The translations under genes and the position numbers were made by a program. From positions 1,312,001 through 1,376,000 of the forward strand of contig CAWFXL010000001.1 of the NCBI GenBank assembly GCA_963819815.1: DNA of 64,000 nucleotides, given 5' to 3'. Shown here in pieces: positions 1 to 64,000 of this stretch; position 1 is the stretch's first letter; every line of letters begins with the position of its first letter. A model generated the notes under the pieces. That model was not told where the DNA came from, made no database searches, and was given only the letters and a program-made list of their open reading frames with translations. The stretch comes from an uncultured bacterium (lineage in GTDB: Bacteria > Babelota > Babeliae > Babelales > Babelaceae).

Positions 1-655
1 ATCATCCACTGTAATTATTTCATCATCGGGTACGATGGACTATCAACCACCATGCCTCATTAATCCAAATTTCATGGCGTCCTCGGAGCTCAGAAAAAAG
101 GAGTTTATTGGACAGGTTGTTTCTTTTCTTGTGCAGTGTGCCATTCCCACAAACAATGATAAAGTCATCATTTGTGTAACAGATTCACAAGAGCTCAGCT
201 ATAATTGTGCCATTGATATTCATAGTGGACTCATACAGCATGGTATACAGCCAGCTATTTATTTATTGGGATCAGAAGAATTATATAGCGAGACCTATAG
301 AGGATTTCTCAAAGACTCAGATGCTGAAGTTAGTATTATTCCTTATAATCCTGCTATTGAACCGATGAGATTATCGCCAGTTGGCTTGGAAAAATCGCAG
401 GGATCCATGGGTAGTTTTAGCATCATACGTATCGAAGTGCCATCTGCAATGGAGAAGGTATATATTGTTTTTGCTCAGGGAAGTGTTGAACGGGTATCTG
501 CTTACCAGGTGGCGAGTATGGCGTATGCTGCCGGTCAATCGGAAGTGCATGAAGATCTTATGGTTCAAGAGGTTGGGGAATATATGTCCCCAGTGATGAG
601 TCTTGAAGAGGTGTATGAATCGGAAGTCCAATTAAAAGAGAGAGTGATGGTTTAG
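1..655 (+). CDS. Hypothetical protein, 5'-truncated by the window edge (possibly the C-terminal part of a ComEC/MBL-like paralogue of the next gene)
   Basis: Frame is open from position 2 (SSTVIISSSGTMDYQPP...). The first residues loosely resemble VVASSGKSSGYRHP of the downstream MBL protein. Only 12 bp separate it from the next gene. Confidence 0.55.
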   Translation, partial: SSTVIISSSGTMDYQPPCLINPNFMASSELRKKEFIGQVVSFLVQCAIPTNNDKVIICVTDSQELSYNCAIDIHSGLIQHGIQPAIYLLGSEELYSETYRGFLKDSDAEVSIIPYNPAIEPMRLSPVGLEKSQGSMGSFSIIRIEVPSAMEKVYIVFAQGSVERVSAYQVASMAYAAGQSEVHEDLMVQEVGEYMSPVMSLEEVYESEVQLKERVMV

Positions 656-667
656 AAGTCTAAAGTA

Positions 668-2143
668 ATGAGGAAGGTGTTTATGAATGTACGAATACTC
701 TTTTTAATGCTCAGTATTATTTTTGAAGTAATTGGCGGTGAGAAGAAAATTTCTGTTACTAGCTTTGATGTTGCACAGGGTAATGGTGGACTTGTGGTAT
801 GTTATGACCCTGAGGAAAATATTTCACCATGGCTTGTAGATGCGGGATGTAATTTCCTTAAGGCGACAAAGGGCAAGGCTTATACAAAAAAAGAAACTGT
901 GAGCGAGATTGTTGCCGCAATTGACGCTGCCTGTACGGCAACAGGCATTGATGACTTTTATATTACGGTGAGCCATCCTGATATAGATCATTATAACCTT
1001 ATTCCTGATATTGTATCTGAGTGTATGAAAAAAGGCCGTGTGCCTAAAAAAATCGTGTTGGGAGGTATAGAAGAACTCTATGGAGCGGACTTTAGAGAGT
1101 TTTTGAATGAACAGCGAGATCTGCTAAGAAAAGCGGGCGCTGAAGAGGAAGAAGTAGAAGAGTTAATTCAATTTCCAACTCAGGATGGTAATACAACAAA
1201 TATTATAGAGTTAGCAGTTGGAAAGAATCTGCGCTATGAAATTCTTCCCGCACTTCAAGCTACAACTGTACCTGAGAAGAATGCTGGCAGTCTGGTAGTG
1301 CGTGCAGTCTACGGAACCCCATCATTTACGTTTTCAGGAGATGCAACAGGTGAAACTGAACAGCATATTATGAAGCATGAGCCTGAACTGACTATCACAG
1401 CTCTTTCTTTAGGTCATCATGGAGCCTCTACAGAAGGAAGCAACAGCTTACAATGGTTACGCCGGTTACAGCCGCAAATGGTTGTGGCTAGCTCAGGCAA
1501 GTCAAGCGGGTATAGACATCCTCAGAATTTGATTGTGAATCGTGCATCGGATGAACTGCCAGCGCATAAGGGTTGCTATAGAGCCGTGTTTGCGGGTTCT
1601 GAGACTAAAGGCGCAGACGAGGCCTCCTTCAAAGGATTCTCATCAAAGACGAGTTATGGGTTTCAGGTAACAAATAAACCTGTGTATGGGACCCTAGATC
1701 AAGGAAGCCTTACCTTTGAATGGGGACTTTATGATACCGATGTTAGGTTTGTACCTACCGCACATCAACAAGAATATAGGGATCAAAAAAGCTGTGTTTT
1801 AGCAACCTTAACGAAAGTGCCTAGAAGCAACATAGTATCTCCTAAAAACTTGACACACTTGAATCTTTCAAAGCTTGGTCTAGATGATGCAAAACCGAGT
1901 GACCTCGAATTTATTACAAAGCTGTTTGTGCTGCTAACTGAACAAAGCTCTAAAGTGCTTGAAAAGTTTCTCTTACATGACAATGCTATTCATCTTCCTG
2001 AAACTATAGTAGCGCTCATAGTTCCATTTATAACTAAGGAAGATACGGTTCTTGAGTTACTTGACATGAGTGAGAACAAAGGCCTACAAGAAGAAGAGAA
2101 AAAACTTTTAAAAGAATCTGCATTTTGCACCGTTCTTGCCTAG
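668..2143 (+). CDS. Exported ComEC/Rec2-type metallo-beta-lactamase-fold hydrolase (putative nuclease) with C-terminal LRR-like repeats
   Basis: Motifs FDVAQGNG, SHPDIDH, FSGDA, GHHGAS, GYRHP. Hydrophobic N-terminus. C-terminal LTHLNLSKL, LEKFLLHDN, LELLDMSEN. Confidence 0.75.
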   Translation: MRKVFMNVRILFLMLSIIFEVIGGEKKISVTSFDVAQGNGGLVVCYDPEENISPWLVDAGCNFLKATKGKAYTKKETVSEIVAAIDAACTATGIDDFYITVSHPDIDHYNLIPDIVSECMKKGRVPKKIVLGGIEELYGADFREFLNEQRDLLRKAGAEEEEVEELIQFPTQDGNTTNIIELAVGKNLRYEILPALQATTVPEKNAGSLVVRAVYGTPSFTFSGDATGETEQHIMKHEPELTITALSLGHHGASTEGSNSLQWLRRLQPQMVVASSGKSSGYRHPQNLIVNRASDELPAHKGCYRAVFAGSETKGADEASFKGFSSKTSYGFQVTNKPVYGTLDQGSLTFEWGLYDTDVRFVPTAHQQEYRDQKSCVLATLTKVPRSNIVSPKNLTHLNLSKLGLDDAKPSDLEFITKLFVLLTEQSSKVLEKFLLHDNAIHLPETIVALIVPFITKEDTVLELLDMSENKGLQEEEKKLLKESAFCTVLA

Positions 2144-2288
2144 AAAAGAGCGTGATTGTATGATGGAGAAAAAATATTAAGCGGATGCTCGACTTTTTGA
2201 GAGAATGGTGATCTTTGCTGTCTGGAACTGTGTTGTTCATATTGGTGAATAAGCTCATCTAAAAAAAGGCTTACGACTTAGTCTTAAC

Positions 2289-3995
2289 TTAGAAATAGGC
2301 ATTAATGCCTACATACCATTCAGTTTCTTTTGGCACATTTCTTCCCGAGAATACCGTACTTGCTCCCCCAAAAACCTGAAGCCAACGCCAGAGCTCAATG
2401 AATGCCTCACCGCGTACCTTATGGCTGGTCGCGTTCGTATTTTTTCTGATAAGGTGAGCATCGAGCGGTTGCGTTACGCCAAGGCAATCGATTGCCTTGG
2501 ATGTACAAAAGTTCAGATGGTCGCATGTTTTATGGTAATTCTCATAACCAATTACGCCACCAAATCCATGACAGTTTGGCGGTGTGAAGAGCATGTCGAC
2601 ATGCAGAAGATAATAACTCCAGTGTACGTTAGCACGAACTGGTGTGCCAATATTTTTAATCTGGGCGCCTACAAAAGATGCTGCGACACATTCGCTCGCT
2701 CGAAGAACCCCATACCCTGTTATATCACCTCGTAGTGCTGCCCATCGGCAGGGTTTCCAGATTGCTTGTGCGCCAGCTTTTAACTCATAGTGACCATTAT
2801 TGCCAAGAGATGGCCTAAATACAAACTGTGGCTTATTGGAGCGTTTTGCCGTAGGCCAGCGAACTCCCGCATACCCTTCAACATAGAAACAGGGTGAAAA
2901 AAAATGACCTGTGTAGAATTCAGTATCAAGATCGCCAGCGCCTGACAGGCTTTGTGATGAAAAGGAGATGCCGCAGTTAGTAAAAATATCTTCTGCTTCT
3001 GGAGCAATACAGACAAGTACCTCCTCGACTTGAGCTTGAATGACTCGTGCTTCTTGTGTCGTTGTCGTACCTACAACGGATGGCACAATAAAGAGCATAG
3101 CTTGATGTGCCGAATCATTGCCAAGGGGAGTATACACAACAGATGAAGCAAAACGTCCCCTTCCTTGATCGGGAAGATTTGAGCCATCTGCATTAAGAAC
3201 AGGTAAGGCTTGGGCTGTTGCTTCAGGAATCGCCCAAGGCCCGAGTGGTAGTGAACCGCTGGTACTCTCAAGTGCTGATACTGGTGTACCTGATTGATTG
3301 GTAATATTTTGCTTAGAGATGCTTATGGGATTATTGGGAGGAAAGTCGGTATCTGCATAATTGACAATAGGGAGTGAGGCGGTAGGGCAGGGTTTACAGG
3401 TATAAGGTAACTTGGTAAGGAAATCAAGGCGGTAGGCAAAACTTTTTACTGCTGCACCATCAACCGTTTCTATGCGTTCTCCTAAAAACTCATCTATCGT
3501 TTCTCCGCCGAGGTCACTCATCCCATTTCCATGACTTGGTAGACGTTTAATACGGATTTTTTTTGCAGGGATTGAAGCACGTACCCCAAGCCTCCAGCAC
3601 TCATGAAAGCAGTGTTGCACATCTAGCCCTACAACGGCACCTTTTTCTTCATAGCGTATCCTCGGTCCTAGAATTGAGGTCGCTAGGAGAGGGTTGAGTG
3701 TGAATGTGCTAGCTGTTACAGTGCTATTCGCAAATGCTTCTTGGGGATTAAAGTTCGCTTTATTGAAAAAGAGCGTTGAAAGGGGAACATCACAACCATT
3801 ATGATTGTAGGCCTGTTTGGCCGACCGTTCATAACCGCCAACCCAGATATTTATGAGCCACGAGTCATTGCGCGAAATGTCAGTATAGGGTTTATTAAGT
3901 GGCCCTCTGCGCAAATCTAGGGGTGTTTCAAGTTGGCGTGCTTGTGCTGAGAAGTAGATTGCCAATACGGTACATATGCGTAGTGAGCGTGTCAT
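2289..3995 (-). CDS. Putative outer-membrane beta-barrel protein (paralogue of 38558..40213)
   Basis: Signal peptide MTRSLRICTVLAIYFSAQA (likely start 3995). Amphipathic beta strands and terminal YVGINAYF. GAGDL and GNNGHY motifs are shared with the paralogue. Confidence 0.65.
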   Translation of the reverse strand: MTRSLRICTVLAIYFSAQARQLETPLDLRRGPLNKPYTDISRNDSWLINIWVGGYERSAKQAYNHNGCDVPLSTLFFNKANFNPQEAFANSTVTASTFTLNPLLATSILGPRIRYEEKGAVVGLDVQHCFHECWRLGVRASIPAKKIRIKRLPSHGNGMSDLGGETIDEFLGERIETVDGAAVKSFAYRLDFLTKLPYTCKPCPTASLPIVNYADTDFPPNNPISISKQNITNQSGTPVSALESTSGSLPLGPWAIPEATAQALPVLNADGSNLPDQGRGRFASSVVYTPLGNDSAHQAMLFIVPSVVGTTTTQEARVIQAQVEEVLVCIAPEAEDIFTNCGISFSSQSLSGAGDLDTEFYTGHFFSPCFYVEGYAGVRWPTAKRSNKPQFVFRPSLGNNGHYELKAGAQAIWKPCRWAALRGDITGYGVLRASECVAASFVGAQIKNIGTPVRANVHWSYYLLHVDMLFTPPNCHGFGGVIGYENYHKTCDHLNFCTSKAIDCLGVTQPLDAHLIRKNTNATSHKVRGEAFIELWRWLQVFGGASTVFSGRNVPKETEWYVGINAYF

Positions 3996-4164
3996 GACTG
4001 CCCTTGGTAGATCACAGATCTTCAATTGAATGCGTTCTTTTAACATTCGCTTCATTCTAGAAAATCAATTCTCTGGTGTCAAGGTTGCATGAGGCTTTTA
4101 GCAGAGTAATGCCGTTGAAGGAGCTCTTTCTGTACGTTAATTAAGATGATTAAGCAAAGAATGC

Positions 4165-4902
4165 TTACTCGTCGCTATCGTTGATCATCGACCAGATGAT
4201 AAGCCGCAGATTTTCAGGAAGGCCTCTGAATGGTTCTATATGAAAAGTGCTTGTGCTAAATGATTTTTTGGTATGACTCAATGCCTTGAGCCAGGTGTAG
4301 TAATGAAGATGCCTATGTAACTCTTTGAGGGCAGGCAAAGCTAGATCTTTCTTTTCTTCAATTTTCATCAGAGTCCCGGACGTGCCCTCTTTAAGGCTGG
4401 CAGTGAACCGTTCGTTTTGCGAAAGCTCTTCGGGGATATGGCTGAGAGAAAAATCATTTTTCGGATCTTTCGCCCGGGTAAAGAGATCATATAATACCGA
4501 TTTAATGTAGGTGTGTGTGGTTTCATTAGCAAGGAGGGTATTAAGAGTATGTGCCGCTTGAACACAGTTTTTCCCAATGATCTGATAGAGAGCCAAAGCG
4601 GTTGAACAGGCAGATGTCGCAGTTCCCTCTTGAGTACGTCCTAGGCTAAGAGGATTTTGTAAGGAATCATAGCCCTTCGGGCCAATATGAGCCGACGCCT
4701 CTCTGTTTTGAGCAAGGTCAAGTTCAGCTAGGAGCTTTAGGAGCTCTCTCTTAGACTCTGAGTTGTTCAATTTCCCCTGGGAATGTTGATACAAGGGGAC
4801 ATTGCTTTGTTGCGTCTTTTTGCTGTCTAGCGCATGTGTTCGGTTCATTAGCCCGATTAGTGCGACTGAGAGCAAAAAAAGTTTGATTGGAGTGTTTACC
4901 AT
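4165..4902 (-). CDS. Exported hypothetical protein with C-terminal F-box-like motif
   Basis: RBS GGGAGG, signal peptide, C-terminal FRGLPENLRLIIWSMI. Confidence 0.6.
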   Translation of the reverse strand: MVNTPIKLFLLSVALIGLMNRTHALDSKKTQQSNVPLYQHSQGKLNNSESKRELLKLLAELDLAQNREASAHIGPKGYDSLQNPLSLGRTQEGTATSACSTALALYQIIGKNCVQAAHTLNTLLANETTHTYIKSVLYDLFTRAKDPKNDFSLSHIPEELSQNERFTASLKEGTSGTLMKIEEKKDLALPALKELHRHLHYYTWLKALSHTKKSFSTSTFHIEPFRGLPENLRLIIWSMINDSDE

Positions 4903-5121
4903 AGTACCTCCCTTTTGATATTTTTGGCCACAGTAATTCTAGTATAGGAGGAAAATTAAAAAAATCAACTGCCTTGGTGGTGCTGGAGGATCGGTGGCTG
5001 CCATTTAAAGCACGCAAATCGGCTTTTTGAGCACTATTTATTGAATTTCTATTAGAAATAGCAGTAGTAATTCTTCTGGTTTTTGCTATACTTATCAAAA
5101 AGAATCCGATAGGGACCGCCC

Positions 5122-7077
5122 ATGAAACCGATTTTTAAGCTCCATGCACCATTTCCTCCTTCTGGGGACCAGCCTCAGGCTATAAAGAAGCTTGTAGAGC
5201 AACGCAATGGTATTTCTACTTTGCTGGGGGTTACTGGCTCAGGAAAAACGTTTACTGTTGCCAATGTTATTGCGCAGCAGCAGAAGCCGGTGCTTGTCTT
5301 ATCTCCCAATAAAACTTTGGCTGCTCAGCTGTATGAGGAGTTTTCACTCTTTTTCCCCGAAAATAAAGTTTGTTACTTTGTCAGCTATTATGACTATTAT
5401 AAACCAGAATCATATCTACCTGCCCAGGATGTCTATATTGCGAAGGAAACTCAGATCAACAGTGAACTCGATAGACTGAGGGTTGAAACAACAGCTTCGC
5501 TGATTAATAGACCTGATACTATTGTTATTGCTTCAGTATCCTGTATCTATGGTTTGGGTGACCCTACTGATTATCGAGATTTAGCAGTACCACTTGCAGT
5601 CGGCCAAGAGATCACTCGATCAGACCTACTAAGACAGTTGGTTTTTATTCAGTATCAACGCAATGATATCGAGAAAATGGCAGGCACTTTTCAGGTGATC
5701 GGTAATACGATAGAAGTGCAACTTCCTTATCAAAAGGAGAAGCTGCGTATTGAGCATTTTGGTAAAAAGATCGAGCGTATTCAATGGGTTGATCGTATGC
5801 ACAATACGGTTCTTATGGAGCTTGATAACACTTTGATATTTCCTGCAAAGCATTTTGTGACGACCCAGGAGAAGAAAGATCGTGCCGTCGACAGTATACA
5901 GCGAGAACTCGAGATGTGGCTTCCAGAAGTGACGAATCCTCTTTATAAAGAGCGAATAAAAGCTCGTGTGTCGCATGATATAGAGATGATACAAGAGAGA
6001 GGCCATTGCCCTGGTATTGAGAACTACTCGGCCCATTTTGAAGGACGGCTTCCGGGGGATCGTCCCTTCTGCTTATTTGATTTCTTTGGGGATGATTTTT
6101 TGCTTGTGATTGATGAATCGCATATAGCTGTGCCCCAGCTACGAGGGATGTATGCGGGTGACAGAAGCAGAAAGAAAACACTTATTGATTTTGGATTTAG
6201 GCTGCCCTCAGCTGCTGATAATAGGCCCCTCAAGTTTGAAGAGACGGAGACATTTTTTAAAGATGTGATCTTTGTTTCGGCAACACCAAGTGAATACGAA
6301 ATTCAGCATAGTCAGCCAGTGGTGGAGCAGATAATTAGACCCACGGGGCTCGTTGATCCTGAAGTGTCTATACATCCACGAGAAAATCAAATTAATCACT
6401 TAATCGCTCAAATAAAACAGACAAAAGAAAAAGGTTTCCGCTCAATTGTGACTGTACTGACTAAAAAGCTTGCAGAAGAGTTTGCACACTTTCTTGAGGA
6501 GCAGCGTATTAAAGTCTGTTATCTGCATAGTGATATTAAAACACCTGAACGTACTGAGCTTCTGCATAAGCTCCGGTTAGGAGTCTTTGATGTGATTGTG
6601 GGGGTTAACCTTCTACGAGAGGGCTTGGATCTTCCTGAAGTGGCTCTTGTAGCAATTATGGATGCTGATATAGAGAGTTTCTTGCGCGACAAGAGGTCAT
6701 TAATTCAGATAATTGGTCGCGCTGCGCGCAATACAGAATCTCAGGTTATTCTGTATGCTGATCGGGTAACCCAATCAGTAAGGGGGGCGCTTGATGAGAC
6801 TTCTCGGAGGCGTACTGCACAACTTGCCTATAATATTCAGCATGGTATCACTGCGGCCAGTGTAAAAAGGGATGTGACAAAAAGCATTTCTGGCATTCAG
6901 CAGGCAATCGCAGCTGCATCAAAGCTTAAGCCAAGAAAACAGCTTGGGAATCAAGAAGATATCGATGTTAAACTAAAAGAGCTTGAAAAGCGTATGCATA
7001 AAGCGGCTGAAAACTTTGAGTTTGAAGAGGCAATTGCTTTACGTGATGAGTGGTTTGAGCTTAAAAAGCGTCTTTAA
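5122..7077 (+). CDS. uvrB: Excinuclease ABC subunit B
   Basis: PSGDQP, LGVTGSGKT, YFVSYYDYY, IDESH, NLLREGLDLPEV, GRAARN, C-terminal UVR motif FEEAIALRD. Confidence 0.98.
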   Translation: MKPIFKLHAPFPPSGDQPQAIKKLVEQRNGISTLLGVTGSGKTFTVANVIAQQQKPVLVLSPNKTLAAQLYEEFSLFFPENKVCYFVSYYDYYKPESYLPAQDVYIAKETQINSELDRLRVETTASLINRPDTIVIASVSCIYGLGDPTDYRDLAVPLAVGQEITRSDLLRQLVFIQYQRNDIEKMAGTFQVIGNTIEVQLPYQKEKLRIEHFGKKIERIQWVDRMHNTVLMELDNTLIFPAKHFVTTQEKKDRAVDSIQRELEMWLPEVTNPLYKERIKARVSHDIEMIQERGHCPGIENYSAHFEGRLPGDRPFCLFDFFGDDFLLVIDESHIAVPQLRGMYAGDRSRKKTLIDFGFRLPSAADNRPLKFEETETFFKDVIFVSATPSEYEIQHSQPVVEQIIRPTGLVDPEVSIHPRENQINHLIAQIKQTKEKGFRSIVTVLTKKLAEEFAHFLEEQRIKVCYLHSDIKTPERTELLHKLRLGVFDVIVGVNLLREGLDLPEVALVAIMDADIESFLRDKRSLIQIIGRAARNTESQVILYADRVTQSVRGALDETSRRRTAQLAYNIQHGITAASVKRDVTKSISGIQQAIAAASKLKPRKQLGNQEDIDVKLKELEKRMHKAAENFEFEEAIALRDEWFELKKRL

Positions 7078-7134
7078 CAAGAGAGGCCCAGGAAGCATCC
7101 TAGGCCTTATATCTTTTTGATGAGTAGAAATCTA

Positions 7135-7665
7135 CTATTCAGCTACTACAGGATAAGTTTCAGAAGCGCGTGGATACATACGTCCTTGTCGTGCGTAAGG
7201 AGCACGTTGAGTGCGTGGAGCTTCTACTTGTGGAGCCTGCATGCTAGTGGTCCGAACAACTGGTGCAGGACGAGAAGGAGCTTCTTTTGGCTCATGAGGG
7301 TGAAGTGAATATTTGCCACCTTCACTTACTACTTGACGATCTCCACCTGTGCAGGTTGCTACAACTTCTTGTAGTCGTTTGTTTTCAGCTTTGCATGCGG
7401 TAACAGCTTGGTTACATTCATCGACCAGACGGCGATTTGATTCATTCAAACGGTCTATTTCTGAAGCATTGTCCGGTTTTCCAGCAACTGATGCGAGCTG
7501 TGCAGTTCCTGCTTCAAGTTGAGTTTTAAGCTCAGCTACACGTCTTTCAGCTGAGTCTACCGCAGCTTGTTGGTTGTCGAGAGCTGCTCTTGTAGATTCA
7601 AATGATGAGTCTGCAAATACTGATGGAATAGAAAGTAATAATACTACTAATAAAGTGCGTTTCAT
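7135..7665 (-). CDS. Exported coiled-coil hypothetical protein
   Basis: Signal peptide MKRTLLVVLLLSIPSVFA, heptad-rich middle, Pro-rich tail, RBS GGGGAG. Confidence 0.7.
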   Translation of the reverse strand: MKRTLLVVLLLSIPSVFADSSFESTRAALDNQQAAVDSAERRVAELKTQLEAGTAQLASVAGKPDNASEIDRLNESNRRLVDECNQAVTACKAENKRLQEVVATCTGGDRQVVSEGGKYSLHPHEPKEAPSRPAPVVRTTSMQAPQVEAPRTQRAPYARQGRMYPRASETYPVVAE

Positions 7666-8066
7666 AGGAATCTCCCCCTTGGTTATAACGCTGATTTAAC
7701 ATATCTATTCTTAGACTACTGGTAAATGATTTGAATTTGCAATATTTTATTAAAATTTATTAATAGAAATAAATATTGTCGGGGTGAGCATGGCGATGAA
7801 TTTTGCCAGTGCATGCAAGAGATGCCTCACTCTGATCCCTCTTGTGACGATATAGCCCATTTAGTCTTATTGTGTAGTGTGTTTTGATCAATTAATTATA
7901 TAGAGAGAATGGTTTCGAAGGAGTCCTTTGGTAAGAGTCGCAGAGTTAGTTGCCCAGGAATTTCCCTTTTAAAGTCACTATAATGGCCAAAACAGGGGCC
8001 TTTTGATCTTGAGGGGATTTAGCGTAGGCTAAGAGATATACCTCCAATAATAAGGAATAAAAATCT

Positions 8067-9512
8067 ATGAAGAGATATTATGGCCTACTCTATATCGGTC
8101 TCAGCTTAACTAGCTGTATTACCAAGTGTGATAAGGAATTGATCCTTAGACAGGCAAAAAAGAATCATCTTGTTGATTATGGGTATGCATCACAGTTAAG
8201 CAAGGGTGATATTGGCGAGCTTTTCCTAGCACAGGATTCTAAGGACTCTCGACGTATTCAGATCAAATCAGTGAACCAAATGGTTGTGGGAGATGATACT
8301 GAGCTACGGGGGGCTAGTTGTGGCTATCATGCCTTCCGCAATGGGGCCCTAACTGCCCAAGGACTTATTAACAAAGATGGAAAACGTGCAGTCCTCAAAT
8401 CACTTTCTTCGCAGAGTCATGCAAATGAGCTTTTTGGAACAAAATTGGCCCCTTGGCGTCTTGAAATTGGTAAGATTCGCAATGAATCAACAGCGCGTAG
8501 AGTTGGTCGAGAAATGATTTTCAGCTCCCTTGCATTATCTAAAGAGGGTGCGGATGCAGATTTTGATCTATTTATGGAATGTACTGGAAGCATTACGCTT
8601 CCTACGTTTGAGCATCCTGAAATCTGGGAAGATGGATTTCATTACAAGGCAACAAAAAAGGAAATCTACGCGGCGATTATTGAGAGGTGTAATAAGCTTG
8701 CTGTACAGGGTAACAGGCAGTTAAAAGATAAAGTTAAGACTTTTACGAATCGCGCGACGCTTGATGCATACTTTAAGGGAGATCTGAAGATAGATTTTAA
8801 GATAGATTTTGAAGGACGATGTTATCGGATGGATTCTCCTGATACTGTGATCGCAAGAGTTTCTCAAGAAAAAAATGGAAGTTGGGTGCAGACTGATGAG
8901 ATGCAAAAGCTTGTGAAAGCTCAGCGCGGTAATGGCATTCTTGCGAATGAGCCTACGCTTTTAGTTGCTACGTATGGTGAATATCATGGTGGTTGTAATG
9001 AGCATGCAGTTGCTTCTGAAGAATTAGTACAGCTCTATTCTTTGATTCGCAAAACAAAACAAGATTGTATAGGGGTTGTACTCGTTTATCTTCCGGGTGG
9101 AAGTAGATCTACAAGACCAACTAACACGTTTATAGGAAGAATGTACTCCTATGTTGGCTCATTTTTTGAGCATGCAAAAAAAATCCAATCGGGGCAAGAC
9201 AATGGCCATTGGATAACTCTTGTGGTGAGCAGAGTTAAGGGCAATGTTCGTTATTATGTTCTTGACTCATTGGGTAATTCAAACCGACTTCGCAGTGAGC
9301 GAATAAATGAAATTATCGACGCATTTGATGGGAAGAAAAACTTACCAGGATATGACTGGACCGTTGATCAAATCTCACAGCAATACAAAGGTAAGGTGAA
9401 GTCACAAAGTAATGCAGGATATAGCTGGACGAAAATTGGTCTGGGGTTGGTTGCTGCAGGTCTCGTCTCTTATGGAGCATATGCACTCTATACTCATCAA
9501 AAAAAGAAATAG
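8067..9512 (+). CDS. Putative papain-fold (Josephin-like) cysteine protease with N-terminal signal and C-terminal TM anchor
   Basis: Q...SCGYHAFRN and GHWITLVV...YYVLDSLG motifs, LTSC possible lipobox, C-terminal hydrophobic helix followed by KKK. Confidence 0.6.
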   Translation: MKRYYGLLYIGLSLTSCITKCDKELILRQAKKNHLVDYGYASQLSKGDIGELFLAQDSKDSRRIQIKSVNQMVVGDDTELRGASCGYHAFRNGALTAQGLINKDGKRAVLKSLSSQSHANELFGTKLAPWRLEIGKIRNESTARRVGREMIFSSLALSKEGADADFDLFMECTGSITLPTFEHPEIWEDGFHYKATKKEIYAAIIERCNKLAVQGNRQLKDKVKTFTNRATLDAYFKGDLKIDFKIDFEGRCYRMDSPDTVIARVSQEKNGSWVQTDEMQKLVKAQRGNGILANEPTLLVATYGEYHGGCNEHAVASEELVQLYSLIRKTKQDCIGVVLVYLPGGSRSTRPTNTFIGRMYSYVGSFFEHAKKIQSGQDNGHWITLVVSRVKGNVRYYVLDSLGNSNRLRSERINEIIDAFDGKKNLPGYDWTVDQISQQYKGKVKSQSNAGYSWTKIGLGLVAAGLVSYGAYALYTHQKKK

Positions 9513-9545
9513 AATCCCTTAAAAGCTTTTTGTGAGAGATTACTG

Positions 9546-9587
9546 AAGAAGAGCCACCTGTTTCATGAGGAACATGTGGCTCTTCTT
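9546..9587. terminator. Intrinsic terminator-like hairpin
   Basis: aagaagagccac...gtggctcttctt inverted repeat downstream of 8067..9512. Confidence 0.65.
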
Positions 9588-9673
9588 AATTTAGGCAAAA
9601 ACAGAAAGAACTTGTATTGCTTATAATATTATATATACTCCCGTATATTTTCTAGGAAGGAATTGAGGGAGAT

Positions 9674-10993
9674 ATGATATACGTAAGGCTCTTTGGTATT
9701 GTGATCGTATTAAGCATAGGATCAAGCTTATGTGCGATGCAAAAAACTTTGAAAGACTTGGCACTAGAGGCTATTCTGCATGATAATACGGGCGGTCTCG
9801 CTTTAGCAGTTGAGGAAAAAGAAAATGGAGTATACAATCATCCTTTTGAGATACGGCAACTGGTAAAGCTCAGGCATCTTAATGAAAACTTAACAGGTTT
9901 TTGGCAAACTATTCCCACAGCAATTCCTTTGTTTAAACGAACGGACAGGCATATATTAAGAGGACTTTCATTTTTGGGCACCTCAAAGTATGCCATGTCA
10001 GCCACAAAAAAAGGTTTGCTGCACGTATGGGATACTGAAGAGATAAAGTACGACGATGGCGGCAAAGCGGTTCCGGTAGCTGTTCACAGGACAGGTCATG
10101 ATGAATTATCGTCAATGGCGGTAAGCGTTGATGGAAAGTACTTTGCAACGGTGAGCGGTTCCCAAGTAGACCTGTGGATGGTAGGCATGTCGATTGCGCT
10201 ACCCTTTGGTTTGAGAGGGTCATGTAAGCACCCAAGAAGAATCTGTATGGTGTCATTTAATGGGCCGGATGCTGCTATGGTCACGGGAGATATCGAAGGG
10301 TACATGTATATTTGGAATCCTAACGATTTTGAAAATCCCGAGAAGGTTATTGAACCATATATTCGCTTTAATGGTCCTGATTGTGACTCATTTAAGAGAG
10401 TTCTTGCCTTACGCCTCTGTTCAGATGGGAAAACTTTCTTATCTGCTGGCTATACTCCCGTCGGTGACTGTATGCTACCTGTGATAAGAATCTCAGAACG
10501 AGCTACTGGAATGTGTACAAAGGAAATAGTGCTTGATTGTAAGACGATTATAGGTAAGGTTTCATTTATAGATGATACTCATGCTCTTACAAGTTTTACC
10601 AGTGGGGACCTTCTAATGACCGATATAGCTCTTGGAACCACCCGAACAGTTCATTTTGAAGATCTCTCTCTTGAAACAAGTGTTTTTAGTGACGATGGGC
10701 GTCATTTATTAACTGTAGGTAAGGATCATAGGGCGATACTTTGGCAATGGGGGAAAGATTATACATATGAGAAGATCAAAGAGTTTAAAGGTGATGGACT
10801 GATAATGAATCATTGTGCATTCAGAGCGGATGGAAATGTTTTCCTCGTGGGAAGTAGTATTGGTGCTCTTGATATGTGGTCAGTAACACAAGAATATAAT
10901 CGGTTGACTTTGGAAATGGCACAGTGCCTTACAAACATTACCAATTTGGTCACCCATCTGAAGGCCTATCAAAAGGTTAGTTTGAACGGATAA
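9674..10993 (+). CDS. Exported WD40-repeat protein with N-terminal BC-box-like motif
   Basis: LHVWD, VDLWM, MYIWN, AILWQ, LDMWS blade ends and SxDG turns. Signal peptide followed by MQKTLKDLALEAI. Confidence 0.8.
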   Translation: MIYVRLFGIVIVLSIGSSLCAMQKTLKDLALEAILHDNTGGLALAVEEKENGVYNHPFEIRQLVKLRHLNENLTGFWQTIPTAIPLFKRTDRHILRGLSFLGTSKYAMSATKKGLLHVWDTEEIKYDDGGKAVPVAVHRTGHDELSSMAVSVDGKYFATVSGSQVDLWMVGMSIALPFGLRGSCKHPRRICMVSFNGPDAAMVTGDIEGYMYIWNPNDFENPEKVIEPYIRFNGPDCDSFKRVLALRLCSDGKTFLSAGYTPVGDCMLPVIRISERATGMCTKEIVLDCKTIIGKVSFIDDTHALTSFTSGDLLMTDIALGTTRTVHFEDLSLETSVFSDDGRHLLTVGKDHRAILWQWGKDYTYEKIKEFKGDGLIMNHCAFRADGNVFLVGSSIGALDMWSVTQEYNRLTLEMAQCLTNITNLVTHLKAYQKVSLNG

Positions 10994-11023
10994 AAAGAAA
11001 TTTAAAAAAATATTATTAAATTA

Positions 11024-11053
11024 TTGACAAAAGTGGTCTGATTTGGGTAGGCT
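11024..11053 (+). promoter_or_regulatory. sigma70-type promoter
   Basis: TTGACA (11024-11029), 18 bp spacer, TAGGCT (11048-11053), preceded by an AT-rich UP-like tract. Confidence 0.6.
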
Positions 11054-11059
11054 AGTAGT

Positions 11060-11216
11060 AGATGGTGGCAAAAGAGCTGCCTTAAAAATAGCTGTGGTGT
11101 GTAGGCTTTCCGGAGGTACTATTGTTTTTTCGGTTAAACAAAAGCAAACGCATTACAGCTTTTTGGTATCATATATTTTGGTTGAGTTCTTGAGAGGACT
11201 CGACTGATATTTTTTT
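11060..11216 (+). ncRNA. Candidate structured small RNA or attenuator leader
   Basis: Three hairpins with G-U pairs on the + strand, lying between a promoter and a hairpin plus U-tract. No family recognised. Confidence 0.4.
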
Positions 11217-11252
11217 AACAGCATGCCGATAGTGGTGTGCAAGGAGAATCGT

Positions 11253-11459
11253 ATGAAGAAGATGCTATGTATGGTTGCTGGGTTACTTACCGTAATTGGG
11301 GCGATCAATTGGGGTCTTGTAGGTCTTTTTGATGTTAACCTTGTCCAAAAGTTAGTTGGAACAATGCCTCAGGTCGAAAAAATTATCTATATCCTTATAG
11401 GGATAGCAGGTCTTGTGTCTGGTGCATTCTTGTTTCAAGATCATGGTCACAAAGACTAA
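11253..11459 (+). CDS. DUF378 family small membrane protein
   Basis: IGAINWGLVGLFDVNLV...IIYILIGIAG. RBS AAGGAG before ATG 11253. Confidence 0.9.
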   Translation: MKKMLCMVAGLLTVIGAINWGLVGLFDVNLVQKLVGTMPQVEKIIYILIGIAGLVSGAFLFQDHGHKD

Positions 11460-11483
11460 TTCAGCAGCTCACTAATAATGAAT

Positions 11484-11510
11484 AGAGCCCGCTCATTGCG
11501 GGCTTTCTTC
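11484..11510 (+). terminator. Intrinsic terminator
   Basis: agagcccgc-tcatt-gcgggcttt followed by a pyrimidine tract. Confidence 0.6.
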
Positions 11511-11573
11511 ATTTCTAATAATTCTTGCATTTCATCTTAAAAAAGCCTTACCCTAGATAATAGGGGAGGAATT

Positions 11574-12473
11574 ATGAGGCATACGATTGCGATAATCGGT
11601 GTTGGTGCAGTTGGCTCTGCAGTGGCGAATGCGATTATCGGTCTTAATATTTCAGCAGATCTTATTTTACTCGATAAAGATGAAGTCCGGTGCGCAGGGG
11701 AGGTTCGTGATCTTTCTGATTCGCTCGGTTTTTCATTAACGTCGCGTGTTATTCAGGGAACGTATGATGAGATCAAGAAGGCCCATATCGTTATTATGTG
11801 TGCGGGTAGGCCTCAAAAACCTGGCGAAAGCCGGCTTGCGCTTCTTGAAACCAATAAAGGCATTCTCGATGATGTGCTTGGAAAGCTTGCTGGGTTACGC
11901 AAGGATGCTGTTGTTATTATGGTAGCAAATCCGTTGGATGTTTTGACGTTTTGCACGCTCAAACAGCTTGATATACCTCGTAAACAGGTTTTTGGGACTG
12001 GTACATATGTAGATTCTCAGCGACTTAAACAATTATTAGGTTCTGAGCTCTCGATTTCAGAAAGGTCTATTGAGGCCTTTGTCCTTGGTGAACATGGAGA
12101 TTCGCAGGTTGTTGCCTGGTCAGCTACACGTATAGCAGGGAATCCAGTAGAGCAATTTGGGATTACTCCATTACGACAGATAGAACTTGGAAATCGAGTG
12201 AAACAGATAGCGTATGAAATTATCGATGCTAAAGGAGCAGCAGTTTTTGGCATTGCAGCGACAGTTGCCCGTTTGTGTGAAATGATATTGTATAATACGC
12301 GCCAAATAGTGCCTGTTTCATGGTATCATGAAGAATTTGGGGTATGTATGAGCTTGCCCATGCTCCTTACGGAGAAAGGGATTGAAAAAACAACTCAGTT
12401 TGCTTTTACAAAAAAAGAGCTTGAAGAGCTTGAAAAATCTGCTGAGATCTTACGTGCCTACCAGAAAATCTAA
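11574..12473 (+). CDS. ldh: L-lactate/malate dehydrogenase family protein
   Basis: GVGAVG, AGRPQKPGESRLAL (Q at the LDH specificity position), ANPLD, GEHGDS. Confidence 0.85.
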   Translation: MRHTIAIIGVGAVGSAVANAIIGLNISADLILLDKDEVRCAGEVRDLSDSLGFSLTSRVIQGTYDEIKKAHIVIMCAGRPQKPGESRLALLETNKGILDDVLGKLAGLRKDAVVIMVANPLDVLTFCTLKQLDIPRKQVFGTGTYVDSQRLKQLLGSELSISERSIEAFVLGEHGDSQVVAWSATRIAGNPVEQFGITPLRQIELGNRVKQIAYEIIDAKGAAVFGIAATVARLCEMILYNTRQIVPVSWYHEEFGVCMSLPMLLTEKGIEKTTQFAFTKKELEELEKSAEILRAYQKI

Positions 12474-12548
12474 TGCTAAATTAATTGTATACACGTAATC
12501 TCCAACTCTCTTGTTAAAGAAGACATGAAATGTGCACTATTATTCTTT

Positions 12549-13520
12549 TCAATGATTTACCCCACATTTCTTAAGAAAATCAAGGATATCGCGCCGAATT
12601 GTTTGCCAAAATGTTTCAAGCTCTGCATCAGTGCCTTGGAAGTAGGGATCTGCAAGGGATGGGTCTGAGCGCAATACCCATGAATGATCCATAAAGCTTA
12701 TATGACGAGAACCAGCATATACCTTTACCGTATGACCACTCTTTGTTAATTGATCGAGCGTTCCCATTTCTTTTTGGTACGCTGTTCTCTCTTCAGATAG
12801 GCATAGTAACAAGGGAAAGTTCATATGACACGGATAATCAAACTCGCCGTCAATAAAAACAATACACTCTTTCACCTGCTCAGTAGGAGCGCTGTGTGGA
12901 AGTAGATAGGTTGCCTCGGGTCTAAACACGCCCGATAGCCTCTGAGAAAGCATCAGTAATGCGTTACCACCCATGGAATGGCCTATAAGGCCAATCTTGT
13001 TGCATGTTATTTTGTTTTCAAAGAGGGTGCTTTGGTGGTGTTCTATCCAATTGAAAATAAAGAGGAGATTATCTATAATTCGCGCATGTTTAGAGAAAGA
13101 TCTTCCTCTAAGGAATGCTGGTATCTTAGTATCGGTATCGAGTTGATGTTGTGGTGAGACAACTATATATCCATGGGATGCTAACTCTTCAGCTATCATT
13201 GCATAATCGGTTGCGGCGACAAAATTGCCATGATTAAGGAAAATAAGTGGATGCTTGCCGGGTGCTAGCTCTGAAAGGGGCGATGGCTTACTGTATCCCT
13301 GAACTACTAAAGGAGGAAATTTCTTGGGGGCACGCGGTTCTAATACTTTGTTCTGAGGGATATGCTCTCCTTGTGCAGTTGGAAAGTATATATGCAGAGG
13401 GATAGGTCGGCCCTGAGGGTAAGGAGCTTCACATCTTGTAGTATCAAATAGCTCAATGCGGTATAAGCCGACTGTGTTGCTACCGGTAGGTTGTAATAAG
13501 GTCAATCTATCTGTTTTCAT
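12549..13520 (-). CDS. Alpha/beta hydrolase (PAF-acetylhydrolase/chlorophyllase-like)
   Basis: PLIFLNHG, LASHGYIVV, GHSMGG nucleophile elbow, HISFMD. Confidence 0.8.
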   Translation of the reverse strand: MKTDRLTLLQPTGSNTVGLYRIELFDTTRCEAPYPQGRPIPLHIYFPTAQGEHIPQNKVLEPRAPKKFPPLVVQGYSKPSPLSELAPGKHPLIFLNHGNFVAATDYAMIAEELASHGYIVVSPQHQLDTDTKIPAFLRGRSFSKHARIIDNLLFIFNWIEHHQSTLFENKITCNKIGLIGHSMGGNALLMLSQRLSGVFRPEATYLLPHSAPTEQVKECIVFIDGEFDYPCHMNFPLLLCLSEERTAYQKEMGTLDQLTKSGHTVKVYAGSRHISFMDHSWVLRSDPSLADPYFQGTDAELETFWQTIRRDILDFLKKCGVNH

Positions 13521-13584
13521 AGCCTACTTCCCTGTGCATAGAGGGTTTCCTTGGCATGTGTATTGGTTCGGCTCATGCTAACTA

Positions 13585-14223
13585 TCAAGAGCCAAACTTA
13601 GCCTTCATCTTTGAGTATTTAATCGGGCTATCCATACTAGTAGCTCCACCACATTCCTGGTCTTGGACGGTATGAGAAATAATCTTAAACTGATGCTTAC
13701 TTAGTAGATCTCGGTAGCTCTGTGCGCTCAGTGATGCATGGTAGAGCTTTTCGCCACCACTCTCTCCCCACATCTCATCCTCTTGATGGCCAGAGGTAAA
13801 CATCAAGATGCCCTGTGGACTAAGATGCTCGGCAAAAACTCGAAACATGCTTTTTTGATAATCCTGGCTTACATGAAATAAACTATGCCAGACGATAATG
13901 CCATCAAAGGTCTCACCAAGAGCGAGACTTCGCATGTCTGCATGTATGAATCTGCTTTCAGGAAGCCTTTCGCGTGCAAGTGCAATGAGCTTCTGACTGC
14001 CTTCAACTCCAGTTACCTGAAGTCCGCGACTAATTAAGTATTGTGTAATGGGCTCACCCATGCCACAGCCTACATCAAGAATATGAGCGCCAGGTTTTAA
14101 GAGGGAAATGAATTTGTCAAGATAGGGCTTCTCAAAAAGTTCTCGAGATCGATGTTCATCAAACCAGTCAGCGATCTTATCGTATGTTTTAAAGACATCA
14201 TTTTTGTTTGCCATAGGTACCAC
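13585..14223 (-). CDS. Class I SAM-dependent methyltransferase
   Basis: ILDVGCGMG, ADMR, FDGIIVWHSLFH, LYHASL. The C-terminus is probably altered by a 1-bp indel (expected GGATVWIA). Confidence 0.88.
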   Translation of the reverse strand: MVPMANKNDVFKTYDKIADWFDEHRSRELFEKPYLDKFISLLKPGAHILDVGCGMGEPITQYLISRGLQVTGVEGSQKLIALARERLPESRFIHADMRSLALGETFDGIIVWHSLFHVSQDYQKSMFRVFAEHLSPQGILMFTSGHQEDEMWGESGGEKLYHASLSAQSYRDLLSKHQFKIISHTVQDQECGGATSMDSPIKYSKMKAKFGS

Positions 14224-14262
14224 CTTGCGATAATTTTTAGATTCTTGAGTAAGCTTAGCCGA

Positions 14263-14754
14263 TCATCTATTTCTTCCGATATACCATCGGTAGAGGTAAC
14301 TGCTTGCTACTCCCAAGAAATACCCAGAAAACAATACGGTTACAGGAGCTTCGAAAAAGATATACGAGTAAGCCAAATCAGGATGGGTTGCCTTAAGGTA
14401 CCCAAAAGCATACTTTATGCAAAAGAAGAGCATCAAGGTGATAAAGGTAGTGTACGTTCCGGCAATCTCGATAGATCGGTGGTTAATCACTTTTATAGGA
14501 ATTCTCTGAGTTAAGAAATAACCCACAATGCATCCGCAGATCAAAGATATAAACGTAAGCACTACAGAGGTATCTGATAGATTCAATCGATAGAGTAACC
14601 CAAAAATAAGAACCGGTGTAATAAGCAATCTCGGTACATATACCACACGCTTGTGCATGGCCAGAATACCAATAATGAGAAGATAGCAAAGCACCACCCA
14701 GACCCATACTGGAGTACCTTGAAATGCTGAAAGAACAGATTGAATTGGACTCAT
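14263..14754 (-). CDS. Integral membrane protein (DUF1453/CcdC-like)
   Basis: GTPVWVW N-terminus, about 5 TM segments, FFCIKYAFGY. Confidence 0.6.
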   Translation of the reverse strand: MSPIQSVLSAFQGTPVWVWVVLCYLLIIGILAMHKRVVYVPRLLITPVLIFGLLYRLNLSDTSVVLTFISLICGCIVGYFLTQRIPIKVINHRSIEIAGTYTTFITLMLFFCIKYAFGYLKATHPDLAYSYIFFEAPVTVLFSGYFLGVASSYLYRWYIGRNR

Positions 14755-14935
14755 ACGTTACCTTACCTGTATAGGTATCCTTCTTAAATGCCGTCACCTA
14801 AGTATAGCATAAGCAGAAAGGCTCGTCATGGTCTTTCCTGCTTTACACTTTGGCATGCTGGCCTATACTTTGCAAGTAACAAGGTCTTTGTTGTACATGA
14901 GGATTAATTTTTCTGCAACGTGAGCTGGAGTATTT

Positions 14936-15502
14936 ATGGATGAGCCTTTATACGATATAAGCCGAGTAAATCCTCGGATTATTCTTGATATTAAATACGC
15001 AACAGCGGATAATTTTGTCGGAAAGCCAGTCTACACATGTGCTAAGGCATATCTCAGAAAGTCCGTTGCCCTGAAGCTTGACCATGTGCAACAGAAGCTT
15101 GAAAAAAAAGGTTTAGGCCTCAAAATCTGGGATGCATATCGGCCGTTTTACGTACAGCAGCTTTTGTGGGATATTGTTCCCGATGAACGCTATGTTGCGG
15201 ATCCTAAGAAAGGATCGGTTCATAATCGAGGTGCTGCTGTTGACTTGACGCTGGTAGATGCTCAAGGGTGTGAGCTTGCTATGCCGACTGCTTTTGATGA
15301 TTTTACTAAAAAAGCTCATCATGATTACGAAGATCTCCCTCAGGAAGTACTTGCTAACCGCAAACTCCTTATTGCTGTCATGGTAGCTGAAGGATTTACT
15401 CCGCTAGCAACTGAGTGGTGGCACTATAACGATAGCGCCGCTGAGGCCTATCCTCTTTCATCTACAACTTTTGAGGAGCTTGCTGCTCAAGACCCTTCTT
15501 AA
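14936..15502 (+). CDS. ddpX: D-alanyl-D-alanine dipeptidase (M15D, VanX/DdpX)
   Basis: YATADNFVG, DAYRP, SVHNRGAAVDLTL, EWWHY. Confidence 0.93.
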   Translation: MDEPLYDISRVNPRIILDIKYATADNFVGKPVYTCAKAYLRKSVALKLDHVQQKLEKKGLGLKIWDAYRPFYVQQLLWDIVPDERYVADPKKGSVHNRGAAVDLTLVDAQGCELAMPTAFDDFTKKAHHDYEDLPQEVLANRKLLIAVMVAEGFTPLATEWWHYNDSAAEAYPLSSTTFEELAAQDPS

Positions 15503-16904
15503 CTTGGTCTGAAAGGCTGGCAAGATTCGATTCCCCTTCAATTCGGGATACTTCTTTACCATTTTTTATGAGTAAGAATGCGGGAATAAGATTAATATCA
15601 TAGAGCTCAATAAGGCTATAGAGCTTATCTTTGTCGATTTTGTAGACATTAAGAGCTTCCTTATAGTTCTCTGTTATCGTGGTAAGAGGACCTTCCATTT
15701 TCCTGCAGGAGGGGCATCCGGGTGCATAAAATTCAAGAAGCACCGGCTTTGGTTCCATAAGTACCCGCCCAAATTCGCTTAGGGTAGTGATATACTTAAT
15801 AGACGGATGAGGTATGACCGGAGGGGTATAGGTATTTGAAGAAAGCAATGGACGCAACGTGCTATCAAAACCCCATTTTGAAAGCCAGGAAAGGGCATCC
15901 ATACCAGCTTTAGTACCATCGCCAGCAATTGTAGCAATCTGGCGATACGTTGGGTCAGAGACTGTTCCTGCTGCCATGATACCTTCTAGGGCAGTGTTTT
16001 GACTACGTGAGCACTCTTTAAGGGTTACGCATCCATCTTTGGTAATATCTATCTTACCTTTGAAAAGCTCAATATTTGGCGTAAGTCCTGTTGACAAGAA
16101 GATGCAGCTCGTCGGGAACGGGCTTGTTTCATGAGTAACTGTATCATAGAGCATAATATGAGTTATTCCTTTTTCATCTCCTACTATTTCTTTCACTTCT
16201 TTATTATAGAGTAGCGATATAGCTTCGAGTCCTTTGATCTTTTCTTGCATGCTTTCATGTGCGGTCATACGTGGACCAGGTACGATGAGTGTACTATGAC
16301 GTGCTTCAGGTAAGAGCTGCAGAGCACGTTGAATTGCTATGTCTCCCCCTCCAATAATCACCGCATCCTTGCCACGCGCATATGAGCCATCGCATAGTCC
16401 GCAAGAGAAAAGCCCTTTACCCCAATAGGTCTGTTCTCCCTCAATACCAAGCATTGCTTGAGTTGAGCCAGTGGCTATTATAACGGTTAATGCATAGACA
16501 TGGGTGCCATTGTTAAGAGTGAGTTTGTATGGCCATGAGGTTACATCGAGATCGTCAACCATGAGAGGGACTATCAGCGTGCCAAATTCACGTGCTTGAT
16601 GTTCTAATTTCTCCATGGCTGCTGCTCCACTGAGTTTTTCAAGGCCAGGCCAGTTTTCAACTACTTGGGCTTCGGCTAATTCGCCTCCAGGTTTCGGCCC
16701 TTGGAATACTACAGGTTGATATCCTGATCGTGCAGGGGGTAGAGCGGCAGCTAGTCCTGTTGGACCTCCACCAATAATAGCCACAGCAACTAGAGGAATC
16801 TTATGTGAGATCGAGGCAGGGATCTCTGACGAATCAATAGGCGCAAAAAGGGTCGAATATCCAAGGAATGAGACTAAGATTAACTTTCCTAGTGAAGACT
16901 TCAT
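15462..16904 (-). CDS. Thioredoxin reductase-thioredoxin fusion with signal peptide
   Basis: GGGPTG, VENWPG, IIATG, CGLCDG, GGGDIA, C-terminal Trx domain EFYAPGCPSC. Confidence 0.88.
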   Translation of the reverse strand: MKSSLGKLILVSFLGYSTLFAPIDSSEIPASISHKIPLVAVAIIGGGPTGLAAALPPARSGYQPVVFQGPKPGGELAEAQVVENWPGLEKLSGAAAMEKLEHQAREFGTLIVPLMVDDLDVTSWPYKLTLNNGTHVYALTVIIATGSTQAMLGIEGEQTYWGKGLFSCGLCDGSYARGKDAVIIGGGDIAIQRALQLLPEARHSTLIVPGPRMTAHESMQEKIKGLEAISLLYNKEVKEIVGDEKGITHIMLYDTVTHETSPFPTSCIFLSTGLTPNIELFKGKIDITKDGCVTLKECSRSQNTALEGIMAAGTVSDPTYRQIATIAGDGTKAGMDALSWLSKWGFDSTLRPLLSSNTYTPPVIPHPSIKYITTLSEFGRVLMEPKPVLLEFYAPGCPSCRKMEGPLTTITENYKEALNVYKIDKDKLYSLIELYDINLIPAFLLIKNGKEVSRIEGESNLASLSDQVKKGLEQQAPQKL

Positions 16905-16913
16905 GATGCCACC

Positions 16914-17228
16914 TTATTGTATCGTTTTACATAAAGCATGTAATGATTTTTCCATCACGGGAATACTTTTTTCTAGTTCTGCAATCTCTTTCTTCAGTTC
17001 AGAAATTCGCTCCGGTCGAGAATGAAGTGATTTCTGCTCATACTCAGGAGTATTGCGATTTTCTTCAAGTAATATGAGCTCTTCCTTGGTCTTACGTAGA
17101 TGTGCTTGAGTCATTTCAAGTCTTTTCTGCGCAAATGCACATTTAGTACTTGGACTCAGATTCATGTGATCTGCGTGGACCAGGTGTGCTAGAGAGAATA
17201 TGCCTATAAGCATGACTAGTTTCTTCAT
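16914..17228 (-). CDS. Small exported coiled-coil protein
   Basis: Signal peptide ...LVHA, helical body with two Cys, 9 bp upstream of the TrxR fusion. Confidence 0.65.
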   Translation of the reverse strand: MKKLVMLIGIFSLAHLVHADHMNLSPSTKCAFAQKRLEMTQAHLRKTKEELILLEENRNTPEYEQKSLHSRPERISELKKEIAELEKSIPVMEKSLHALCKTIQ

Positions 17229-17408
17229 CAGATATACCCTTTTTTTATATTGGCTTGCCTTAATCTTATCTTAGCAAATAGCACATGATAAATTCAATAG
17301 TTTTTCAGATTGGCATTAATGCGTAAATAAGTGAGATCTTGTGGGCATTATCTGATGGTATATACTAGACTTATAACATGCATGAACATTATTCCTCGGA
17401 GGGGTCAT

Positions 17409-19490
17409 ATGCTGAAAGCATTCTATGTGGTAGGAGCTGTGCTCTTATTCTTTATCTGTGCCTATATTCTTCTTAATAGAATGAGCAGTTCAATCATAGC
17501 TCGCCCCTGCGTTTCTCAATTGCCTCAAATTCACGAGCTCTTTCCCACTACCAAAGTAGGCGTTGAGGATATGGTTACTGCTACTATTGCTCGCACCCAG
17601 AAGTTTCTTGATCAAATATACCCTATAGATGACAACGCAAGGACTTTTGATAATACGGTTGTTCCGTTTGATAAGGCTTATGAGGAACTTTCTATAACCC
17701 AATCTGCTATGTATATCCTCTCTGTGGGGAGTTCTGATGAAAAATTAAGAAAGGCAGCAGAAAAAGGATATTCTCGCCTTGAGGAGTATGCAATTGATAC
17801 CCTCTTATTAAATGAGAAATTATTTCGAGCTATTCTTGCTTATCAACAAAGATTAGAAACAGAAAAGCATGAATCGCTCAGTCCTGAGCGACTCTATTTT
17901 TTGGATAAGATTCTTAAGGAGTTTAAAAGGAGTGGTCTACAGCTTGAAAAAGAGAAGCAAGATCGTGTAAGAGCACTAAAAAAAGAGTTATCCGATCTAC
18001 AGATAGCCTTTGATACGAATATATCTGCCTCACGACGAAATATAGAGGTTTCAAAGGATGAATTGAAAGGGCTTGATGATGCTTTTATTAATTCTTTTAA
18101 GCGCTCAGAGAATGGATCCTATATTCTTACCGTTGATCAATCCCTTGTTTCGCGGGTCCTTGAACGATGTCTTGTAGAGAATACGCGGAAGAATCTCTAT
18201 CATGCGTATATGCAAAGGGCCTACCCTGAAAATGAGAAGGTATTAGAGCAGATAATAGCAGTAAGTGATGAGCTCGCAAAAATTCTAGGGTATACAAGCT
18301 CTGCACAGTATATATTAGAGAATCAGATGGCCAAGAACCCTGAAAGAGTCGATGGGTTTCTTGATATTATGCTTAAAAGGGCCTATCCAAAAGCGCAAAA
18401 AGAGTTGGAGCTTTTCTTAAAAGATCTTCCACCCTCAGTCACTCTAAAAGATGGCAAGATTCAACCTTGGGATGTTCCCTTAGTTTACGAATGGTATAAG
18501 AGGAAACATTTCCAAGTAGATGAAACAAAAATTGCTGAGTATTTTCCCCTAGATTATACCCTGCCCGCTCTTCTTAAGGTCTATGAAGAGTTTTTTGGTA
18601 TCTGCTTTACAAATATGAAGAAGATGCATCTGTGGTATGACGATTTGCAGGCGTATGCTGTATATAAGAAGGGGCATTATCGAGGTATGATAATTCTTGA
18701 TTTATTTCCAAGACCACATAAATATACTCATGCAGGCTATGTGAGAATCGTTCCTGCACTTGAAGAGCCAGATGGCCGCATACTGCCAGGTGTAGGGGTA
18801 CTTTTTCTCAATTTTACCGCTTCAAAGCCAGGTCAGCCCACCTTGCTTAAGCGTTCTGAAGTTCGAACTTTTTTCCACGAATTTGGCCATGCCATTCACT
18901 CACTTCTTGGAGCCACTGAATTTGCAACTACTTCAGGAACTGCTACAAAGCAAGACTTTGTTGAGATGCCATCACAGATGCTTGAGCAGTGGTTGTGGGA
19001 TCCTCAGATTCTTAAGGCAGTAAGTTCCCACGTAACAACCAAGGAGCCATTGCCGGATGAGATTATTAAAAATTGTATCGCCAGCAAGCATGTGGGAACA
19101 GGGGATTCGATGCTGAGACAAATATCTTTTGCAAGACTTTCTCTTGATTACTATCTTGGGGGGCAGAAGCCAGTTGAGGCCCTATGGCGCTCAGTAACTG
19201 AAAAAATCCGTCCCTACATCGTTTCCGATCCACTTAATAAAGGGTATTGTTCCTTTGTGCATCTTTCAGGCTATGGTCCGAACTACTATGGGTACCTCTG
19301 GTCGGAGGTATTTGCTTTAGATCTGTTTGCGCAGATTAAGCAACATGGGCTACGAAACCCTGAGATTGGCGCAAAATACGTAAATGAAGTGTTAAGTAAG
19401 GGTGGCGGTACTGATCCTGAAGAACTGTTGAGAACGTTCCTCGGGCGTGAGCCTTCTACTGATGCCTTCTTTAAGGACTTAGGCCTTTAG
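17409..19490 (+). CDS. M3A oligopeptidase (thimet oligopeptidase-like) with N-terminal membrane anchor
   Basis: FFHEFGHAIH, DFVEMPSQMLE, YYGYLWSEV. RBS GGAGGGG before ATG 17409. Confidence 0.93.
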   Translation: MLKAFYVVGAVLLFFICAYILLNRMSSSIIARPCVSQLPQIHELFPTTKVGVEDMVTATIARTQKFLDQIYPIDDNARTFDNTVVPFDKAYEELSITQSAMYILSVGSSDEKLRKAAEKGYSRLEEYAIDTLLLNEKLFRAILAYQQRLETEKHESLSPERLYFLDKILKEFKRSGLQLEKEKQDRVRALKKELSDLQIAFDTNISASRRNIEVSKDELKGLDDAFINSFKRSENGSYILTVDQSLVSRVLERCLVENTRKNLYHAYMQRAYPENEKVLEQIIAVSDELAKILGYTSSAQYILENQMAKNPERVDGFLDIMLKRAYPKAQKELELFLKDLPPSVTLKDGKIQPWDVPLVYEWYKRKHFQVDETKIAEYFPLDYTLPALLKVYEEFFGICFTNMKKMHLWYDDLQAYAVYKKGHYRGMIILDLFPRPHKYTHAGYVRIVPALEEPDGRILPGVGVLFLNFTASKPGQPTLLKRSEVRTFFHEFGHAIHSLLGATEFATTSGTATKQDFVEMPSQMLEQWLWDPQILKAVSSHVTTKEPLPDEIIKNCIASKHVGTGDSMLRQISFARLSLDYYLGGQKPVEALWRSVTEKIRPYIVSDPLNKGYCSFVHLSGYGPNYYGYLWSEVFALDLFAQIKQHGLRNPEIGAKYVNEVLSKGGGTDPEELLRTFLGREPSTDAFFKDLGL

Positions 19491-19541
19491 ATTAAGGCTT
19501 GTGCATCATTGAAAGATTTAGGCTTTATGAAAGGTGTTGCG

Positions 19542-19820
19542 ATGAACAGTCTCTTTAAGCAGAGAGTGCTTGAGGTCGTATACTCAATACCTGAAGGAAC
19601 CACCTTAAGCTACAAAGAGGTGGCAGAGCGTGCAGGTAGTCCCCGAGCTTTTAGAGCTGTCGGGACTATTATGAAACAAAATAATAATCCTGCTATCCCA
19701 TGCCACAGAGTTATCTGCTCTGATGGGTCGCCTGGTGGCTATAACCGAGGCGTTGAGAAAAAGAAGGTACTCTTAGAGGCTGAACGAAAAAAGGCACTAA
19801 GTGCAACGTTAGAGCTTTAG
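19542..19820 (+). CDS. MGMT family (methylated-DNA-protein cysteine methyltransferase) protein
   Basis: SYKEVA, RAVG, IPCHRVI. Confidence 0.9.
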   Translation: MNSLFKQRVLEVVYSIPEGTTLSYKEVAERAGSPRAFRAVGTIMKQNNNPAIPCHRVICSDGSPGGYNRGVEKKKVLLEAERKKALSATLEL

Positions 19821-19990
19821 TTGCAGTCGCAACGGGTAAATCCTACGCGAGGTAATTTTCGGTAGCCACCATGAATTGAGTAGGCGAGCGCACCATCTGA
19901 GTCAAACCTAAAGTCCGGTTTTGGTTGGCAGCTTAGTGTAGCATTGAGCAGTAAGATCATGATGCCTAAGATACTTTTGTACGAGATCAT
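19817..19990 (-). CDS. Small exported or lipoprotein peptide, 57 aa (below the ORF-track cutoff)
   Basis: Translated by hand: MISYKSILGIMILLLNATLSCQPKPDFRFDSDGALAYSIHGGYRKLPRVGFTRCDCN*. RBS GAAAGGA with an in-frame GTG at 19996. Fills the gap exactly. Confidence 0.6.
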   Translation of the reverse strand: MISYKSILGIMILLLNATLSCQPKPDFRFDSDGALAYSIHGGYRKLPRVGFTRCDCN

Positions 19991-20010
19991 TTTCACCGTG
20001 TGTCCTTTCT

Positions 20011-21639
20011 TTAAACGGGTAGTTCTGGTAATACTTCCGCAGCTGCTGCAGAAGGTCTTGGTACATTGTACATCGTTGCAAGTGAAACAACTACTTGTGG
20101 GATATACACATTCTTTGTAACTCTTTTTTTCATGAAGGTTCCTTTTTGGTAAAAGATGAGTGGAACCTGGGTATCATAAGCGAATTCGCTACTATGAGAG
20201 GTGCCTGTTGTGTACGCATCGAGCATAACATAGGGGCTGATAGCATAGAAAATCTGGCCACTGCGTCCTTTATACAATTGTCGTTGCATGTATTTATCAA
20301 GATCATAGGCTTCAAAGGTTTGCTTCCGAAGTTCTTCGAAAGTCCAAGTCCTTCGAATACCAGGGAGGCTCTGTATATAGTTCTTAATCAGCTCATAGAT
20401 GGTTTGTTGCATCGCTTCAGTTAATGAGGATAGAATCCATTGATTCAGGTACAGTTGCGGTTCTTTAAAATGTTGCACTATTCCTTTGATACCGCATTTA
20501 TTTTCGATGAGCAGATTAATATGTTCGACGATAGTGGGATAGTTAAGGCGGCGAGCTAACGAGAATCCCTGGTTATTAAGAATCTCTGGGATAGGGGGTG
20601 CTCCATGATCTGCCGTGAGCACAAAGAGGACCTCCTCTTTGGGTACCTTTGCATATACCTGTGTCATAAACTCTTTGAGCTGGTGATCGACATGGTACAG
20701 CAGATCTATAACATCTTTACTTTGAGGGCCAAAAGTATGACTTGTTTTATCAAGAGTACTTAAGCTCAGGTACACGATTAAACGGTCAGTCTCTTTTCCC
20801 GTGTAGTGGGTATTGATGCAGGAAAGACCAAGATCAAGAAGGAGCTGATTCGATTCGGGTGTTTTTGAAAAGATTGATTTGTAATCGTTTGGCTCAATCG
20901 GCAGAGTTTTTCCAACTAACGATTCTTCCAGTGAGCTGTAGCGGTAATTGTCAATCTCTTTGAATGCATAGGCAGGACTTGAGGAATCAAAAAAAGGTTT
21001 CCAAGTGACTTCAGTTTTTTTTGCAAGGTTCCTTTCCTTATTGAACTCGATGACCCAACTAGGTAGTTTCTCAAAGTAAGCTTTGCTCGACGTGAATGCA
21101 CCCGTTTTGCTATCAAGCCAGAGGGGTTTGCCTAATTTGCCTGCGAGCATGATTGAAGCTCTACTCTTAAGTGATAAAGCCCATACTTCATTCCGAGCAT
21201 GGGGATATGAATGCATCATACATTGATCTGCGAACGTATCGGCTAAGAGGTTTTTTGAAGATTTTCCATTGCAATATAAGCTCCCATCGGGGGCAAATAC
21301 CGCTGATTGAGGCCTATCATCGCTATCGCATCGAACTTTCTTCCCTTCTACATCGTACCACAGGTTATTGATAACACCATGGAAGCTTGCATAGGTTCCT
21401 GTCGATAGGAGCGCATGCCCGGGAGCAGTAGCTGGCATGCTTTGATCGTAGAAAGCATTTACGTATGAGATGCCTTCTTCTGAGAGAAATTTAAGACCCC
21501 CTGTTAAAAAGGGACTTAATTTCGGGATATAGTGTGCTGAAAATTGATCGATAACAATAAAGACCATGAGACGTGGAGCTTTTGCTTCGACCATGCTGTG
21601 CATGACCGTGATGATACAACCGAGAATATATTTCTTCAT
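20011..21639 (-). CDS. Alkaline phosphatase superfamily (PafA-like) phosphatase, exported
   Basis: VIDQF, TAPGHA (Thr nucleophile), SLKSRAS, DKTSHTFGP, LTADHG. Confidence 0.88.
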   Translation of the reverse strand: MKKYILGCIITVMHSMVEAKAPRLMVFIVIDQFSAHYIPKLSPFLTGGLKFLSEEGISYVNAFYDQSMPATAPGHALLSTGTYASFHGVINNLWYDVEGKKVRCDSDDRPQSAVFAPDGSLYCNGKSSKNLLADTFADQCMMHSYPHARNEVWALSLKSRASIMLAGKLGKPLWLDSKTGAFTSSKAYFEKLPSWVIEFNKERNLAKKTEVTWKPFFDSSSPAYAFKEIDNYRYSSLEESLVGKTLPIEPNDYKSIFSKTPESNQLLLDLGLSCINTHYTGKETDRLIVYLSLSTLDKTSHTFGPQSKDVIDLLYHVDHQLKEFMTQVYAKVPKEEVLFVLTADHGAPPIPEILNNQGFSLARRLNYPTIVEHINLLIENKCGIKGIVQHFKEPQLYLNQWILSSLTEAMQQTIYELIKNYIQSLPGIRRTWTFEELRKQTFEAYDLDKYMQRQLYKGRSGQIFYAISPYVMLDAYTTGTSHSSEFAYDTQVPLIFYQKGTFMKKRVTKNVYIPQVVVSLATMYNVPRPSAAAAEVLPELPV

Positions 21640-21982
21640 GAATTTCCTTTACTACCTGTCTCTTGGTTAGTGTACCATTGTGCTAAAAAGGCAATCAATA
21701 GTTTTGATTTATTGCTCATTGAAATTAGGCGAGGGGCTGGTGGATTAAAGCATTCATTCAGGCGCCTTCAAGCTTTGCAGCAAACCCTTGTGTCACTGGG
21801 CCGCAAGATTGTATGATGTCCTCTGAAAAATATCCCAAAGTTCTGGTTGTGCTAACCTAGGTATTTTGTGTGAATTGTATGAGTGATAGCGCACACGTTT
21901 TTGTGCTTGCCTTGCGATAAAAGTAGCGATCTACGACATTTTTTGGTATGCTTTTCACCTATGGAAGCACTCGGGAGTTTGA

Positions 21983-22507
21983 ATGAAAAAACTGCATAAG
22001 GGAATAGTATTACGCGCGCCATCGGTGCATAGAAGTACCGTCACCTTGTTTGATGACCAATTGGGAAAAATAGAGGGGATCCCTGGTCGTTTTGGAACGC
22101 TATCCCACGGTGCTTTAGTTTCCTATATGCTTCAGAAGAATGGCACGAGTTATTACTTACAAGATATGAGACTTCTTGAAATGCCTCTTTCCTGGGCTCA
22201 AGATAACTTTCTGTTTTTTCATCATGTGCTTGAATTGTGTGATTACTTTGTGCCTTGGGATGTGCATTGTGAAGCCCTTTTTAGATTAGTGTACGTATTG
22301 TACACAAATCCTGAATCGGTAGGTACAAAAGATGCCCAGAAGCTTTTTCTCACCACATTTTTTAAACGGGTTGGTATTCATCCTGAGCAGGGTGATGATA
22401 CCATTGAGGATTGGTTGCAGGCTTGTATAAACGAGCATCCTCAGGTGCTTTTGTTCAGAACTGCAGGATTTTTAAAGACATTGGAAGCTCATGAAGAACC
22501 TGCCTAA
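21983..22507 (+). CDS. DNA repair protein RecO-like
   Basis: KGIVLR...VTLFDDQLGKI OB-fold start and helical LELCDYF...LFRL region. Short and divergent. Confidence 0.55.
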   Translation: MKKLHKGIVLRAPSVHRSTVTLFDDQLGKIEGIPGRFGTLSHGALVSYMLQKNGTSYYLQDMRLLEMPLSWAQDNFLFFHHVLELCDYFVPWDVHCEALFRLVYVLYTNPESVGTKDAQKLFLTTFFKRVGIHPEQGDDTIEDWLQACINEHPQVLLFRTAGFLKTLEAHEEPA

Positions 22508-25500
22508 GTATCTTCTTTTTGTAGTCCTGTTAGGACACATTGGCCCACTGCTTGGCGGGCTCGGTCCTTTTATGTCGATTTTTAATACAAAGTGGGAAGG
22601 CAAAACATTTGTCCAGTTAGTTGAAAATGATATTGAAGAGCTTAAGAAGCGTCAAGAAGCTGCGGAAAAGGCTCATGCTGATTACAAGTCGTTGCTCGAA
22701 ACTACTCAGAAGAATGTAGCAACGCTTAAAGAAACGATGAGTAGGGTTCGGGGAACCGAGCTTGAGTATACCAGCCAATACATGGTTGTTGTTAATAAGA
22801 CGGCACTCGTTCTTTCCGATCTTGTTCAAGTGTATCACGATATTCAGGTACTTTTGCAAGAGCATATGAAGGCACTTGAGGAATATAAGGAAGATCCTGA
22901 GTTTAGTAAAAAGGGGTTACCACTCGAGCAGAAATCGATTTATTCTATCGAAGATTTCCAAAGGATTATGAGCATCGTCTTGCGCTATGATAGTGAGCTG
23001 AATAATCTTACCGAGCGTCGAGAGAAAATTAGTGCGGATATTCTTGCTCTCAAGAAAAACTTGGAGCTTTCAAAACAGAGTCTCGCTGAAAAGAAGCAAG
23101 AACAGAAGGAGCTTAAAGAACAGAAGCCTGAGCCTTTACCAGGACGGCAAAAGTTTACGCTGAAACAGCAGGGGGCGATTCTTGATGCAGAAGACCGGCT
23201 CCTTACCTATACACGAGATCTCACCGAAGCGCGCCTAAAAGAAGCTGACATACGGTTGCAAGTTGTTGAGTTTCAGATTAAAACCACAAAGCTGCAGCTT
23301 GATACCCTCCTGAGGCAAGAGGATCATGTGCGACAAGAATTGCGCATAGACCGAAAAGATATAGAGCTTGCTCAAAGAAAATTGCGCCAGCAGATACAGG
23401 AATCAAGTAGATTACAAGAAGATTACAATCGTCGCATAGAAGGGTTAAATCTTTTACGACAAAGTGAGCTTGACCAAATTGCCCTTGTAAAGCAGCGAGC
23501 TTCTTTGAATGACGAGACGCTCGACAAGATATATGATTGGTCGTTTCGTCCCGTTTCTGTACTAGAATGGAGGGCACTTCTTGAAATCGGGCGTCTTCAT
23601 GATCATATTGCATTTGAAACTGACGTCCTAAAAGAGATCTTTCAGGCGCGCGTTGAGCAAGAAAAGGTGAACGTGACTGCTCAAGAAGTAGCGAGTTCAA
23701 TTATCCAAACTTGGGAGGCGGTAACGAATGGAACTTTTGATGGTTCATCTGATTCTCTCAATAAAGAAATAAAGAAATATGAAAAGCTACTTGCTGACTT
23801 AGAAAGTTCATTATCTTCCCTTGAAGATAAGCATACTGCTGCATCACGTCTTCTTGCTCAAAATAGTGCCGTTGCGGAAGCTATTCAGGCACGGCTTAAA
23901 GAATTTATAAGTCAAAGGGAAACGATCTTCAAGGCCGATCCAGCTATCTATTCTCGTCTTGGGGAGGTGCTTAAGAATGAAGGACAGATCGAAGCTCAAA
24001 AACGTAGTGAGCTCATTACTCAGCTCATTGAGCTCTATACCTCCTTAGCACAACAGCGCACCCTAATTACCAAAAAGATAGATATGATGATTCGAGTACT
24101 GCGCTCAAAAGTGCAAGATAAGCTGGTACCACCATTGTGGAATGGGGTAAAAAGATTTGTTCCCGATCTTGGTCGTTTTGTGACATACCTAGCTACGCCG
24201 GGTAGACTTCATACAAGTATTGAAGATGCACGGAACAGCCTAACTTCCTGGAGCATAGGGTTGCTTACTCACCCGCTCTCATTACTTGTGGTTGTTATGT
24301 ATCTTCTGGCTGTCATAGCTCTCTACACGCTCTTGCGCATGTATCTTCGTGAGAGTGGGATTCTTATTACGCATTTTATGAAGCCGGAATATGGCTTTAT
24401 TTCGGTTATCGCTGGACTGCTTGGGCTCTTAGTACAATTTATTGCTGACCATTTAGAAGGAATTTTTGTATGGTCTATGTTGCTTCTACTGGTAAAATAT
24501 GCAGCGACGACCTATCTTGCAACGCTCTTTTATCTCTTGTCTATTCCGTTTTGGTTGTATTATGTACATCGATTTATCAGATATGCTAAGTCGGTTAATA
24601 CTTCACGTGAATATCCGTTAGCAAGTAAGAAGTATCATGAACGATTTTTCTGGATATTAGCGGTCTTTCTCTCTGCTACCGTTATTCTTGTCTTTTTTAG
24701 AGAAGCGATGGCCCGCGTGTTACCACAATCAGATGCGCCACGAATTTTGCTTGCGATTAACTTTATCGTGTTCCAGGTTTCTTTGATTTTCATGATTAGT
24801 CGTGAGCAGATTCTGCTTCTTATTCCCCGACATACTTCATTGGGAAAATGGATCCAAGAGTTGGTTGATGATTATTACTATCTCTTTTTAATAGGGATTA
24901 TCTTTATTATTGTGATGAGTAATCCCTACATTGGGTTTGGCACTTCGTTTCTGTATCTCATTGGTCGTATCTTACTCATAGTGGTTTTGATTCCTCTTGT
25001 AATTATGCTTGATAATGCGCTGAAATCCTTTTTGAGCTCCTTCTTCTTTTATTCTGATGAGGAAGGCCGTTTGAATGACCGCTTTCCCTATGCACGTACC
25101 TCCTATGGGCTTTTTATTATTGGGAGCTTCCTTTTCTTAAGCATTGCTGCGCTTATTATGGCTGCTAATGTATGGGGACTCAAGATTGGCTACCAAGAAA
25201 TTATCTCCTGGTTGCGCAAGGAATGGTATTCCTATCAAAGTGCGGAAACTGGCGTTAAGGTTGCCGTCAATTTTATTCATTTCATACGGGTCTTTTTCTA
25301 CGTATTTATTGGGGTCCTCATCGCCTTTCTTATTAACAAATTCGTTCTGCGTAGAATGTTTGATTTGCTCATGGTTAATGCTGGTATACAAAGTATATTC
25401 CTATCACTCATACGGTACGTCATCGTATTTGTTGCCATTTTAATTGGACTTCAAAGCATCGGTCTTGGAAGTAATTCGCTCTTCATATTTTTAGGTACCT

Positions 25501-26114
25501 TAGCGGGTCTTGGGGTGGCAGGTAAAGAGGTCATAGCTGACTTTATTGGCTATTTCTTGATCCTTATGCAGCGCCCATTAAAGATCGGTGACTTTGTACG
25601 TATTGGTGGTACCGACGAAAAAGGGGATCTGGAAGGAATTGTTCGTCATCTGAATCTCCGCTCAGTAATCTTGCGTAGAAAAAATAGCGTTACCGTTATC
25701 GTTCCTAACTCATATGTGTTAAGTCGCCCGCTTGCTAACTGGAACTATTACCGCATGTACTTTGCTTTTGATGATATTTTGATTACCGTGCCTTACAGCG
25801 CAGATCCTGATAAGGTTCGTGAGATCTTTTTAAAGGTGCTTGACGATAATTATGAAGTGTTGCGCAATCCGGCACCAGTAGTTAGATTGCAAGCCTTTGC
25901 TGAAAATGGATTTGAATTTATGGTGCGTGGCTATCTGAGTCATGACAAAGTCTATGAACAGCATGATATTGCTTCTAATATCCGTCTTGAGCTTGTGCGT
26001 ATCTTACGCAAGCATGGCTATAAGGTTGCCGTTCCAAGCCGTATACTCAAGTTGGTTAAAGAGGGCAAGGAAGAGTTTGTAGAAGCGGTTCTTGACCAGA
26101 AGAATGACGAATAA
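22491..26114 (+). CDS. Large MscS-family (MscK-like) mechanosensitive channel
   Basis: Signal peptide, long coiled coil, multiple TMs, RPLKIGDFV, VIVPNS, NWN, VPYSADP. Confidence 0.9.
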   Translation: MKNLPKYLLFVVLLGHIGPLLGGLGPFMSIFNTKWEGKTFVQLVENDIEELKKRQEAAEKAHADYKSLLETTQKNVATLKETMSRVRGTELEYTSQYMVVVNKTALVLSDLVQVYHDIQVLLQEHMKALEEYKEDPEFSKKGLPLEQKSIYSIEDFQRIMSIVLRYDSELNNLTERREKISADILALKKNLELSKQSLAEKKQEQKELKEQKPEPLPGRQKFTLKQQGAILDAEDRLLTYTRDLTEARLKEADIRLQVVEFQIKTTKLQLDTLLRQEDHVRQELRIDRKDIELAQRKLRQQIQESSRLQEDYNRRIEGLNLLRQSELDQIALVKQRASLNDETLDKIYDWSFRPVSVLEWRALLEIGRLHDHIAFETDVLKEIFQARVEQEKVNVTAQEVASSIIQTWEAVTNGTFDGSSDSLNKEIKKYEKLLADLESSLSSLEDKHTAASRLLAQNSAVAEAIQARLKEFISQRETIFKADPAIYSRLGEVLKNEGQIEAQKRSELITQLIELYTSLAQQRTLITKKIDMMIRVLRSKVQDKLVPPLWNGVKRFVPDLGRFVTYLATPGRLHTSIEDARNSLTSWSIGLLTHPLSLLVVVMYLLAVIALYTLLRMYLRESGILITHFMKPEYGFISVIAGLLGLLVQFIADHLEGIFVWSMLLLLVKYAATTYLATLFYLLSIPFWLYYVHRFIRYAKSVNTSREYPLASKKYHERFFWILAVFLSATVILVFFREAMARVLPQSDAPRILLAINFIVFQVSLIFMISREQILLLIPRHTSLGKWIQELVDDYYYLFLIGIIFIIVMSNPYIGFGTSFLYLIGRILLIVVLIPLVIMLDNALKSFLSSFFFYSDEEGRLNDRFPYARTSYGLFIIGSFLFLSIAALIMAANVWGLKIGYQEIISWLRKEWYSYQSAETGVKVAVNFIHFIRVFFYVFIGVLIAFLINKFVLRRMFDLLMVNAGIQSIFLSLIRYVIVFVAILIGLQSIGLGSNSLFIFLGTLAGLGVAGKEVIADFIGYFLILMQRPLKIGDFVRIGGTDEKGDLEGIVRHLNLRSVILRRKNSVTVIVPNSYVLSRPLANWNYYRMYFAFDDILITVPYSADPDKVREIFLKVLDDNYEVLRNPAPVVRLQAFAENGFEFMVRGYLSHDKVYEQHDIASNIRLELVRILRKHGYKVAVPSRILKLVKEGKEEFVEAVLDQKNDE

Positions 26115-26117
26115 TCT

Positions 26118-26882
26118 TTAATCAAGTCTTCCAAGACCCTTTGCTTTGCTTTTATTGAACATGTAATAAAAGAAGATCAGCGAACAGGTCAGATACACAC
26201 CGTTGAGTACAAAACTTTTTATCAGATATTCTGAGGAGTAGGTTCCCGTTTTTAACAGCTGCCTCATGGCCTCAAATATAGGGGTAGTAGGTAGCATGTT
26301 GCTTATCTTTTGTACCGGCACTGGGAGTGCCGAAACTGGATAATATATAGCGCTAAACGGTGAGAAAACGTACCCTATAGTATAGAGATAATCCGTAGCC
26401 TTTGAGCCCCAATAGATCAAAAGGCCACTGATGAAAAAGCCTATGAACCACGCAGACAGGAGTAGGCACATCATAAAGGGAATAATACTCCAGCCAAGAT
26501 CAAACAGAGAAATGCTATATAAGAACCATACTGTAGCACCACTGGTGATGATCACCAAAAAGAGATTAATAATGCCAATCCCGAGCATGGCGCATACCCA
26601 TTCAGCCCAGGTAAGTGGTGTAGAAAAGAGATTGATAATATTTTGGTCTAAGACCTCTTCATAGAGGCACTTGGCCGTTTCTATGTTAATTCTAAAGACG
26701 ATTTGCCAGAGCACAAGCCCGGTAAGCATCATAGCTGCAAGGTTGAGTTCATGCGCAATATTCTGTATCCATATGCTAGTAATACCCCAGATGATGATAT
26801 TAATAAAGGGCCAATAGAGCATATTAAAAAGACGATCAAACCGGGAATAACTAGTAAGTACATGACGACGTATGACGGCCAT
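26118..26882 (-). CDS. ABC-2 type transporter permease
   Basis: Six TMs, NLFSTPL, FSAIYYPVSALP. The true start is probably ATG 26901, shifted by a 1-bp insertion. Confidence 0.88.
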   Translation of the reverse strand: MAVIRRHVLTSYSRFDRLFNMLYWPFINIIIWGITSIWIQNIAHELNLAAMMLTGLVLWQIVFRINIETAKCLYEEVLDQNIINLFSTPLTWAEWVCAMLGIGIINLFLVIITSGATVWFLYSISLFDLGWSIIPFMMCLLLSAWFIGFFISGLLIYWGSKATDYLYTIGYVFSPFSAIYYPVSALPVPVQKISNMLPTTPIFEAMRQLLKTGTYSSEYLIKSFVLNGVYLTCSLIFFYYMFNKSKAKGLGRLD

Positions 26883-26897
26883 AATACGATGCAGTCT

Positions 26898-27887
26898 TCA
26901 TACTGATTCCTTAGCGATAGAGAGGAAGTAATCATTCAGGTTTGGTGAATGAATGGCAATCTGTGTGTAGGTAATACCTTGTACGGCAAGTCCTGCTAAC
27001 AGTCCCGCAATGCCCTGTTCATCTATTTCTACGATGATGCTCTTTTCAGATGTGTGAAAGATGAGTCCCTGCATCTGAGCATAGGTGGCTAATGCAGAAG
27101 GATGTTCTGTAGTGAAAATGACTCGGGTTCTCGCGACGCTAAATGCAAGGTTGCGTGGTGTATCATTGGCAATAATGTTGCCTTGTTTTATAACGAGTAC
27201 TCGGTCACAGATCTGGGTAACTTCTTCCATGGTATGTGAAGTAAGTAGCAGTGCAATCCCATGTTCTCTTTGTTGTTCCTTAATAAACGTTCTTGCTTCC
27301 AGAGCACTATCGGGATCTAGGGATGCTGTTGGCTCATCTAAGAGAATGATTTTAGGGTGGGACATAAAGGCCTTGGCAAGCATAACGCGGGTCATTTGTC
27401 CTGATGATAGGACGCCTGTCTCTCTATCGGCGAGGTTCCACATACCAAAGAATTTCAGATATTTTTCAATTCGTTGAGCTCGTTCTTGTGAAGGGATACC
27501 ATACAATTGCGCGTAGATATCAAGATTGGTTCGCACCGTGAGTCGTGCGGGAAGTTTTACGTAGCTGCTGGCAAATGATACCTTTTCTAAGATAGCACTT
27601 CGATGCGTAAAAAAGTTCTTCCCAAAATAGGTAATTGTTCCCGAAGTGGGAGTAAGCACGCTCAGGAGCATTTTAATAAGGGTTGTTTTACCTGCACCAT
27701 TGGGGCCAAGGACTCCTAAGGCTTCTCCTTCAATCAGGTTAAAGCTCATTCCATTTACTATGGTAATAACCTTATCTTGCGAAGTAATCGAACGTTTTAC
27801 CGGGAACTGCTTAACGAGATTGTGTACCTCAAGTACTGATGGTCTATTCATATAACTAAGTATAGGCTTTGTCTGATTACTTGTCAT
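26898..27887 (-). CDS. ABC transporter ATP-binding protein
   Basis: GPNGAGKT, LSSGQ, LLDEPT, SH switch. Confidence 0.95.
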   Translation of the reverse strand: MTSNQTKPILSYMNRPSVLEVHNLVKQFPVKRSITSQDKVITIVNGMSFNLIEGEALGVLGPNGAGKTTLIKMLLSVLTPTSGTITYFGKNFFTHRSAILEKVSFASSYVKLPARLTVRTNLDIYAQLYGIPSQERAQRIEKYLKFFGMWNLADRETGVLSSGQMTRVMLAKAFMSHPKIILLDEPTASLDPDSALEARTFIKEQQREHGIALLLTSHTMEEVTQICDRVLVIKQGNIIANDTPRNLAFSVARTRVIFTTEHPSALATYAQMQGLIFHTSEKSIIVEIDEQGIAGLLAGLAVQGITYTQIAIHSPNLNDYFLSIAKESV

Positions 27888-28092
27888 TAGGCTAGACTAA
27901 ACTTTTTTCAAGAGTGTTGAAACGGGCTTCTGAGCGGTGTCTTTCTTAGGAGGCTGGCATCATGCTTTTTTACACAAGACACAGTTATTGTTTTACCATT
28001 CATAGCATAGGATTGTCTCGGCGGATATATGGTTATGCTCGATTTTTTATAGAATACTTAATATCTCAAAAGATTGATCAGATTTACGTGAG

Positions 28093-28150
28093 GAGCCGTG
28101 TATGGACCCGTACGCACGGTTCTGTGGAGTGGGGGTACGCCTAACACTAT
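28093..28150 (+). mobile_element. Group II intron 3' remnant (domains V and VI)
   Basis: GAGCCGTGT-ATG-GACC-CGT-AC-GCACGGTTC gives DV with an AGC triad and AC bulge. It is followed by a DVI-like stem agtg...cact with bulged A and terminal AT. Confidence 0.75.
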
Positions 28151-28274
28151 TAACTTTTGCATGTAATGTAATTTGGAAAACAAGAATCGGCATAAAATCC
28201 TTACGGTTTTTTTCAATCTATTGATATCAAAAACAATTTTTTACAAGGTCTAAAAAGCCTAATTTGTAAGAAAG

Positions 28275-28301
28275 ACTCCCCGAAATTCATTTCCGGGGAG
28301 T
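28275..28301 (-). terminator. Terminator-like hairpin downstream of the ankyrin gene
   Basis: actccccg...cggggagt. Confidence 0.55.
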
Positions 28302-28364
28302 GCGTCAAGCTGTAACGTAGTGTATAAATGTTAGTCCTTAGTTCTGCTAGGTACTTAAGATAGG

Positions 28365-29120
28365 CTATGTCTTCTTATTTTCTTTTTCATATGTTCTAAG
28401 GAGCTCAATCATGGACGGTGTCTTTTGGGGATTTTTATCATGATATTTGGCAGTTCCTTCGGCGAGAACTTTTACTCTACTCCCTTTTGAAAGGTTTTCA
28501 AATTTCTCTCCAAAGGATTGTGATTTTTCAAGAAATGATAAGGCAGTATCTCCGTTGATATCCTTTATTGACGAATCAGCCCCCTTTTTAAGTAAAAATT
28601 CGATCATTTCACTATCTCCCTCTCGCGCAGCATGGATTAAGGCGGTTGCTCCCTGCTTATCCCGATAATTTATATCAGCACCCTGTGCTAAAAGAAGTGT
28701 TACCACTTTAAGGTGGTTTGTTGCTGGTGTAGAAAGTACATGAACATCTGAAGGAAGCCCGAGAACATCAACATAGGGTACCGTATGGCCTTTAACGGCT
28801 AGCATTAAAGGAGTCAAGCCTTTATCAGTTGTTTGGTTTGCTTGAGCTTTACTTTTAAGGAGGAATTCTACCATTTTAAAGTTGCCACGATGGGCTGTAT
28901 CCAACAATGCAGACATATTATCCATTTTAGGATCCCTATAGTCAACAGGGACACCCGCTTTTAGTAGTTTTTTTACCGCTTCAACATCATTTGCTGCTGC
29001 CTTTAACACAATGTCTGGTTTTTTGATGTTAGCTTTTAATAGGAGAGTTTGGATGTCACCAAACAGAGTTCCCCCTGTCATGCCAACTAATCCGGTGCAT
29101 AGTATATAAAATTTGTTCAT
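28365..29120 (-). CDS. Exported ankyrin-repeat protein
   Basis: GLTPLMLAV, GATALIHAA, GDTAL, LLxxGADIN. Hydrophobic N-terminus. Confidence 0.9.
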   Translation of the reverse strand: MNKFYILCTGLVGMTGGTLFGDIQTLLLKANIKKPDIVLKAAANDVEAVKKLLKAGVPVDYRDPKMDNMSALLDTAHRGNFKMVEFLLKSKAQANQTTDKGLTPLMLAVKGHTVPYVDVLGLPSDVHVLSTPATNHLKVVTLLLAQGADINYRDKQGATALIHAAREGDSEMIEFLLKKGADSSIKDINGDTALSFLEKSQSFGEKFENLSKGSRVKVLAEGTAKYHDKNPQKTPSMIELLRTYEKENKKT

Positions 29121-29212
29121 TTCTGATCCTTTTCTATTTTCACTTTAGTTCTAAGCCCTATCGTCAACGGTGTAAAATTTATTTAATAATTAGACGACAG
29201 ATTAATCTCCTT

Positions 29213-29509
29213 TTATGAACGATTAGTGAGCTTTTCAACCCAATTGGTTACGGTAGCGATGAGCTTTGATTTGTATATTCCCCAGGCTGTCAAAGCAAGC
29301 CCAACAAATCCTATTGCAAGCTTAAAAAAGTCAAAATAGCCTAAGCTAAACAGAAAGAGAAAAGCTCCTGCGGTTAAGGCGAGATACCCCTGGAGTATTG
29401 GACTCCAACCTTCAGCTAGTTTTTGAGCTTTTTTCACAAAATTGGCATCAGGTGCTATCCCATTTGAGGTATGGGGTGTTTCTTCGGTATGTTTTCTATT
29501 AATAGGCAT
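29213..29509 (-). CDS. Small membrane protein (2 TM)
   Basis: RBS AAGGAG, two hydrophobic segments. Confidence 0.65.
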   Translation of the reverse strand: MPINRKHTEETPHTSNGIAPDANFVKKAQKLAEGWSPILQGYLALTAGAFLFLFSLGYFDFFKLAIGFVGLALTAWGIYKSKLIATVTNWVEKLTNRS

Positions 29510-29967
29510 TGTATTCTCCTTTATAAGATTGTTACTCTTCTTTGTATGTATTAAGTATAGAAAAAAAGCACCAATAATTGCAATAATATTAATATATTTT
29601 TTTGAAAAAGATTACTCATCGTCTGTTTATTTGTTTCTGTGATAACCACGAAATCCACTAATGATGGGGCTTCGTGGTACTTGTATAGGTTCTTCGCCCA
29701 TTTGGGCGGTTAAGCTTCAGGTTTTAAAAAAGATGGCTCTTTTTGTTGATTATTTAGATACTTTGCACTAATTCAGCCTGAGATTCAAGAAGTTGCCACC
29801 AAGGATTCTCAAAGCAGAGTGATTTCGTAGCAGCTTAGGTCGATTCCATTTTACCTTATGGGGGAGCTTCCTCGGTTGCTTGATGAACCAATATAATTCG
29901 AAAGTGCTATTAGTAGCACCAAATCACCAGTTTTGTTTGGCGTGAGATGCTTTTTTTCTTCAAAGTC

Positions 29968-30534
29968 TTACGATTGGCTGTAGCCTTGAATAACCCAAGG
30001 CCGATCAAAATCAAGATGAGGGTCTTGAATAGGTTTATGATTTACAAGCAATTGCACTTTCTTGAGTTGGATATCAGATTCTCTCAGGGTTTTTAGAAGA
30101 CCTTCAATAATCATGAGCTGTTCATAGGTACTGTGCTCTTTTTTAAGAGGACTGCGATTAAATGATATATAGGCAGTTGTATTATGCATATCAAGAAGGA
30201 CCGACTGTACCGTGACGTTCTTAGTAAGAAGGTGCTCTTCCTCTAAGACTGAAAGCCATCGTGAGACAATCTCTGCTAAGGTGTCTTGTAGATTTCCTGA
30301 GTAAATAACCTCTCTATCTTCTTTTTCAAAGCGCGCTCCATCCCAGTACCAGATTCCAATCTGTTTGTGATGAGCAGCACGATGCTGAAGTCCTTGAGAA
30401 GAGGTTTTGTGTTTGGGTATCTGTATAATGATTAACTTATTATAGAACCCATAAAACAGCATACCGATGCCAAGCATAGCAAAGCTCAGAATGAGAAACT
30501 TTAGAAGTAGCTGGTTATTAGTTTGAATATTCAT
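29968..30534 (-). CDS. GerMN-domain-like membrane-anchored protein
   Basis: N-terminal TM, AYISF, EQLMIIEGLLKTL, IQLKKVQLLVN, HLDFDRP. Confidence 0.7.
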   Translation of the reverse strand: MNIQTNNQLLLKFLILSFAMLGIGMLFYGFYNKLIIIQIPKHKTSSQGLQHRAAHHKQIGIWYWDGARFEKEDREVIYSGNLQDTLAEIVSRWLSVLEEEHLLTKNVTVQSVLLDMHNTTAYISFNRSPLKKEHSTYEQLMIIEGLLKTLRESDIQLKKVQLLVNHKPIQDPHLDFDRPWVIQGYSQS

Positions 30535-31229
30535 GATGTGGCGATTGCTTTGATTGCTTGAGCTATGAGTGGAACGAGAAGTTTACCTTGATTTTTGTGC
30601 TGTATGCCGATCTCGATGCCCAGTGCTGGTGCCATGATACCCACGAGTGGTTTATAAGGAATTGCCATCGGGGATATGCATTGTATATGATATGTTTTTG
30701 AGGATTCACTGCAGTGCGCATAGGCTAGAGCACCATATTGTTTCGTTTGTGCAAGTGAAAGCTTATACGCTTGGTCATAGGGAAGAAGTTCAAGGCCAGG
30801 ACCTTTCTTTACCGCAAAATCGGTTGCAGGATCATAGAGGAGGGTATACCAGTAAAGGCTAGGAGTCTCTGTAGTCTGTTGAAAAAAGTTAAGACTTATA
30901 TAGAGGTTGACCCCCAGGCGATTTGCAAAAGTGATATTTTGAAAGGGCTCAACCGCTTCTCCAGCAAACCGCGTGAGTATAACCCGACATCTGTGAGGTT
31001 CGGTTTCTAAGAGCTGCTTCAGCTCTTCAGCGCATTGCATGGTAAGTGACCGTTCATAGGTGTCATCAATCACTCTTCCTGGATTGCGGGTATCTCCTGC
31101 AGGATCGATCATGACAGTAAAAGGGGGCTTTTCAGGCACTAAGTGAGGACGAAGTGTCTCTGAAAAGAACGACCAGGGGAGCACCTCAAGGAAGATTGTG
31201 CAAGCTATGAGGAGGAAGGATTTTGTCAT
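30531..31229 (-). CDS. N-acetylmuramoyl-L-alanine amidase (Amidase_3) homologue with degenerate active site
   Basis: VMIDPAGD..NPG, ER, VILTR, ANRLGVNLYISL, PALGIEIG. Both canonical His ligands are absent. Confidence 0.75.
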   Translation of the reverse strand: MTKSFLLIACTIFLEVLPWSFFSETLRPHLVPEKPPFTVMIDPAGDTRNPGRVIDDTYERSLTMQCAEELKQLLETEPHRCRVILTRFAGEAVEPFQNITFANRLGVNLYISLNFFQQTTETPSLYWYTLLYDPATDFAVKKGPGLELLPYDQAYKLSLAQTKQYGALAYAHCSESSKTYHIQCISPMAIPYKPLVGIMAPALGIEIGIQHKNQGKLLVPLIAQAIKAIATS

Positions 31230-31378
31230 GATTTCTAAGTATGATGATTCCAATAGTACCAATATTAGCATACGTTTCGTACGTTGAAAGGTCAAGAAGC
31301 AAAGAATCTTTGAAGCTTTTCAGATTGCCCAAGAGGGTATGAGTGAGTACACTAGGAGTACTACACCAAAGGAGCTCG

Positions 31379-32164
31379 ATGAATAGAATTCGATTATTTC
31401 TTGTATCATGTCTTATGTTTATGGGGTCTCACACGTATTCGATGTATAAGGATCCCGAATTCCCGGTTGTTGTTGAGAATACTCTGACAAGAAAGATTCT
31501 AGTATCTTGGGTACTACCTTCAGGAAAGAAATACACGAAAGTTATTGTTCCGACTAAGAAAGGTGAGATAACGACCTTCGAGCGATTGGGTGTCGATGCT
31601 CAAGTACGTTTTGAAGTGTATGGTACCTTCCTGGGCTGGACGGCAACTCCCATCGAGGTAGATAAGGCTGAACTCTTAAAGCAGGCCTATAAAGCTGGCA
31701 TAGGAGATGATGAGGCATTGTGCATAACCGTTTCTCAGTCGACGCTGTTTTTGAGGGTTGTCTTTTCAAATATCCCCTGGAAAAAAAATGGGCTCGAACC
31801 AAACTCGCTACTTAAGTATTTTCCCGTTTTTGATTCCTACCCTGAATTGAGAAAAATTCTCTCAGAAGAAAAGATACTTGGCTTTGTCTCGTATAAGGCT
31901 TGTCTGTATTCTCAAGATGATGGAACACTCATGGCGACGGCAGAAGATATCTATAGATACATACTTTCAGTTGAACATGACTATGATCAAACTGCACTAA
32001 AGAATGCGCTATCATTAGTAAAAGAACGTTGGCAAAAGGATGTACGAAGTTCAGACAAGAAGAAAAAACAGCGAGCACAACGAATCGTAGCACTTGCTCA
32101 AAAGGCTTTTAAAGGATTAGATCAAGCGCTCTATGAAAGAAAACAGGATGGACCTAGACCTTAA
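31379..32164 (+). CDS. Exported hypothetical protein with C-terminal J-domain-like helices (no HPD)
   Basis: RBS AAAGGAG, signal peptide, YRYILSV...ALKNALSLVKERWQKD...AQKAFKGL. Confidence 0.55.
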   Translation: MNRIRLFLVSCLMFMGSHTYSMYKDPEFPVVVENTLTRKILVSWVLPSGKKYTKVIVPTKKGEITTFERLGVDAQVRFEVYGTFLGWTATPIEVDKAELLKQAYKAGIGDDEALCITVSQSTLFLRVVFSNIPWKKNGLEPNSLLKYFPVFDSYPELRKILSEEKILGFVSYKACLYSQDDGTLMATAEDIYRYILSVEHDYDQTALKNALSLVKERWQKDVRSSDKKKKQRAQRIVALAQKAFKGLDQALYERKQDGPRP

Positions 32165-32361
32165 AGAGCATTATTCGGACTGTCGAACAGTTACAATGAA
32201 ACATGAAACGTTATCTTTTCTTTATCTAGATTCTGAGTTCATTTTATTGCAGCAAAAAACAGACGCCTTTTCCAACGTAGCAAAGCTGATTGCACTATGA
32301 GATTTTTTTAAATATAGTATAACATGTGAATATGATCAAAAAACCTATTCGAAAGCACCAC

Positions 32362-33597
32362 ATGAAAAGACTAGCACTTGCTCTGTTGAGTAGCACAATA
32401 TTCTCCCAATGCATATTTTCAATGATGGATGTGTTACAGCAACCCTCACTTATAGAAACACGCAAACCACTCACCTTGCAACTCATAGAAGAAGTTAAAA
32501 GGGGAAATCGCGCCGCTGCAAGGGCACTCGTCAAAAGCGGTGCACTTATAGGTGACGATGATAAGTTGCCAAACGGTCGTTACTCAGGTTGTAACTCATT
32601 TGAATGGGCAGCTATTCGGGGTGACGAAGGCTGTATGAATGATCTGCTAGATGAGCTTGGAAATAATACCCCTCCAAAAAATCCTTTGACTAAAGAATGG
32701 ATGATTATGCATCCAGATAGCAAGTATAGAATATTGAATGAAGAAATTAAGAAATATCGCCAGTTAATTGTCCCCTTTATGAGTCGTCGGAGCTTTGAAA
32801 GTACTTTTGAAGAAGAGAAGCGACTCGAGAGAATAAGGGGATTTCTTACTAGTCATAGCGACTTTCAAGGTGCACCGAATATAAAACGTTTTATGAGAAG
32901 AGTTTTACACAAAGCCGCAGTTCAGCTCATACGAGATAGACTCTTTGCCTACGCGCAAACTCTTGGAAATCAAGAACTTGCGGAAGCTCTTTTAGCTACT
33001 GGGCAAATCTATACGAAACCCCTAGAAAGCAGCAGGCCAGATTCACAAGATTTAGTGACGTTGCTCATTTCAGCAATCGGGAGACGAGATCATCAACTCA
33101 TGAAAGCCTTAATTGCTTTTGGAGTTGAGGTAAATAAGGTAATGCCAAACAGGTGGACTGTTTTTGGTGAGAAGTGGAGTCCTTTGGAAAGTGCTGCTTA
33201 CTCGGGTGATTCAATCGCCTTAAAGATACTGATCGATGCAGGCGTTAACATTGAACGCATAGGTAGTTTCGTTGGTGGAACAGCTCTTCATCTTGCCGCC
33301 GCATATCCTGCAGCTCTGCAAGTTCTTTTTGAGGCCGGTGCAGTAGCTAAACGTGAACTGAAGGGTAATAATTTTCGTCCTATTGACTACTGCCGTAATA
33401 AGGAAGCCTATTTTGAAGCACTTGTTCGGTCAAGTGTAAAAAGATATACGGGCGAAATTAGGCCGGATCAGATGGTGAACTATTTACTCGAAGAGGCAAG
33501 AAAGGAAGCTTCCCTTGAAGAGTGTTATGCAGAACTATTTCCTCATTCTCAGGCATTTGAAGAGCGATACAGAAAAATACTTGTTTCCACTCTCTAG
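32362..33597 (+). CDS. Exported ankyrin-repeat protein
   Basis: SPLESAAYSGD, GTALHLAA, LIDAGVNI, signal peptide. Confidence 0.85.
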   Translation: MKRLALALLSSTIFSQCIFSMMDVLQQPSLIETRKPLTLQLIEEVKRGNRAAARALVKSGALIGDDDKLPNGRYSGCNSFEWAAIRGDEGCMNDLLDELGNNTPPKNPLTKEWMIMHPDSKYRILNEEIKKYRQLIVPFMSRRSFESTFEEEKRLERIRGFLTSHSDFQGAPNIKRFMRRVLHKAAVQLIRDRLFAYAQTLGNQELAEALLATGQIYTKPLESSRPDSQDLVTLLISAIGRRDHQLMKALIAFGVEVNKVMPNRWTVFGEKWSPLESAAYSGDSIALKILIDAGVNIERIGSFVGGTALHLAAAYPAALQVLFEAGAVAKRELKGNNFRPIDYCRNKEAYFEALVRSSVKRYTGEIRPDQMVNYLLEEARKEASLEECYAELFPHSQAFEERYRKILVSTL

Positions 33598-33814
33598 AAG
33601 TAATTTCGGAATGCTGTAGGTTTGTAATGGCATTCTCTAAGTACCTGGACGCTCCATTTGAAAGATTGGTGGCAGCTTGTGATCGATTCTCCGGTCTAAT
33701 CAATTAAGAGGAAGTCTGATAGTTTCCGTTTGAGGTCTTTTTGATTGGTATACGCGTATACCTAATTTTCTTTCTACCAATGCCAATGAAGTAAATCGCG
33801 ACCAGTTGGTAAAT

Positions 33815-33843
33815 TTGACAAAATGTCATTATTGTTGTATGAT
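33815..33843 (+). promoter_or_regulatory. sigma70 promoter with overlapping palindrome
   Basis: TTGACA, 17 bp spacer, TATGAT. The TGACAaaaTGTCA palindrome overlaps the -35 box. Confidence 0.6.
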
Positions 33844-33892
33844 TTTGATATAAATATTGACAGAATGGCAATTGGTCGAAAGAAGAAATAAC

Positions 33893-35447
33893 ATGAAAAG
33901 ATTGCTTTTTGCTCTCCTGAGCTGCACAACACTCTCCCAGTACGTATTTTCAATGGAGACTACGCTACATCAACAGTCAATGGTCGATGCGAACAGACAT
34001 CTCACCCTTCAACTCATTGAAGAAGTAAAAAGGGGAAATCGCCCGGCAGCAATGGATCTCATTAGAAGAGGTGCCTTCATTGGTGATGATGATAGGCTGG
34101 CTAATAGCGGTTTCGGAGGTATCAACGTATTTGAATGGGCAGCTATTAGGGGCGATGAGGGTTGTATGAATGACCTTCTAGATGAGCTTGAAAATAATAC
34201 ACCTCCCAAAAATCCTTTAACTACTGAACGTTGCTCTATACATCCAGATTCGAATTATAGAATATTAAATGAAGAAATTAAGAAACATCGCGATAAGGTT
34301 ATTCCCTTATTGAGGCGTCAGACTCTTGAAAGTGCTGTTGAAGAAGAAAGGCGACTAGAAAGAATTAAAAAGTTCATTGATGGTTATGTTGGGATGACTT
34401 TGAAGGAGCACCGAATATAAAAGGGGTTCTGTCGAGAGTTTTAGATCAAGCTGAAATTCAACTGATAAAAGATAAGACCTTTGCTTACGCTCAAGCTAAC
34501 GGACACCAAGAACTGGCAGCAGCTCTTTTAGCCACGGGACAAGTCTATGCAAGACCTTTAGAAACCGGTAGGCCGTATTCGGCGGACTTCCGCGCGTGTA
34601 CTCATTTCAACAGTCGAAAGACAAGATTACCGACTCATGAGAGCATTGATAGCATGTGGAGTTGACGTAAATGCGGCACATCCCAAATATCGGGTTACTG
34701 CTTTAGAGCATGCACTATATCGTGATGACCAAACTGCCGTTAGAATACTGCTTGATGCCGGCGCCAGAACTGATCACGCAGATATGCAGTCAAGGGAAAT
34801 TAGCCCTGCATATTGCTTGTTCCCATGGAAAATCTTGTATTCCGATGCTCTTAGAAGCGGGTGCTCCAATTCAATGTGAATCTAGGGGCCATCGTCGCCT
34901 GCCAACTGATTATCTCAATGATGAAGGAAAAAAACTTTTTATTGAGTCGCTTGTTCGAACAAGTATGAAAAGATATGCACCGACACGACATGAGGCTAAG
35001 CGTGCGCTCGTAAACCTGTGGTCTAGGATCGAACTGCTCAACAAAATTGTTGCAATGCCTCCCTATGTTCTTCTTGAAATTCTCTCCTACCCTGGAGTAT
35101 CTGATAAAGATTTACGGACCCTTTCTTTGTACGAATTAGCGCACTCTTCTGACGAGATTGAGGCTCTACCCCATACGATGCCAAAGAGGTACGCGTGGGA
35201 GGCACATGAAATAAGCCGGATGTTTAACGTGTATTTTATGCCTTTCTTGGGAGAAACAAGACCTCATGCGATTAACTATCTTCTTGAACGGGCGAAAAAA
35301 GAACCTTTTGTTGAGGAGCATCATAAGGTACTCTTGCCAAATGCGGGCTCATTTGAGGAGTATTATAATGGTCCCCTTAAGTTAGCTCTGAGGAAATTGC
35401 GCTCGGAAGGCTCGACGTCAAGCTCTGCTACAAGCTCAGATAATTAA
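33893..35447 (+). pseudogene. Tandem paralogue of the upstream ankyrin protein, split into fragments by frameshifts (real or assembly error); contains an F-box-like insert
   Basis: FEWAAIRGDEGCMNDLLDEL.NNTPPKNPLT is near-identical to the paralogue. Homology continues across frames at about 34400, 34590 and 34790. Confidence 0.75.
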
Positions 35448-35532
35448 TTCTAAAACAAGTATGAATGATTAGTTACTGAACACTAGACACTCACTATCTG
35501 CAGCAATTTCAAATTCAATATGCGAAGTCTTT

Positions 35533-35566
35533 TCCCACCTATGATGCACCAATATCATAGGTGGGA
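35533..35566. terminator. Bidirectional terminator-like hairpin
   Basis: tcccacctatgat...atcataggtggga between convergent genes. Confidence 0.65.
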
Positions 35567-35671
35567 CTTTAATCATTCGAAACCTAAAAAACCAGCTGCT
35601 CATTACAGGATTTACTCAGACGGTATGAAGAATCTTCAAGAAATGGTTGCTTTTGAAGATGCTAAGGATTC

Positions 35672-37861
35672 TTAGCTTAACTCACCTGTTAAAAACTTCT
35701 TCAAGAAGGTGAGACGCGTGTTCCCTTTAGCGTTGCGCAGTGCAATGGCAAGGGCTTTGGGTTGTCCCACAAAGTAGCAGACTTTTTTTGCTCGGGTGAG
35801 AGCGGTATATACTAAGTTGCGTTGAAGCAACATAAAGTGTTGCATGAAGAGGGGGATGATGACCGCAGAATACTCAGATCCTTGGCTTTTGTGGATAGAA
35901 ATCGCATAGGCAAGTACCAACTCGTTGAGCTCGGTAAATTCATATGCAACAATTTTTTTCTCACTAAAGGTTACATGGATCTCTTTATCTTCGGTGTTGA
36001 CGTGTGTAATAATCCCAATGTCACCATTGAAGACATTCTTATCATAGTTGTTGCGAATTTGCATGACCTTATCATTTTTCTTAAAGGTTGTTCCTGAAAA
36101 GGAGACCTTTTCATGCGTAGTATCAGGATTAAGCATTGCTTGAAGCATATGATTGAGTGAGACGGTGCCTACAATGCCTCGATTCATGGGAGTTAAGATG
36201 ATCGTATCATCAAGAGAGATTCCCGTTTTTTTAAGACTCCCAAAGAGAATCTGTTTTAAGTGGTTTTCTATCTGTTCTGGTTGAGGTTCTTTGATAAAAA
36301 AGAAGTCTTTCCGTGCATCGGGAAGGAAGGTTGCGGGAAATTCACCCCGGTTGATTCTATGGGCATTAACTATAATAAGACTATTTTGTGCTTGCCTAAA
36401 AATATGCGTAAGCCGTACACAGGGTACTTTGTTGCTTTCTATAAGGTCCGTAAGAAAGGCTCCAGCACCAACTGATGGTAGCTGATCAATATCCCCAATA
36501 AAGACAACATGTGCAGTTGCAGGAACCGCTTTTAAAATTGCATTGGCAAGAAAAATATCGATCATCGAAGATTCATCAATAATCAAAAAGTCGAGCTTCA
36601 ATGCATGAGTCTCGTTATAGGTAAACCCCATAGTACGCGGATCGAACTCTAAGAGGCGATGAACCGTCATAGCAAACTTGCCGGTACCTTCGATGATTCG
36701 TTTTGCAGCACGACCTGTAGGAGCAGCAAGTTTATAGGATTTATGCTCTTCATCAAGCAGTGAAAGCAGCTTTTTAATAAGCGTTGTTTTACCTGTGCCC
36801 GGTCCACCTGTGATGATGGTTACTTTGTTCTGCAAACAACTGAGAATACCTCGTTGTTGGTCTTCATTGAGCTCGATTTCTCCCGTCGTAGGAGTTCTCA
36901 GCTTCTGGTAAATCGCATCGATATTAAAGGTATGTGCCGAAGGTCGATCGAGAAGTGTGGTAACTTTAGCTGCAACCCCTTTTTCAGAATAATAAAAACT
37001 GCTCAGTGTTATGTAATGGACCTCTGCTCCCTTGACCGTATCGGTTACGAGGACAATTTTATTTTTATTGTAGAGGGTATGAAGAGCTTGCTTCAGCAGA
37101 TGCTCGTGAGATTGAGTTAGCTCAAGGATTTCAAGGGTCTTAGCCTTAAGATCAGTAAGCTCCACATAGAGATGTCCTTGGCCAGTTGCCGTGCTAATGG
37201 TGTACAGGATTCCTGCTGCAATACGCTGTGGTGCATGTGCTTCAAAGCCGATCTTCTTTGCTATATCATCTGCCGTTTTAAATCCGACACCCCATATTTC
37301 ATCGGCAACACGGTAGGGATTTTCAATAAGAACTGCCATAGATTCATGGCGATATTTTTTATAAATGCGTGCTGCAAGGCCGGGAGTGATATCCTTTTCT
37401 TGCAAAAAGACCATAAGGTTTGCGATCTCTTTTTGATCTTTCCAAGCGGTGCTTATTTGCTCTATGCGTTTAGTACTTATGCCTGGCACTTCTTCAAGGC
37501 GATGAGGCTCTTCGTCAATGACCGTGAGGACCGCTAAGCCAAAATGATTTACGAGCTTTTCTGCATATGTAGGCCCAATACCCTTGATGAGTCCAGATCC
37601 GAGATACTTTTTAAGCCCGAGAATCGAATTTGGAGTAATCTGGGTGCACTGTGAAGCCTCGAACTGTTTGCCAAATTTTTGATGAAATACCCAACTTCCC
37701 TTGAGTTGTACTTCTTGACCAGCTTGGGCATGCGGAACATAGCCTTTTACAGTTATTGGATCTTTACCCAAAGCTTTGATGACGAAGACGGCAAATCCAT
37801 TTTCATCACTTTGGAAAAGGAATCGTTCAATAGTTCCTGATATGAGCTCCTGCTCTTGCAT
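35672..37861 (-). CDS. recD2: ATP-dependent RecD-like DNA helicase (RecD2)
   Basis: YLGSGLIKGIGP HhH, GGPGTGKTT, APTGRAA, IDESSM, GDIDQLPSVG, FRQA, YAISIHKSQGSE. Confidence 0.96.
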   Translation of the reverse strand: MQEQELISGTIERFLFQSDENGFAVFVIKALGKDPITVKGYVPHAQAGQEVQLKGSWVFHQKFGKQFEASQCTQITPNSILGLKKYLGSGLIKGIGPTYAEKLVNHFGLAVLTVIDEEPHRLEEVPGISTKRIEQISTAWKDQKEIANLMVFLQEKDITPGLAARIYKKYRHESMAVLIENPYRVADEIWGVGFKTADDIAKKIGFEAHAPQRIAAGILYTISTATGQGHLYVELTDLKAKTLEILELTQSHEHLLKQALHTLYNKNKIVLVTDTVKGAEVHYITLSSFYYSEKGVAAKVTTLLDRPSAHTFNIDAIYQKLRTPTTGEIELNEDQQRGILSCLQNKVTIITGGPGTGKTTLIKKLLSLLDEEHKSYKLAAPTGRAAKRIIEGTGKFAMTVHRLLEFDPRTMGFTYNETHALKLDFLIIDESSMIDIFLANAILKAVPATAHVVFIGDIDQLPSVGAGAFLTDLIESNKVPCVRLTHIFRQAQNSLIIVNAHRINRGEFPATFLPDARKDFFFIKEPQPEQIENHLKQILFGSLKKTGISLDDTIILTPMNRGIVGTVSLNHMLQAMLNPDTTHEKVSFSGTTFKKNDKVMQIRNNYDKNVFNGDIGIITHVNTEDKEIHVTFSEKKIVAYEFTELNELVLAYAISIHKSQGSEYSAVIIPLFMQHFMLLQRNLVYTALTRAKKVCYFVGQPKALAIALRNAKGNTRLTFLKKFLTGELS

Positions 37862-37864
37862 AGG

Positions 37865-38533
37865 CTAAGCGCCTTTTTTCTGGGAGGAATATGCTTCTTT
37901 AGCCTGGGCATAAGCTTTTGGACAACTTACGATAAGTGCAGCAAGAAAGTTTTGAAGATCGGTGGTAAACACGTAGAACACCGAGAAGCTGGTCACATCG
38001 TGGTCATATGTTTCAGTTTCATTCCCTTTATCATCCCATTTAAGAAGAAGACAATCGGGACGATTGTTCTTTCGGCAATATTCTTGAAGCAGCTTAATCA
38101 TGAACTGATGGGCTCCTCGAGCATCAGCGAGCATGATGTTATTGACATGTCCAAAGTATTTTTTAACTTGGAGAAAGAGCTCTTTAAACTCCTCTTTTTC
38201 TGAAGCAGTAAACGAGGATTGCTTAGCTTCATAAGCAATGAGTGACTTGATAGTCTGCTTTTCGCCCTTGAACATGATGTCAACAGATTTTCCTTCACGG
38301 GGGTCTGGATCGCCATTTTCATTGAGCCTGATTTTTCCCTCATGAATATTCTTAATCTCTTTGATTAACCAGAGGGTACTTTGCACTTTTGTTTTATCAA
38401 AAACTCCGGCCTTGCCATCAATTATTTTTAAAATGGGATCGGTAAGGGGTGGTTGCTTTGGAGCAGTTGCTTCTACGCACAAGAATGCCATGCAAAGGAT
38501 AAGATTCAAAGTAAGGTGACGTGTACCATTCAT
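37865..38533 (-). CDS. Exported hypothetical protein
   Basis: Signal peptide ...LCVEA, tightly linked to recD2 and the barrel gene. Confidence 0.7.
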   Translation of the reverse strand: MNGTRHLTLNLILCMAFLCVEATAPKQPPLTDPILKIIDGKAGVFDKTKVQSTLWLIKEIKNIHEGKIRLNENGDPDPREGKSVDIMFKGEKQTIKSLIAYEAKQSSFTASEKEEFKELFLQVKKYFGHVNNIMLADARGAHQFMIKLLQEYCRKNNRPDCLLLKWDDKGNETETYDHDVTSFSVFYVFTTDLQNFLAALIVSCPKAYAQAKEAYSSQKKGA

Positions 38534-38557
38534 AAAAGTCCTTTTATGGTTGATTAT

Positions 38558-40213
38558 TCAAAATTCTAGGCCGACTCGTAGTCCAACGGTATAGGTTTGT
38601 CCTATGCCTTTATTAAAGACTGTGGCATCCATGTTTGCACATACATACCAATCTGTTATACATCCACTCCTTACTATACTATCATAATAGCCTACAGAAG
38701 CAAAGACTTTACCCTGATGAGCAGCTGGACGTGCTGCTTTGTCTCTAACGAGATGTAAGTGGAAAGGCACGATAGGAAGAAGTGGTTGTATATAATCATG
38801 ACCTTGGATCCAGTAGTCAAAGCCTCCAGAGAGGTCCCAGTGCTCAGACTTGTACAAGAGTTGGTAGTTCATTTGAAAGCGAACTCCTGGAGTTACCGTG
38901 GTTCTTATTCCTACAGGGAATAATGTTTCTACGATGAGCTGATTAAGCAATGCAAGGTTTTCTCCAGCAAGGGCTGGATCGCGCCAGTTTCTGTCAAAAT
39001 CACTCTCTGTTTTTTTAATTAGAAAAAAGCGATTTTCACGGTGTGGGATATATACTTGGATAGAAGTGTAGCCATGCATACTCAGGTAATCATTTACCTG
39101 ATAGCGCCAATCGATTTCAGGACCCAGGCCAAAATGCTTTCCGTTACCCATGGGTGAATTGATTAATATTGTTGATAACCGATCAAGTACATCTATAGCA
39201 AATTCCGTGCTTTCTTTTTTAATAACGGCGTTATTCAGTTCAGGAATAGCATTATTGCAAAAGAAGACGTTAAAGAAATGTTGTAGGTTTAATGGAGGGA
39301 TAGGCATATCGGGCGAAAATTCGCCCCCGATTAATCCGCGCTTGAATGCTTTTGCCGTAGGAATCGTAACTTGAAGACCGAACCAGAGGTTCTGACATTC
39401 TTGCTTCACGGGATGTGCAAGAAGGCTCAGTCGGGCATCGCCCGTCCCAAATTTATCACAGACCAGATGCTTTAACCCAAAGCGCATGACTTCATCACTT
39501 TGAGACGTACCAAGTTCTCCCGAGGCTCCCGTGCTAAAAAACGGATTCTTTTGAATGTTCTCAATCTCTTGGTCGGTTAAATAGAAGTGCTCAAGGAGAT
39601 AATAAAGGGGTATGCGCCCACAGATTGTCCAATTATCCCAATGGCGTGCAAATCCGAACATAAAGCCGGCTCGGTACTGACGAAACTTTGTTGTACTAAA
39701 GAGCCCCAATATGTCAGGAACATTTTCTACACTCGTAAACTCAATATTCTCGATCTCATTAATAATATTTTCATTGTTGAGATCGAGATATGAGCGTAAA
39801 AAAGGGCTGTCTTTAGTCAAGTATACTTTAGGGGTATAGTTAAAAAATAGTTCAGTTGTAAAGGTCCAATAATTATTATAAAAATAATCAGGGGTCAACG
39901 AAGGTAGATCGAGAAGACTTCGAATTGTCACGGGCCCCGTCGTTTTCCTATAAATGTCTTCACGAAGGATAGCGACGAGATTAATCATGGGAGGGCTTTC
40001 CTCAGGACTGCTTGGCGGAGTCAAAAAGCTCAAAATCACTTCGGTGGGGAAACAACCAGGAGCTCGTACAGGAGGGACAGGAGCTTGCAGCTCTATGAGA
40101 GTATCATCAAGAAGCGCAGCTATATCAGGATCAAGCTCTTCGCACTGCAGATGAAAAGAACTCACCCCTGAAATTCCCAAAGCAACAGATAGATAGAAAA
40201 TTGTTTTCTTCAT
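38558..40213 (-). CDS. Putative outer-membrane beta-barrel protein (paralogue of 2289..3995)
   Basis: Signal peptide, FGTGD, IPTAK, GNGKHFGLG, terminal VGLRVGLEF. Confidence 0.65.
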   Translation of the reverse strand: MKKTIFYLSVALGISGVSSFHLQCEELDPDIAALLDDTLIELQAPVPPVRAPGCFPTEVILSFLTPPSSPEESPPMINLVAILREDIYRKTTGPVTIRSLLDLPSLTPDYFYNNYWTFTTELFFNYTPKVYLTKDSPFLRSYLDLNNENIINEIENIEFTSVENVPDILGLFSTTKFRQYRAGFMFGFARHWDNWTICGRIPLYYLLEHFYLTDQEIENIQKNPFFSTGASGELGTSQSDEVMRFGLKHLVCDKFGTGDARLSLLAHPVKQECQNLWFGLQVTIPTAKAFKRGLIGGEFSPDMPIPPLNLQHFFNVFFCNNAIPELNNAVIKKESTEFAIDVLDRLSTILINSPMGNGKHFGLGPEIDWRYQVNDYLSMHGYTSIQVYIPHRENRFFLIKKTESDFDRNWRDPALAGENLALLNQLIVETLFPVGIRTTVTPGVRFQMNYQLLYKSEHWDLSGGFDYWIQGHDYIQPLLPIVPFHLHLVRDKAARPAAHQGKVFASVGYYDSIVRSGCITDWYVCANMDATVFNKGIGQTYTVGLRVGLEF

Positions 40214-40443
40214 GCATTTTTTGTTTTTTTACAGATGCTTTTCGACAGTATCAGCAACTCTGTTTTCGCTATTTTCCTACTGATTTTTTTAGTCTAGACT
40301 AGAGTGTAGCATCTTTTTTCTATGAGAGCGAGATGGGGCAAAAATGTTGCTCACACACGTAAGTGCCATACGTTCTCATACGTACGCTGAAGAAAGTGTT
40401 ACAGAAATATATGAGGGATTTTGTTCTAGATAAGGGAGGTATT

Positions 40444-41169
40444 ATGCTCACACAAAAAAATCAACCACCCTATTTTTGCGTTGAAGGTGGCATTGGAGCT
40501 GGTAAATCGACGTTCTTGAAGGTAATTAATACCTTTTTAAACGCTCAGGTTATTTACGAGCCACATGCAAAATGGCAAAATGTGGGAGGAGAAAATATTT
40601 TAGAGCGCTTTTATAATGACACGCCCCGGTGGGCATACACATTCCAAACTTATGCGTTTGTTACTCGGGTAATGGAACTTGAAAAAGCTGCGCTTACCAA
40701 TATGCAGCCATTCCAAATCTCTGAGCGATCAGTTTTTTCCGATAGGTATTGTTTTGCGAAAAATTGTTACGAACTTGGTACCATAAATGCTCTTGAATGG
40801 AAGCTCTACCAGGAGTGGTTTGAATGGCTCGTTGGTACCTATGTACCAAAGCCGAGTGGCTTCATTTATTTGCAAACTGATCCGATAGTCTGCTATAAGC
40901 GTATACTCAAGCGTAATAGACAGGAAGAGACGAGTGTTACTCTTGAATATCTGCAGCTCTTACATGAAAAACATGAAAAGTGGCTCATCCACAAAGAAGA
41001 GGTTGCACCTTATTTGAAAAATGTTCCTGTGCTTGTGATTCCCTGCGATGAAGACTTTGAACATAATAGAGCGATACAAAAAGCTCATATGGCAAAGATT
41101 ATTGATTTCCTTGAAGTTCAATATGAGATTCCTGGTTCATTGAGCGCTCGCGTTGAGATGCTCGTGTGA
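40444..41169 (+). CDS. Deoxynucleoside kinase
   Basis: VEGGIGAGKST, YEP...W, RWAYTFQ, ERSVFSD, RILKRNR.EE. Confidence 0.93.
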   Translation: MLTQKNQPPYFCVEGGIGAGKSTFLKVINTFLNAQVIYEPHAKWQNVGGENILERFYNDTPRWAYTFQTYAFVTRVMELEKAALTNMQPFQISERSVFSDRYCFAKNCYELGTINALEWKLYQEWFEWLVGTYVPKPSGFIYLQTDPIVCYKRILKRNRQEETSVTLEYLQLLHEKHEKWLIHKEEVAPYLKNVPVLVIPCDEDFEHNRAIQKAHMAKIIDFLEVQYEIPGSLSARVEMLV

Positions 41170-41186
41170 TCTTTTTTAGCATGAAG

Positions 41187-41234
41187 AAATCCCGGTTTCG
41201 TGATTTGAATTCTATCACGGAATCGGGATTTTTT
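41187..41234 (+). terminator. Intrinsic terminator
   Basis: aaatcccggtttcgtgat...atcacggaatcgggattttt. Confidence 0.7.
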
Positions 41235-41460
41235 ACTGTTCATCAGATATGGGTATTTTCACTAAGGATACCCCTTTTTGTGAAGAAGGCCTTGCAAAAG
41301 GGGCTTGCTTTGAGCTATGATACTCTGGATATGACTTTAATAAGTGGTTGGATGAGCATCCATAAAATCTCTGCAAAGAGATGGATTTGAATACAGAGAG
41401 TGTGGCATTGAGGTAAAGAAGAATCGTCCTCTAAAACGTAACCTCTTAAGGAGAACCATC

Positions 41461-41703
41461 ATGGAAGAAATTAACTACGTAAAAATGGCGGCTTATTTTG
41501 GAGCAGCTATTGCCATGGGAATTGGTGGCCTAGGGCCTTCTTTGGGTCAAGGAATCGTAGCCGCGAAGGCTGTCGAAACCATGGGAAAATATCCTGAAAT
41601 GTCGACCAAAATCAGAACGACTATGTTTTTGGCTCTGGGGATTATTGAGACGAGTTCAATTTATGCATTCGTTGTTGCTATGATGCTTATTATCGGAAGC
41701 TAG
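41461..41703 (+). CDS. atpE: ATP synthase F0 subunit c (Na+-binding signature)
   Basis: GxGxGxG helix with GQG and IETSSIY. Confidence 0.95.
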   Translation: MEEINYVKMAAYFGAAIAMGIGGLGPSLGQGIVAAKAVETMGKYPEMSTKIRTTMFLALGIIETSSIYAFVVAMMLIIGS

Positions 41704-41714
41704 GATAGGAATAT

Positions 41715-42086
41715 ATGGCTGCCTTGGGAATAAATCTGACCCTTGTGGTTCAGATGATTCATTTCTTTATTGCCTATATGGTAATCAAGTATCTCTTTTT
41801 AAAACCTGGATACGCGGTGGTAGCAACTGACGCCCATCGACTCAAACAGATTAGAAGCCGAATTGTTGCACGCCAAGAACTGATAGCACATAAGAATACA
41901 TATAAGCAAACGCGCTGGAATCTTTTTAAAGACTTTTTTTATAAGCAAAAGCCCCAGGTGAGGAAAGAATATACCGTATCGACTGCTCCGATAGTGCAGA
42001 AAAAAGTGCCTGAGGTATCTTTACAAGAGCTTGATAAGGTAGCGAGAACTGTTGCTGATGCCCTCAATAAGAAAGTGCTTCAATGA
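41715..42086 (+). CDS. ATP synthase F0 subunit b'-like
   Basis: INLTLVVQMIHF...LFLKP, position in the operon. Confidence 0.75.
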   Translation: MAALGINLTLVVQMIHFFIAYMVIKYLFLKPGYAVVATDAHRLKQIRSRIVARQELIAHKNTYKQTRWNLFKDFFYKQKPQVRKEYTVSTAPIVQKKVPEVSLQELDKVARTVADALNKKVLQ

Positions 42087-42562
42087 TACATCTTATGGAT
42101 CTTTTTTTTACGCTATTTAACTTTTGTATAGTAGTTGTAGCTCTTATCTATTTGGTGAAAACGTATCTCATTCCACAGGTCAAAGAAAAGATGCTTAAGG
42201 AGCATACTGATTTTGTTGAGTTGCATACTGAGCATCATCAGCTTGCGCAGGATCAAAAGACTTTAGAGGATGAGATTGTTTCTCAGGAAGATCGTGCAAA
42301 AATACTCTTTAAAAAGATTAACCAATGGCGTAACGTGGTTGATGTGGCAGTTCAAACTGAGCTTGCAGCATCTAAACAAATGAGAAAAGATTATGAGGAA
42401 AGATATGCGGAAAGTGCTCGTATCTATGTTTTACACACAAGGTACCATGAGGTGGCTCCTTTAGTGATACAAAAGCTTAAGCAAGACTTCCAAAAACAAT
42501 TTGCAGATTCTCAAGAGGGACATGCGTATCTTGCGCAGGTCCTTAAGAAACTTTCAGTGTAA
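42083..42562 (+). CDS. atpF: ATP synthase F0 subunit b
   Basis: FTLFNF TM followed by coiled coil, position in the operon. Confidence 0.7.
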   Translation: MIHLMDLFFTLFNFCIVVVALIYLVKTYLIPQVKEKMLKEHTDFVELHTEHHQLAQDQKTLEDEIVSQEDRAKILFKKINQWRNVVDVAVQTELAASKQMRKDYEERYAESARIYVLHTRYHEVAPLVIQKLKQDFQKQFADSQEGHAYLAQVLKKLSV

Positions 42563-42564
42563 TT

Positions 42565-43113
42565 ATGAAAAACGAATTCCAGATACTTGCTCGACGATAT
42601 GCCCAGGCCTACTTACATGTTTTTGGTAAGAATATGACGCTTGATCAGGCGCAAATGCTTCCTGTCGTTGCTGATATCCTTGAAAAGCATCGATCGTTGT
42701 TAATTTTTGCAGCGGTGCCTCAGACTGAGGAACGTAGTAAGCGCCATATAGTAGATCTTTTTAAAATGGCCGGCTTTGATACATCTTTATATTCTTCTCT
42801 CTTTGATCTTGTGACTGCAGACAATCGTCTGATAATTATGTCTGATATATTGAGAAAAATTTATGCACTGTATTTAGAATCGCAGGGGATTATGCATTTT
42901 ATTTTGGAGAGTGCTATTCCTTTACAAGATGATGAGAGGGATATATTAGTAACATTTCTTCATAAGAAGACTCAAAAAGAAATTCACTATACACTGGTGG
43001 TAAATCCAGCCTTAATTGCCGGAATAAAAATGTACAGTGATGGGTTAGGCTTTGAGCATTCGATACAGCAGCGTCTTAATGTGCTTGGCACGAAACAATG
43101 GTCTACAATTTAA
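42565..43113 (+). CDS. atpH: ATP synthase F1 subunit delta
   Basis: ARRYAQA, SAIPL, VNPALIAGI. Confidence 0.88.
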   Translation: MKNEFQILARRYAQAYLHVFGKNMTLDQAQMLPVVADILEKHRSLLIFAAVPQTEERSKRHIVDLFKMAGFDTSLYSSLFDLVTADNRLIIMSDILRKIYALYLESQGIMHFILESAIPLQDDERDILVTFLHKKTQKEIHYTLVVNPALIAGIKMYSDGLGFEHSIQQRLNVLGTKQWSTI

Positions 43114-43122
43114 AGGAATCAT

Positions 43123-44622
43123 ATGGATATTAAACCGACCGATTTAGTTTCCTTGTTTGAAAAGTCCTTAGCTCAGGTACCACAAGAGGATCTGCATGAG
43201 ATCGGATTCGTTATTCAGGTTGGTGATACCTTTTGTAAGATTCACGGTCTTAAAAATGCTGTATATGGCGAACTTGTCGAGTTTGCTCATGGTAATAAAG
43301 GTATCATTTTGAATCTGGCTGAAGATAGTGTCTCGGTTTTTTTAATTCAAGCGCAAACCCAAGTGGTTGAACTTGAAATGGTACGACGCACAGGTGGAGT
43401 ATTTAAAACGCCCGTAGGTATGGAGCTCTTAGGCCGAGTAATTAATGCAATTGGTGAGCCTCTAGATGAGCGTGGTTCATTGCGTACGTCCCAAGTAAGG
43501 CCCATAGAGGTTGTTATACCAGGTATTATTGAGCGTACTCCTATTTCCGAGCCATTACAGACTGGTAAACTTGTGGTTGACTCTTTGGTTCCTGTAGGAA
43601 AAGGACAGCGTGAATTAATTATTGGTAACCGAGGTACTGGAAAAACGGCTTTAGCTCTCTCGACTATCATTAATCAAAAGGGGAAAGAAGTTATCTGCAT
43701 CTATGTTTCAATAGGCCAAAGGGAGGCCAACTTAGCTCGTATGGTACGTATGCTCGAAGAGCAGGGTTCTATGGAGTATACGGTTATTGTTTCGGCTGAT
43801 GCAAGTTTGCCTGCGCTTGATCGCTATCTTGCTCCCTATGTAGGGTGTACTATTGCCGAATACTATAAAGATATGGGCAAAGATGTGCTTATCATTTATG
43901 ATACCCTGAGTAACCATGCGATAGCCTATCGAGAAATGTCTCTTTTGATGCGACGAGCTCCTGGGCGAGAAGCGTATCCAGGAGATATCTTTTATTTACA
44001 TTCACGCTTACTTGAACGGGCGGGAAGATTTATTAAAGGAGGCTCTATTACTGCGCTTCCTATTGTTCAGATACAGAGTGATGATATTACCGCCTATATT
44101 CCTACGAATCTTATTTCTATAACCGATGGTCAGATATTTTTAGATACGAAGCTTTTTAACCAAGGTATTCGTCCGGCGGTGAACGTAGAACTTTCAGTGT
44201 CACGCGTTGGTGGTTCAGCACAGACCAAAGCCTGTAAGCAGATGACTAAATCTTTGCGTCTTGAGCTTGCTCAGTATCATGAACTTGCAGGATTTGCCCA
44301 GTTTGGTACCGAGCTTGATGAAATCTCTCAAAAGGCTCTTGCACGTGGTAAAATTGTCTATGAGCTCTTGCGGCAAGGTATCTATGCTAATTATTCTTTT
44401 GTTGATCAGGCATTAATGCTCTTTTTATTCCAAGAGCATTACCTTGATTCCTTTGAGCTTAAGGACGTGCGCGAGTTTGCGGTGCAGTTTGCAAGTTATG
44501 TACATTCGGTTCATGCAGATTTATATGCAGACATTTATGCGTCTGCTGATGTTACCCAAGATCAGCGGAAAGAACTCCATGCGATTGCAAAAGATTTTGG
44601 TAATTTGTACGTACCTGCATGA
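43123..44622 (+). CDS. atpA: ATP synthase F1 subunit alpha
   Basis: GKGQRELIIGNRGTGKT, RRAPGREAYPGD, PTNLISITDGQ, SVSRVG. Confidence 0.97.
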   Translation: MDIKPTDLVSLFEKSLAQVPQEDLHEIGFVIQVGDTFCKIHGLKNAVYGELVEFAHGNKGIILNLAEDSVSVFLIQAQTQVVELEMVRRTGGVFKTPVGMELLGRVINAIGEPLDERGSLRTSQVRPIEVVIPGIIERTPISEPLQTGKLVVDSLVPVGKGQRELIIGNRGTGKTALALSTIINQKGKEVICIYVSIGQREANLARMVRMLEEQGSMEYTVIVSADASLPALDRYLAPYVGCTIAEYYKDMGKDVLIIYDTLSNHAIAYREMSLLMRRAPGREAYPGDIFYLHSRLLERAGRFIKGGSITALPIVQIQSDDITAYIPTNLISITDGQIFLDTKLFNQGIRPAVNVELSVSRVGGSAQTKACKQMTKSLRLELAQYHELAGFAQFGTELDEISQKALARGKIVYELLRQGIYANYSFVDQALMLFLFQEHYLDSFELKDVREFAVQFASYVHSVHADLYADIYASADVTQDQRKELHAIAKDFGNLYVPA

Positions 44623-44623
44623 T

Positions 44624-44652
44624 TTGAGAATTCAGAGAACTCTCGCTATAAT
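44624..44652 (+). promoter_or_regulatory. sigma70 promoter of tRNA-Arg
   Basis: TTGAGA, 17 bp spacer, TATAAT. Confidence 0.75.
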
Positions 44653-44669
44653 GAGAGATGTCTTTCTTT

Positions 44670-44746
44670 GTGCCCGTAGCTCAGCTGGATAGAGCAACGG
44701 ATTTCTAATCCGTAGGTCGTAGGTTCGAATCCTACCGGGCACACCA
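44670..44746 (+). tRNA. tRNA-Arg(UCU)
   Basis: GTGCCCG acceptor stem, AGCTCAGCTGGATAGAGC D arm, anticodon loop TTTCTAA, GGTTCGAATCC T arm, encoded CCA. Confidence 0.97.
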
Positions 44747-44838
44747 AACTTGTTTGCAGTGTCTAGAAACAATTTCCTAGACACTCTTCTCTTGCCCAGT
44801 CGACGTTCGAATTTGAGATATGATTATGCTCTAAGTGG

Positions 44839-45738
44839 TTATATTTTACGTGCAATAAACTTCAAACTTGAGATAGGTAACTTATCGCTGTCAAACCATT
44901 TCTTATTGATCTCGAGGTCCTCGTCAATAATCGTTATCTCAAAACCAGCATTATTAAGCATTCCAAGATAGGTCTTTTTCAAAAGTGCTCCGCTAACGCA
45001 GGCAGATAAGAGTGCAGGGTCTTTCTTTTGGGTATCAGTAAGCTCCTGAAGCAATACAATGTCTGATATAGCCATAACACCTCCGGGCTTCAGAACTCTT
45101 GCAGCTTCTTTAAAGACAAGGTGTTTTTGAGGCGCAAGATTAATCACACAGTTGCTCATAATAACGTCAATTGAATTGCTTTCAACTGGCAATGATTCGA
45201 TATCACCTAGACGAAATTCTACATTGGAAATTCCATATTTTTTTGCATTTGCACGAGCCCTTTCAATCATGGCAGTAGTCATATCAATGCCAATAACTCT
45301 TCCATGTGTGCCAACTTTACGTGCAGCCAAAAAGCAGTCAAGTCCTGCTCCTGAACCAAGATCTAATACGACGTTCCCCTCTTTTATATATCCAAGGCTA
45401 ACTGGATGGCCGCATCCAAGGCCTAGGTTGGCATCAGCAAACATCTCAAGTTCTTCACGTGAGTAGCCAATGGTTGCTGATAGTTCACATCCACCACCGC
45501 AACAACCACCAACAGGACCAACACTATCTTTAGCTACCTCGGCATATGCTTTTTGAATAATTTTTTTTGGGTCATCAGTTTCAGCATATATCTTTTTAGA
45601 GTCAGCAAGCTTTTTCACAGGATTATTTGTAACTCTACTATTTTCTTGTTTAGGACAGCAATTTTTACCATCACAGGATTTAGCAGCCATGCATAGTGGA
45701 GTTAATGCGACGATCAAGAAAGCGTACAACATTTTCAT
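44839..45738 (-). CDS. arsM: Arsenite methyltransferase with N-terminal signal-like peptide
   Basis: GCCG, NLGLGCGHP, LDLGSGAGLDC, SNCVINL, SACVSGA. Confidence 0.88.
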   Translation of the reverse strand: MKMLYAFLIVALTPLCMAAKSCDGKNCCPKQENSRVTNNPVKKLADSKKIYAETDDPKKIIQKAYAEVAKDSVGPVGGCCGGGCELSATIGYSREELEMFADANLGLGCGHPVSLGYIKEGNVVLDLGSGAGLDCFLAARKVGTHGRVIGIDMTTAMIERARANAKKYGISNVEFRLGDIESLPVESNSIDVIMSNCVINLAPQKHLVFKEAARVLKPGGVMAISDIVLLQELTDTQKKDPALLSACVSGALLKKTYLGMLNNAGFEITIIDEDLEINKKWFDSDKLPISSLKFIARKI

Positions 45739-45837
45739 AATTAATCCCTTTGATATTTGAGTTTCTAGCCAGCCTTTTTTCATTGCGATAAAAAATTCGC
45801 TTTTTGGAATCTTTTAATGAATTCCCAATTATGAGAA

Positions 45838-46662
45838 TTATAGACGTTTAATAAATTCAAACAAGTCTGCATTAATCAGATCTTTGTGCGTTTGGCACAT
45901 ACCATGCGGTAATCCTGGATAGACTTTGAGGAGTGCATTCTTGACAAGCTTGACAGATAGGAGCGCCGAGTCGGCGATTGGTACTATTTGATCATCATCA
46001 CCGTGCATAATCAATGTCGGAATGTCGAACTTCTTAAGATCTTCAGTGAGATCGGTCTCCGACCATGCCTTTATACCAAGATATGAAGCAGGAAAGCCGG
46101 CGAGACTTGATTGGAGCCAGAAGGATTCGCGCACACCTTCGGAGATCTTAACTCCTGGCCTATTGTATCCATAAAAAGCAAGACTAAGATCTTTCCAGAA
46201 TTGGTACCGATCTTCCTGAACCTGCTTTCTTAGGCCGTCAAATGTAGCTATAGGTAATCCCCCAGGATTACTAGCTGTTTTGAGCATGAGCGGAGGGATT
46301 GCGCTAATAAGTATTGCCTTTGCAACATTTTTGGTGCCATGTTTGCCGATATAACGAGTTACTTCACCACCTCCGGTTGAATGACCAACATGAATTGCAT
46401 TTGTAAGTTTGAGCTTTGCTACGAGCTCTGCAAGGTCGTCGGCATACGTATCTATATCATTACCATGCCACGTTTGCTCAGAGCGCCCGTGACCGCGACG
46501 ATCATGGGCTATGCAGCGGTAGCCTTGCGAGGCTAGGAAAAACATCTGGTCTTCAAAGGCATCTGCACTCAGAGGCCAGCCATGACTGAATACCACTGGC
46601 TGCCCGGTGCCCCAATCTTTGTAATACATTTGTGCGTTGTCGCTCAGGGTAAGTATGTTCAT
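45838..46662 (-). CDS. Non-heme chloroperoxidase-like alpha/beta hydrolase
   Basis: [38 protein letters not shown]. Confidence 0.92.
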
Positions 46663-46819
46663 ATCCGTCTCTCTTTGTATGTTCTGCAATGTGTGCTTTG
46701 GAAAGCTTTGGCCTGGTAGCATACAATAATACCACCTCAGCATCAAGTGAGTTGTATGCTCTTTGAGCCGCCCCATATATCCTATTTGAAGACCAATGGG
46801 AAGGGGTTGTTCCTGTAGT

Positions 46820-46893
46820 GCTCAAAATGGTGAGCCGATTAACCTCTCTATTCGGCTCAAAATTTCCATGTTTCTGAGCCGATTAATACTCTA
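46820..46893. repeat. Short alternating direct/inverted repeat cluster
   Basis: TGAGCCGATTAA at 46831 and 46875, inverted TCGGCTCA at 46852, GCTCAAAAT twice. Confidence 0.6.
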
Positions 46894-46970
46894 GGATGCA
46901 AAGGGTTAAGGAAAATGAAATACAGTTATCAGCCACCACTAGCACAGCCTGCTATTACCTGAAGTAGCTC

Positions 46971-47951
46971 CTAGAGGATTTTCCAGGGGCTTGCCGCAAG
47001 CTCGCTTGGAATTTTTATAGGAAGGATAATTCTCATATTATCTTGAGATAAAGCTACCATAACAAGGGCATATTCTTCATCGAGGCATGCTGTGAGAGCT
47101 CTGAGTTCATCCGTAGGAATATGGAGTGCATGTTCATTACATTGAGCTACATAGAGGTCTAGAATGCCGTTCACATCCATAGTTTTTAATTTTCCTGCTA
47201 GAGTACATGTTAGGCCCTGAGCAAATAATGTTTTTATCTCAGGATGGAGAAATGAAAAATACTGTTTTTTTAAGATCATGTACGCTCTTTGTATCAGATC
47301 AAGTGCTTTCATTGCAAACTCTCGATTATGTTGTGCTTGATAGAGGCATATCTTCTTAAGGCGTTGATAGGCTTCTTCAAGAGCCTTTGGATAGGTAACC
47401 GTTGCAAGATCATCCGGCAGACTTAGAAAATGTTGTGGCAGGGGGGTAGTCCCATTTTTAAGGGCATATGCGACGTTGGGAAAATATGCTAATAATGTTG
47501 ATTGTTCATTCACCTTCAGCTCTTCGCTTAATGCATTTGCTCTTAATAGAGTTGCGGTAAAGCAAAAGGGCACAAGATTTCTGATAATACCGGATGTGGG
47601 TTGAGTTGTGATGGTGAGCATCATGTGTTGTTCAGATTTACAGGTTTCAAAATCCTTGCGAGTGCATAGGTTTTCAGGGGTGCGTAACTGTACTTTACTC
47701 CAAGGACCACAGGAAACTATCTGCATGGCTTTCATTCGATCTGGAGCTGCAAGAATGAGCTTCCCCTGGGGCACAATTGTAGCACCGAGCACTATACCAT
47801 CCTGGTAGGAATAGGTAACTAAGAGCTTCCAGTCGGTTTTATTTGAAAGAAGCATTCTTTGAGAAAGGCTGTTCGTTATGTTGACTTCTTGAGTCATTCC
47901 CAGAAGAGAGGCGCTCACACATAACAACGGGATGCATAAGATATTCATCAT
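46971..47951 (-). CDS. Exported hypothetical protein, distant paralogue of 31379..32164 (J-like helices)
   Basis: RBS GAGGAG, signal peptide, LSNKTDWKLLVTY, LLAYFP, ALEEAYQRL...IQRAYMIL. Confidence 0.55.
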   Translation of the reverse strand: MMNILCIPLLCVSASLLGMTQEVNITNSLSQRMLLSNKTDWKLLVTYSYQDGIVLGATIVPQGKLILAAPDRMKAMQIVSCGPWSKVQLRTPENLCTRKDFETCKSEQHMMLTITTQPTSGIIRNLVPFCFTATLLRANALSEELKVNEQSTLLAYFPNVAYALKNGTTPLPQHFLSLPDDLATVTYPKALEEAYQRLKKICLYQAQHNREFAMKALDLIQRAYMILKKQYFSFLHPEIKTLFAQGLTCTLAGKLKTMDVNGILDLYVAQCNEHALHIPTDELRALTACLDEEYALVMVALSQDNMRIILPIKIPSELAASPWKIL

Positions 47952-48111
47952 TGCTCCTCTCGGCATATACACTTGTACCAGTGTACCAAAAGGCTCATGA
48001 TTTGCGAAAATGATCTGTTTGCATAACCAATCTGCTCAAGTTGCAAAACGAGGGTTTTTGATGGATATGCATTGCAGGTGTGTAACGGTATGAAACGGCG
48101 AAGGTAGTATC

Positions 48112-48146
48112 TTAGTAGTGTTGCGAGCTAGTTGCAACACTACTAA
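48112..48146. terminator. Hairpin downstream of the USP genes
   Basis: ttagtagtgttgc...gcaacactactaa. Confidence 0.6.
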
Positions 48147-48154
48147 CTAGCGTA

Positions 48155-49504
48155 TTATCTTTTTTTCCCCTGAGTGGTGGTAGCTGGAGCAGCTTTAGCT
48201 CTTCTCACTACAGTTGGGGGCTTTGGTCCTGCGTTTAGGCGCCTGATCCCTGGCTGTGGATTTGGAGCATTTCTCGTAGTACTCGTTGTACTCGAGGATG
48301 ATGACGTGTTTTTCGGTAGCCTTCTTTGTACTGTTCTTCTAGTATTTGTAGTGCTGGTACTCGAGGAGGAGGTACTTCTCGCAGGTTGATGTGCAGGGGC
48401 ATACTGAGGTCTTGTTGCTGAGTGCTCGTATATCAGCGTTGTCACAAGGGTGTTCTTATTGGCGCCATAGCCTAGTTGTCCTATTTTGAACACTTCCTGC
48501 TCGCTGCAAGGTGTAATAGTCTCATCATTGCAATAATACCATTCATTGCCTGCTTTTACATAGGCGGTATAGTGGCCAGAGTTTGCTGATCCGCTATGCA
48601 TAATGATGCTAACAACTTCATAATCACCGCAACTTTTTGATGGATCTTTAAAACAGCGATCAAATGATTGGTTATACAGATCAAATGAAATAGGATTTTC
48701 ATGTCGAGTAAACGTAGGTACTGCTTGTCCTCGTGTTCTCCGTATAAAGTTTTTTCTATCTAATGAACAAATAACATATCGGCCAGTTCTTTGAAGAAAG
48801 GTATGGCGCTCTCCATCGACAGGTCCTAGTCCTTCAATAGCTACAGCATCGAATGAAGGCTGAGAGAAAGATTGTAAACATTCGTTAATATTTCTACTTT
48901 CTGGAAGTACCTTCAAACTAAGGCAAGGCGAATACTGGACTTCTTTATCTGACTCGAAAAATCCGACTTCACCTAGATCTGCATAGGCCTTACTTTCAGA
49001 AAACACATAAAAGAGTTGTGCTAGATCAGTTTTGAGTTCTTCAGGATACTGTGCAAGATCTGAGTCGTTTGGCTCGTCGTGACGTGCAAAAAGTGGCCAC
49101 TTGGTATCTTTAACATCTTTGTAGGTAATACATTCTAAGAGCTCTCGTAAGAGTTCATTGGCATCAGCCTGATCGCAGGGATCATCGTTGAGTTGATGCC
49201 ATCCACGAAAGCAGAAAGTCGACGGGTCAATTTCGTCATCATCTGTATCTGAATGCATGAAATGTGGTAATAAATCTGTATAGGCCTCGGCAAGGCTATC
49301 TTTCTTGTACACACTATCTTTGTTCTGCTGGTTAAGCAAGTAGGTGATGTCCTGCATAGCATAGACTGCCTGAAGTGCTGCATTCATAAAGCAGTTTGAG
49401 CCAATGTTTTTGAGCGGAGCTGGTTTGAGCGGCTCCATGCATATTATTGGAGTCATATAGCTCATAATGACGATGTATAAAAGGGTCTTAGTTTTATGTA
49501 TCAT
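48155..49504 (-). CDS. Exported ubiquitin-specific protease (peptidase C19/USP family)
   Basis: Cys box LKNIGSNCFMNAALQAV, QADANE, His box HSGSANSGHYTAY, WYYCND. Confidence 0.9.
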   Translation of the reverse strand: MIHKTKTLLYIVIMSYMTPIICMEPLKPAPLKNIGSNCFMNAALQAVYAMQDITYLLNQQNKDSVYKKDSLAEAYTDLLPHFMHSDTDDDEIDPSTFCFRGWHQLNDDPCDQADANELLRELLECITYKDVKDTKWPLFARHDEPNDSDLAQYPEELKTDLAQLFYVFSESKAYADLGEVGFFESDKEVQYSPCLSLKVLPESRNINECLQSFSQPSFDAVAIEGLGPVDGERHTFLQRTGRYVICSLDRKNFIRRTRGQAVPTFTRHENPISFDLYNQSFDRCFKDPSKSCGDYEVVSIIMHSGSANSGHYTAYVKAGNEWYYCNDETITPCSEQEVFKIGQLGYGANKNTLVTTLIYEHSATRPQYAPAHQPARSTSSSSTSTTNTRRTVQRRLPKNTSSSSSTTSTTRNAPNPQPGIRRLNAGPKPPTVVRRAKAAPATTTQGKKR

Positions 49505-49528
49505 AATGCACTCTTGTTATTTTTAAAT

Positions 49529-50653
49529 CTATTTTTTATTAAGTATACATAATTTTATCAAATTGTAAATACCAGAAGATGAGCTTGATGATCTTGTTGA
49601 ATAGGTAGGGCGTGCGCTGGATAACTCATAGATAAAGGTTGTAGCTACAGAACCATTTTCTGTAGAGCCTTGTTGTGAAATGCGCGTCATGCTTTCTTCT
49701 GAAACTGGTGTAACAGCAGCATCATCACAAAAGTACCACTGGTTTCCTAACTTTGAGTAGGTAGTATAATGACCACCGTCTGCGTTGCCGCAATGCATAA
49801 TGACGGCAATAAGTTCATAGGGACCTTTACTTCTTTCCTTAAGGAGGAAATAGGGAGAAAGATCGAGCTTATTTAGGGGAAAGCTGATGCGCGCATCTTC
49901 TTTCATGTATGAGATTCCTGCTTGCCCTCTATGCCCTTCTTTTCGGTCGAGCATAATGAAAAGATAGTTTTGTGTTTCCTCGAGAAATCGTCTGTTAGCC
50001 CCTTCAATTAAGGTATCTGGATCGCTTCTAAAATGTTCGCTTTGGCTTTGAAAATACCGGTCAAGGCAGTTTGAGAGAGTCTTATCTTCGGGTCGCACTT
50101 CTAAGCTGAGTCCAATGGTCTGCTCTGGCGATTTGGTGCCGATAAAAGCCTCATTTTTGGGATCTATTCTTAGATGGCGGATATGTACATAAAACAGTTC
50201 TGAGAGCTCCGTTCTCATCGTTGGAATCTGAGTTCCTTTATACTTGGGATGATATGGCTTGTACTCATCATTAATGTCAGTCTCGGTAATATGGTTGAGA
50301 ATTGTTGCTAAACAGTCATTTGCATCTCCTTGTTCACGTTCGTTCATCCCAAGGTGAGCATATATGCTGGTATGGAGTTCCGCGGGGCCTATTGAAGAAC
50401 TTTGTGCGGTGCGAAGCTGGATGGCGCAATCTCTTAAGAGAGCAGACAGGCTACCCGGCTTGAGGTAATATCCATGCTCGAGTGCCATCGACACTAAATC
50501 TACCGATGCATGCAAAGCTTGAAGGCTCGCATTAATGAAGCAGGCATTCCTCTGGTTGACCAGTCCTTTAGGGATATAGATGTTGTTTTCTCCCATGCCA
50601 AAGGCACTGGCCGGTAGGCATAGTAGAGCGATACTGAATAGTTTGTGTACCAT
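49529..50653 (-). CDS. Exported ubiquitin-specific protease (peptidase C19/USP family)
   Basis: Cys box GLVNQRNACFINASLQAL, QGDAND, ISFP, YELIAVIMHCGNADGGHY, WYFCDD. Confidence 0.92.
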   Translation of the reverse strand: MVHKLFSIALLCLPASAFGMGENNIYIPKGLVNQRNACFINASLQALHASVDLVSMALEHGYYLKPGSLSALLRDCAIQLRTAQSSSIGPAELHTSIYAHLGMNEREQGDANDCLATILNHITETDINDEYKPYHPKYKGTQIPTMRTELSELFYVHIRHLRIDPKNEAFIGTKSPEQTIGLSLEVRPEDKTLSNCLDRYFQSQSEHFRSDPDTLIEGANRRFLEETQNYLFIMLDRKEGHRGQAGISYMKEDARISFPLNKLDLSPYFLLKERSKGPYELIAVIMHCGNADGGHYTTYSKLGNQWYFCDDAAVTPVSEESMTRISQQGSTENGSVATTFIYELSSARPTYSTRSSSSSSGIYNLIKLCILNKK

Positions 50654-50736
50654 AAAAAGCTCCCCCGGATTATATTTTTTTATATTTACTAATAGTAACT
50701 ATATAGAGGGAGGGGGAACTTGTCAAGGGGGCGAAT

Positions 50737-51399
50737 TTATCGAGCCATAAGGGAAGAGCGGAGGGCTTTGATTGCAAATACGGGATTATGTCCTGAAAAG
50801 ACTGCCGATCCGATGATGAGTTGGTCTGCACCAGCCTTTACAAGTGCTTGGACATTTTCTTGGTCGATTCCTCCATCTATGGCTATTACATAGGGTTTAT
50901 GGGATTCTTTTCCTATGTTGATGGCTTCCTGCAGCTTGAGTAAAACTAGCGGCATGAACTCTTGGCCTGAAAAACCTGGATGCACTGACATAAGAAGGAG
51001 ATGGTTAAAGGGGGCTGAAACTTTTTTAAGGATGCTCGAAGAGGTTTCGGGATTAAGGGCTAGGCTTGGTATCCATCCATACGAGCTTATTAAGTGCACA
51101 AGTTTGTCTAACGGTAAGCTTGAAGGGCTTTCAGGATGGACTGCGACAATATCACCTTGTTGAAGTATTACCCGTTCAAAGTAGCGTTCGGGGTACTCGA
51201 CCATAAAGTGCACGTATAGAGGCTTTTGGGTTGCCTTGCGTATGGCATTAATGGTATCAGGGCCTAGGGTAAGATTAGGAACGAAATGGAAATCCATGAC
51301 ATCAATATGGTACCCGTCGACATAAGGATCAAGCTGTGCGAGCTCCTTTTCAAGATTAAGGAGATTGGCAGCGATTAAGGAGGGAAAGAGTTGTATCAT
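50737..51399 (-). CDS. rpe: Ribulose-phosphate 3-epimerase
   Basis: PSLIAAN, HIDVMDFHFVPNLTLG, MSVHPGFSGQ, IDGGI. Confidence 0.95.
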   Translation of the reverse strand: MIQLFPSLIAANLLNLEKELAQLDPYVDGYHIDVMDFHFVPNLTLGPDTINAIRKATQKPLYVHFMVEYPERYFERVILQQGDIVAVHPESPSSLPLDKLVHLISSYGWIPSLALNPETSSSILKKVSAPFNHLLLMSVHPGFSGQEFMPLVLLKLQEAINIGKESHKPYVIAIDGGIDQENVQALVKAGADQLIIGSAVFSGHNPVFAIKALRSSLMAR

Positions 51400-51648
51400 A
51401 GCTATAACCGAGCGTAACCTTTTGAGTACTCACGATAGTTCCTGTATGCATGAAATCTATCATTTCACCATGTATTTGTAAACTATGAGAACTGTTTCAC
51501 CGGCTATTTTGTAGAATGGGGTACAGCACACATAGCGAGAAACTCGCCTTGACCAGCATCGACTAATCTTTAGGATGGGTTCAGTGTCCACTAGTAGGTC
51601 CCCTAGTAGCCACCAAGTGAAGGTTATGGGAGTTGTACTATTCAGTCA

Positions 51649-54600
51649 CTAGCGGCGATTGAGCCATGCATGTACATTTGAGCCAACTATGATAGCGGCG
51701 CAGGAGATACCCAAAACTAACATTTGAATTTTCTCCAATTTCGCCTGGTGTTTCCGCTTACATGCCTCTTCGTAGGATTGCTTACCTCCTAAGTCGCTTA
51801 GAATCTGTAAAATTTTCTCTTTATCCGTCTTCTTTTTCTCTGTGTACTCTAAACTAAGGGTCTGCTCATATGCATCAGCTATGATTTCACGTGAACATCT
51901 TGGTGCGAGAGCTTCTACATGCTCAGACGTGAGAGAATTAACGGCATACCAGAGCGCCGTGCGTCCCTTAGCGTCACGCATTTCTATAAACCCTTGAGAG
52001 AGCCTTGCAGCAAGCTTCTTGATTGGATGGGGCGAATAGCTCCAATCACTATCGTTAACGGCATGGAAAAGTACCGTTTTGCACTCTGGGTCTTTTTCTA
52101 GGCGGTCTATAGTTTCTTGTGAGCTGCGCTCAGAGAGTGTTTCTATATCGTACCATGAATGGGCTTCTACCGCACGCAAAAGGGCACTTTTGCCCTGCTC
52201 GTCAACCTTATCTATCGTACTTGGGGAGCTTTGCCATGCAAGTGACTCTACCATACCCCAATTGCGTACCGCTACTGCATGAGCTAAGGCGGTTTTTCCC
52301 TCAGCATCAGTGATGTCCCCTAAATGGAGCCCGCCTTCAGCAGTAACTCTTAGCCAAGAAGGATCCTCTCTGTGTGAAGCTCTACCATATTGACTGATTA
52401 ACCTATCAAACTTATTGTAGTAATGCTCACGTGGTGTTGTCTGTATAATTCTGATTAAAGAGCCTCGTATGAGAGATTCGTCGGCATGCTCAAAGAATAC
52501 TTGGGCTAACTTTCCTTCGACACAATAATTGCCCGTCATGCAGTTACTCGCAGCATACGCAAATGCATTGTTCCCCTCGTTGTCATCGATAGTAAGGCTT
52601 GCTTTATGTTTCAGCAAAGCCTTTATAACATCCAAGATGATTTCTCTATTGGCAGTTCTCTTCTTGAATACTTTCAGTGTGCAGAGTAATGCCGTCTCTC
52701 CCTCATTATTTTGCACATTAATGGTTTCTTGTATCGCTCTATGAGCTAATAACATCTCAACAACGGGATGATTATTTTCAGAGAGAGGCACCTTTTTACA
52801 TGCATGGATGAGTGTCGTATCGCCGTCTTCGTCCTGCACTCCAGCATCGGCACCATGTTCAAGTAAATGCGCAACAGTTCTTTGAGCAGCGTCTATCGGG
52901 CACCCTGACAAACATGCCTCTATCGCATACCTAAGTGCAGTTCTTCCTTTTTTATCTCGTAAGTTTACTCCCTCAGGGCATGCTTTCATGTACTCTAAAA
53001 GCATGCGGACTTCTTCGTCAGCGCATTTTTCTGCTGACAACATCAGAGCCGTCTGTCCATCGCTATTTTGCACATTGATGGACTGTTGTACTGATGCATG
53101 TGCTAACAACAGCCCCAAAAGTTGATGATTGTTTTCACGGCGAGGAGCATTTTGACATGCACAGATGAGCGCTGTATTGCCGTTATTGTCCTGCATTCCA
53201 GCATCGGCACCTTCTTCAAGTATATGCGCCATAATCTTTGGGGTAGCATCTGTCGGGCATGTTGATTCGCATGCTTCTACCGCATACATAAGTGCAGTTT
53301 TGCCTGTATTATCCCGTCCATTTATCGCCTCTGGGTATTCTTTCATGTACTTCAATAGTCTGTAAACTTCTGAGATCTTGCCCAGTTGAGATGACAACAT
53401 TAGAGCAGTACAGCCATGCTCATTACAACTGAGGGCATGAGCTCGATGTTTTAAGAGTGTGTCCATGGCCAACCAGCCCATGCGCTTTGTGCCCGCAACA
53501 ATCACCAGCGCTGTACGTCCTTGCAAATCGATACTATCGACGGGAACACCATAGTCTAGAAGAACTTCAAGCATTTGATGATCGCAATCTACAGCAGCTT
53601 TTAGGTATGCATCCTTCAATGGATGGTTTGCTCCAAGCTTTAACAAAACTGCTACTGCAGGGGCATTGGAGTAAGACAGCTCCCTTGCAAGCCTATTGTC
53701 AATATTGTAACCAGGTGCTTTTGCTAAGAGCAATGGAACGATGTCAGGAGAGTGCCTCAATGCTATGTCGAGCGCATTTTGGTTATCATAATTGCGTACC
53801 AGAGGGTTAGCTCCTAGCTCAAGAAGACGTGTCACTATTGATCTCGTCCAGTCTGCTGAATGTGCTGCCGCTGTCATCAGTGCCGTTGTTCCATTTTTAT
53901 TCTTTATATCAACAAACTTAGGAGATGCCTTTGAAAGGCACATAAGAGCTACCTCTTCACTACCATAGGCTCGACTCACTGCATACATAAGGGGAGTCTC
54001 TTGATCATTGTTCTGAGTATCGACAGAAGCATTATGTTCGAGTAATATCCTCATATCTTGTAAAGAATATCGTGCATCCATTCTTCGGGTTTTAATCGCA
54101 TGCACAAGAGGAGTATTTCCTAGTTTATCTTGTTCATGAATATCAGCTCCCTTTGATATAAGTGCTGCCACGACGCCTTTGCTCTGTGCTAACTTGGCAG
54201 CCAACATAAGAGCAGTTTCCCCATCGTTATTTTTCATAGAAACTGTCTCCGTGGAGGCCCTTGAAAGGCATAGTGTAATAACCTCTAGGTCACCAGAACG
54301 TAGAGCCCACATGAGTGGTGTATCACCTGCGGTATTCTGCATGCCAACATCAGCACCTGACTGAAGTAAGAACGTAATGCCATCTAATGAAGAGTCTACT
54401 ACGTCATCATCATTATCGTTAGAAGGCACTGCTGAACCTGTTGTATTTCTAAGAGCATAGACTAACGGAGTATTACCTTCCTCGTCCTTCCAATTTACTT
54501 GAGCACCTCGTTGAAGAGTGTCCTTCATTTGCTCAGAGTTTCGTTCAGATGCTGCCTTCCCAAACTCACGTTGTACCGCACGTTGACCCTCGATTACGAG

Positions 54601-55806
54601 TGCTGCAACACCACGCTGTGTAAGAAGTGTGATCATTGAATTGTTGCCAGCAGCGAGAGCTCGATGATATGCAGCAATTAGCCCATCATTCATTGCCCCA
54701 TGATTAAAGAAGTACTCAGCTGCTGGAGCTGATCCGCAGCGTAAGGCCGTCTCAAGTCCTCTATGTACATCATAGCCGCCAATCTTTTCAACCAATAGGG
54801 GTACGACATCGGGACATTTAGCGAAGGCAAAATCGATGAGATCTGCACCGGGAATGTCCATGATGGCTGCTCCCTTGTTTAGGAGCAATGGCACGATACT
54901 TGTAGCCCAAGGGCTTTCAATCGCTATCATGAGTGCAGTTCGGCCTCTTTTATTCTTTTTGATAACTGCATCCTGTTTCGCTCCTAAAAGGCATGCTTTC
55001 GCAAGAGCTTCACTGCCATATTCCCTATCTATCGCATACATAAGAGGAGTTGCGCCATCTTGATTTGCTATGCCTACATCTGCACCCCTTTCAAGAAGAA
55101 GTTCAATTACATCTAACGATCGACTTGATGCTGTTCTACTCGCTTTGATTAGGTAGGCAAGGGCAGTATTTCCTGTTGAATCTTTCTCATTAACCAGAGC
55201 CCCGCGAGCAATAAGTTCATTGAGCAACTCTTTGCTTTTTCCGGCCCGAGCTGCCAGAATAAGGGCAGTCTCTTCTTTATTGTTCCTCATAGAAGTTATT
55301 TTGGGATCAGTCTTTGCAAGGCATAGGGTAGCTATAGCCCCATTCTCATGTGTTACCGCAAGCATAAGGGGCGTATCTCCCCTACTATTTTGTATGCCCA
55401 CATAAGCACCATGCTCAAGTAGAAACGCCAACGCTCCTAAGGAACATCGCATGCCTTTAAGTAAATTCAAAAGCACCGTATTACCTGAGGCATCTGTACG
55501 ATTTACCAAAGCGCCTTGTGAAATACAGTCTTGCATCTTTGCTGTATCGCCTGCCAAAGCAGCTTCCAAAAGTTGATTTTGAGCAAGAACGATCATGGCA
55601 GCTTGATGTGCTACCTCAGGATCCTCTAGGAGGTTGCGGGCTAAGCCTTGTTGGTTAATAATCTGCGGAATCCTCTCCTCTACTCTATGTTCGCTCTTAG
55701 ATGTTGTTGTAGAAGAATTTGTTTGGACAAGCATAGTATTCATCGCAGAACAGCAGGTCGCTATACTGACCAAGTAAGAAATTTTTGCCAGGTTGAGCAT
55801 TTTCAT
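51649..55806 (-). CDS. Large exported ankyrin-repeat protein (>20 repeats) with C-terminal TM
   Basis: Repeated GxT(P/A)LMxA...LLxxGAD, signal peptide, C-terminal MLVLGISCAAIIVGS. Confidence 0.92.
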   Translation of the reverse strand: MKMLNLAKISYLVSIATCCSAMNTMLVQTNSSTTTSKSEHRVEERIPQIINQQGLARNLLEDPEVAHQAAMIVLAQNQLLEAALAGDTAKMQDCISQGALVNRTDASGNTVLLNLLKGMRCSLGALAFLLEHGAYVGIQNSRGDTPLMLAVTHENGAIATLCLAKTDPKITSMRNNKEETALILAARAGKSKELLNELIARGALVNEKDSTGNTALAYLIKASRTASSRSLDVIELLLERGADVGIANQDGATPLMYAIDREYGSEALAKACLLGAKQDAVIKKNKRGRTALMIAIESPWATSIVPLLLNKGAAIMDIPGADLIDFAFAKCPDVVPLLVEKIGGYDVHRGLETALRCGSAPAAEYFFNHGAMNDGLIAAYHRALAAGNNSMITLLTQRGVAALVIEGQRAVQREFGKAASERNSEQMKDTLQRGAQVNWKDEEGNTPLVYALRNTTGSAVPSNDNDDDVVDSSLDGITFLLQSGADVGMQNTAGDTPLMWALRSGDLEVITLCLSRASTETVSMKNNDGETALMLAAKLAQSKGVVAALISKGADIHEQDKLGNTPLVHAIKTRRMDARYSLQDMRILLEHNASVDTQNNDQETPLMYAVSRAYGSEEVALMCLSKASPKFVDIKNKNGTTALMTAAAHSADWTRSIVTRLLELGANPLVRNYDNQNALDIALRHSPDIVPLLLAKAPGYNIDNRLARELSYSNAPAVAVLLKLGANHPLKDAYLKAAVDCDHQMLEVLLDYGVPVDSIDLQGRTALVIVAGTKRMGWLAMDTLLKHRAHALSCNEHGCTALMLSSQLGKISEVYRLLKYMKEYPEAINGRDNTGKTALMYAVEACESTCPTDATPKIMAHILEEGADAGMQDNNGNTALICACQNAPRRENNHQLLGLLLAHASVQQSINVQNSDGQTALMLSAEKCADEEVRMLLEYMKACPEGVNLRDKKGRTALRYAIEACLSGCPIDAAQRTVAHLLEHGADAGVQDEDGDTTLIHACKKVPLSENNHPVVEMLLAHRAIQETINVQNNEGETALLCTLKVFKKRTANREIILDVIKALLKHKASLTIDDNEGNNAFAYAASNCMTGNYCVEGKLAQVFFEHADESLIRGSLIRIIQTTPREHYYNKFDRLISQYGRASHREDPSWLRVTAEGGLHLGDITDAEGKTALAHAVAVRNWGMVESLAWQSSPSTIDKVDEQGKSALLRAVEAHSWYDIETLSERSSQETIDRLEKDPECKTVLFHAVNDSDWSYSPHPIKKLAARLSQGFIEMRDAKGRTALWYAVNSLTSEHVEALAPRCSREIIADAYEQTLSLEYTEKKKTDKEKILQILSDLGGKQSYEEACKRKHQAKLEKIQMLVLGISCAAIIVGSNVHAWLNRR

Positions 55807-56276
55807 GATATTTTTCCTGATAGTATAGAACATATGAGGTTTTGCAGATTCTACAAGAGCTTTGTAGCTTGTAGCCCATTATGCTGAGAGTAAAGCAGAA
55901 TGCGACCAGTACCTTTCAATTCTATCCAGGCTATTCCCAGCCGTCAAATTTAGTAAAAAATTTTTCATATCATGTGAGCAGTCTCGGTATGATTCCTGCA
56001 AAATAGAAATCAAATAACCTGGTCAGCATTGGTGAACTATGCTGTAGCTACTGGTCTAAATTTTGGGGTTCCTTATACTATGTGCCCATTATTGAATGAA
56101 TTGAGGAGATATTTTGGCTATGTATGCCGGTTATCACAGGGGACAAAGGATGAGTTTTGAGCAGCAGGAAATCTGAGTGTACTTCTATAAAATATTTGCA
56201 GGTCTATTCTATTGTGCTATACTATACTGATGTAAGTATTAAATGAATATCCATGATTACCCAGAGGAGTAATAGT

Positions 56277-56567
56277 ATGGTAGAAAAAATTCGTCCATTG
56301 CTTGATCGCGTCTTGGTTAAGCGTCTAGAACATGAAGAAAAGTCAGAAGGGGGTCTTTATATCCCTGATGTAGCCAAAGAAAAAGCACAAACTGGTAAGG
56401 TTATTGCTATAGGAACCGGCAAGGTACTAAGTGACGGTACCGTGCAGAAAATGAGCGTCAAAGTTGGCGATGTTGTGTTCCTTCCTAAGTACGCAGGTAC
56501 TGAAGCAAATAAAGATCATATCATTATTAAAGAAGATGAAATTTTAGGTATTGTTAAGAATAATTAA
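56277..56567 (+). CDS. groES: Co-chaperonin GroES
   Basis: IRPLLDRVLV, GGLYIPDVAKEK, VKVGDVV. RBS GAGGAG. Confidence 0.96.
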   Translation: MVEKIRPLLDRVLVKRLEHEEKSEGGLYIPDVAKEKAQTGKVIAIGTGKVLSDGTVQKMSVKVGDVVFLPKYAGTEANKDHIIIKEDEILGIVKNN

Positions 56568-56578
56568 GAGGTGACATC

Positions 56579-58232
56579 ATGGCAGGAAAAAGAATATTAT
56601 TTGGAGCTGAAGCACGTCAAAAGACTTGCAAAAGGTGTTGATACTCTTGCTGATGCAGTAAAGGTAACTCTCGGGCCCCGTGGTCGTAATGTTGCTTATG
56701 AGAAGAAATTTGGTGCACCGGCTATTACCAAAGATGGTGTAAGTGTTGCAAAAGAAATTGAACTAGCTGATCCTATTGAAAATATGGGCGCACAAATGGT
56801 TCGTGAAGTAGCAAGCAAAACTGCTGATGTTGCCGGTGATGGTACGACCACAGCTACGGTGCTTAGCGCAAGCAATTTTTCGAGAAGGTAATAAATATGT
56901 TACTGCTGGTGCTAATCCTATGGAAATTAAACGTGGTATTGATAAAGCGGTTGCCGTTGTCGTTGAAGAGATTAGAAAACTGCTCGAAAAGTAAGCGACA
57001 AAAAAGAGATTGAGCAAGTTGCAACTATTTCTGCAAACTCTGATTCGACTATTGGTGAAGCAGATTGCTGAAGCAATGGAACGTGTTGGTCGCGATGGTG
57101 TTATTACCGTTGAAGAAGCAAAAGGCATGGAAAGTGAAATTTCATTTGTTGAAGGTATGCAATTTGATCGTGGCTATATTTCTCCTTATTTTGTAACTGA
57201 TCAGGAAAAGATGGAAGCAGTGTTACAAGATCCGTATATTCTTCTTTATGAAAAGAAGATTTCAAGCATGAAGAGCTTGCTTCCGATTCTTGAACAAGTT
57301 GCAAAATCTGGTCGTCCTCTCTTAATTATTGCAGAAGATGTTGAAGGTGAAGCTCTTGCTACCTTAGTAGTTAATAAGCTTCGTGGCACATTGAATGTTG
57401 TTGCAGTAAAAGCTCCAGGCTTTGGCGATCGTCGTAAAGCAATGCTTGAAGATATTGCAACATTAACCGGTGGTAAACTGATTTCTGAAGATATTGGTTT
57501 AAAGCTTGAAAATGTACGCTTAAAGATCTTGGTCATGCTAAGAAAGTATTAGTTACCAAAGATACCTTCACTATTATTGAAGGTGCAGGAGCATGATGCG
57601 GCTATTAAAGGTCGTATTATGCAAATCAAAGCTCAAATTGAAAATACAACATCAGATTATGATAAAGAAAAACTGCAAGAACGTCTTGCAAAACTTTCAG
57701 GTGGTGTTGCAGTTATTAAAGTTGGTGCAGCAACTGAAACAGAAATGAAAGAAAAGAAAGATCGTATTGAAGATGCACTACATGCAACACGTGCAGCAGT
57801 TGAAGAAGGTATTGTTGCTGGTGGTGGTAGTTGCATTACTTCGTGCACAAGCAGTTGTTGAAAAACTTAAACTTGAAGGTGATGAACAGCTTGGGGTGCA
57901 AGATTGTAGCGCGTGCACTTGAAGAACCACTACGTATTATTTCTTCAAATGCTGGCTTTGAAGCTTCAGTAGTTGTTAATCAAGTTCGTCAAGAAACAGG
58001 CAATATTGGTTTTGATGCAAAAACTGGCGAATATGTTGATATGATTGCAGAAGGTATTATTGATCCTGCTAAAGTAGTGCGTTCTGCATTTCAAAATGCA
58101 GCATCTATTGCTGGCTATGCTCTTAACGACTGAAGCGCTCATTACTGAGATTCCAGAAGATAAGAAAGAAGTAGCCATTCACATGGTGGTGGAATGGGCG
58201 GCGGTATGGGTGGCATGCAAGGCATGTACTAA
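56579..58232 (+). CDS. groEL: Chaperonin GroEL with multiple frameshifts (probable assembly errors)
   Basis: [44 protein letters not shown] and the GGMGG tail are spread across frames. Confidence 0.9.
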
Positions 58233-58252
58233 TACCTACGCATAAAAAAATG

Positions 58253-58287
58253 AGGATCCCGTGGCTGTCAAAGGCTGCGGGATCTTT
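58253..58287 (+). terminator. groEL terminator
   Basis: aggatcccgtggc...gctgcgggatcttt. Confidence 0.65.
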
Positions 58288-58337
58288 GCTGCGGTAATAT
58301 TCTTACTTCCTTGAGCTTGCCTGATTTCTAACGTATG

Positions 58338-58389
58338 GGATTGCATTCCTACTTTTTCATAAAAAAACAGGGAGTGCAATCCATAGTCA
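58338..58389. repeat. 52-bp palindromic direct repeat, copy 1
   Basis: ggattgcattcctactttttcataaaaaaacagggagtgcaatccatagtca. Confidence 0.9.
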
Positions 58390-58445
58390 TGGGCATTGTG
58401 TGTATTGAAGGGATTTATGAGCATTCCTGAGTTCTATGAGCTGTC

Positions 58446-59678
58446 TTAATAAAGAAAGCCAAATAACCACAGTGGGATTTTTTTACCAATTCCATTTTCT
58501 ATGCTATCAATGGCAAGAAAGGCATTGTGTTCTCCTATGATCTGCTCACTGGATTTTTTGCGTCCTCCTATCTCAAAAAGATAAGTGCTATCAACTAGGA
58601 AATCAGCCTTAGGAGGTAGTTTGACGTGGTGTCTTTCAGAAACCATGGTAAGAAAAAAGAGCTCTCTTTCAGTTCCTATATGCGGATCTTCTTGGCTAAA
58701 GGCATTCATTTGATTTGGATTATCAAGATACACCTTCTCTGAATGTTTTAGGTGGTCGAGTTTATGGTTTTCCTTTCCTAGTGACCTGATAAGGGAGGCG
58801 TCTTCAAGATAGGAAAAGTAGGTTTTTAAGGTGCGAGTATCTCCTACATCGAGTATTTCTTTAATGTTATTCCAGTTTGGGGTAAAAGGTACCGATTTCG
58901 CTATGAACAATAAGAGTTCTTTAAGTTTAGTTATGCTGAGACCATTTAAATGTGGATAGATTGCTGTAAGATCCGCTTCTAGTGTACTTTGAAGATTTTG
59001 CACGAGCGTAATGACATAGAGTTCTTTATTCGGGAGCTCTAAAAAGTACGGATAGTACCCATACTTTAAATAGTACTGAAAGAGTGGCAGAACCTTGTGA
59101 TTCTTTTCTTCAAGGGCTTTAATGATCTCATCGGCATACTGTTCATGATGCTGAAGAATAGTGGAAAGCTCGAGAGCTTTTAATTCTATCGGCACATACA
59201 ATTCAAGAAACTCGCGAAATGAAAGCCCTACCATGTGATATTTGATGGCACGGCGCGCTAGATCGTGACTTCCTTGGTATACCTGAAGTGCTGAGCTTCC
59301 TGAGGTGACTACGGTGAGCTTAGGAAATGTATCGTAGATGCTTTTAAGTTCTTGAGACCAGTTAGGATACTTATGGATTTCATCAAAGGCTATATATTTT
59401 CCACCCATAGCGGAAAATTCATCAGCGATTTCATAAAGGGACGTTGTACCCATTAAAAAATGGTCGGCTTGAACATAGAGAATTGAAGGATCATAGAGGT
59501 CTTGTGACACCTTGTCCAACAAAAACTGTACAAGGGTCGTAGTTTTTCCAATGCCTCTTTGTCCCAATAAGAGAGAAAGACGATGCTTAAATGGTTGAGA
59601 TTGGATGAAATAGCGCCGATAAGGCGAGTTTTTAAGTTTTAAAAAGCCTTGGCTTAATTGTCTCAGCTCTTCAAGCAT
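58446..59678 (-). CDS. AAA_14 / DUF4143 family ATPase
   Basis: GQRGIGKTT, FDEIHKYPNW, SGSS, GLSFREF, YLKYGYYP, KVYLDNP, ADF...FEIGG. Confidence 0.88.
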   Translation of the reverse strand: MLEELRQLSQGFLKLKNSPYRRYFIQSQPFKHRLSLLLGQRGIGKTTTLVQFLLDKVSQDLYDPSILYVQADHFLMGTTSLYEIADEFSAMGGKYIAFDEIHKYPNWSQELKSIYDTFPKLTVVTSGSSALQVYQGSHDLARRAIKYHMVGLSFREFLELYVPIELKALELSTILQHHEQYADEIIKALEEKNHKVLPLFQYYLKYGYYPYFLELPNKELYVITLVQNLQSTLEADLTAIYPHLNGLSITKLKELLLFIAKSVPFTPNWNNIKEILDVGDTRTLKTYFSYLEDASLIRSLGKENHKLDHLKHSEKVYLDNPNQMNAFSQEDPHIGTERELFFLTMVSERHHVKLPPKADFLVDSTYLFEIGGRKKSSEQIIGEHNAFLAIDSIENGIGKKIPLWLFGFLY

Positions 59679-59694
59679 ACTGACCTCCTGGTGT

Positions 59695-59779
59695 GGATTG
59701 CATTCCTACTATATTCTATCAAATTATGGATTACATTCCTACTTTTTCATAAAAAAACAGGGAATGCAATCCATAGTCA
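59695..59779. repeat. 52-bp palindromic direct repeat, copy 2 (59728..59779), plus an extra half-site (59695..59710)
   Basis: ggattacattcctactttttcataaaaaaacagggaatgcaatccatagtca has 2 mismatches to copy 1. ggattgcattcctact lies next to the RBS. Confidence 0.9.
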
Positions 59780-59948
59780 GTAGCATCATGCTTGCTGTGG
59801 GTGATTGTGGCCCCCCCCCGGGGGCTTTATGGGCCTTCTCAATGGGAAATGCGGTCCTCGACATCTCGGCTTTATCAACTCAGTGGTCTTATGCGCTAAG
59901 GGTGTTTGATTCGGGCGACGTTTCTTGTAGGCAGGGGAGATTTGGCTC

Positions 59949-60815
59949 TTAGGTGTATATACACCTTGCAATTGAATTACATACTTCCAGGGCATCTTTC
60001 AGGGTATGCTGGAAAATAGACCTTCCTATTGCTGCTCCTGCAGTGCCTCCGATGATCATATCTTCCTTCAGAGAGGCCATGAGCTGGGCTGGATCTTTAA
60101 AAGAACCGCCTGCGGTGACAACCTTTGTGTTTCCAGCAGCTTCGACGATAGTTCTAAGAAGTTGAGCTCGTGTGGCATCTTTGGTGGCCTCAGGCGCATG
60201 AATTTTTACAAAGTCAGCACCAAGACATGCAGCTACGCCAACGGCCCCTGCAAGGAGCTCAGGATCGGTTGGATGAAGAATTGCTTTCCCCCGAGGGTAC
60301 ATCCAGATGATAGCAAGGAGCCCTTGTTGATGTGCTTGAAATACTGCTTGCGCAGCCTGTTCAAGCATGAGATCTTCATAGGTACTTCCTAGATAGACCG
60401 TTACTCCTATACCGGTGACGGTCAGTCCAGAGCTTTTCTGAAAGTCTACGACATCTTTGACCGTCCATAAGATTCTACTCAAAGGATCTTTCTCTTCGAT
60501 GGGTATTAGGGGCGTTTTTGAGTTGAGCTTAATAATGTAGGGGATCTTTGAGTAAGCAGAACCATAGCGTGCGATGAGGCCGAGCTGTGTAGCCATACCG
60601 CCTACGTTTGCTGTGCTTGCTATCTTAAACAGATGCTCAGGGGTATGTATTTCTTGTGAGACGGCTGCTCCTCTGAAGTCCTTATCTAAGTGCTCAATTT
60701 TATGATCAGCGGAAAAAAGAAAGAGCTTGCCTGTTCCTTTAGTAAGCAGGGTATAGTTTTTCACATATTCGCTATAAGCTGACAGGGGAACATCCTTAGG
60801 AATAAGTACGTTCAT
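59949..60815 (-). CDS. Class I fructose-bisphosphate aldolase (DhnA family)
   Basis: ADHKIEH, IIKLN, WMYPRG, GADFVK (Schiff-base Lys), AGG, GRSIFQ. Confidence 0.88.
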   Translation of the reverse strand: MNVLIPKDVPLSAYSEYVKNYTLLTKGTGKLFLFSADHKIEHLDKDFRGAAVSQEIHTPEHLFKIASTANVGGMATQLGLIARYGSAYSKIPYIIKLNSKTPLIPIEEKDPLSRILWTVKDVVDFQKSSGLTVTGIGVTVYLGSTYEDLMLEQAAQAVFQAHQQGLLAIIWMYPRGKAILHPTDPELLAGAVGVAACLGADFVKIHAPEATKDATRAQLLRTIVEAAGNTKVVTAGGSFKDPAQLMASLKEDMIIGGTAGAAIGRSIFQHTLKDALEVCNSIARCIYT

Positions 60816-60880
60816 AGTATCTCCTTTTGATCCTTCTTATATAGAAGTACCATAAAGAAGTGATCCAAGCCAAGAGTTCG

Positions 60881-62511
60881 TCAATTTTGGATGATCTTAT
60901 CGTGGATGAGCATTTTATGGGCAATTTTCTCAAATAGAGGCACTACGATCTGTGAAGCAAGCATTCCTCGCTTGGTAGTTTCCTTGATAGACACTACGAT
61001 GACCCGCTTATAGGAATCTTTCTCGATAATGCCCATGAAGGTAAAAAGGTGACGAGTGTGATCATATCGTCCATTGGTGATGAGCCGTGCAGTTCCTGTT
61101 TTTCCCATAATGTTGTAATTATTTATACTTGCTCGTGCAAGCGAACCTTCAGAAACTGTTTTTCGAAGAATACGTTTCATCTTTTGAATTGCTTCAAGAC
61201 TATACAGGGGACCTTCCGGTTCTTCTTTGTCATCATATAGAAGATGCAATTTCACCTTATAGCCATCATTTGCAACAATGGATAGCGCCTGTGCTATTTG
61301 TGCGAGATTGCATCGTATCTCATAGCCAAATGAGAGTGAATTTAGGGAAGCATTGGACCATCTATGGGGTGGAGAGATAACTCCTGGCGATTCTCCGGGG
61401 AAGATGCCAAGCTTCTTTGAGAAGCCAAGACGCTTATAGTGATCATAGAGTTTAGTGCCAACACGATGACCAACTTTGGCAACACCTATATTATTTGAAA
61501 ACTTAATGACATCTTCAAAAGGGATGATCCCCTTTGCTTTTGTTGTCGTAATGGGACTTCCATTAACGCGGGAGGAAAGTTTTCCTTCGCAATCGATGAG
61601 TGTATCAGGACTTATGACCCCTTCTTCCAAAGCTGCAAGTGCAAGAAATCCTTTGATTACTGAACCATATTCGTACGCATCGGTAATAATTCTGTTTTTT
61701 GTATGCTCTTGGATGATGTTCTCGGTGTTATTTGGATCAAAGTCTGGATAGTTGGCCATAACAAGAATATCTCCCGTCTCTGGATCACAGATAAGGACAG
61801 ATCCGTTTTTAGAACCTACTTGCTGGACATAGTCTTTGAGTTCTTCATAGACGAGAAATTGTAAAATCCGATCGATCGTGAGGGTTATCGGTTTTCCTTG
61901 GCACCTTCGACCAGTGTTTCTCGAGTAATATAAAACCGCTTAGCGCAATCTTTTTCAAGAAGATAGGTTGAAGCGCTTCCTGCGAGCAGGTCATTGTACA
62001 TCATCTCAAGGCCAGAGACCCCTTGGTTATCTATATTGGTGACCCCTACAATCGGTCCAACTCCTGCTATCGGATAATAACGACTTGGCTCACGTAAAAG
62101 TTTTATATCAGGTATATCGCTTAGTTCAATGAGAGCAACTTCTTCAGGGCTCAGGCGTCTTTTAATGTACATAAAGTGGCTTCTCTTAGTACGACGTAAT
62201 CGGTCTGCAGACTCTTTAAAATGGCGCGAGAGAAAATTTAAAAGGTTTTCACGATGCTCAAGTTTGGAAGGAATAATAAAAGCTGATATTGCTTCAGTGT
62301 TAAGCGCTAGGGGCTGACCTGTGCGATCGAAAATCTCCGCACGAGGAGGAGTTACGGTGATGGTCATCTTATATTGTTTTTGAGCACGACCGGTGAAAAA
62401 CTCCGAACGCTGAATTTGTACACGATATAAATTTACCACAAGAAACGCGTAGCATGCTACATAGAAGAAAAAAACAAGGGTAAGTCGTATATTAGGTTGC
62501 AGCGTGTTCAT
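60881..62511 (-). CDS. ftsI: Class B penicillin-binding protein (FtsI/PBP3), frameshifted near 61900
   Basis: RAEIFDR, RYYP, GVSGLE, LTID in the other frame, SVIK, SNN, KTG. Lies downstream of an ftsL-like gene. Confidence 0.85.
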
Positions 62512-62785
62512 GGGTGGGTACTGTTTTTATTTGGTCCAAGGTAATTTTCTGCATGTCTGATTTGAGAGCAAAGTCTTTTATTTGTGAGAGATTTTGGCTG
62601 GCATGCAGTCCATGGGTAAGGTCTCTTTTCTTTGCTAATCGATCAAACTTAGTATGCTCATGCTTTTGACGCTGATATGAAAGCTTAATAAGGGTGCTTT
62701 GGTGATGGATATAAAAAAATACCAAGAAAATCTGTAAGGCAATAACCCCGAGAGTAAGCAAAGACAGACGTTGTTCTACTTTCAT
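62492..62785 (-). CDS. FtsL-like cell division protein
   Basis: Single TM plus coiled coil plus IKDFA...M, overlapping the ftsI start. Confidence 0.6.
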   Translation of the reverse strand: MKVEQRLSLLTLGVIALQIFLVFFYIHHQSTLIKLSYQRQKHEHTKFDRLAKKRDLTHGLHASQNLSQIKDFALKSDMQKITLDQIKTVPTHEHAAT

Positions 62786-62969
62786 ATCTTTTATTCCCGC
62801 TTATACAATACCATTGCCAACAGTTGGCTCTAGTATAAGAAAGAATGAGTGCTTTGCCTAGTAAGCAAGGTTGTTACCTGCGATTATGTGAATATTTGGG
62901 TCAAGAGTTATCAATCTATGCTATACTTCACCCAAGGCAAGATAAAAACATTCAAACCTTTGAGATAGT

Positions 62970-64000
62970 ATGGTAGTAGGTAACCGATTTATTATTACTG
63001 GGTTATGCGCGATAAGTATACTCATACTAGGTAGTAGATATATATACAATAAAGCGCCACACAGCTCAGATGTAACGAACTTACCACGAGTAAGTGAGCC
63101 GGAACAAGGCCAAGAAACTCAAGCTCCTTGGAAGGCTTTTTCAACACTATCGAGTAAACAATCCTCACTCCAAACTGCGATTACTTTTTCACCGGATTCT
63201 CGCCTTCTTCTCGTTGGCTATCAAAATGGCTCTATAGAAGTTTGGGACGTAGAAAAACAGACCATAGAACGCAGTTGGGCTATACCTCAACCAGTTAAAA
63301 TATTTGCTTTTTCTCCTGACGGGAACCAGCTTGCAGCAACTTCCTCTGGAGCAAACGATACGAGTATTTACTTATGGGAATGGCCAACAGGTAAATTACT
63401 CCATGAACTGCATGGCCATGCAACAAAGAGGTGCTCAGAGTATTTCTGCGAAGCCAGTGACTGTTGCTGCACTGTTAACTTTTTGCAGTATATGGCTAAC
63501 GGGCAACTGGTATCCGCATCAAGTAAAAATGGTGCCATTACTATTTGGGATCCAAAATCTGGGCAGTTAGTACGCAGTATTACTATCCCGCTAGGTAATG
63601 TAACAGAATGCGTGGAGGATTCATCCCATGAGAAGCTCACAAGTAATGCGCCAGAATATGAGGCTATAGCTATCTCCCCTGATCAAAAATATATCGCCTC
63701 CACCCGCAATTGCACTTTTTACCCGTTAGAAAAGTATCCAGATTGGGATCCCGAGATAGCGTACGATTACAGAAACGAAGTTTGCGTTAACCTATGGGAT
63801 GGTACAACTGGAAATCTAACTAAGACAATCGCTACCGATATCATTGATTACGCTCGCGATGCAGGTACTAACGAACTCACCTTTTCACCTAACGGTACCT
63901 TTCTTGCTGTTGGTTGCGCTAAAGCTCTAATATGTCTTATAAATACGCATGATTGGTCTGCTAAACTGTTAGATCTTTCAGAATGTAGAAATAGAGAGCT
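62970..64000 (+). CDS. WD40-repeat protein, 3'-truncated by the window edge (absent from the ORF track)
   Basis: Translated by hand and open to the end: MVVGNRFIITGLCAISILILG..., ITFSPDSRLLLVGYQNGSIEVWD, AFSPDG, IYLWE, ITIWD, VNLWD. Confidence 0.85.
   Translation, partial: MVVGNRFIITGLCAISILILGSRYIYNKAPHSSDVTNLPRVSEPEQGQETQAPWKAFSTLSSKQSSLQTAITFSPDSRLLLVGYQNGSIEVWDVEKQTIERSWAIPQPVKIFAFSPDGNQLAATSSGANDTSIYLWEWPTGKLLHELHGHATKRCSEYFCEASDCCCTVNFLQYMANGQLVSASSKNGAITIWDPKSGQLVRSITIPLGNVTECVEDSSHEKLTSNAPEYEAIAISPDQKYIASTRNCTFYPLEKYPDWDPEIAYDYRNEVCVNLWDGTTGNLTKTIATDIIDYARDAGTNELTFSPNGTFLAVGCAKALICLINTHDWSAKLLDLSECRNRE

Follow-up and report, generated by a model that had tools for sequence, protein, structure and literature searches.

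Secretomes of the Babeliales (Dependentiae) share a lineage-wide habit of placing a small residue, a Met and a polar residue in succession across the predicted signal-peptide junction. This junction Met is concentrated in proteins that are host-directed and eukaryote-like (ankyrin, WD40, UCH, MYND and PLA2-type) but also occurs in others. From these sequence patterns we tentatively favour the reading that signal peptidase I (SPase I) may expose a Met-polar N-terminus and that selection keeps this terminus in place on host-directed proteins, a preference that stops short of calling it probable. Dependentiae are widespread, mostly uncultured protist parasites, with export signals on up to 44% of their proteins, and the pattern bears on how their host-like proteins mature, are released and survive in the host.

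The original prediction concerned eight exported proteins in a 64-kb stretch of DNA (the window, here the whole stretch analysed), each said to carry a small residue followed by Met at the expected cleavage site. All eight quoted N-termini match the sequence exactly, with Met at residue 22, 22, 21, 21, 19, 23, 20 and 22 in the order of the table below, and the preceding residue is small in every case (A, S, S, S, G, C, G and A). Each upstream start has a Shine-Dalgarno-like site (GGAAGGA..GAGGGAG before the WD40 protein at 9674) and a hydrophobic core, and K or R occurs among the first residues of seven of the eight, the protein starting at 47951 having none (a weak n-region). Pfam searches agree with the labels given earlier to the WD40 protein (9674), two ankyrin proteins (32362 and 51649-55806) and the two UCH/USP proteins (48155-49504 and 49529-50653); the ankyrin label of the short ORF at 33893 was not confirmed, the N-terminus of this protein being paralogous to that of 32362. 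The five envelope-type sites listed as lacking Met (AQA↓R, VEA↓K, LFA↓P, VFA↓D and VHA↓D) and the two effector-like exceptions (28365-29120, an ankyrin protein, and 4165-4902) are also as described. A ninth, weaker candidate, absent from the earlier list, has another possible cut after C-M-A.

Table. Predicted signal peptides and boundary Met codons in the 64-kb window (the last row is the weaker candidate).
Signal peptide and boundary codon	Position	Strand	Protein
21 aa, MIYVRLFGIVIVLSIGSSLCA; Met22 codon 9737-9739	9674..9739	+	WD40 protein 9674-10993, Pfam WD40 E=9e-11
21 aa, ...GSHTYS; Met22 codon 31442-31444	31379..31444	+	261-aa protein 31379-32164, 0 Pfam families
20 aa, ...SQCIFS; Met21 codon 32422-32424	32362..32424	+	Ankyrin protein 32362-33597, Ank_2 E=1.2e-10
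20 aa, ...SQYVFS; Met21 codon 33953-33955	33893..33955	+	Protein 33893-34420, 0 Pfam families
18 aa, MMNILCIPLLCVSASLLG; Met19 codon 47895-47897	47895..47951	-	Protein 46971-47951, without Pfam family
22 aa, ...MTPIIC; Met23 codon 49436-49438	49436..49504	-	UCH/USP deubiquitinase-like protein 48155-49504, UCH E=3e-25
19 aa, ...PASAFG; Met20 codon 50594-50596	50594..50653	-	UCH/USP-like protein 49529-50653, UCH E=1.5e-27
21 aa, ...IATCCSA; Met22 codon 55741-55743	55741..55806	-	1385-aa ankyrin protein 51649-55806, Ank_2 E=3e-97
16-aa hydrophobic N-terminus, ...ALTPLC; Met17 codon 45688-45690	45688..45738	-	SAM-methyltransferase-domain protein 44839-45738, Methyltransf_31 E=5.5e-41

Genes of G000, the genome to which the window belongs, were predicted with our own gene caller, and cleavage sites were placed by a heuristic (-3,-1) rule that is blind to the residue at +1; all sites are predictions, and the set includes membrane anchors and mispredicted sites. 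For comparison we used samples of four other Babeliales genomes, the five genomes including G000 spanning four families, and as a control 1.6 Mb sampled from one E. coli genome. A look-up of public sequencing runs for positions 46501-56500 of the window found none. Under a strict filter, 31% of the genes in G000 are signal-peptide-like. A loose criterion ([AGSCT]-Met no more than 11 residues from the hydrophobic core) is satisfied by 95 of 438 cases in G000 but was dropped as a statistic because E. coli also scores 22 of 131 (16.8%). It was replaced by two others, Met at +1 of a site placed by the blind rule and a refined [AGSCT]-Met-[polar] criterion, the latter found in 62 of 440 cases in G000 versus 4 of 131 in E. 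coli. Ankyrin proteins were collected with an HMM built from 40 Ank_2 matches (150 of 338 genome candidates having been scored) and run on our own gene calls; nearly all of the 92 found in G000 have a hydrophobic N-terminus.

Met occupies +1 at 40 of the 408 predicted sites genome-wide in G000 (9.8%) versus a Met background of 1.81% (binomial p=1e-17). The peak is sharp, with 40 at +1 versus 7-15 at each of positions +2 to +9, and the four relatives pooled show the same (48 of 343 at +1 versus 8-14 at later positions). Among 406 sites in G000 the commonest +1 residues are S (54) and then M (39). Over the five Babeliales genomes the share ranges from 9.8 to 20.3%, compared with 5 of 128 sites in E. 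coli, where all five cases are either membrane anchors or of the form A↓M-[A/S]; among them is LamB, the real cut of which we take to fall after A-M-A. The small↓Met-polar junction is present at 60 of 751 Dependentiae sites and at 0 of 128 E. coli sites (p=9e-5). The placement of Met at the cleavage site, as first proposed, coincides exactly with the predicted site and occurs at a rate far above background, which confirms the Met-first observation as real and wider than the original prediction supposed. A search of the literature for a Met-first rule at signal-peptide junctions found no printed description.

The signal peptides involved are of a familiar kind. All eight in the window fit a predicted Sec-type (SPase I) signal, with a hydrophobic core and a small -1 residue. 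Genome-wide, signal peptides that precede a junction Met average 20.1 aa and do not form a distinct type, their length, hydropathy, charge and Cys content being no different from those of other predicted signal peptides. The residues before the boundary Met in G000 are A (35), S (31), G (17), C (7) and T (6) at -1, where the filter restricts them to these five, and chiefly L (27), S (13), A (11), V (9), I (8) and T (8) at the unfiltered -3 position. G000 contains a signal peptidase I match to TIGR02227 above the cut-off (contig C2, 3411-4130) and a second match interrupted by an in-frame TAG (contig C1, 973980-974435), and the relatives have 1-4 matches each, some in tandem. Other signal types were considered and rejected. 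By eye, Cys in the eight proteins lies at -2, -1 or further upstream and never as a [GAS]-Cys pair directly ahead of the mature part, the junction residue being Met rather than a lipoprotein (SPase II) Cys, and none of the eight n-regions has the RR pair indicative of twin-arginine export. A type IV prepilin leader would place the hydrophobic segment after the cut, but here it lies ahead of the Met, with polar residues behind, and a Bacteroidetes-style Q-rule is not apparent in G000, where Gln is at +1 of only 14 of 406 sites.

The distribution of the junction Met among protein classes is uneven. By the refined criterion it is present in 49 of 121 ankyrin proteins versus 83 of 706 non-ankyrin proteins in the pooled genomes and in 23 of 63 versus 39 of 377 in G000 (p=8e-7), or 8 of 22 versus 21 of 272 when each paralogue group is counted once (p=4e-4). 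The enrichment predicted for eukaryote-like proteins here and in relatives recurs in three of the four other Babeliales genomes, the bias in the fourth, G057, being not significant (4 of 20 versus 8 of 76, p=0.27). Both UCH genes in G000 have the Met junction, as do six of 11 WD40 genes; three of the remaining WD40 genes have a hydrophobic N-terminus but no Met, and two lack a signal peptide. The stronger claim that this junction marks the eukaryote-like class does not survive, given that approximately 60% of ankyrin proteins are without it (their mature parts starting with E, K or I) and approximately 12% of non-ankyrin signal-peptide proteins have it. The latter include an M16 peptidase and a periplasmic-binding-domain protein; 13 of the 19 strictly defined non-ankyrin carriers scanned have no Pfam family (23 in total, with two paralogues and two already-scanned window proteins omitted). 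Conserved and lineage-specific non-ankyrin proteins do not differ significantly in their Met share (5 of 57 versus 34 of 320, p=0.8).

The residue following the Met is also nonrandom. Met-Asp, Met-Glu, Met-Asn and Met-Gln N-termini are the substrate class of the acetyltransferase NatB, and the earlier remark on such termini is borne out: D, E, N or Q follows the boundary Met in 92 of 193 cases (48%, five genomes) versus 46 of 200 (23%) at +2 of other sites (p=3e-7), including four of the eight window proteins (MQ, ME, ME and MN). L, F, W, Y and I are depleted at the same position (20 of 193 versus 51 of 200, p=1e-4). In G000 alone the D/E/N/Q share is 44% of 96 cases versus approximately 24% at the second residue of genuine starts of non-exported proteins, an excess that a plain start-codon relic would not predict. 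Asn by itself accounts for 20% in G000, and true starts show an Asn enrichment at residue 2 too (10-18%).

Conservation of the Met was followed in orthologues and in paralogues. Only one genome of the same genus, G001, shares the effector block, the other eight matching the query only in its rpe and groES parts (these two genes lie approximately 1.2 kb apart in G005), so the orthologue comparison is limited to three genes. Met is kept in all three while -1 changes, from C to G in the orthologue of 48155-49504 and from A to G in that of 51649-55806 (44% identity over 120 aa), the third being the orthologue of 49529-50653; 46971-47948 has no match in G001. The two USP paralogues of the window, 27-31% identical, also both keep Met. 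Within families of paralogues, conservation of the Met column (0.35) does not stand out from that of the adjacent columns (0.27-0.44), and in homologous pairs, which are not independent, Met is often swapped for L, I, V or A, partly by single-base changes. At the junction of UCH homologues from other parts of the order, Q, A or I is the usual residue, and a clear Met occurs in 2 of 29 loci. Ankyrin signal peptides differ so strongly between genomes that they are unalignable across the four families, yet their Met share is similar.

Under the reading we favour, ordinary Sec-type signal peptides would be cut by SPase I directly before the Met, and the mature start so exposed, Met plus a polar residue that in roughly half of the cases is D, E, N or Q, would be maintained by selection on host-directed proteins and not be only a frozen accident. 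We infer cleavage at that bond, and selection, and, more weakly, a benefit in the host cell, where Met-[D/E/N/Q] would look like a normal cytosolic eukaryotic N-terminus (NatB class) and, unlike Met plus a bulky hydrophobic residue, would not be a destabilising N-degron. A more specific version is a Babeliales effector maturation code, in which the cut would deliberately expose a eukaryote-style Met-[D/E/N/Q] on proteins bound for the host cytosol, which would escape N-degron surveillance and may be N-acetylated; we consider this possible but doubtful. With the Met cases removed, ankyrin sites still have an N-degron-stabilising +1 residue more often than others (25 of 39 versus 146 of 329, p=0.026), and the data are no more than compatible with the N-end-rule/NatB mechanism. 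NatB acts on nascent chains, which makes the acetylation of a protein after import a speculative step, and because A, S, G and T are equally stabilising as N-termini, the choice of Met in particular is unexplained.

A serious rival, if on balance an unlikely one, is that the Met is an evolutionary scar, a signal peptide having been created or fused upstream of the start of a cytosolic-type ORF, with the old ATG left functionless at the junction. This would account for a Met no more conserved in families than its flanks, with L, I, V and T replacements as neutral single-base changes would give, for the start-like Asn content after it, and for the bias toward proteins that must have acquired export secondarily (ANK, WD40, UCH, MYND and PLA2_B). 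Promoter-plus-signal-peptide modules common to genes with unrelated mature parts (23 of 182 similar 5' module pairs) fit as well. It does not predict, however, a D/E/N/Q share about twice that of true non-exported starts with hydrophobics depleted, nor a (-3,-1) motif exactly before the Met instead of spread around it. Similar rates across four families with unalignable signal peptides would need retention of the Met beyond its flanks or continual gains, and nearly all ankyrin proteins already have signal peptides, the few without one leaving little raw material for repeated new gains. No excess of GTG or TTG codons is seen at +1 (GTG 7 of 22 versus 0.19, p=0.17; TTG 3 of 31 versus 0.11), a comparison of low power. 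A mobile signal-peptide cassette was rejected because, among the 182 similar pairs obtained by blastn of the -120..+90 modules of 440 genes, the 23 whose mature parts are unrelated are too few for the rule, most of them being tandem neighbours and most lacking the Met junction. Dual initiation, by which the inner ATG would be a second start from which a cytoplasmic isoform without a signal peptide is made alongside the exported protein, agrees with an in-frame ATG exactly at the mature start and a somewhat start-like residue 2 (Asn), yet we regard it as very improbable: the mean Shine-Dalgarno score before the boundary ATG is 0.58 (76% with none), no higher than that of random internal ATGs (0.77) and far below that of real starts (3.45, with 76% at 3 or more), which rejects a Shine-Dalgarno-driven internal start as the main explanation, and a host-directed ankyrin protein would serve no obvious purpose in the cytoplasm.

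By analogy with the N-terminal sorting rules of lipoproteins, the Met-acidic/amide terminus might instead be a sorting tag, read in the periplasm after Sec export and cleavage for passage of the outer membrane or packaging into vesicles. The class and dipeptide biases would fit such a tag equally well, and G000 has four secretin-domain genes above the Pfam cut-off, three of them clustered on contig C1 at 1178-1187 kb. The general view of type II secretion is that it reads folded cargo and not N-terminal peptides, which speaks against a tag, as do the lack of any evident motif past two residues, the majority of ankyrin proteins without the junction and the lack of an identified candidate reader protein. 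In favour of a tag, Sec export followed by release or vesicles has been proposed for a cultured relative, according to excerpts of the published account (PMC6561590); taken together, we find a tag improbable. The pattern could also reflect uncleaved anchors, cuts elsewhere (for example after A-M-A) or a Babeliales peptidase that tolerates or prefers a P1' Met in all substrates, as the misprediction of E. coli LamB, the E. coli score under the loose criterion, a rate in non-ankyrin proteins approximately four times that of E. coli by the refined criterion and the number of signal peptidase I matches in relatives would allow. However, the Met is mostly followed by D, E, N, Q, K or T, impossible as a -1 residue, and it is this subset that is absent from the E. 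coli sites; an enzyme preference acting on all substrates would not fit the strong class bias, and an artefact or preference of this kind is decidedly improbable in our view.

If the rule holds, it would offer an inexpensive way to pick out host-directed proteins from hundreds of orphan genes, a second case, after the Q-rule, of lineage-specific selection on the residue after an SPase I cut, and a handle on whether Sec-route effectors are shaped by eukaryotic N-degron and N-acetylation systems. A true maturation code would be the second lineage-specific "+1 rule" and the first tied to host mimicry. Were the Met only a scar, it would still document large-scale recruitment of cytosolic-type genes into the secretome via upstream addition of signal peptides.

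Several known systems share parts of this pattern. Type IV prepilin leaders are cut after Gly to give a mature Phe or Met, so that there too a mature protein may start with Met as the result of a dedicated cleavage, but prepilins have a short basic leader and a hydrophobic stretch after the cut, whereas here that stretch precedes the Met. Listeriolysin is a case of N-end-rule control in the host cytosol. Excerpts of PMC2518864 provide another example of a bacterial toxin that reaches the host cytosol under such control. In these cases, as may apply here, the mature N-terminal residue of a secreted bacterial protein can decide its host-cytosol fate; they are single proteins with experiments, in contrast to a statistical rule over hundreds of proteins predicted from sequence alone. 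Within the Dependentiae, Chromulinavorax destructans has a signal peptide on 44% of its CDS and on 78% of its 98 ankyrin proteins, the same lineage and the same signal-peptide plus ankyrin architecture as here; in the excerpts of that paper the cleavage-site residue is undiscussed and the word methionine is absent (PMC6561590). The closest analogue is the Bacteroidetes Q-rule, under which Gln at +1 of SPase I substrates is cyclised to pyroglutamate, as described in excerpts of PMC5837995 and PMC10653852, the first of these excerpts making no mention of methionine, TM6 or Dependentiae. Both are order- or phylum-specific preferences for one residue right after the SPase I site, visible only in genome-wide statistics, with a proposed role in shielding or stabilising the N-terminus that the cut creates. 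They differ in that the residue is Met here and Gln there, in that it covers approximately 10-20% of predicted substrates here (approximately 40% of ankyrin proteins) and the majority there, and in the class bias of the Met rule toward host-directed proteins.

Gene calling with our own codon-usage caller gave 1441 genes in the Babelaceae genome under study (G000; 1.64 Mb, 42.7% G+C, two contigs), of which 440 (31%) pass a strict signal-peptide-like filter combining a Shine-Dalgarno (SD) site, a basic n-region and a hydrophobic core, a set that includes membrane anchors. Cleavage sites, which are heuristic predictions throughout, were chosen by the (-3,-1) rule blind to the first residue after the cut (+1). 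Methionine occupies +1 at 40 of 408 predicted sites (9.8%) compared with a Met content of 1.81% in mature regions (binomial p=1e-17), making it the most enriched +1 residue, and its profile peaks sharply there (40 at +1 vs 7-15 at +2 to +9). Relatives, each sampled over 400 kb with the same pipeline, have +1 Met at 12/93 (G006, same genus), 13/64 (G092, same family), 9/89 and 14/97 sites (G057 and G025, other Babeliales families). The only outgroup genome, E. coli K-12 (1.6 Mb sampled), has 5/128. The five E. coli cases are all A|M-[A/S] or membrane anchors and include LamB, whose real cut we take to lie after A-M-A. Requiring a polar, non-small residue after +1 Met leaves 60/751 sites across the five Dependentiae genomes vs 0/128 in E. 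coli (p=9e-5), paralogues and related genomes being non-independent data, and 26/408 in G000 alone (p=0.0014). A looser criterion (95/438 in G000) was rejected as non-discriminating because E. coli reaches 22/131 by the same measure.

The window spans C1:1312001-1376000 of G000. The eight window proteins that suggested this junction have exactly the N-termini quoted, with Met at residue 19-23 directly after a small residue. All have an upstream ATG with an SD-like site and a hydrophobic stretch, and seven (all but 47951) a basic residue near the upstream start. The five envelope-type sites and two exceptions contrasted with them are likewise as described. For the eight proteins, the WD40, USP and ankyrin labels agree with Pfam except at 33893, called ankyrin.

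Features in the window (plain coordinates) and elsewhere (genome or contig prefixed; C1 and C2 are contigs of G000)
Location	Strand	Feature	Remark
9674		Met junction	WD40 (Pfam)
31379		Met junction	no Pfam family
32362		Met junction	ankyrin repeats (Pfam)
33893		Met junction	no Pfam family
46971-47951		Met junction	no Pfam family
48155-49504		Met junction, USP gene	UCH (Pfam)
49529-50653		Met junction, USP gene	UCH (Pfam)
51649-55806		Met junction, 1385 aa	ankyrin repeats (Pfam)
15462-16904	-	Pyridine-nucleotide disulphide oxidoreductase fused to thioredoxin	signal-peptide-like N-terminus; enzyme usually cytoplasmic
44839-45738	-	SAM methyltransferase, Cys-rich start	signal-peptide-like N-terminus; enzyme usually cytoplasmic
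46500-56600		Effector block	
56277-56567		groES	intact
56571-58133	+	groEL in four ORFs, different frames	Cpn60_TCP1 profile positions 1-70, 157-301, 331-382, 393-477
60881-61759, 61885-62511	-	Penicillin-binding protein	split into transpeptidase and dimerisation-domain ORFs
C1:634000-636702		Signal-peptide protein, PLA2_B lysophospholipase domain	eukaryote-type; not in original prediction
C1:1390219-1391415		Signal-peptide protein, C-terminal MYND zinc finger	eukaryote-type; not in original prediction
C1:1178086-1185459		Three secretin-domain genes	within 8 kb
C1:22164-22663		Fourth secretin-domain gene	neighbouring fragment with in-frame TGA
C1:1588328-1589572, C1:921236-922936		Shared 5' module	
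C1:260-263 kb, C1:1147-1148 kb		Shared 5' modules	tandem sets
C2:3411-4130		Signal peptidase I match	
C1:973980-974435		Signal peptidase I match	
G003:C4:6145-9246		Three signal peptidase I matches	tandem

With an HMM built from 40 Pfam matches, 92 G000 proteins are recognised as ankyrin proteins, and in nearly every case the N-terminus is hydrophobic. [AGSCT]-Met-[polar] lies at the end of the signal peptide in 23 of the 63 ankyrin proteins that are signal-peptide-like and in 39 of the other 377 (p=8e-7), and with paralogue groups counted once any +1 Met occurs in 8/22 ankyrin vs 21/272 other groups (p=4e-4). The enrichment recurs among other Babeliales in G006 (8/10 vs 15/95), G092 (10/22 vs 9/58) and G025 (4/6 vs 12/100) and is not significant in G057 (4/20 vs 8/76). 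The same junction is visible by eye in many further ankyrin proteins that fail the strict filter. Among 11 WD40 genes, six have the junction, three have hydrophobic N-termini without it and two lack a signal peptide; the junction is present in both UCH genes. Non-ankyrin proteins are still above E. coli (83/706 vs 4/131, p=0.0016). Pfam assigned no family to 13 of the 19 non-ankyrin Met-junction proteins scanned and otherwise found PLA2_B, zf-MYND, WD40, AAA, M16 peptidase and a periplasmic-binding domain. Thus the junction is enriched in the eukaryote-like class it was proposed to mark but does not define it. Most UCH homologues across the order have signal peptides whose junction residue is Q, A or I, and Met is clear in only 2/29 loci, indicating a rule that is statistical rather than family-bound.

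Pooling the five genomes, the boundary Met is followed by D, E, N or Q in 92/193 cases vs 46/200 at +2 of other reliable sites (p=3e-7) and by L, F, W, Y or I in 20/193 vs 51/200 (p=1e-4); Asn leads in G000 (20%), and Glu and Asp in the relatives. Met-junction signal peptides are like the rest in length (20.1 vs 19.7 aa), hydropathy, charge and Cys content. G000 has two signal peptidase I matches, one of which (the second copy) contains an in-frame TAG, and several relatives (G002, G003, G009 and G013) have two to four, some in tandem.

The best-supported reading of these sequences is that ordinary Sec signal peptides are removed at the predicted sites to expose a Met-polar N-terminus, an arrangement that selection would keep at high frequency on host-directed proteins. 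Under eukaryotic N-degron and NatB rules, Met-[D/E/N/Q] would count as a stable, native-looking N-terminus, and we infer from the excess of these dipeptides and the deficit of Met-hydrophobic ones that this may be why Met is favoured. With Met left out, stabilising +1 residues are also commoner in ankyrin proteins (25/39 vs 146/329, p=0.026). The Met could possibly act as a periplasmic sorting tag instead, for which the four secretin genes of G000 speak.

SD-driven dual initiation at the inner ATG is unlikely, as SD scores average 0.58 before boundary ATGs (76% having none) vs 0.77 before internal ATGs and 3.45 before real starts. Possibly the Met is a partly neutral scar of signal peptides added upstream of old start codons: within paralogue families its column is conserved no better than its neighbours (0.35 vs 0.27-0.44), it is often swapped for L, I, V or A in homologous pairs (pseudo-replicated by large families), and Asn often occupies residue 2 in true starts as well. 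However, the dipeptide bias after Met is about twice that of true starts, and the (-3,-1) motif lies exactly in front of it. Across four families the ankyrin signal peptides are unalignable yet junction shares are similar, and almost no ankyrin genes without signal peptides are left as raw material. In the close relative G001, 3/3 orthologues retain Met although position -1 has changed; both USP paralogues have it despite 27-31% identity.

Shared 5' cassettes were rejected as the source of the junction, being too few and mostly outside the Met-junction class: 23 of 182 pairs with similar promoter and signal peptide have unrelated mature parts. In the gene sets tabulated, the upstream region and signal peptide share 72-90% DNA identity and the mature parts lack BLASTP similarity; 5' modules are shared or conserved there while cargo diverges. 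Within the effector block, the two USP genes and the large ankyrin gene are matched in G001 only; in the other eight same-genus genomes the query matches at rpe and groES alone, ∼1.2 kb apart in G005, so the block looks like a recent insertion. Downstream of groES, the broken groEL reflects either a pseudogene or assembly indel errors, and the split penicillin-binding protein is further evidence of frameshifts here.

In Chromulinavorax, 44% of CDS carry signal peptides, as do 78% of the ankyrin proteins, and the paper reporting this makes no mention of methionine (PMC6561590). A full-text literature search of main texts yielded no account of a Met rule. The closest parallel known is the Bacteroidetes Q-rule, the paper on which mentions neither methionine, TM6 nor Dependentiae (PMC5837995). 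By analogy, the Met junction may be classed as a lineage-specific +1 rule at predicted signal peptidase I sites, as the Q-rule is for Bacteroidetes.

Follow-up and report, generated by a model that had tools for sequence, protein, structure and literature searches.

USP (C19) deubiquitinases form an overwhelmingly eukaryotic family, and bacterial effectors of this class continue to be listed as rarities; to our knowledge, only TssM of Burkholderia and three enzymes of Simkania have been assayed among bacterial USP-class enzymes. In the Dependentiae (TM6), the genome report on Babela massiliensis predicts three secreted C19 hydrolases (Pagnier et al. 2015, PMC4378268), and this is the only paper on USPs of the phylum that we found in the open-access literature and bioRxiv; subscription journals may hold more. 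The SnUSP1–3 enzymes of Simkania negevensis (Chlamydiota) are described as reacting with Ub-PA, and SnUSP1 and SnUSP2 as active, linkage-promiscuous DUBs (PMC10643670). TssM is portrayed as a Sec-dependent protein that is secreted by the T2SS, not injected, and that acts in the host cytosol (PMC10719079).

Here, we analyzed a window of 64,000 nucleotides (the whole stretch of DNA under study), in which two adjacent genes on the minus strand encode proteins of this family. ORF2 (49529..50653, minus strand; 374 aa) begins with a signal-like N-terminus that leads into a full USP (C19) catalytic domain and ends, after a short linker rich in Ser, in a hydrophobic helix. ORF1 (48155..49504, minus strand; 449 aa) has a signal-like N-terminus, a full catalytic domain of the same family and an 85-aa disordered basic tail. 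By description, the pair resembles the Babela massiliensis hydrolases in phylum, peptidase family, predicted secretion and presumed role against amoebal or protist ubiquitin, and both sets are known from sequence only (PMC4378268). Beyond that report, the present analysis offers a phylum-wide count, a conserved paralog pair linked to rpe, a dichotomy of tails and high-confidence models with full Fingers. We put at roughly three in four the probability that ORF1 and ORF2 are competent canonical USP isopeptidases, exported by Sec as effectors against host ubiquitin in an obligately host-dependent member of the Dependentiae (TM6).

Two intact USP genes and their catalytic motifs

An earlier note on this DNA had proposed a search with the Pfam UCH profile, and both proteins scored far above the PF00443 (UCH/USP) gathering cut-off of 23.9 bits (97.2 bits, E 1.5e-27 for ORF2; 89.7 bits, E 3.1e-25 for ORF1), each covering profile positions 2–244 of 254. 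The Pfam search found no other domain beside PF00443 in either protein. When ORF2 was searched against the PDB by sequence, the 55 matches were USPs throughout, with USP15 at the top (1.8e-12). Neither gene contains introns or internal stops. The gap of 24 bp given in the note is the spacer 49505..49528 (minus strand, 24 nt). ORF1 and ORF2 lie in a common frame, and a read-through fusion of the two was considered and ruled out because three in-frame stops (TAG, TAA, TAA), counting the ORF2 stop codon, separate them.

The catalytic domain spans residues 25–347 in ORF2 (49613..50581, minus strand; structural alignment range 25..345–353) and residues 27–361 in ORF1 (48422..49426, minus strand). 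As the note had read from the letters, the set of USP motifs is complete in both. The Cys box is NQRNACFINASLQ in ORF2 (N33, C38, Q45) and NIGSNCFMNAALQ in ORF1 (C38, with N33 also present), followed by QGD (D110), HCGNADGGHY (H295, Y296) and WYFCDD (D310–D311) in ORF2, and by QAD (D114), HSGSANSGHY (H311, Y312) and WYYCND (N326–D327) in ORF1. In an alignment of 85 sequences, with relatives from a HMMER scan of representatives (a word-based homolog search gave only 7 proteins), all these columns were invariant or at least 90% conserved.

From column conservation and checked codons, the catalytic residues of ORF2 are C38 (50540..50542), H295 (49769..49771) and D311 (49721..49723), with the oxyanion residue N33 at 50555..50557, and those of ORF1, also with codons checked, are C38 (49391..49393), H311 (48572..48574) and D327 (48524..48526), all on the minus strand. 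The oxyanion Asn lies 5 residues before the catalytic Cys in both proteins (N in 83/85 and C in 84/85 relatives), and the conserved Trp and the second Asp of the (N/D)-D pair, both kept in ORF1 and ORF2, are invariant (85/85). This second Asp, D311 in ORF2 and D327 in ORF1, is the third catalytic residue. The catalytic His and the Tyr that follows it are each present in 84 of 85 relatives and are retained in both proteins; the Tyr is the aromatic gatekeeper, a criterion described in PMC10643670.

One position of the binding surface varies. The Glu of the QxDxxE motif binds ubiquitin Arg72 according to a figure legend in the TssM study (PMC10719079); it is E117 in ORF1, Asp (D113) in ORF2 and Glu in 72 of 85 relatives. 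Within the ORF2 clade, three members have Tyr, and the ortholog that is 86% identical to ORF2 has Glu. The specificity of ORF2 could therefore differ on account of Asp113.

Predicted fold and likeness to described USPs

Structure prediction, also proposed in the earlier note, gave a USP fold for both proteins (AlphaFold pLDDT 92.2 for ORF2 and 85.9 for ORF1, with residues 388–449 of ORF1 below 50). The ORF2 model placed 298–303 residues onto the 321–338-residue domains of USP2, USP12 and USP46 (Z 31–32, rmsd 2.6–2.9 Å), and VIA-align gave Z 32 to USP2, USP11, USP12 and USP15. For ORF1, Foldseek returned E 7e-23 to USP2, with TM 0.79–0.84 to USP2 and USP21. In these models, both ORF1 and ORF2 adopt the Thumb-Palm-Fingers hand fold, and the Fingers are predicted to be present because the models superpose on the whole catalytic domains of USP2, USP12 and USP46; strands occupy the Fingers region at residues 156–251 in ORF2 and 167–267 in ORF1. 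No CxxC pair was found anywhere in either protein, and the Fingers therefore cannot hold a zinc ribbon.

In fold, the minimal eukaryotic USPs (USP2, USP12/USP46, USP21 and the D1D2 forms of USP15, USP4 and USP11) match over nearly the whole domain (Z 31–32, rmsd 2.6–3.3 Å, 292–310 aligned residues), and they have identical catalytic and gatekeeper residues. The two proteins differ from eukaryotic USPs in their low identity (20–24%), the missing CxxC, the lack of regulatory domains and the putative bacterial signal peptides.

Among bacterial enzymes, the earlier note had chosen TssM as its example; it is not the best comparator, given that three conventional USPs of Simkania are described as biochemically active (PMC10643670). 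Like SnUSP1–3, ORF1 and ORF2 have conventional USP domains with canonical active-site residues and an aromatic gatekeeper, and come from an intracellular bacterium. The SnUSPs, compared here by their published description, are large, with hydrophobic regions and a catalytic domain that begins at about residue 100–190 (constructs 167–187; PMC10643670), whereas ORF1 and ORF2, from another phylum, are minimal (449 and 374 aa), with a signal followed by the domain from residue ~25–27. TssM (PDB 8pz3, 8q00, 8ssi) shares the USP class and, as we infer here, the Sec route, but is described as lacking the whole Fingers subdomain and as having a 'Littlefinger' loop and an N-terminal Ig-like domain (PMC10719079). 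By contrast, ORF1 and ORF2 have complete Fingers in the models and no Ig domain, with the domain starting at residue 25–27. In sequence, TssM matched ORF2 only marginally (E 2.6e-4) and only over residues 291–338, the His-box region.

A conserved paralog pair in a bacterial locus

The contig is bacterial. The window carries uvrB, recD2, atpH/atpA, PBP, mscS, amidase and rpe genes at an even GC of 0.38–0.45, and the public record that comes nearest is a MAG of Candidatus Dependentiae, which has the same gene pair at 86% identity in the same synteny; the eukaryotic chimera considered in the earlier note is contradicted by these neighbors and by this relative. Immediately upstream of the pair lies rpe (ribulose-phosphate 3-epimerase; 50737..51399, minus strand; Pfam PF00834, E 2e-53), a conserved neighbor that also adjoins the USP pair at loci L016, L026, L027 and L028. 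It is preceded by another conserved neighbor, a gene for a 1394-aa ankyrin-repeat protein (51649..55833, minus strand) whose N-terminus and a C-terminal segment are hydrophobic; its counterpart at L016 has 1360 aa.

ORF1 and ORF2 share 31% identity over 342 aa (E 4e-46), and in an unrooted tree built by a quick method they fell into separate clades (SH-aLRT 100 for the ORF2 clade and 97 for the ORF1 clade). The order rpe, ORF2-type USP, ORF1-type USP was found at 5/5 ORF2-clade loci, namely L016 and all four metagenome loci with an identity to ORF2 of at least 42%. These sequence comparisons point to a tandem duplication of long standing, whose products have stayed together with rpe in one syntenic module (rpe, ORF2-type, ORF1-type); we consider it ancient because of the 31% identity, the separate clades and the retention of the pair in relatives down to about 41% identity. 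The local duplication claimed in the note thus holds insofar as the genes are adjacent paralogs, but it was not a recent event, and the common motif cited for it (TEL.ELFYV type) is exact in ORF2 (TELSELFYV) but reads TDLAQLFYV in ORF1. Furthermore, both genes are under purifying selection, with dN/dS values of 0.18 for ORF2 and 0.15 for ORF1 against the 86%-identical ortholog pair.

The earlier note had suggested divergence towards different linkages or Ubl substrates; what the sequences themselves reveal is, besides the Asp of ORF2 at the Arg72-binding position, a systematic difference in the C-terminal tail, which in ORF2-type proteins is missing or a short hydrophobic helix. The tail of ORF1 (48158..48412, minus strand; 85 aa) has 17 K/R, 0 D/E, 27 S/T and 11 P, a pI of ~12 and the end GKKR. 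Long, mostly basic low-complexity tails (59–153 aa) occur in 7 of 8 ORF1-side proteins with a locatable domain end, two of these rows bearing an identical tail. The tail of ORF2 (49532..49615, minus strand; 28 aa) has an ARPTY motif, a Ser run and the predicted helix IYNLIKLCILNKK (361–371, low pLDDT); it is present in the L016 ortholog and P0004 and missing in the other 7 ORF2-clade rows.

A promoter-like site, TTGACA-17-TATAGT (50698..50726, minus strand), lies between rpe and ORF2, 45 nt before the start of ORF2, and matches the consensus at 11/12 positions; it is a consensus match only, because the 20 such sites in the region are not above the 18.3 ± 4.3 found in shuffles. The scan of the region found no terminator-like site downstream of ORF1. 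Among the sequencing runs searched, no RNA run carried the sequence, and one DNA run did at a word share of 0.05.

Export, substrate and distribution of the enzymes

Could such small proteins reach the host? Both proteins open with basic residues and continue with a hydrophobic stretch of 12–15 residues, so that, by a hydrophobicity heuristic, both look exported, in line with the signal peptides that the earlier note had called. Residues 1–19 of ORF2 (MVHKLFSIALLCLPASAFG; 50597..50653, minus strand) form a putative Sec signal peptide with a Kyte-Doolittle window maximum of 2.44, no acidic residues, a small −3/−1 pair (A-F-G before M) and a probable cleavage at G19/M20; AlphaFold models residues 3–17 as a detached helix (pLDDT 60–72). 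The G/M junction recurs in 5 of 7 aligned ORF2-clade proteins (G/ME in ORF2, P0002, P0003 and P0005; G/MQ in P0009) and is missing in P0004 and P0006. Residues 1–22 of ORF1 (MIHKTKTLLYIVIMSYMTPIIC; 49439..49504, minus strand), with two basic residues before a window maximum of 2.12 and a detached helix at 2–16 (pLDDT 66–67), are by the same heuristic a putative signal peptide or signal anchor; the cleavage site appears non-canonical, and it may be that this segment stays uncleaved as a membrane anchor. Of the 73 relatives with a Cys box no more than 60 aa from the start, 63 also had a hydrophobic N-terminus.

A Sec signal alone takes a protein only to the periplasm. Four secretin genes and two genes for T2SSE ATPases are present in the same genome, although their products could serve type IV pili and not protein secretion; a search for VirB4, a T3SS/T4SS-type marker, gave no match in it. 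In Chromulinavorax, signal peptides are reported on 44% of CDS, together with replication in the host cytoplasm (PMC6561590). Either protein has a Sec-type signal directly before the catalytic domain and little else. On the route proposed, the enzymes would cross the inner membrane via Sec, be released by the encoded secretin/T2SS-like machinery or in outer-membrane vesicles and, if passage is assumed, enter the cytoplasm of a protist host. They would then remove ubiquitin, or a modifier very close to it such as NEDD8, from the surface of the bacterium, its compartment or host proteins, and ubiquitin-dependent autophagy and degradation would be blunted. The tails would most likely send the ORF1-type and ORF2-type enzymes to separate locations or substrates.

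Of the possible roles, one against host ubiquitin is the most reasonable reading of the sequences. Any ubiquitin would have to come from the host, because a search of the genome found no gene with a ubiquitin fold; OTU, U-box and F-box-like genes likewise gave 0 matches each, in searches whose controls were equally silent, so that absence is not established, and Peptidase_C48 gave one sub-threshold match. Could one or both enzymes instead act on another host Ubl (NEDD8, SUMO, Fubi or ISG15-like) or, as TssM does, on ubiquitin that is ester-linked to lipid or LPS? We regard this as unlikely, yet it has points in its favor: the Asp of ORF2 at the Arg72-binding position and the Tyr of three ORF2-clade relatives; the presence of ISG15-specific USP18 (5chv) and Fubi-specific USP36 (8bs3) among the structural matches, with close scores; the cross-reaction with ISG15 described for SnUSP2 (PMC10643670) and with NEDD8 and esters for TssM (PMC13720258); and the polybasic tail of ORF1, for which an anionic membrane surface of the bacterium or the host could be a binding partner. 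On the other hand, ORF1 retains the Glu (E117), the Asp of ORF2 is conservative and is Glu in the 86%-identical ortholog, and both proteins keep complete Fingers, the gatekeeper Tyr and every catalytic column. The top structural matches are ubiquitin-specific USPs, and no sequence feature positively indicates a particular Ubl.

It is improbable that the two are papain-like peptidases retained in the envelope, periplasmic or membrane-anchored, that act on bacterial substrates such as Gly-Gly-terminated peptides and leave host ubiquitin untouched. The Sec-type N-terminus as the sole targeting feature, the weak cleavage site of ORF1 and the lack of VirB4 matches would suit such peptidases, but purifying selection has preserved the complete architecture for ubiquitin recognition, with Fingers, gatekeeper and acidic residue, the search of the genome (controls silent) found no ubiquitin-like gene, and PF00443 occurs in 0/14 control prokaryotes versus 90/261 genomes of a host-dependent phylum. 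The T2SS-secreted TssM, as described, is a precedent for a Sec-dependent USP effector (PMC10719079). Hardly credible is an origin as eukaryotic DNA mis-assembled into a bacterial contig, or as decaying relics of a recent transfer, even though USPs are overwhelmingly eukaryotic and the relatives include P0008 (rodent) and P0110 (rotifer), 3 of 10 representatives being named and the third being a JGI 'ubiquitin carboxyl-terminal hydrolase'. It is refuted for practical purposes by the shared synteny (rpe, the USP pair, tRNA-Arg and atpA at L016; rpe-USP-USP with atpA at L027; rpe-USP-USP at L026 and L028), the even GC, the intact ORFs free of introns and internal stops and the low dN/dS (0.15–0.18). 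Furthermore, no recent donor is visible, because the identity to solved eukaryotic USPs is only 20–24%.

At this locus, the USPs are pared to the bare catalytic domain after a predicted signal peptide, and in the conserved paralog pair, targeting by the tail could be set against catalysis. The value is incremental and no new mechanism is revealed; a genome-annotation remark of 2015 is extended into a testable family of small, probably easily expressed USP domains. A bolder proposal, possible but doubtful, is that the two enzymes linked to rpe work as a conserved module whose division of labor is older than much of the Dependentiae radiation. The polybasic, disordered tail of the ORF1-type enzyme would tether it to an anionic surface, be it on the bacterium itself (outer membrane or LPS), on a host membrane or in the host nucleus, where it would remove the first ubiquitin. 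The tail-less ORF2-type enzyme, with its Arg72-binding position drifting between E, D and Y, would be soluble and act on chains or another Ubl. On the same proposal, no other bacterial group would hold as many canonical full-Fingers USPs as the Dependentiae, giant proteins with five USP domains (G146) among them, and the phylum would be a natural library of minimal USP scaffolds.

The earlier view that USPs are rare in bacteria does not suit this phylum, in which Babela massiliensis provides a precedent and canonical full-Fingers USPs appear to belong to the standard toolkit, where they are expanded and under selection. PF00443 was found in 90 of 261 Dependentiae genomes, compared with none of the 14 prokaryotic control genomes; among the other genomes of the genus, 7 of 9 have it.

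Tandem USP genes and their predicted fold

Two neighbouring minus-strand genes, ORF2 (49529..50653, 374 aa) and ORF1 (48155..49504, 449 aa), lie where the earlier note had placed them, 24 nt apart. They share one frame, and the TAG, TAA and TAA codons between them rule out one read-through gene; they are therefore two separate genes. The note had called both USP (C19)-type deubiquitinases, and the checks it proposed, an HMM search and structure prediction, agree with this assignment. In a Pfam search, ORF2 and ORF1 matched PF00443 (UCH, USP/C19 family) with 97.2 and 89.7 bits (cut-off, 23.9 bits) and showed no further Pfam domain, and the two align at 31% identity across 342 residues (E 4e-46). 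The complete motif set read from the sequence was found in both, with codons verified (N33/C38/Q45, D110, H295-Y296 and D310-D311 in ORF2; N33/C38/Q45, D114, H311-Y312 and N326-D327 in ORF1); in an 85-sequence alignment of relatives, 80–85 rows agree at each of these columns. The supposedly common motif TEL.ELFYV is exact in ORF2 but not in ORF1. Right after the USP domain, both paralogs and most relatives of their two clades carry Y-E-[LH]-S-[SA]-[AT]-R-P-x-Y on the minus strand (ORF1 residues 359–368, window about 48401..48430; ORF2 residues 342–351, about 49601..49630), for which a fold cap, a processing site or a recognition site are possible roles.

AlphaFold models were built on alignments of 85 and 86 rows. 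They were confident (pLDDT 92.2 and pTM 0.88 for ORF2; 85.9 and 0.80 for ORF1, below 50 only at residues 388–449), and their top Foldseek matches in the PDB were exclusively USPs. USP2 was best for both at E 7e-23 (2ibi_A for ORF2, with 466 matches at E ≤ 0.001; 6dgf_A for ORF1, with 465 matches). Using VIA-align, the ORF2 model (range 25..345–353) was superposed on USP11, USP15, USP2, USP12, USP4, USP8 and USP46 with Z of 31–32 and rmsd of 2.6–3.3 Å over 292–310 residues, about 90% of USP chains 311–351 residues long. This near-full-length superposition indicates that the whole USP hand, Fingers included, is present in the predicted fold. Many USPs hold a zinc ribbon in the Fingers. Neither protein sequence contains a CxxC pair, and the predicted Fingers therefore cannot hold such a ribbon.

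Age and divergence of the pair

At L016, the closest public record (a Candidatus Dependentiae MAG), the order is an ankyrin protein, rpe, the ORF2 ortholog, the ORF1 ortholog, tRNA-Arg(TCT) and then atpA on the opposite strand. A metagenome scan gave 31 loci, of which 15 were examined (L025, on the same contig as L016, is outside these). In all four examined loci at 42–56% identity to ORF2 (L026–L029), an ORF2-type gene is followed by one or two more same-strand USP genes. L026 and L027 carry a pair whose downstream member shares 41% and 37.5% identity with ORF1, respectively, with rpe upstream in both and atpA downstream in L027; L028 and L029 carry three USP genes or gene pieces, the final one ORF1-like. 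The 11 more distant loci among those examined have one USP ORF apiece.

In a quick maximum-likelihood tree (66 rows, unrooted, with several other rows long-branched), ORF2 falls in a 7-row clade (SH-aLRT 100) and ORF1 in a 5-row clade (97) nested in an 11-row group (91), which includes the downstream partners P0015 (L026) and P0022 (L029); the ORF2 and ORF1 groups unite in an 18-row clade (91). Relative to their L016 orthologs, ORF2 has a dN/dS of 0.18 (dS 0.37) and ORF1 one of 0.15 (dS 0.45). The synteny, the tree groups and dN/dS of 0.15–0.18 show that the duplication was local but ancient and that both copies have been maintained. The local duplication proposed earlier is thus upheld by adjacent paralogs in conserved order in relatives, and it is old.

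The two types differ firmly in their tails. ORF1 ends in 85 disordered residues (17 K/R, no D/E, 27 S/T, 11 P; pI about 12). Among 11 ORF1-side proteins checked, eight had a domain end that could be placed, and seven of these have low-complexity tails of 59–153 residues, mostly strongly basic with basic clusters at the end (P0015 and its locus L026 are two of the seven rows, with an identical tail); in P0024 there is a long acidic stretch as well, and the tail of P0036 is just 10 residues. On the other hand, only 5–36 residues follow the domain in 10/10 ORF2-clade rows, where a short hydrophobic C-terminal helix occurs only in the window's ORF2, its ortholog and P0004. The QxDxxE position, described in PMC10719079 as binding ubiquitin Arg72, is Glu in ORF1 and 72 of 85 relatives, Asp in ORF2, Glu in its 86% ortholog and Tyr in three ORF2-clade members. 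Judged from sequence, this Glu/Asp change is only a hint of specificity.

Downstream, three genes (44839..47972, −) separate ORF1 from tRNA-Arg(TCT) (44670..44746, +). In L016, a close relative, that tRNA comes immediately after the USP pair; the difference is a 3.4-kb insertion or deletion adjoining the tRNA. The three genes encode a SAM methyltransferase (314 aa, hydrophobic N-terminus), a 312-aa alpha/beta hydrolase and a protein of 333 aa (46971..47972, −) that begins with a hydrophobic stretch and matches no Pfam family. The last has weak relatives (23–33% identity) in 5/40 related genomes, one copy lying about 0.9 kb from the USP gene of the related genome G005 on the same strand, and may be a lineage-specific putative secreted family travelling with USP genes.

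Bacterial context and proposed action

Could the contig be a eukaryotic chimera, a reading that the earlier note said would undo its own? The assembly (1.64 Mb, 2 contigs, marker completeness 88%) has as its nearest public record the Dependentiae MAG, with orthologs of both ORFs at 86% identity. Elsewhere the window holds ordinary bacterial genes (uvrB, recD2, atpH, atpA, ldh, dNK, M3 and M15 peptidases, mscS, amidase, PBP) with ankyrin and WD40 proteins interspersed, its GC is even (0.38–0.45), and the tRNA was the sole Rfam match. The closest record, the neighbours and the GC rule out a chimera. Pfam identified two WD40 beta-propeller and three ankyrin-repeat proteins (9674..10993, +; 62970..63998, +; 28365..29120, −; 32326..33597, +; 51649..55833, −), one of the latter 1394 aa long; such a eukaryote-like repeat-protein load is typical for Dependentiae. 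A penicillin-binding protein apparently occupies two ORFs (60881..62511, −; PBP_dimer domain 61885..62511, transpeptidase domain 60881..61759), which could reflect a frameshift, an error in sequencing or two genuinely separate genes. A 180-aa ORF (57010..57552, +) matches only profile positions 157–301 of 490 in Cpn60/TCP-1 (E 6e-11); it is a piece of a chaperonin or else a free-standing protein that resembles the apical domain.

The hydrophobic N-termini of ORF2 and ORF1 would direct Sec export, with ORF2 likely cleaved after A-F-G19. The genome encodes four secretins, three from clustered genes, along with two T2SSE ATPases, and a profile search found no VirB4; a T2SS-like release is therefore possible, as shown for Burkholderia TssM (PMC10719079), or release in vesicles, as suggested for Chromulinavorax, which is described in PMC6561590 as replicating in the host cytoplasm, with signal peptides on 44% of CDS. 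One secretin match outside the window (G000:C1:22164-22663) has a TGA between two adjacent matches and may be a broken gene. A search of the genome for ubiquitin-fold genes gave no match (control genomes were silent too), so the substrate should come from the host: ubiquitin or a closely related Ubl, attached to the surface of the bacterium, to the compartment that holds it or to proteins of the host. OTU, U-box and F-box-like profiles gave no match in this genome (controls mostly silent) and C48 only one below threshold; thus, ORF2 and ORF1 may be its only recognisable DUBs. A TTGACA-17-TATAGT site 45 nt upstream of ORF2, a consensus match only, would fit a separate ORF2-ORF1 transcript.

Known bacterial USPs and spread in Dependentiae

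Three secreted C19 hydrolases were predicted in Babela massiliensis (Pagnier et al. 2015, PMC4378268), and three conventional Simkania USPs are reported active by Boll et al. 2023 (PMC10643670); ORF2 and ORF1 thus are new members of an enzyme class that had been predicted in this phylum before and has been validated by biochemistry in bacteria outside it. TssM, as described in PMC10719079, lacks Fingers and has an N-terminal Ig-like domain; the full hand modelled for ORF2 and ORF1 sets them apart, and the sequence match of ORF2 to TssM (E 2.6e-4) is confined to the His-box end. A 2026 review (PMC13720258) states that few bacterial USPs have been identified so far, naming TssM and SnUSP1-3, and a literature search of open-access PMC and bioRxiv found neither Dependentiae USP biochemistry nor a phylum-wide survey. 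Our analysis adds the frequency across the phylum, a conserved module of paralogs linked to rpe, the contrast between their tails and predicted full-Fingers models. The observation first made from the sequence is confirmed, and its interpretation as effectors against host ubiquitin is partly supported.

The supposed rarity of bacterial USPs does not hold within this phylum, where PF00443 occurs in 90/261 genomes (63/189 high-quality genomes; 50/145 genera). It was present in 23 of 41 genomes of the relatives sample, G000 (the genome holding the window) counted, in 7/9 other same-genus and 17/24 same-family genomes, and in none of 14 control genomes. The spread is patchy by family (f1 29/40, f11 28/35, f15 5/5, f21 9/80, f12 0/16, f5 0/14). 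When 1.84 billion representatives were scanned in full with HMMER, 4333 matches passed E ≤ 0.001, of which 184 reached E ≤ 1e-10 and 30 reached E ≤ 1e-30. From the first 154 stored proteins, 101 starting with M and matching the Cys-box pattern were kept and the other 53 left out; the Cys box lay within 60 residues of the start in 73, and 63 of these had a hydrophobic N-terminal window, so that a putative signal plus a bare USP domain is the usual architecture of the family. Proteins that combine more than one USP catalytic domain are not known to have been described. At L059 (G146:C17:5000-24999), in a genome from a different Dependentiae family (f11), a 3750-aa single ORF (7434..18686, +) contains five PF00443 stretches (E 1.3e-127) and is preceded by a 1875-aa ORF (615..6242, +) with one USP domain.
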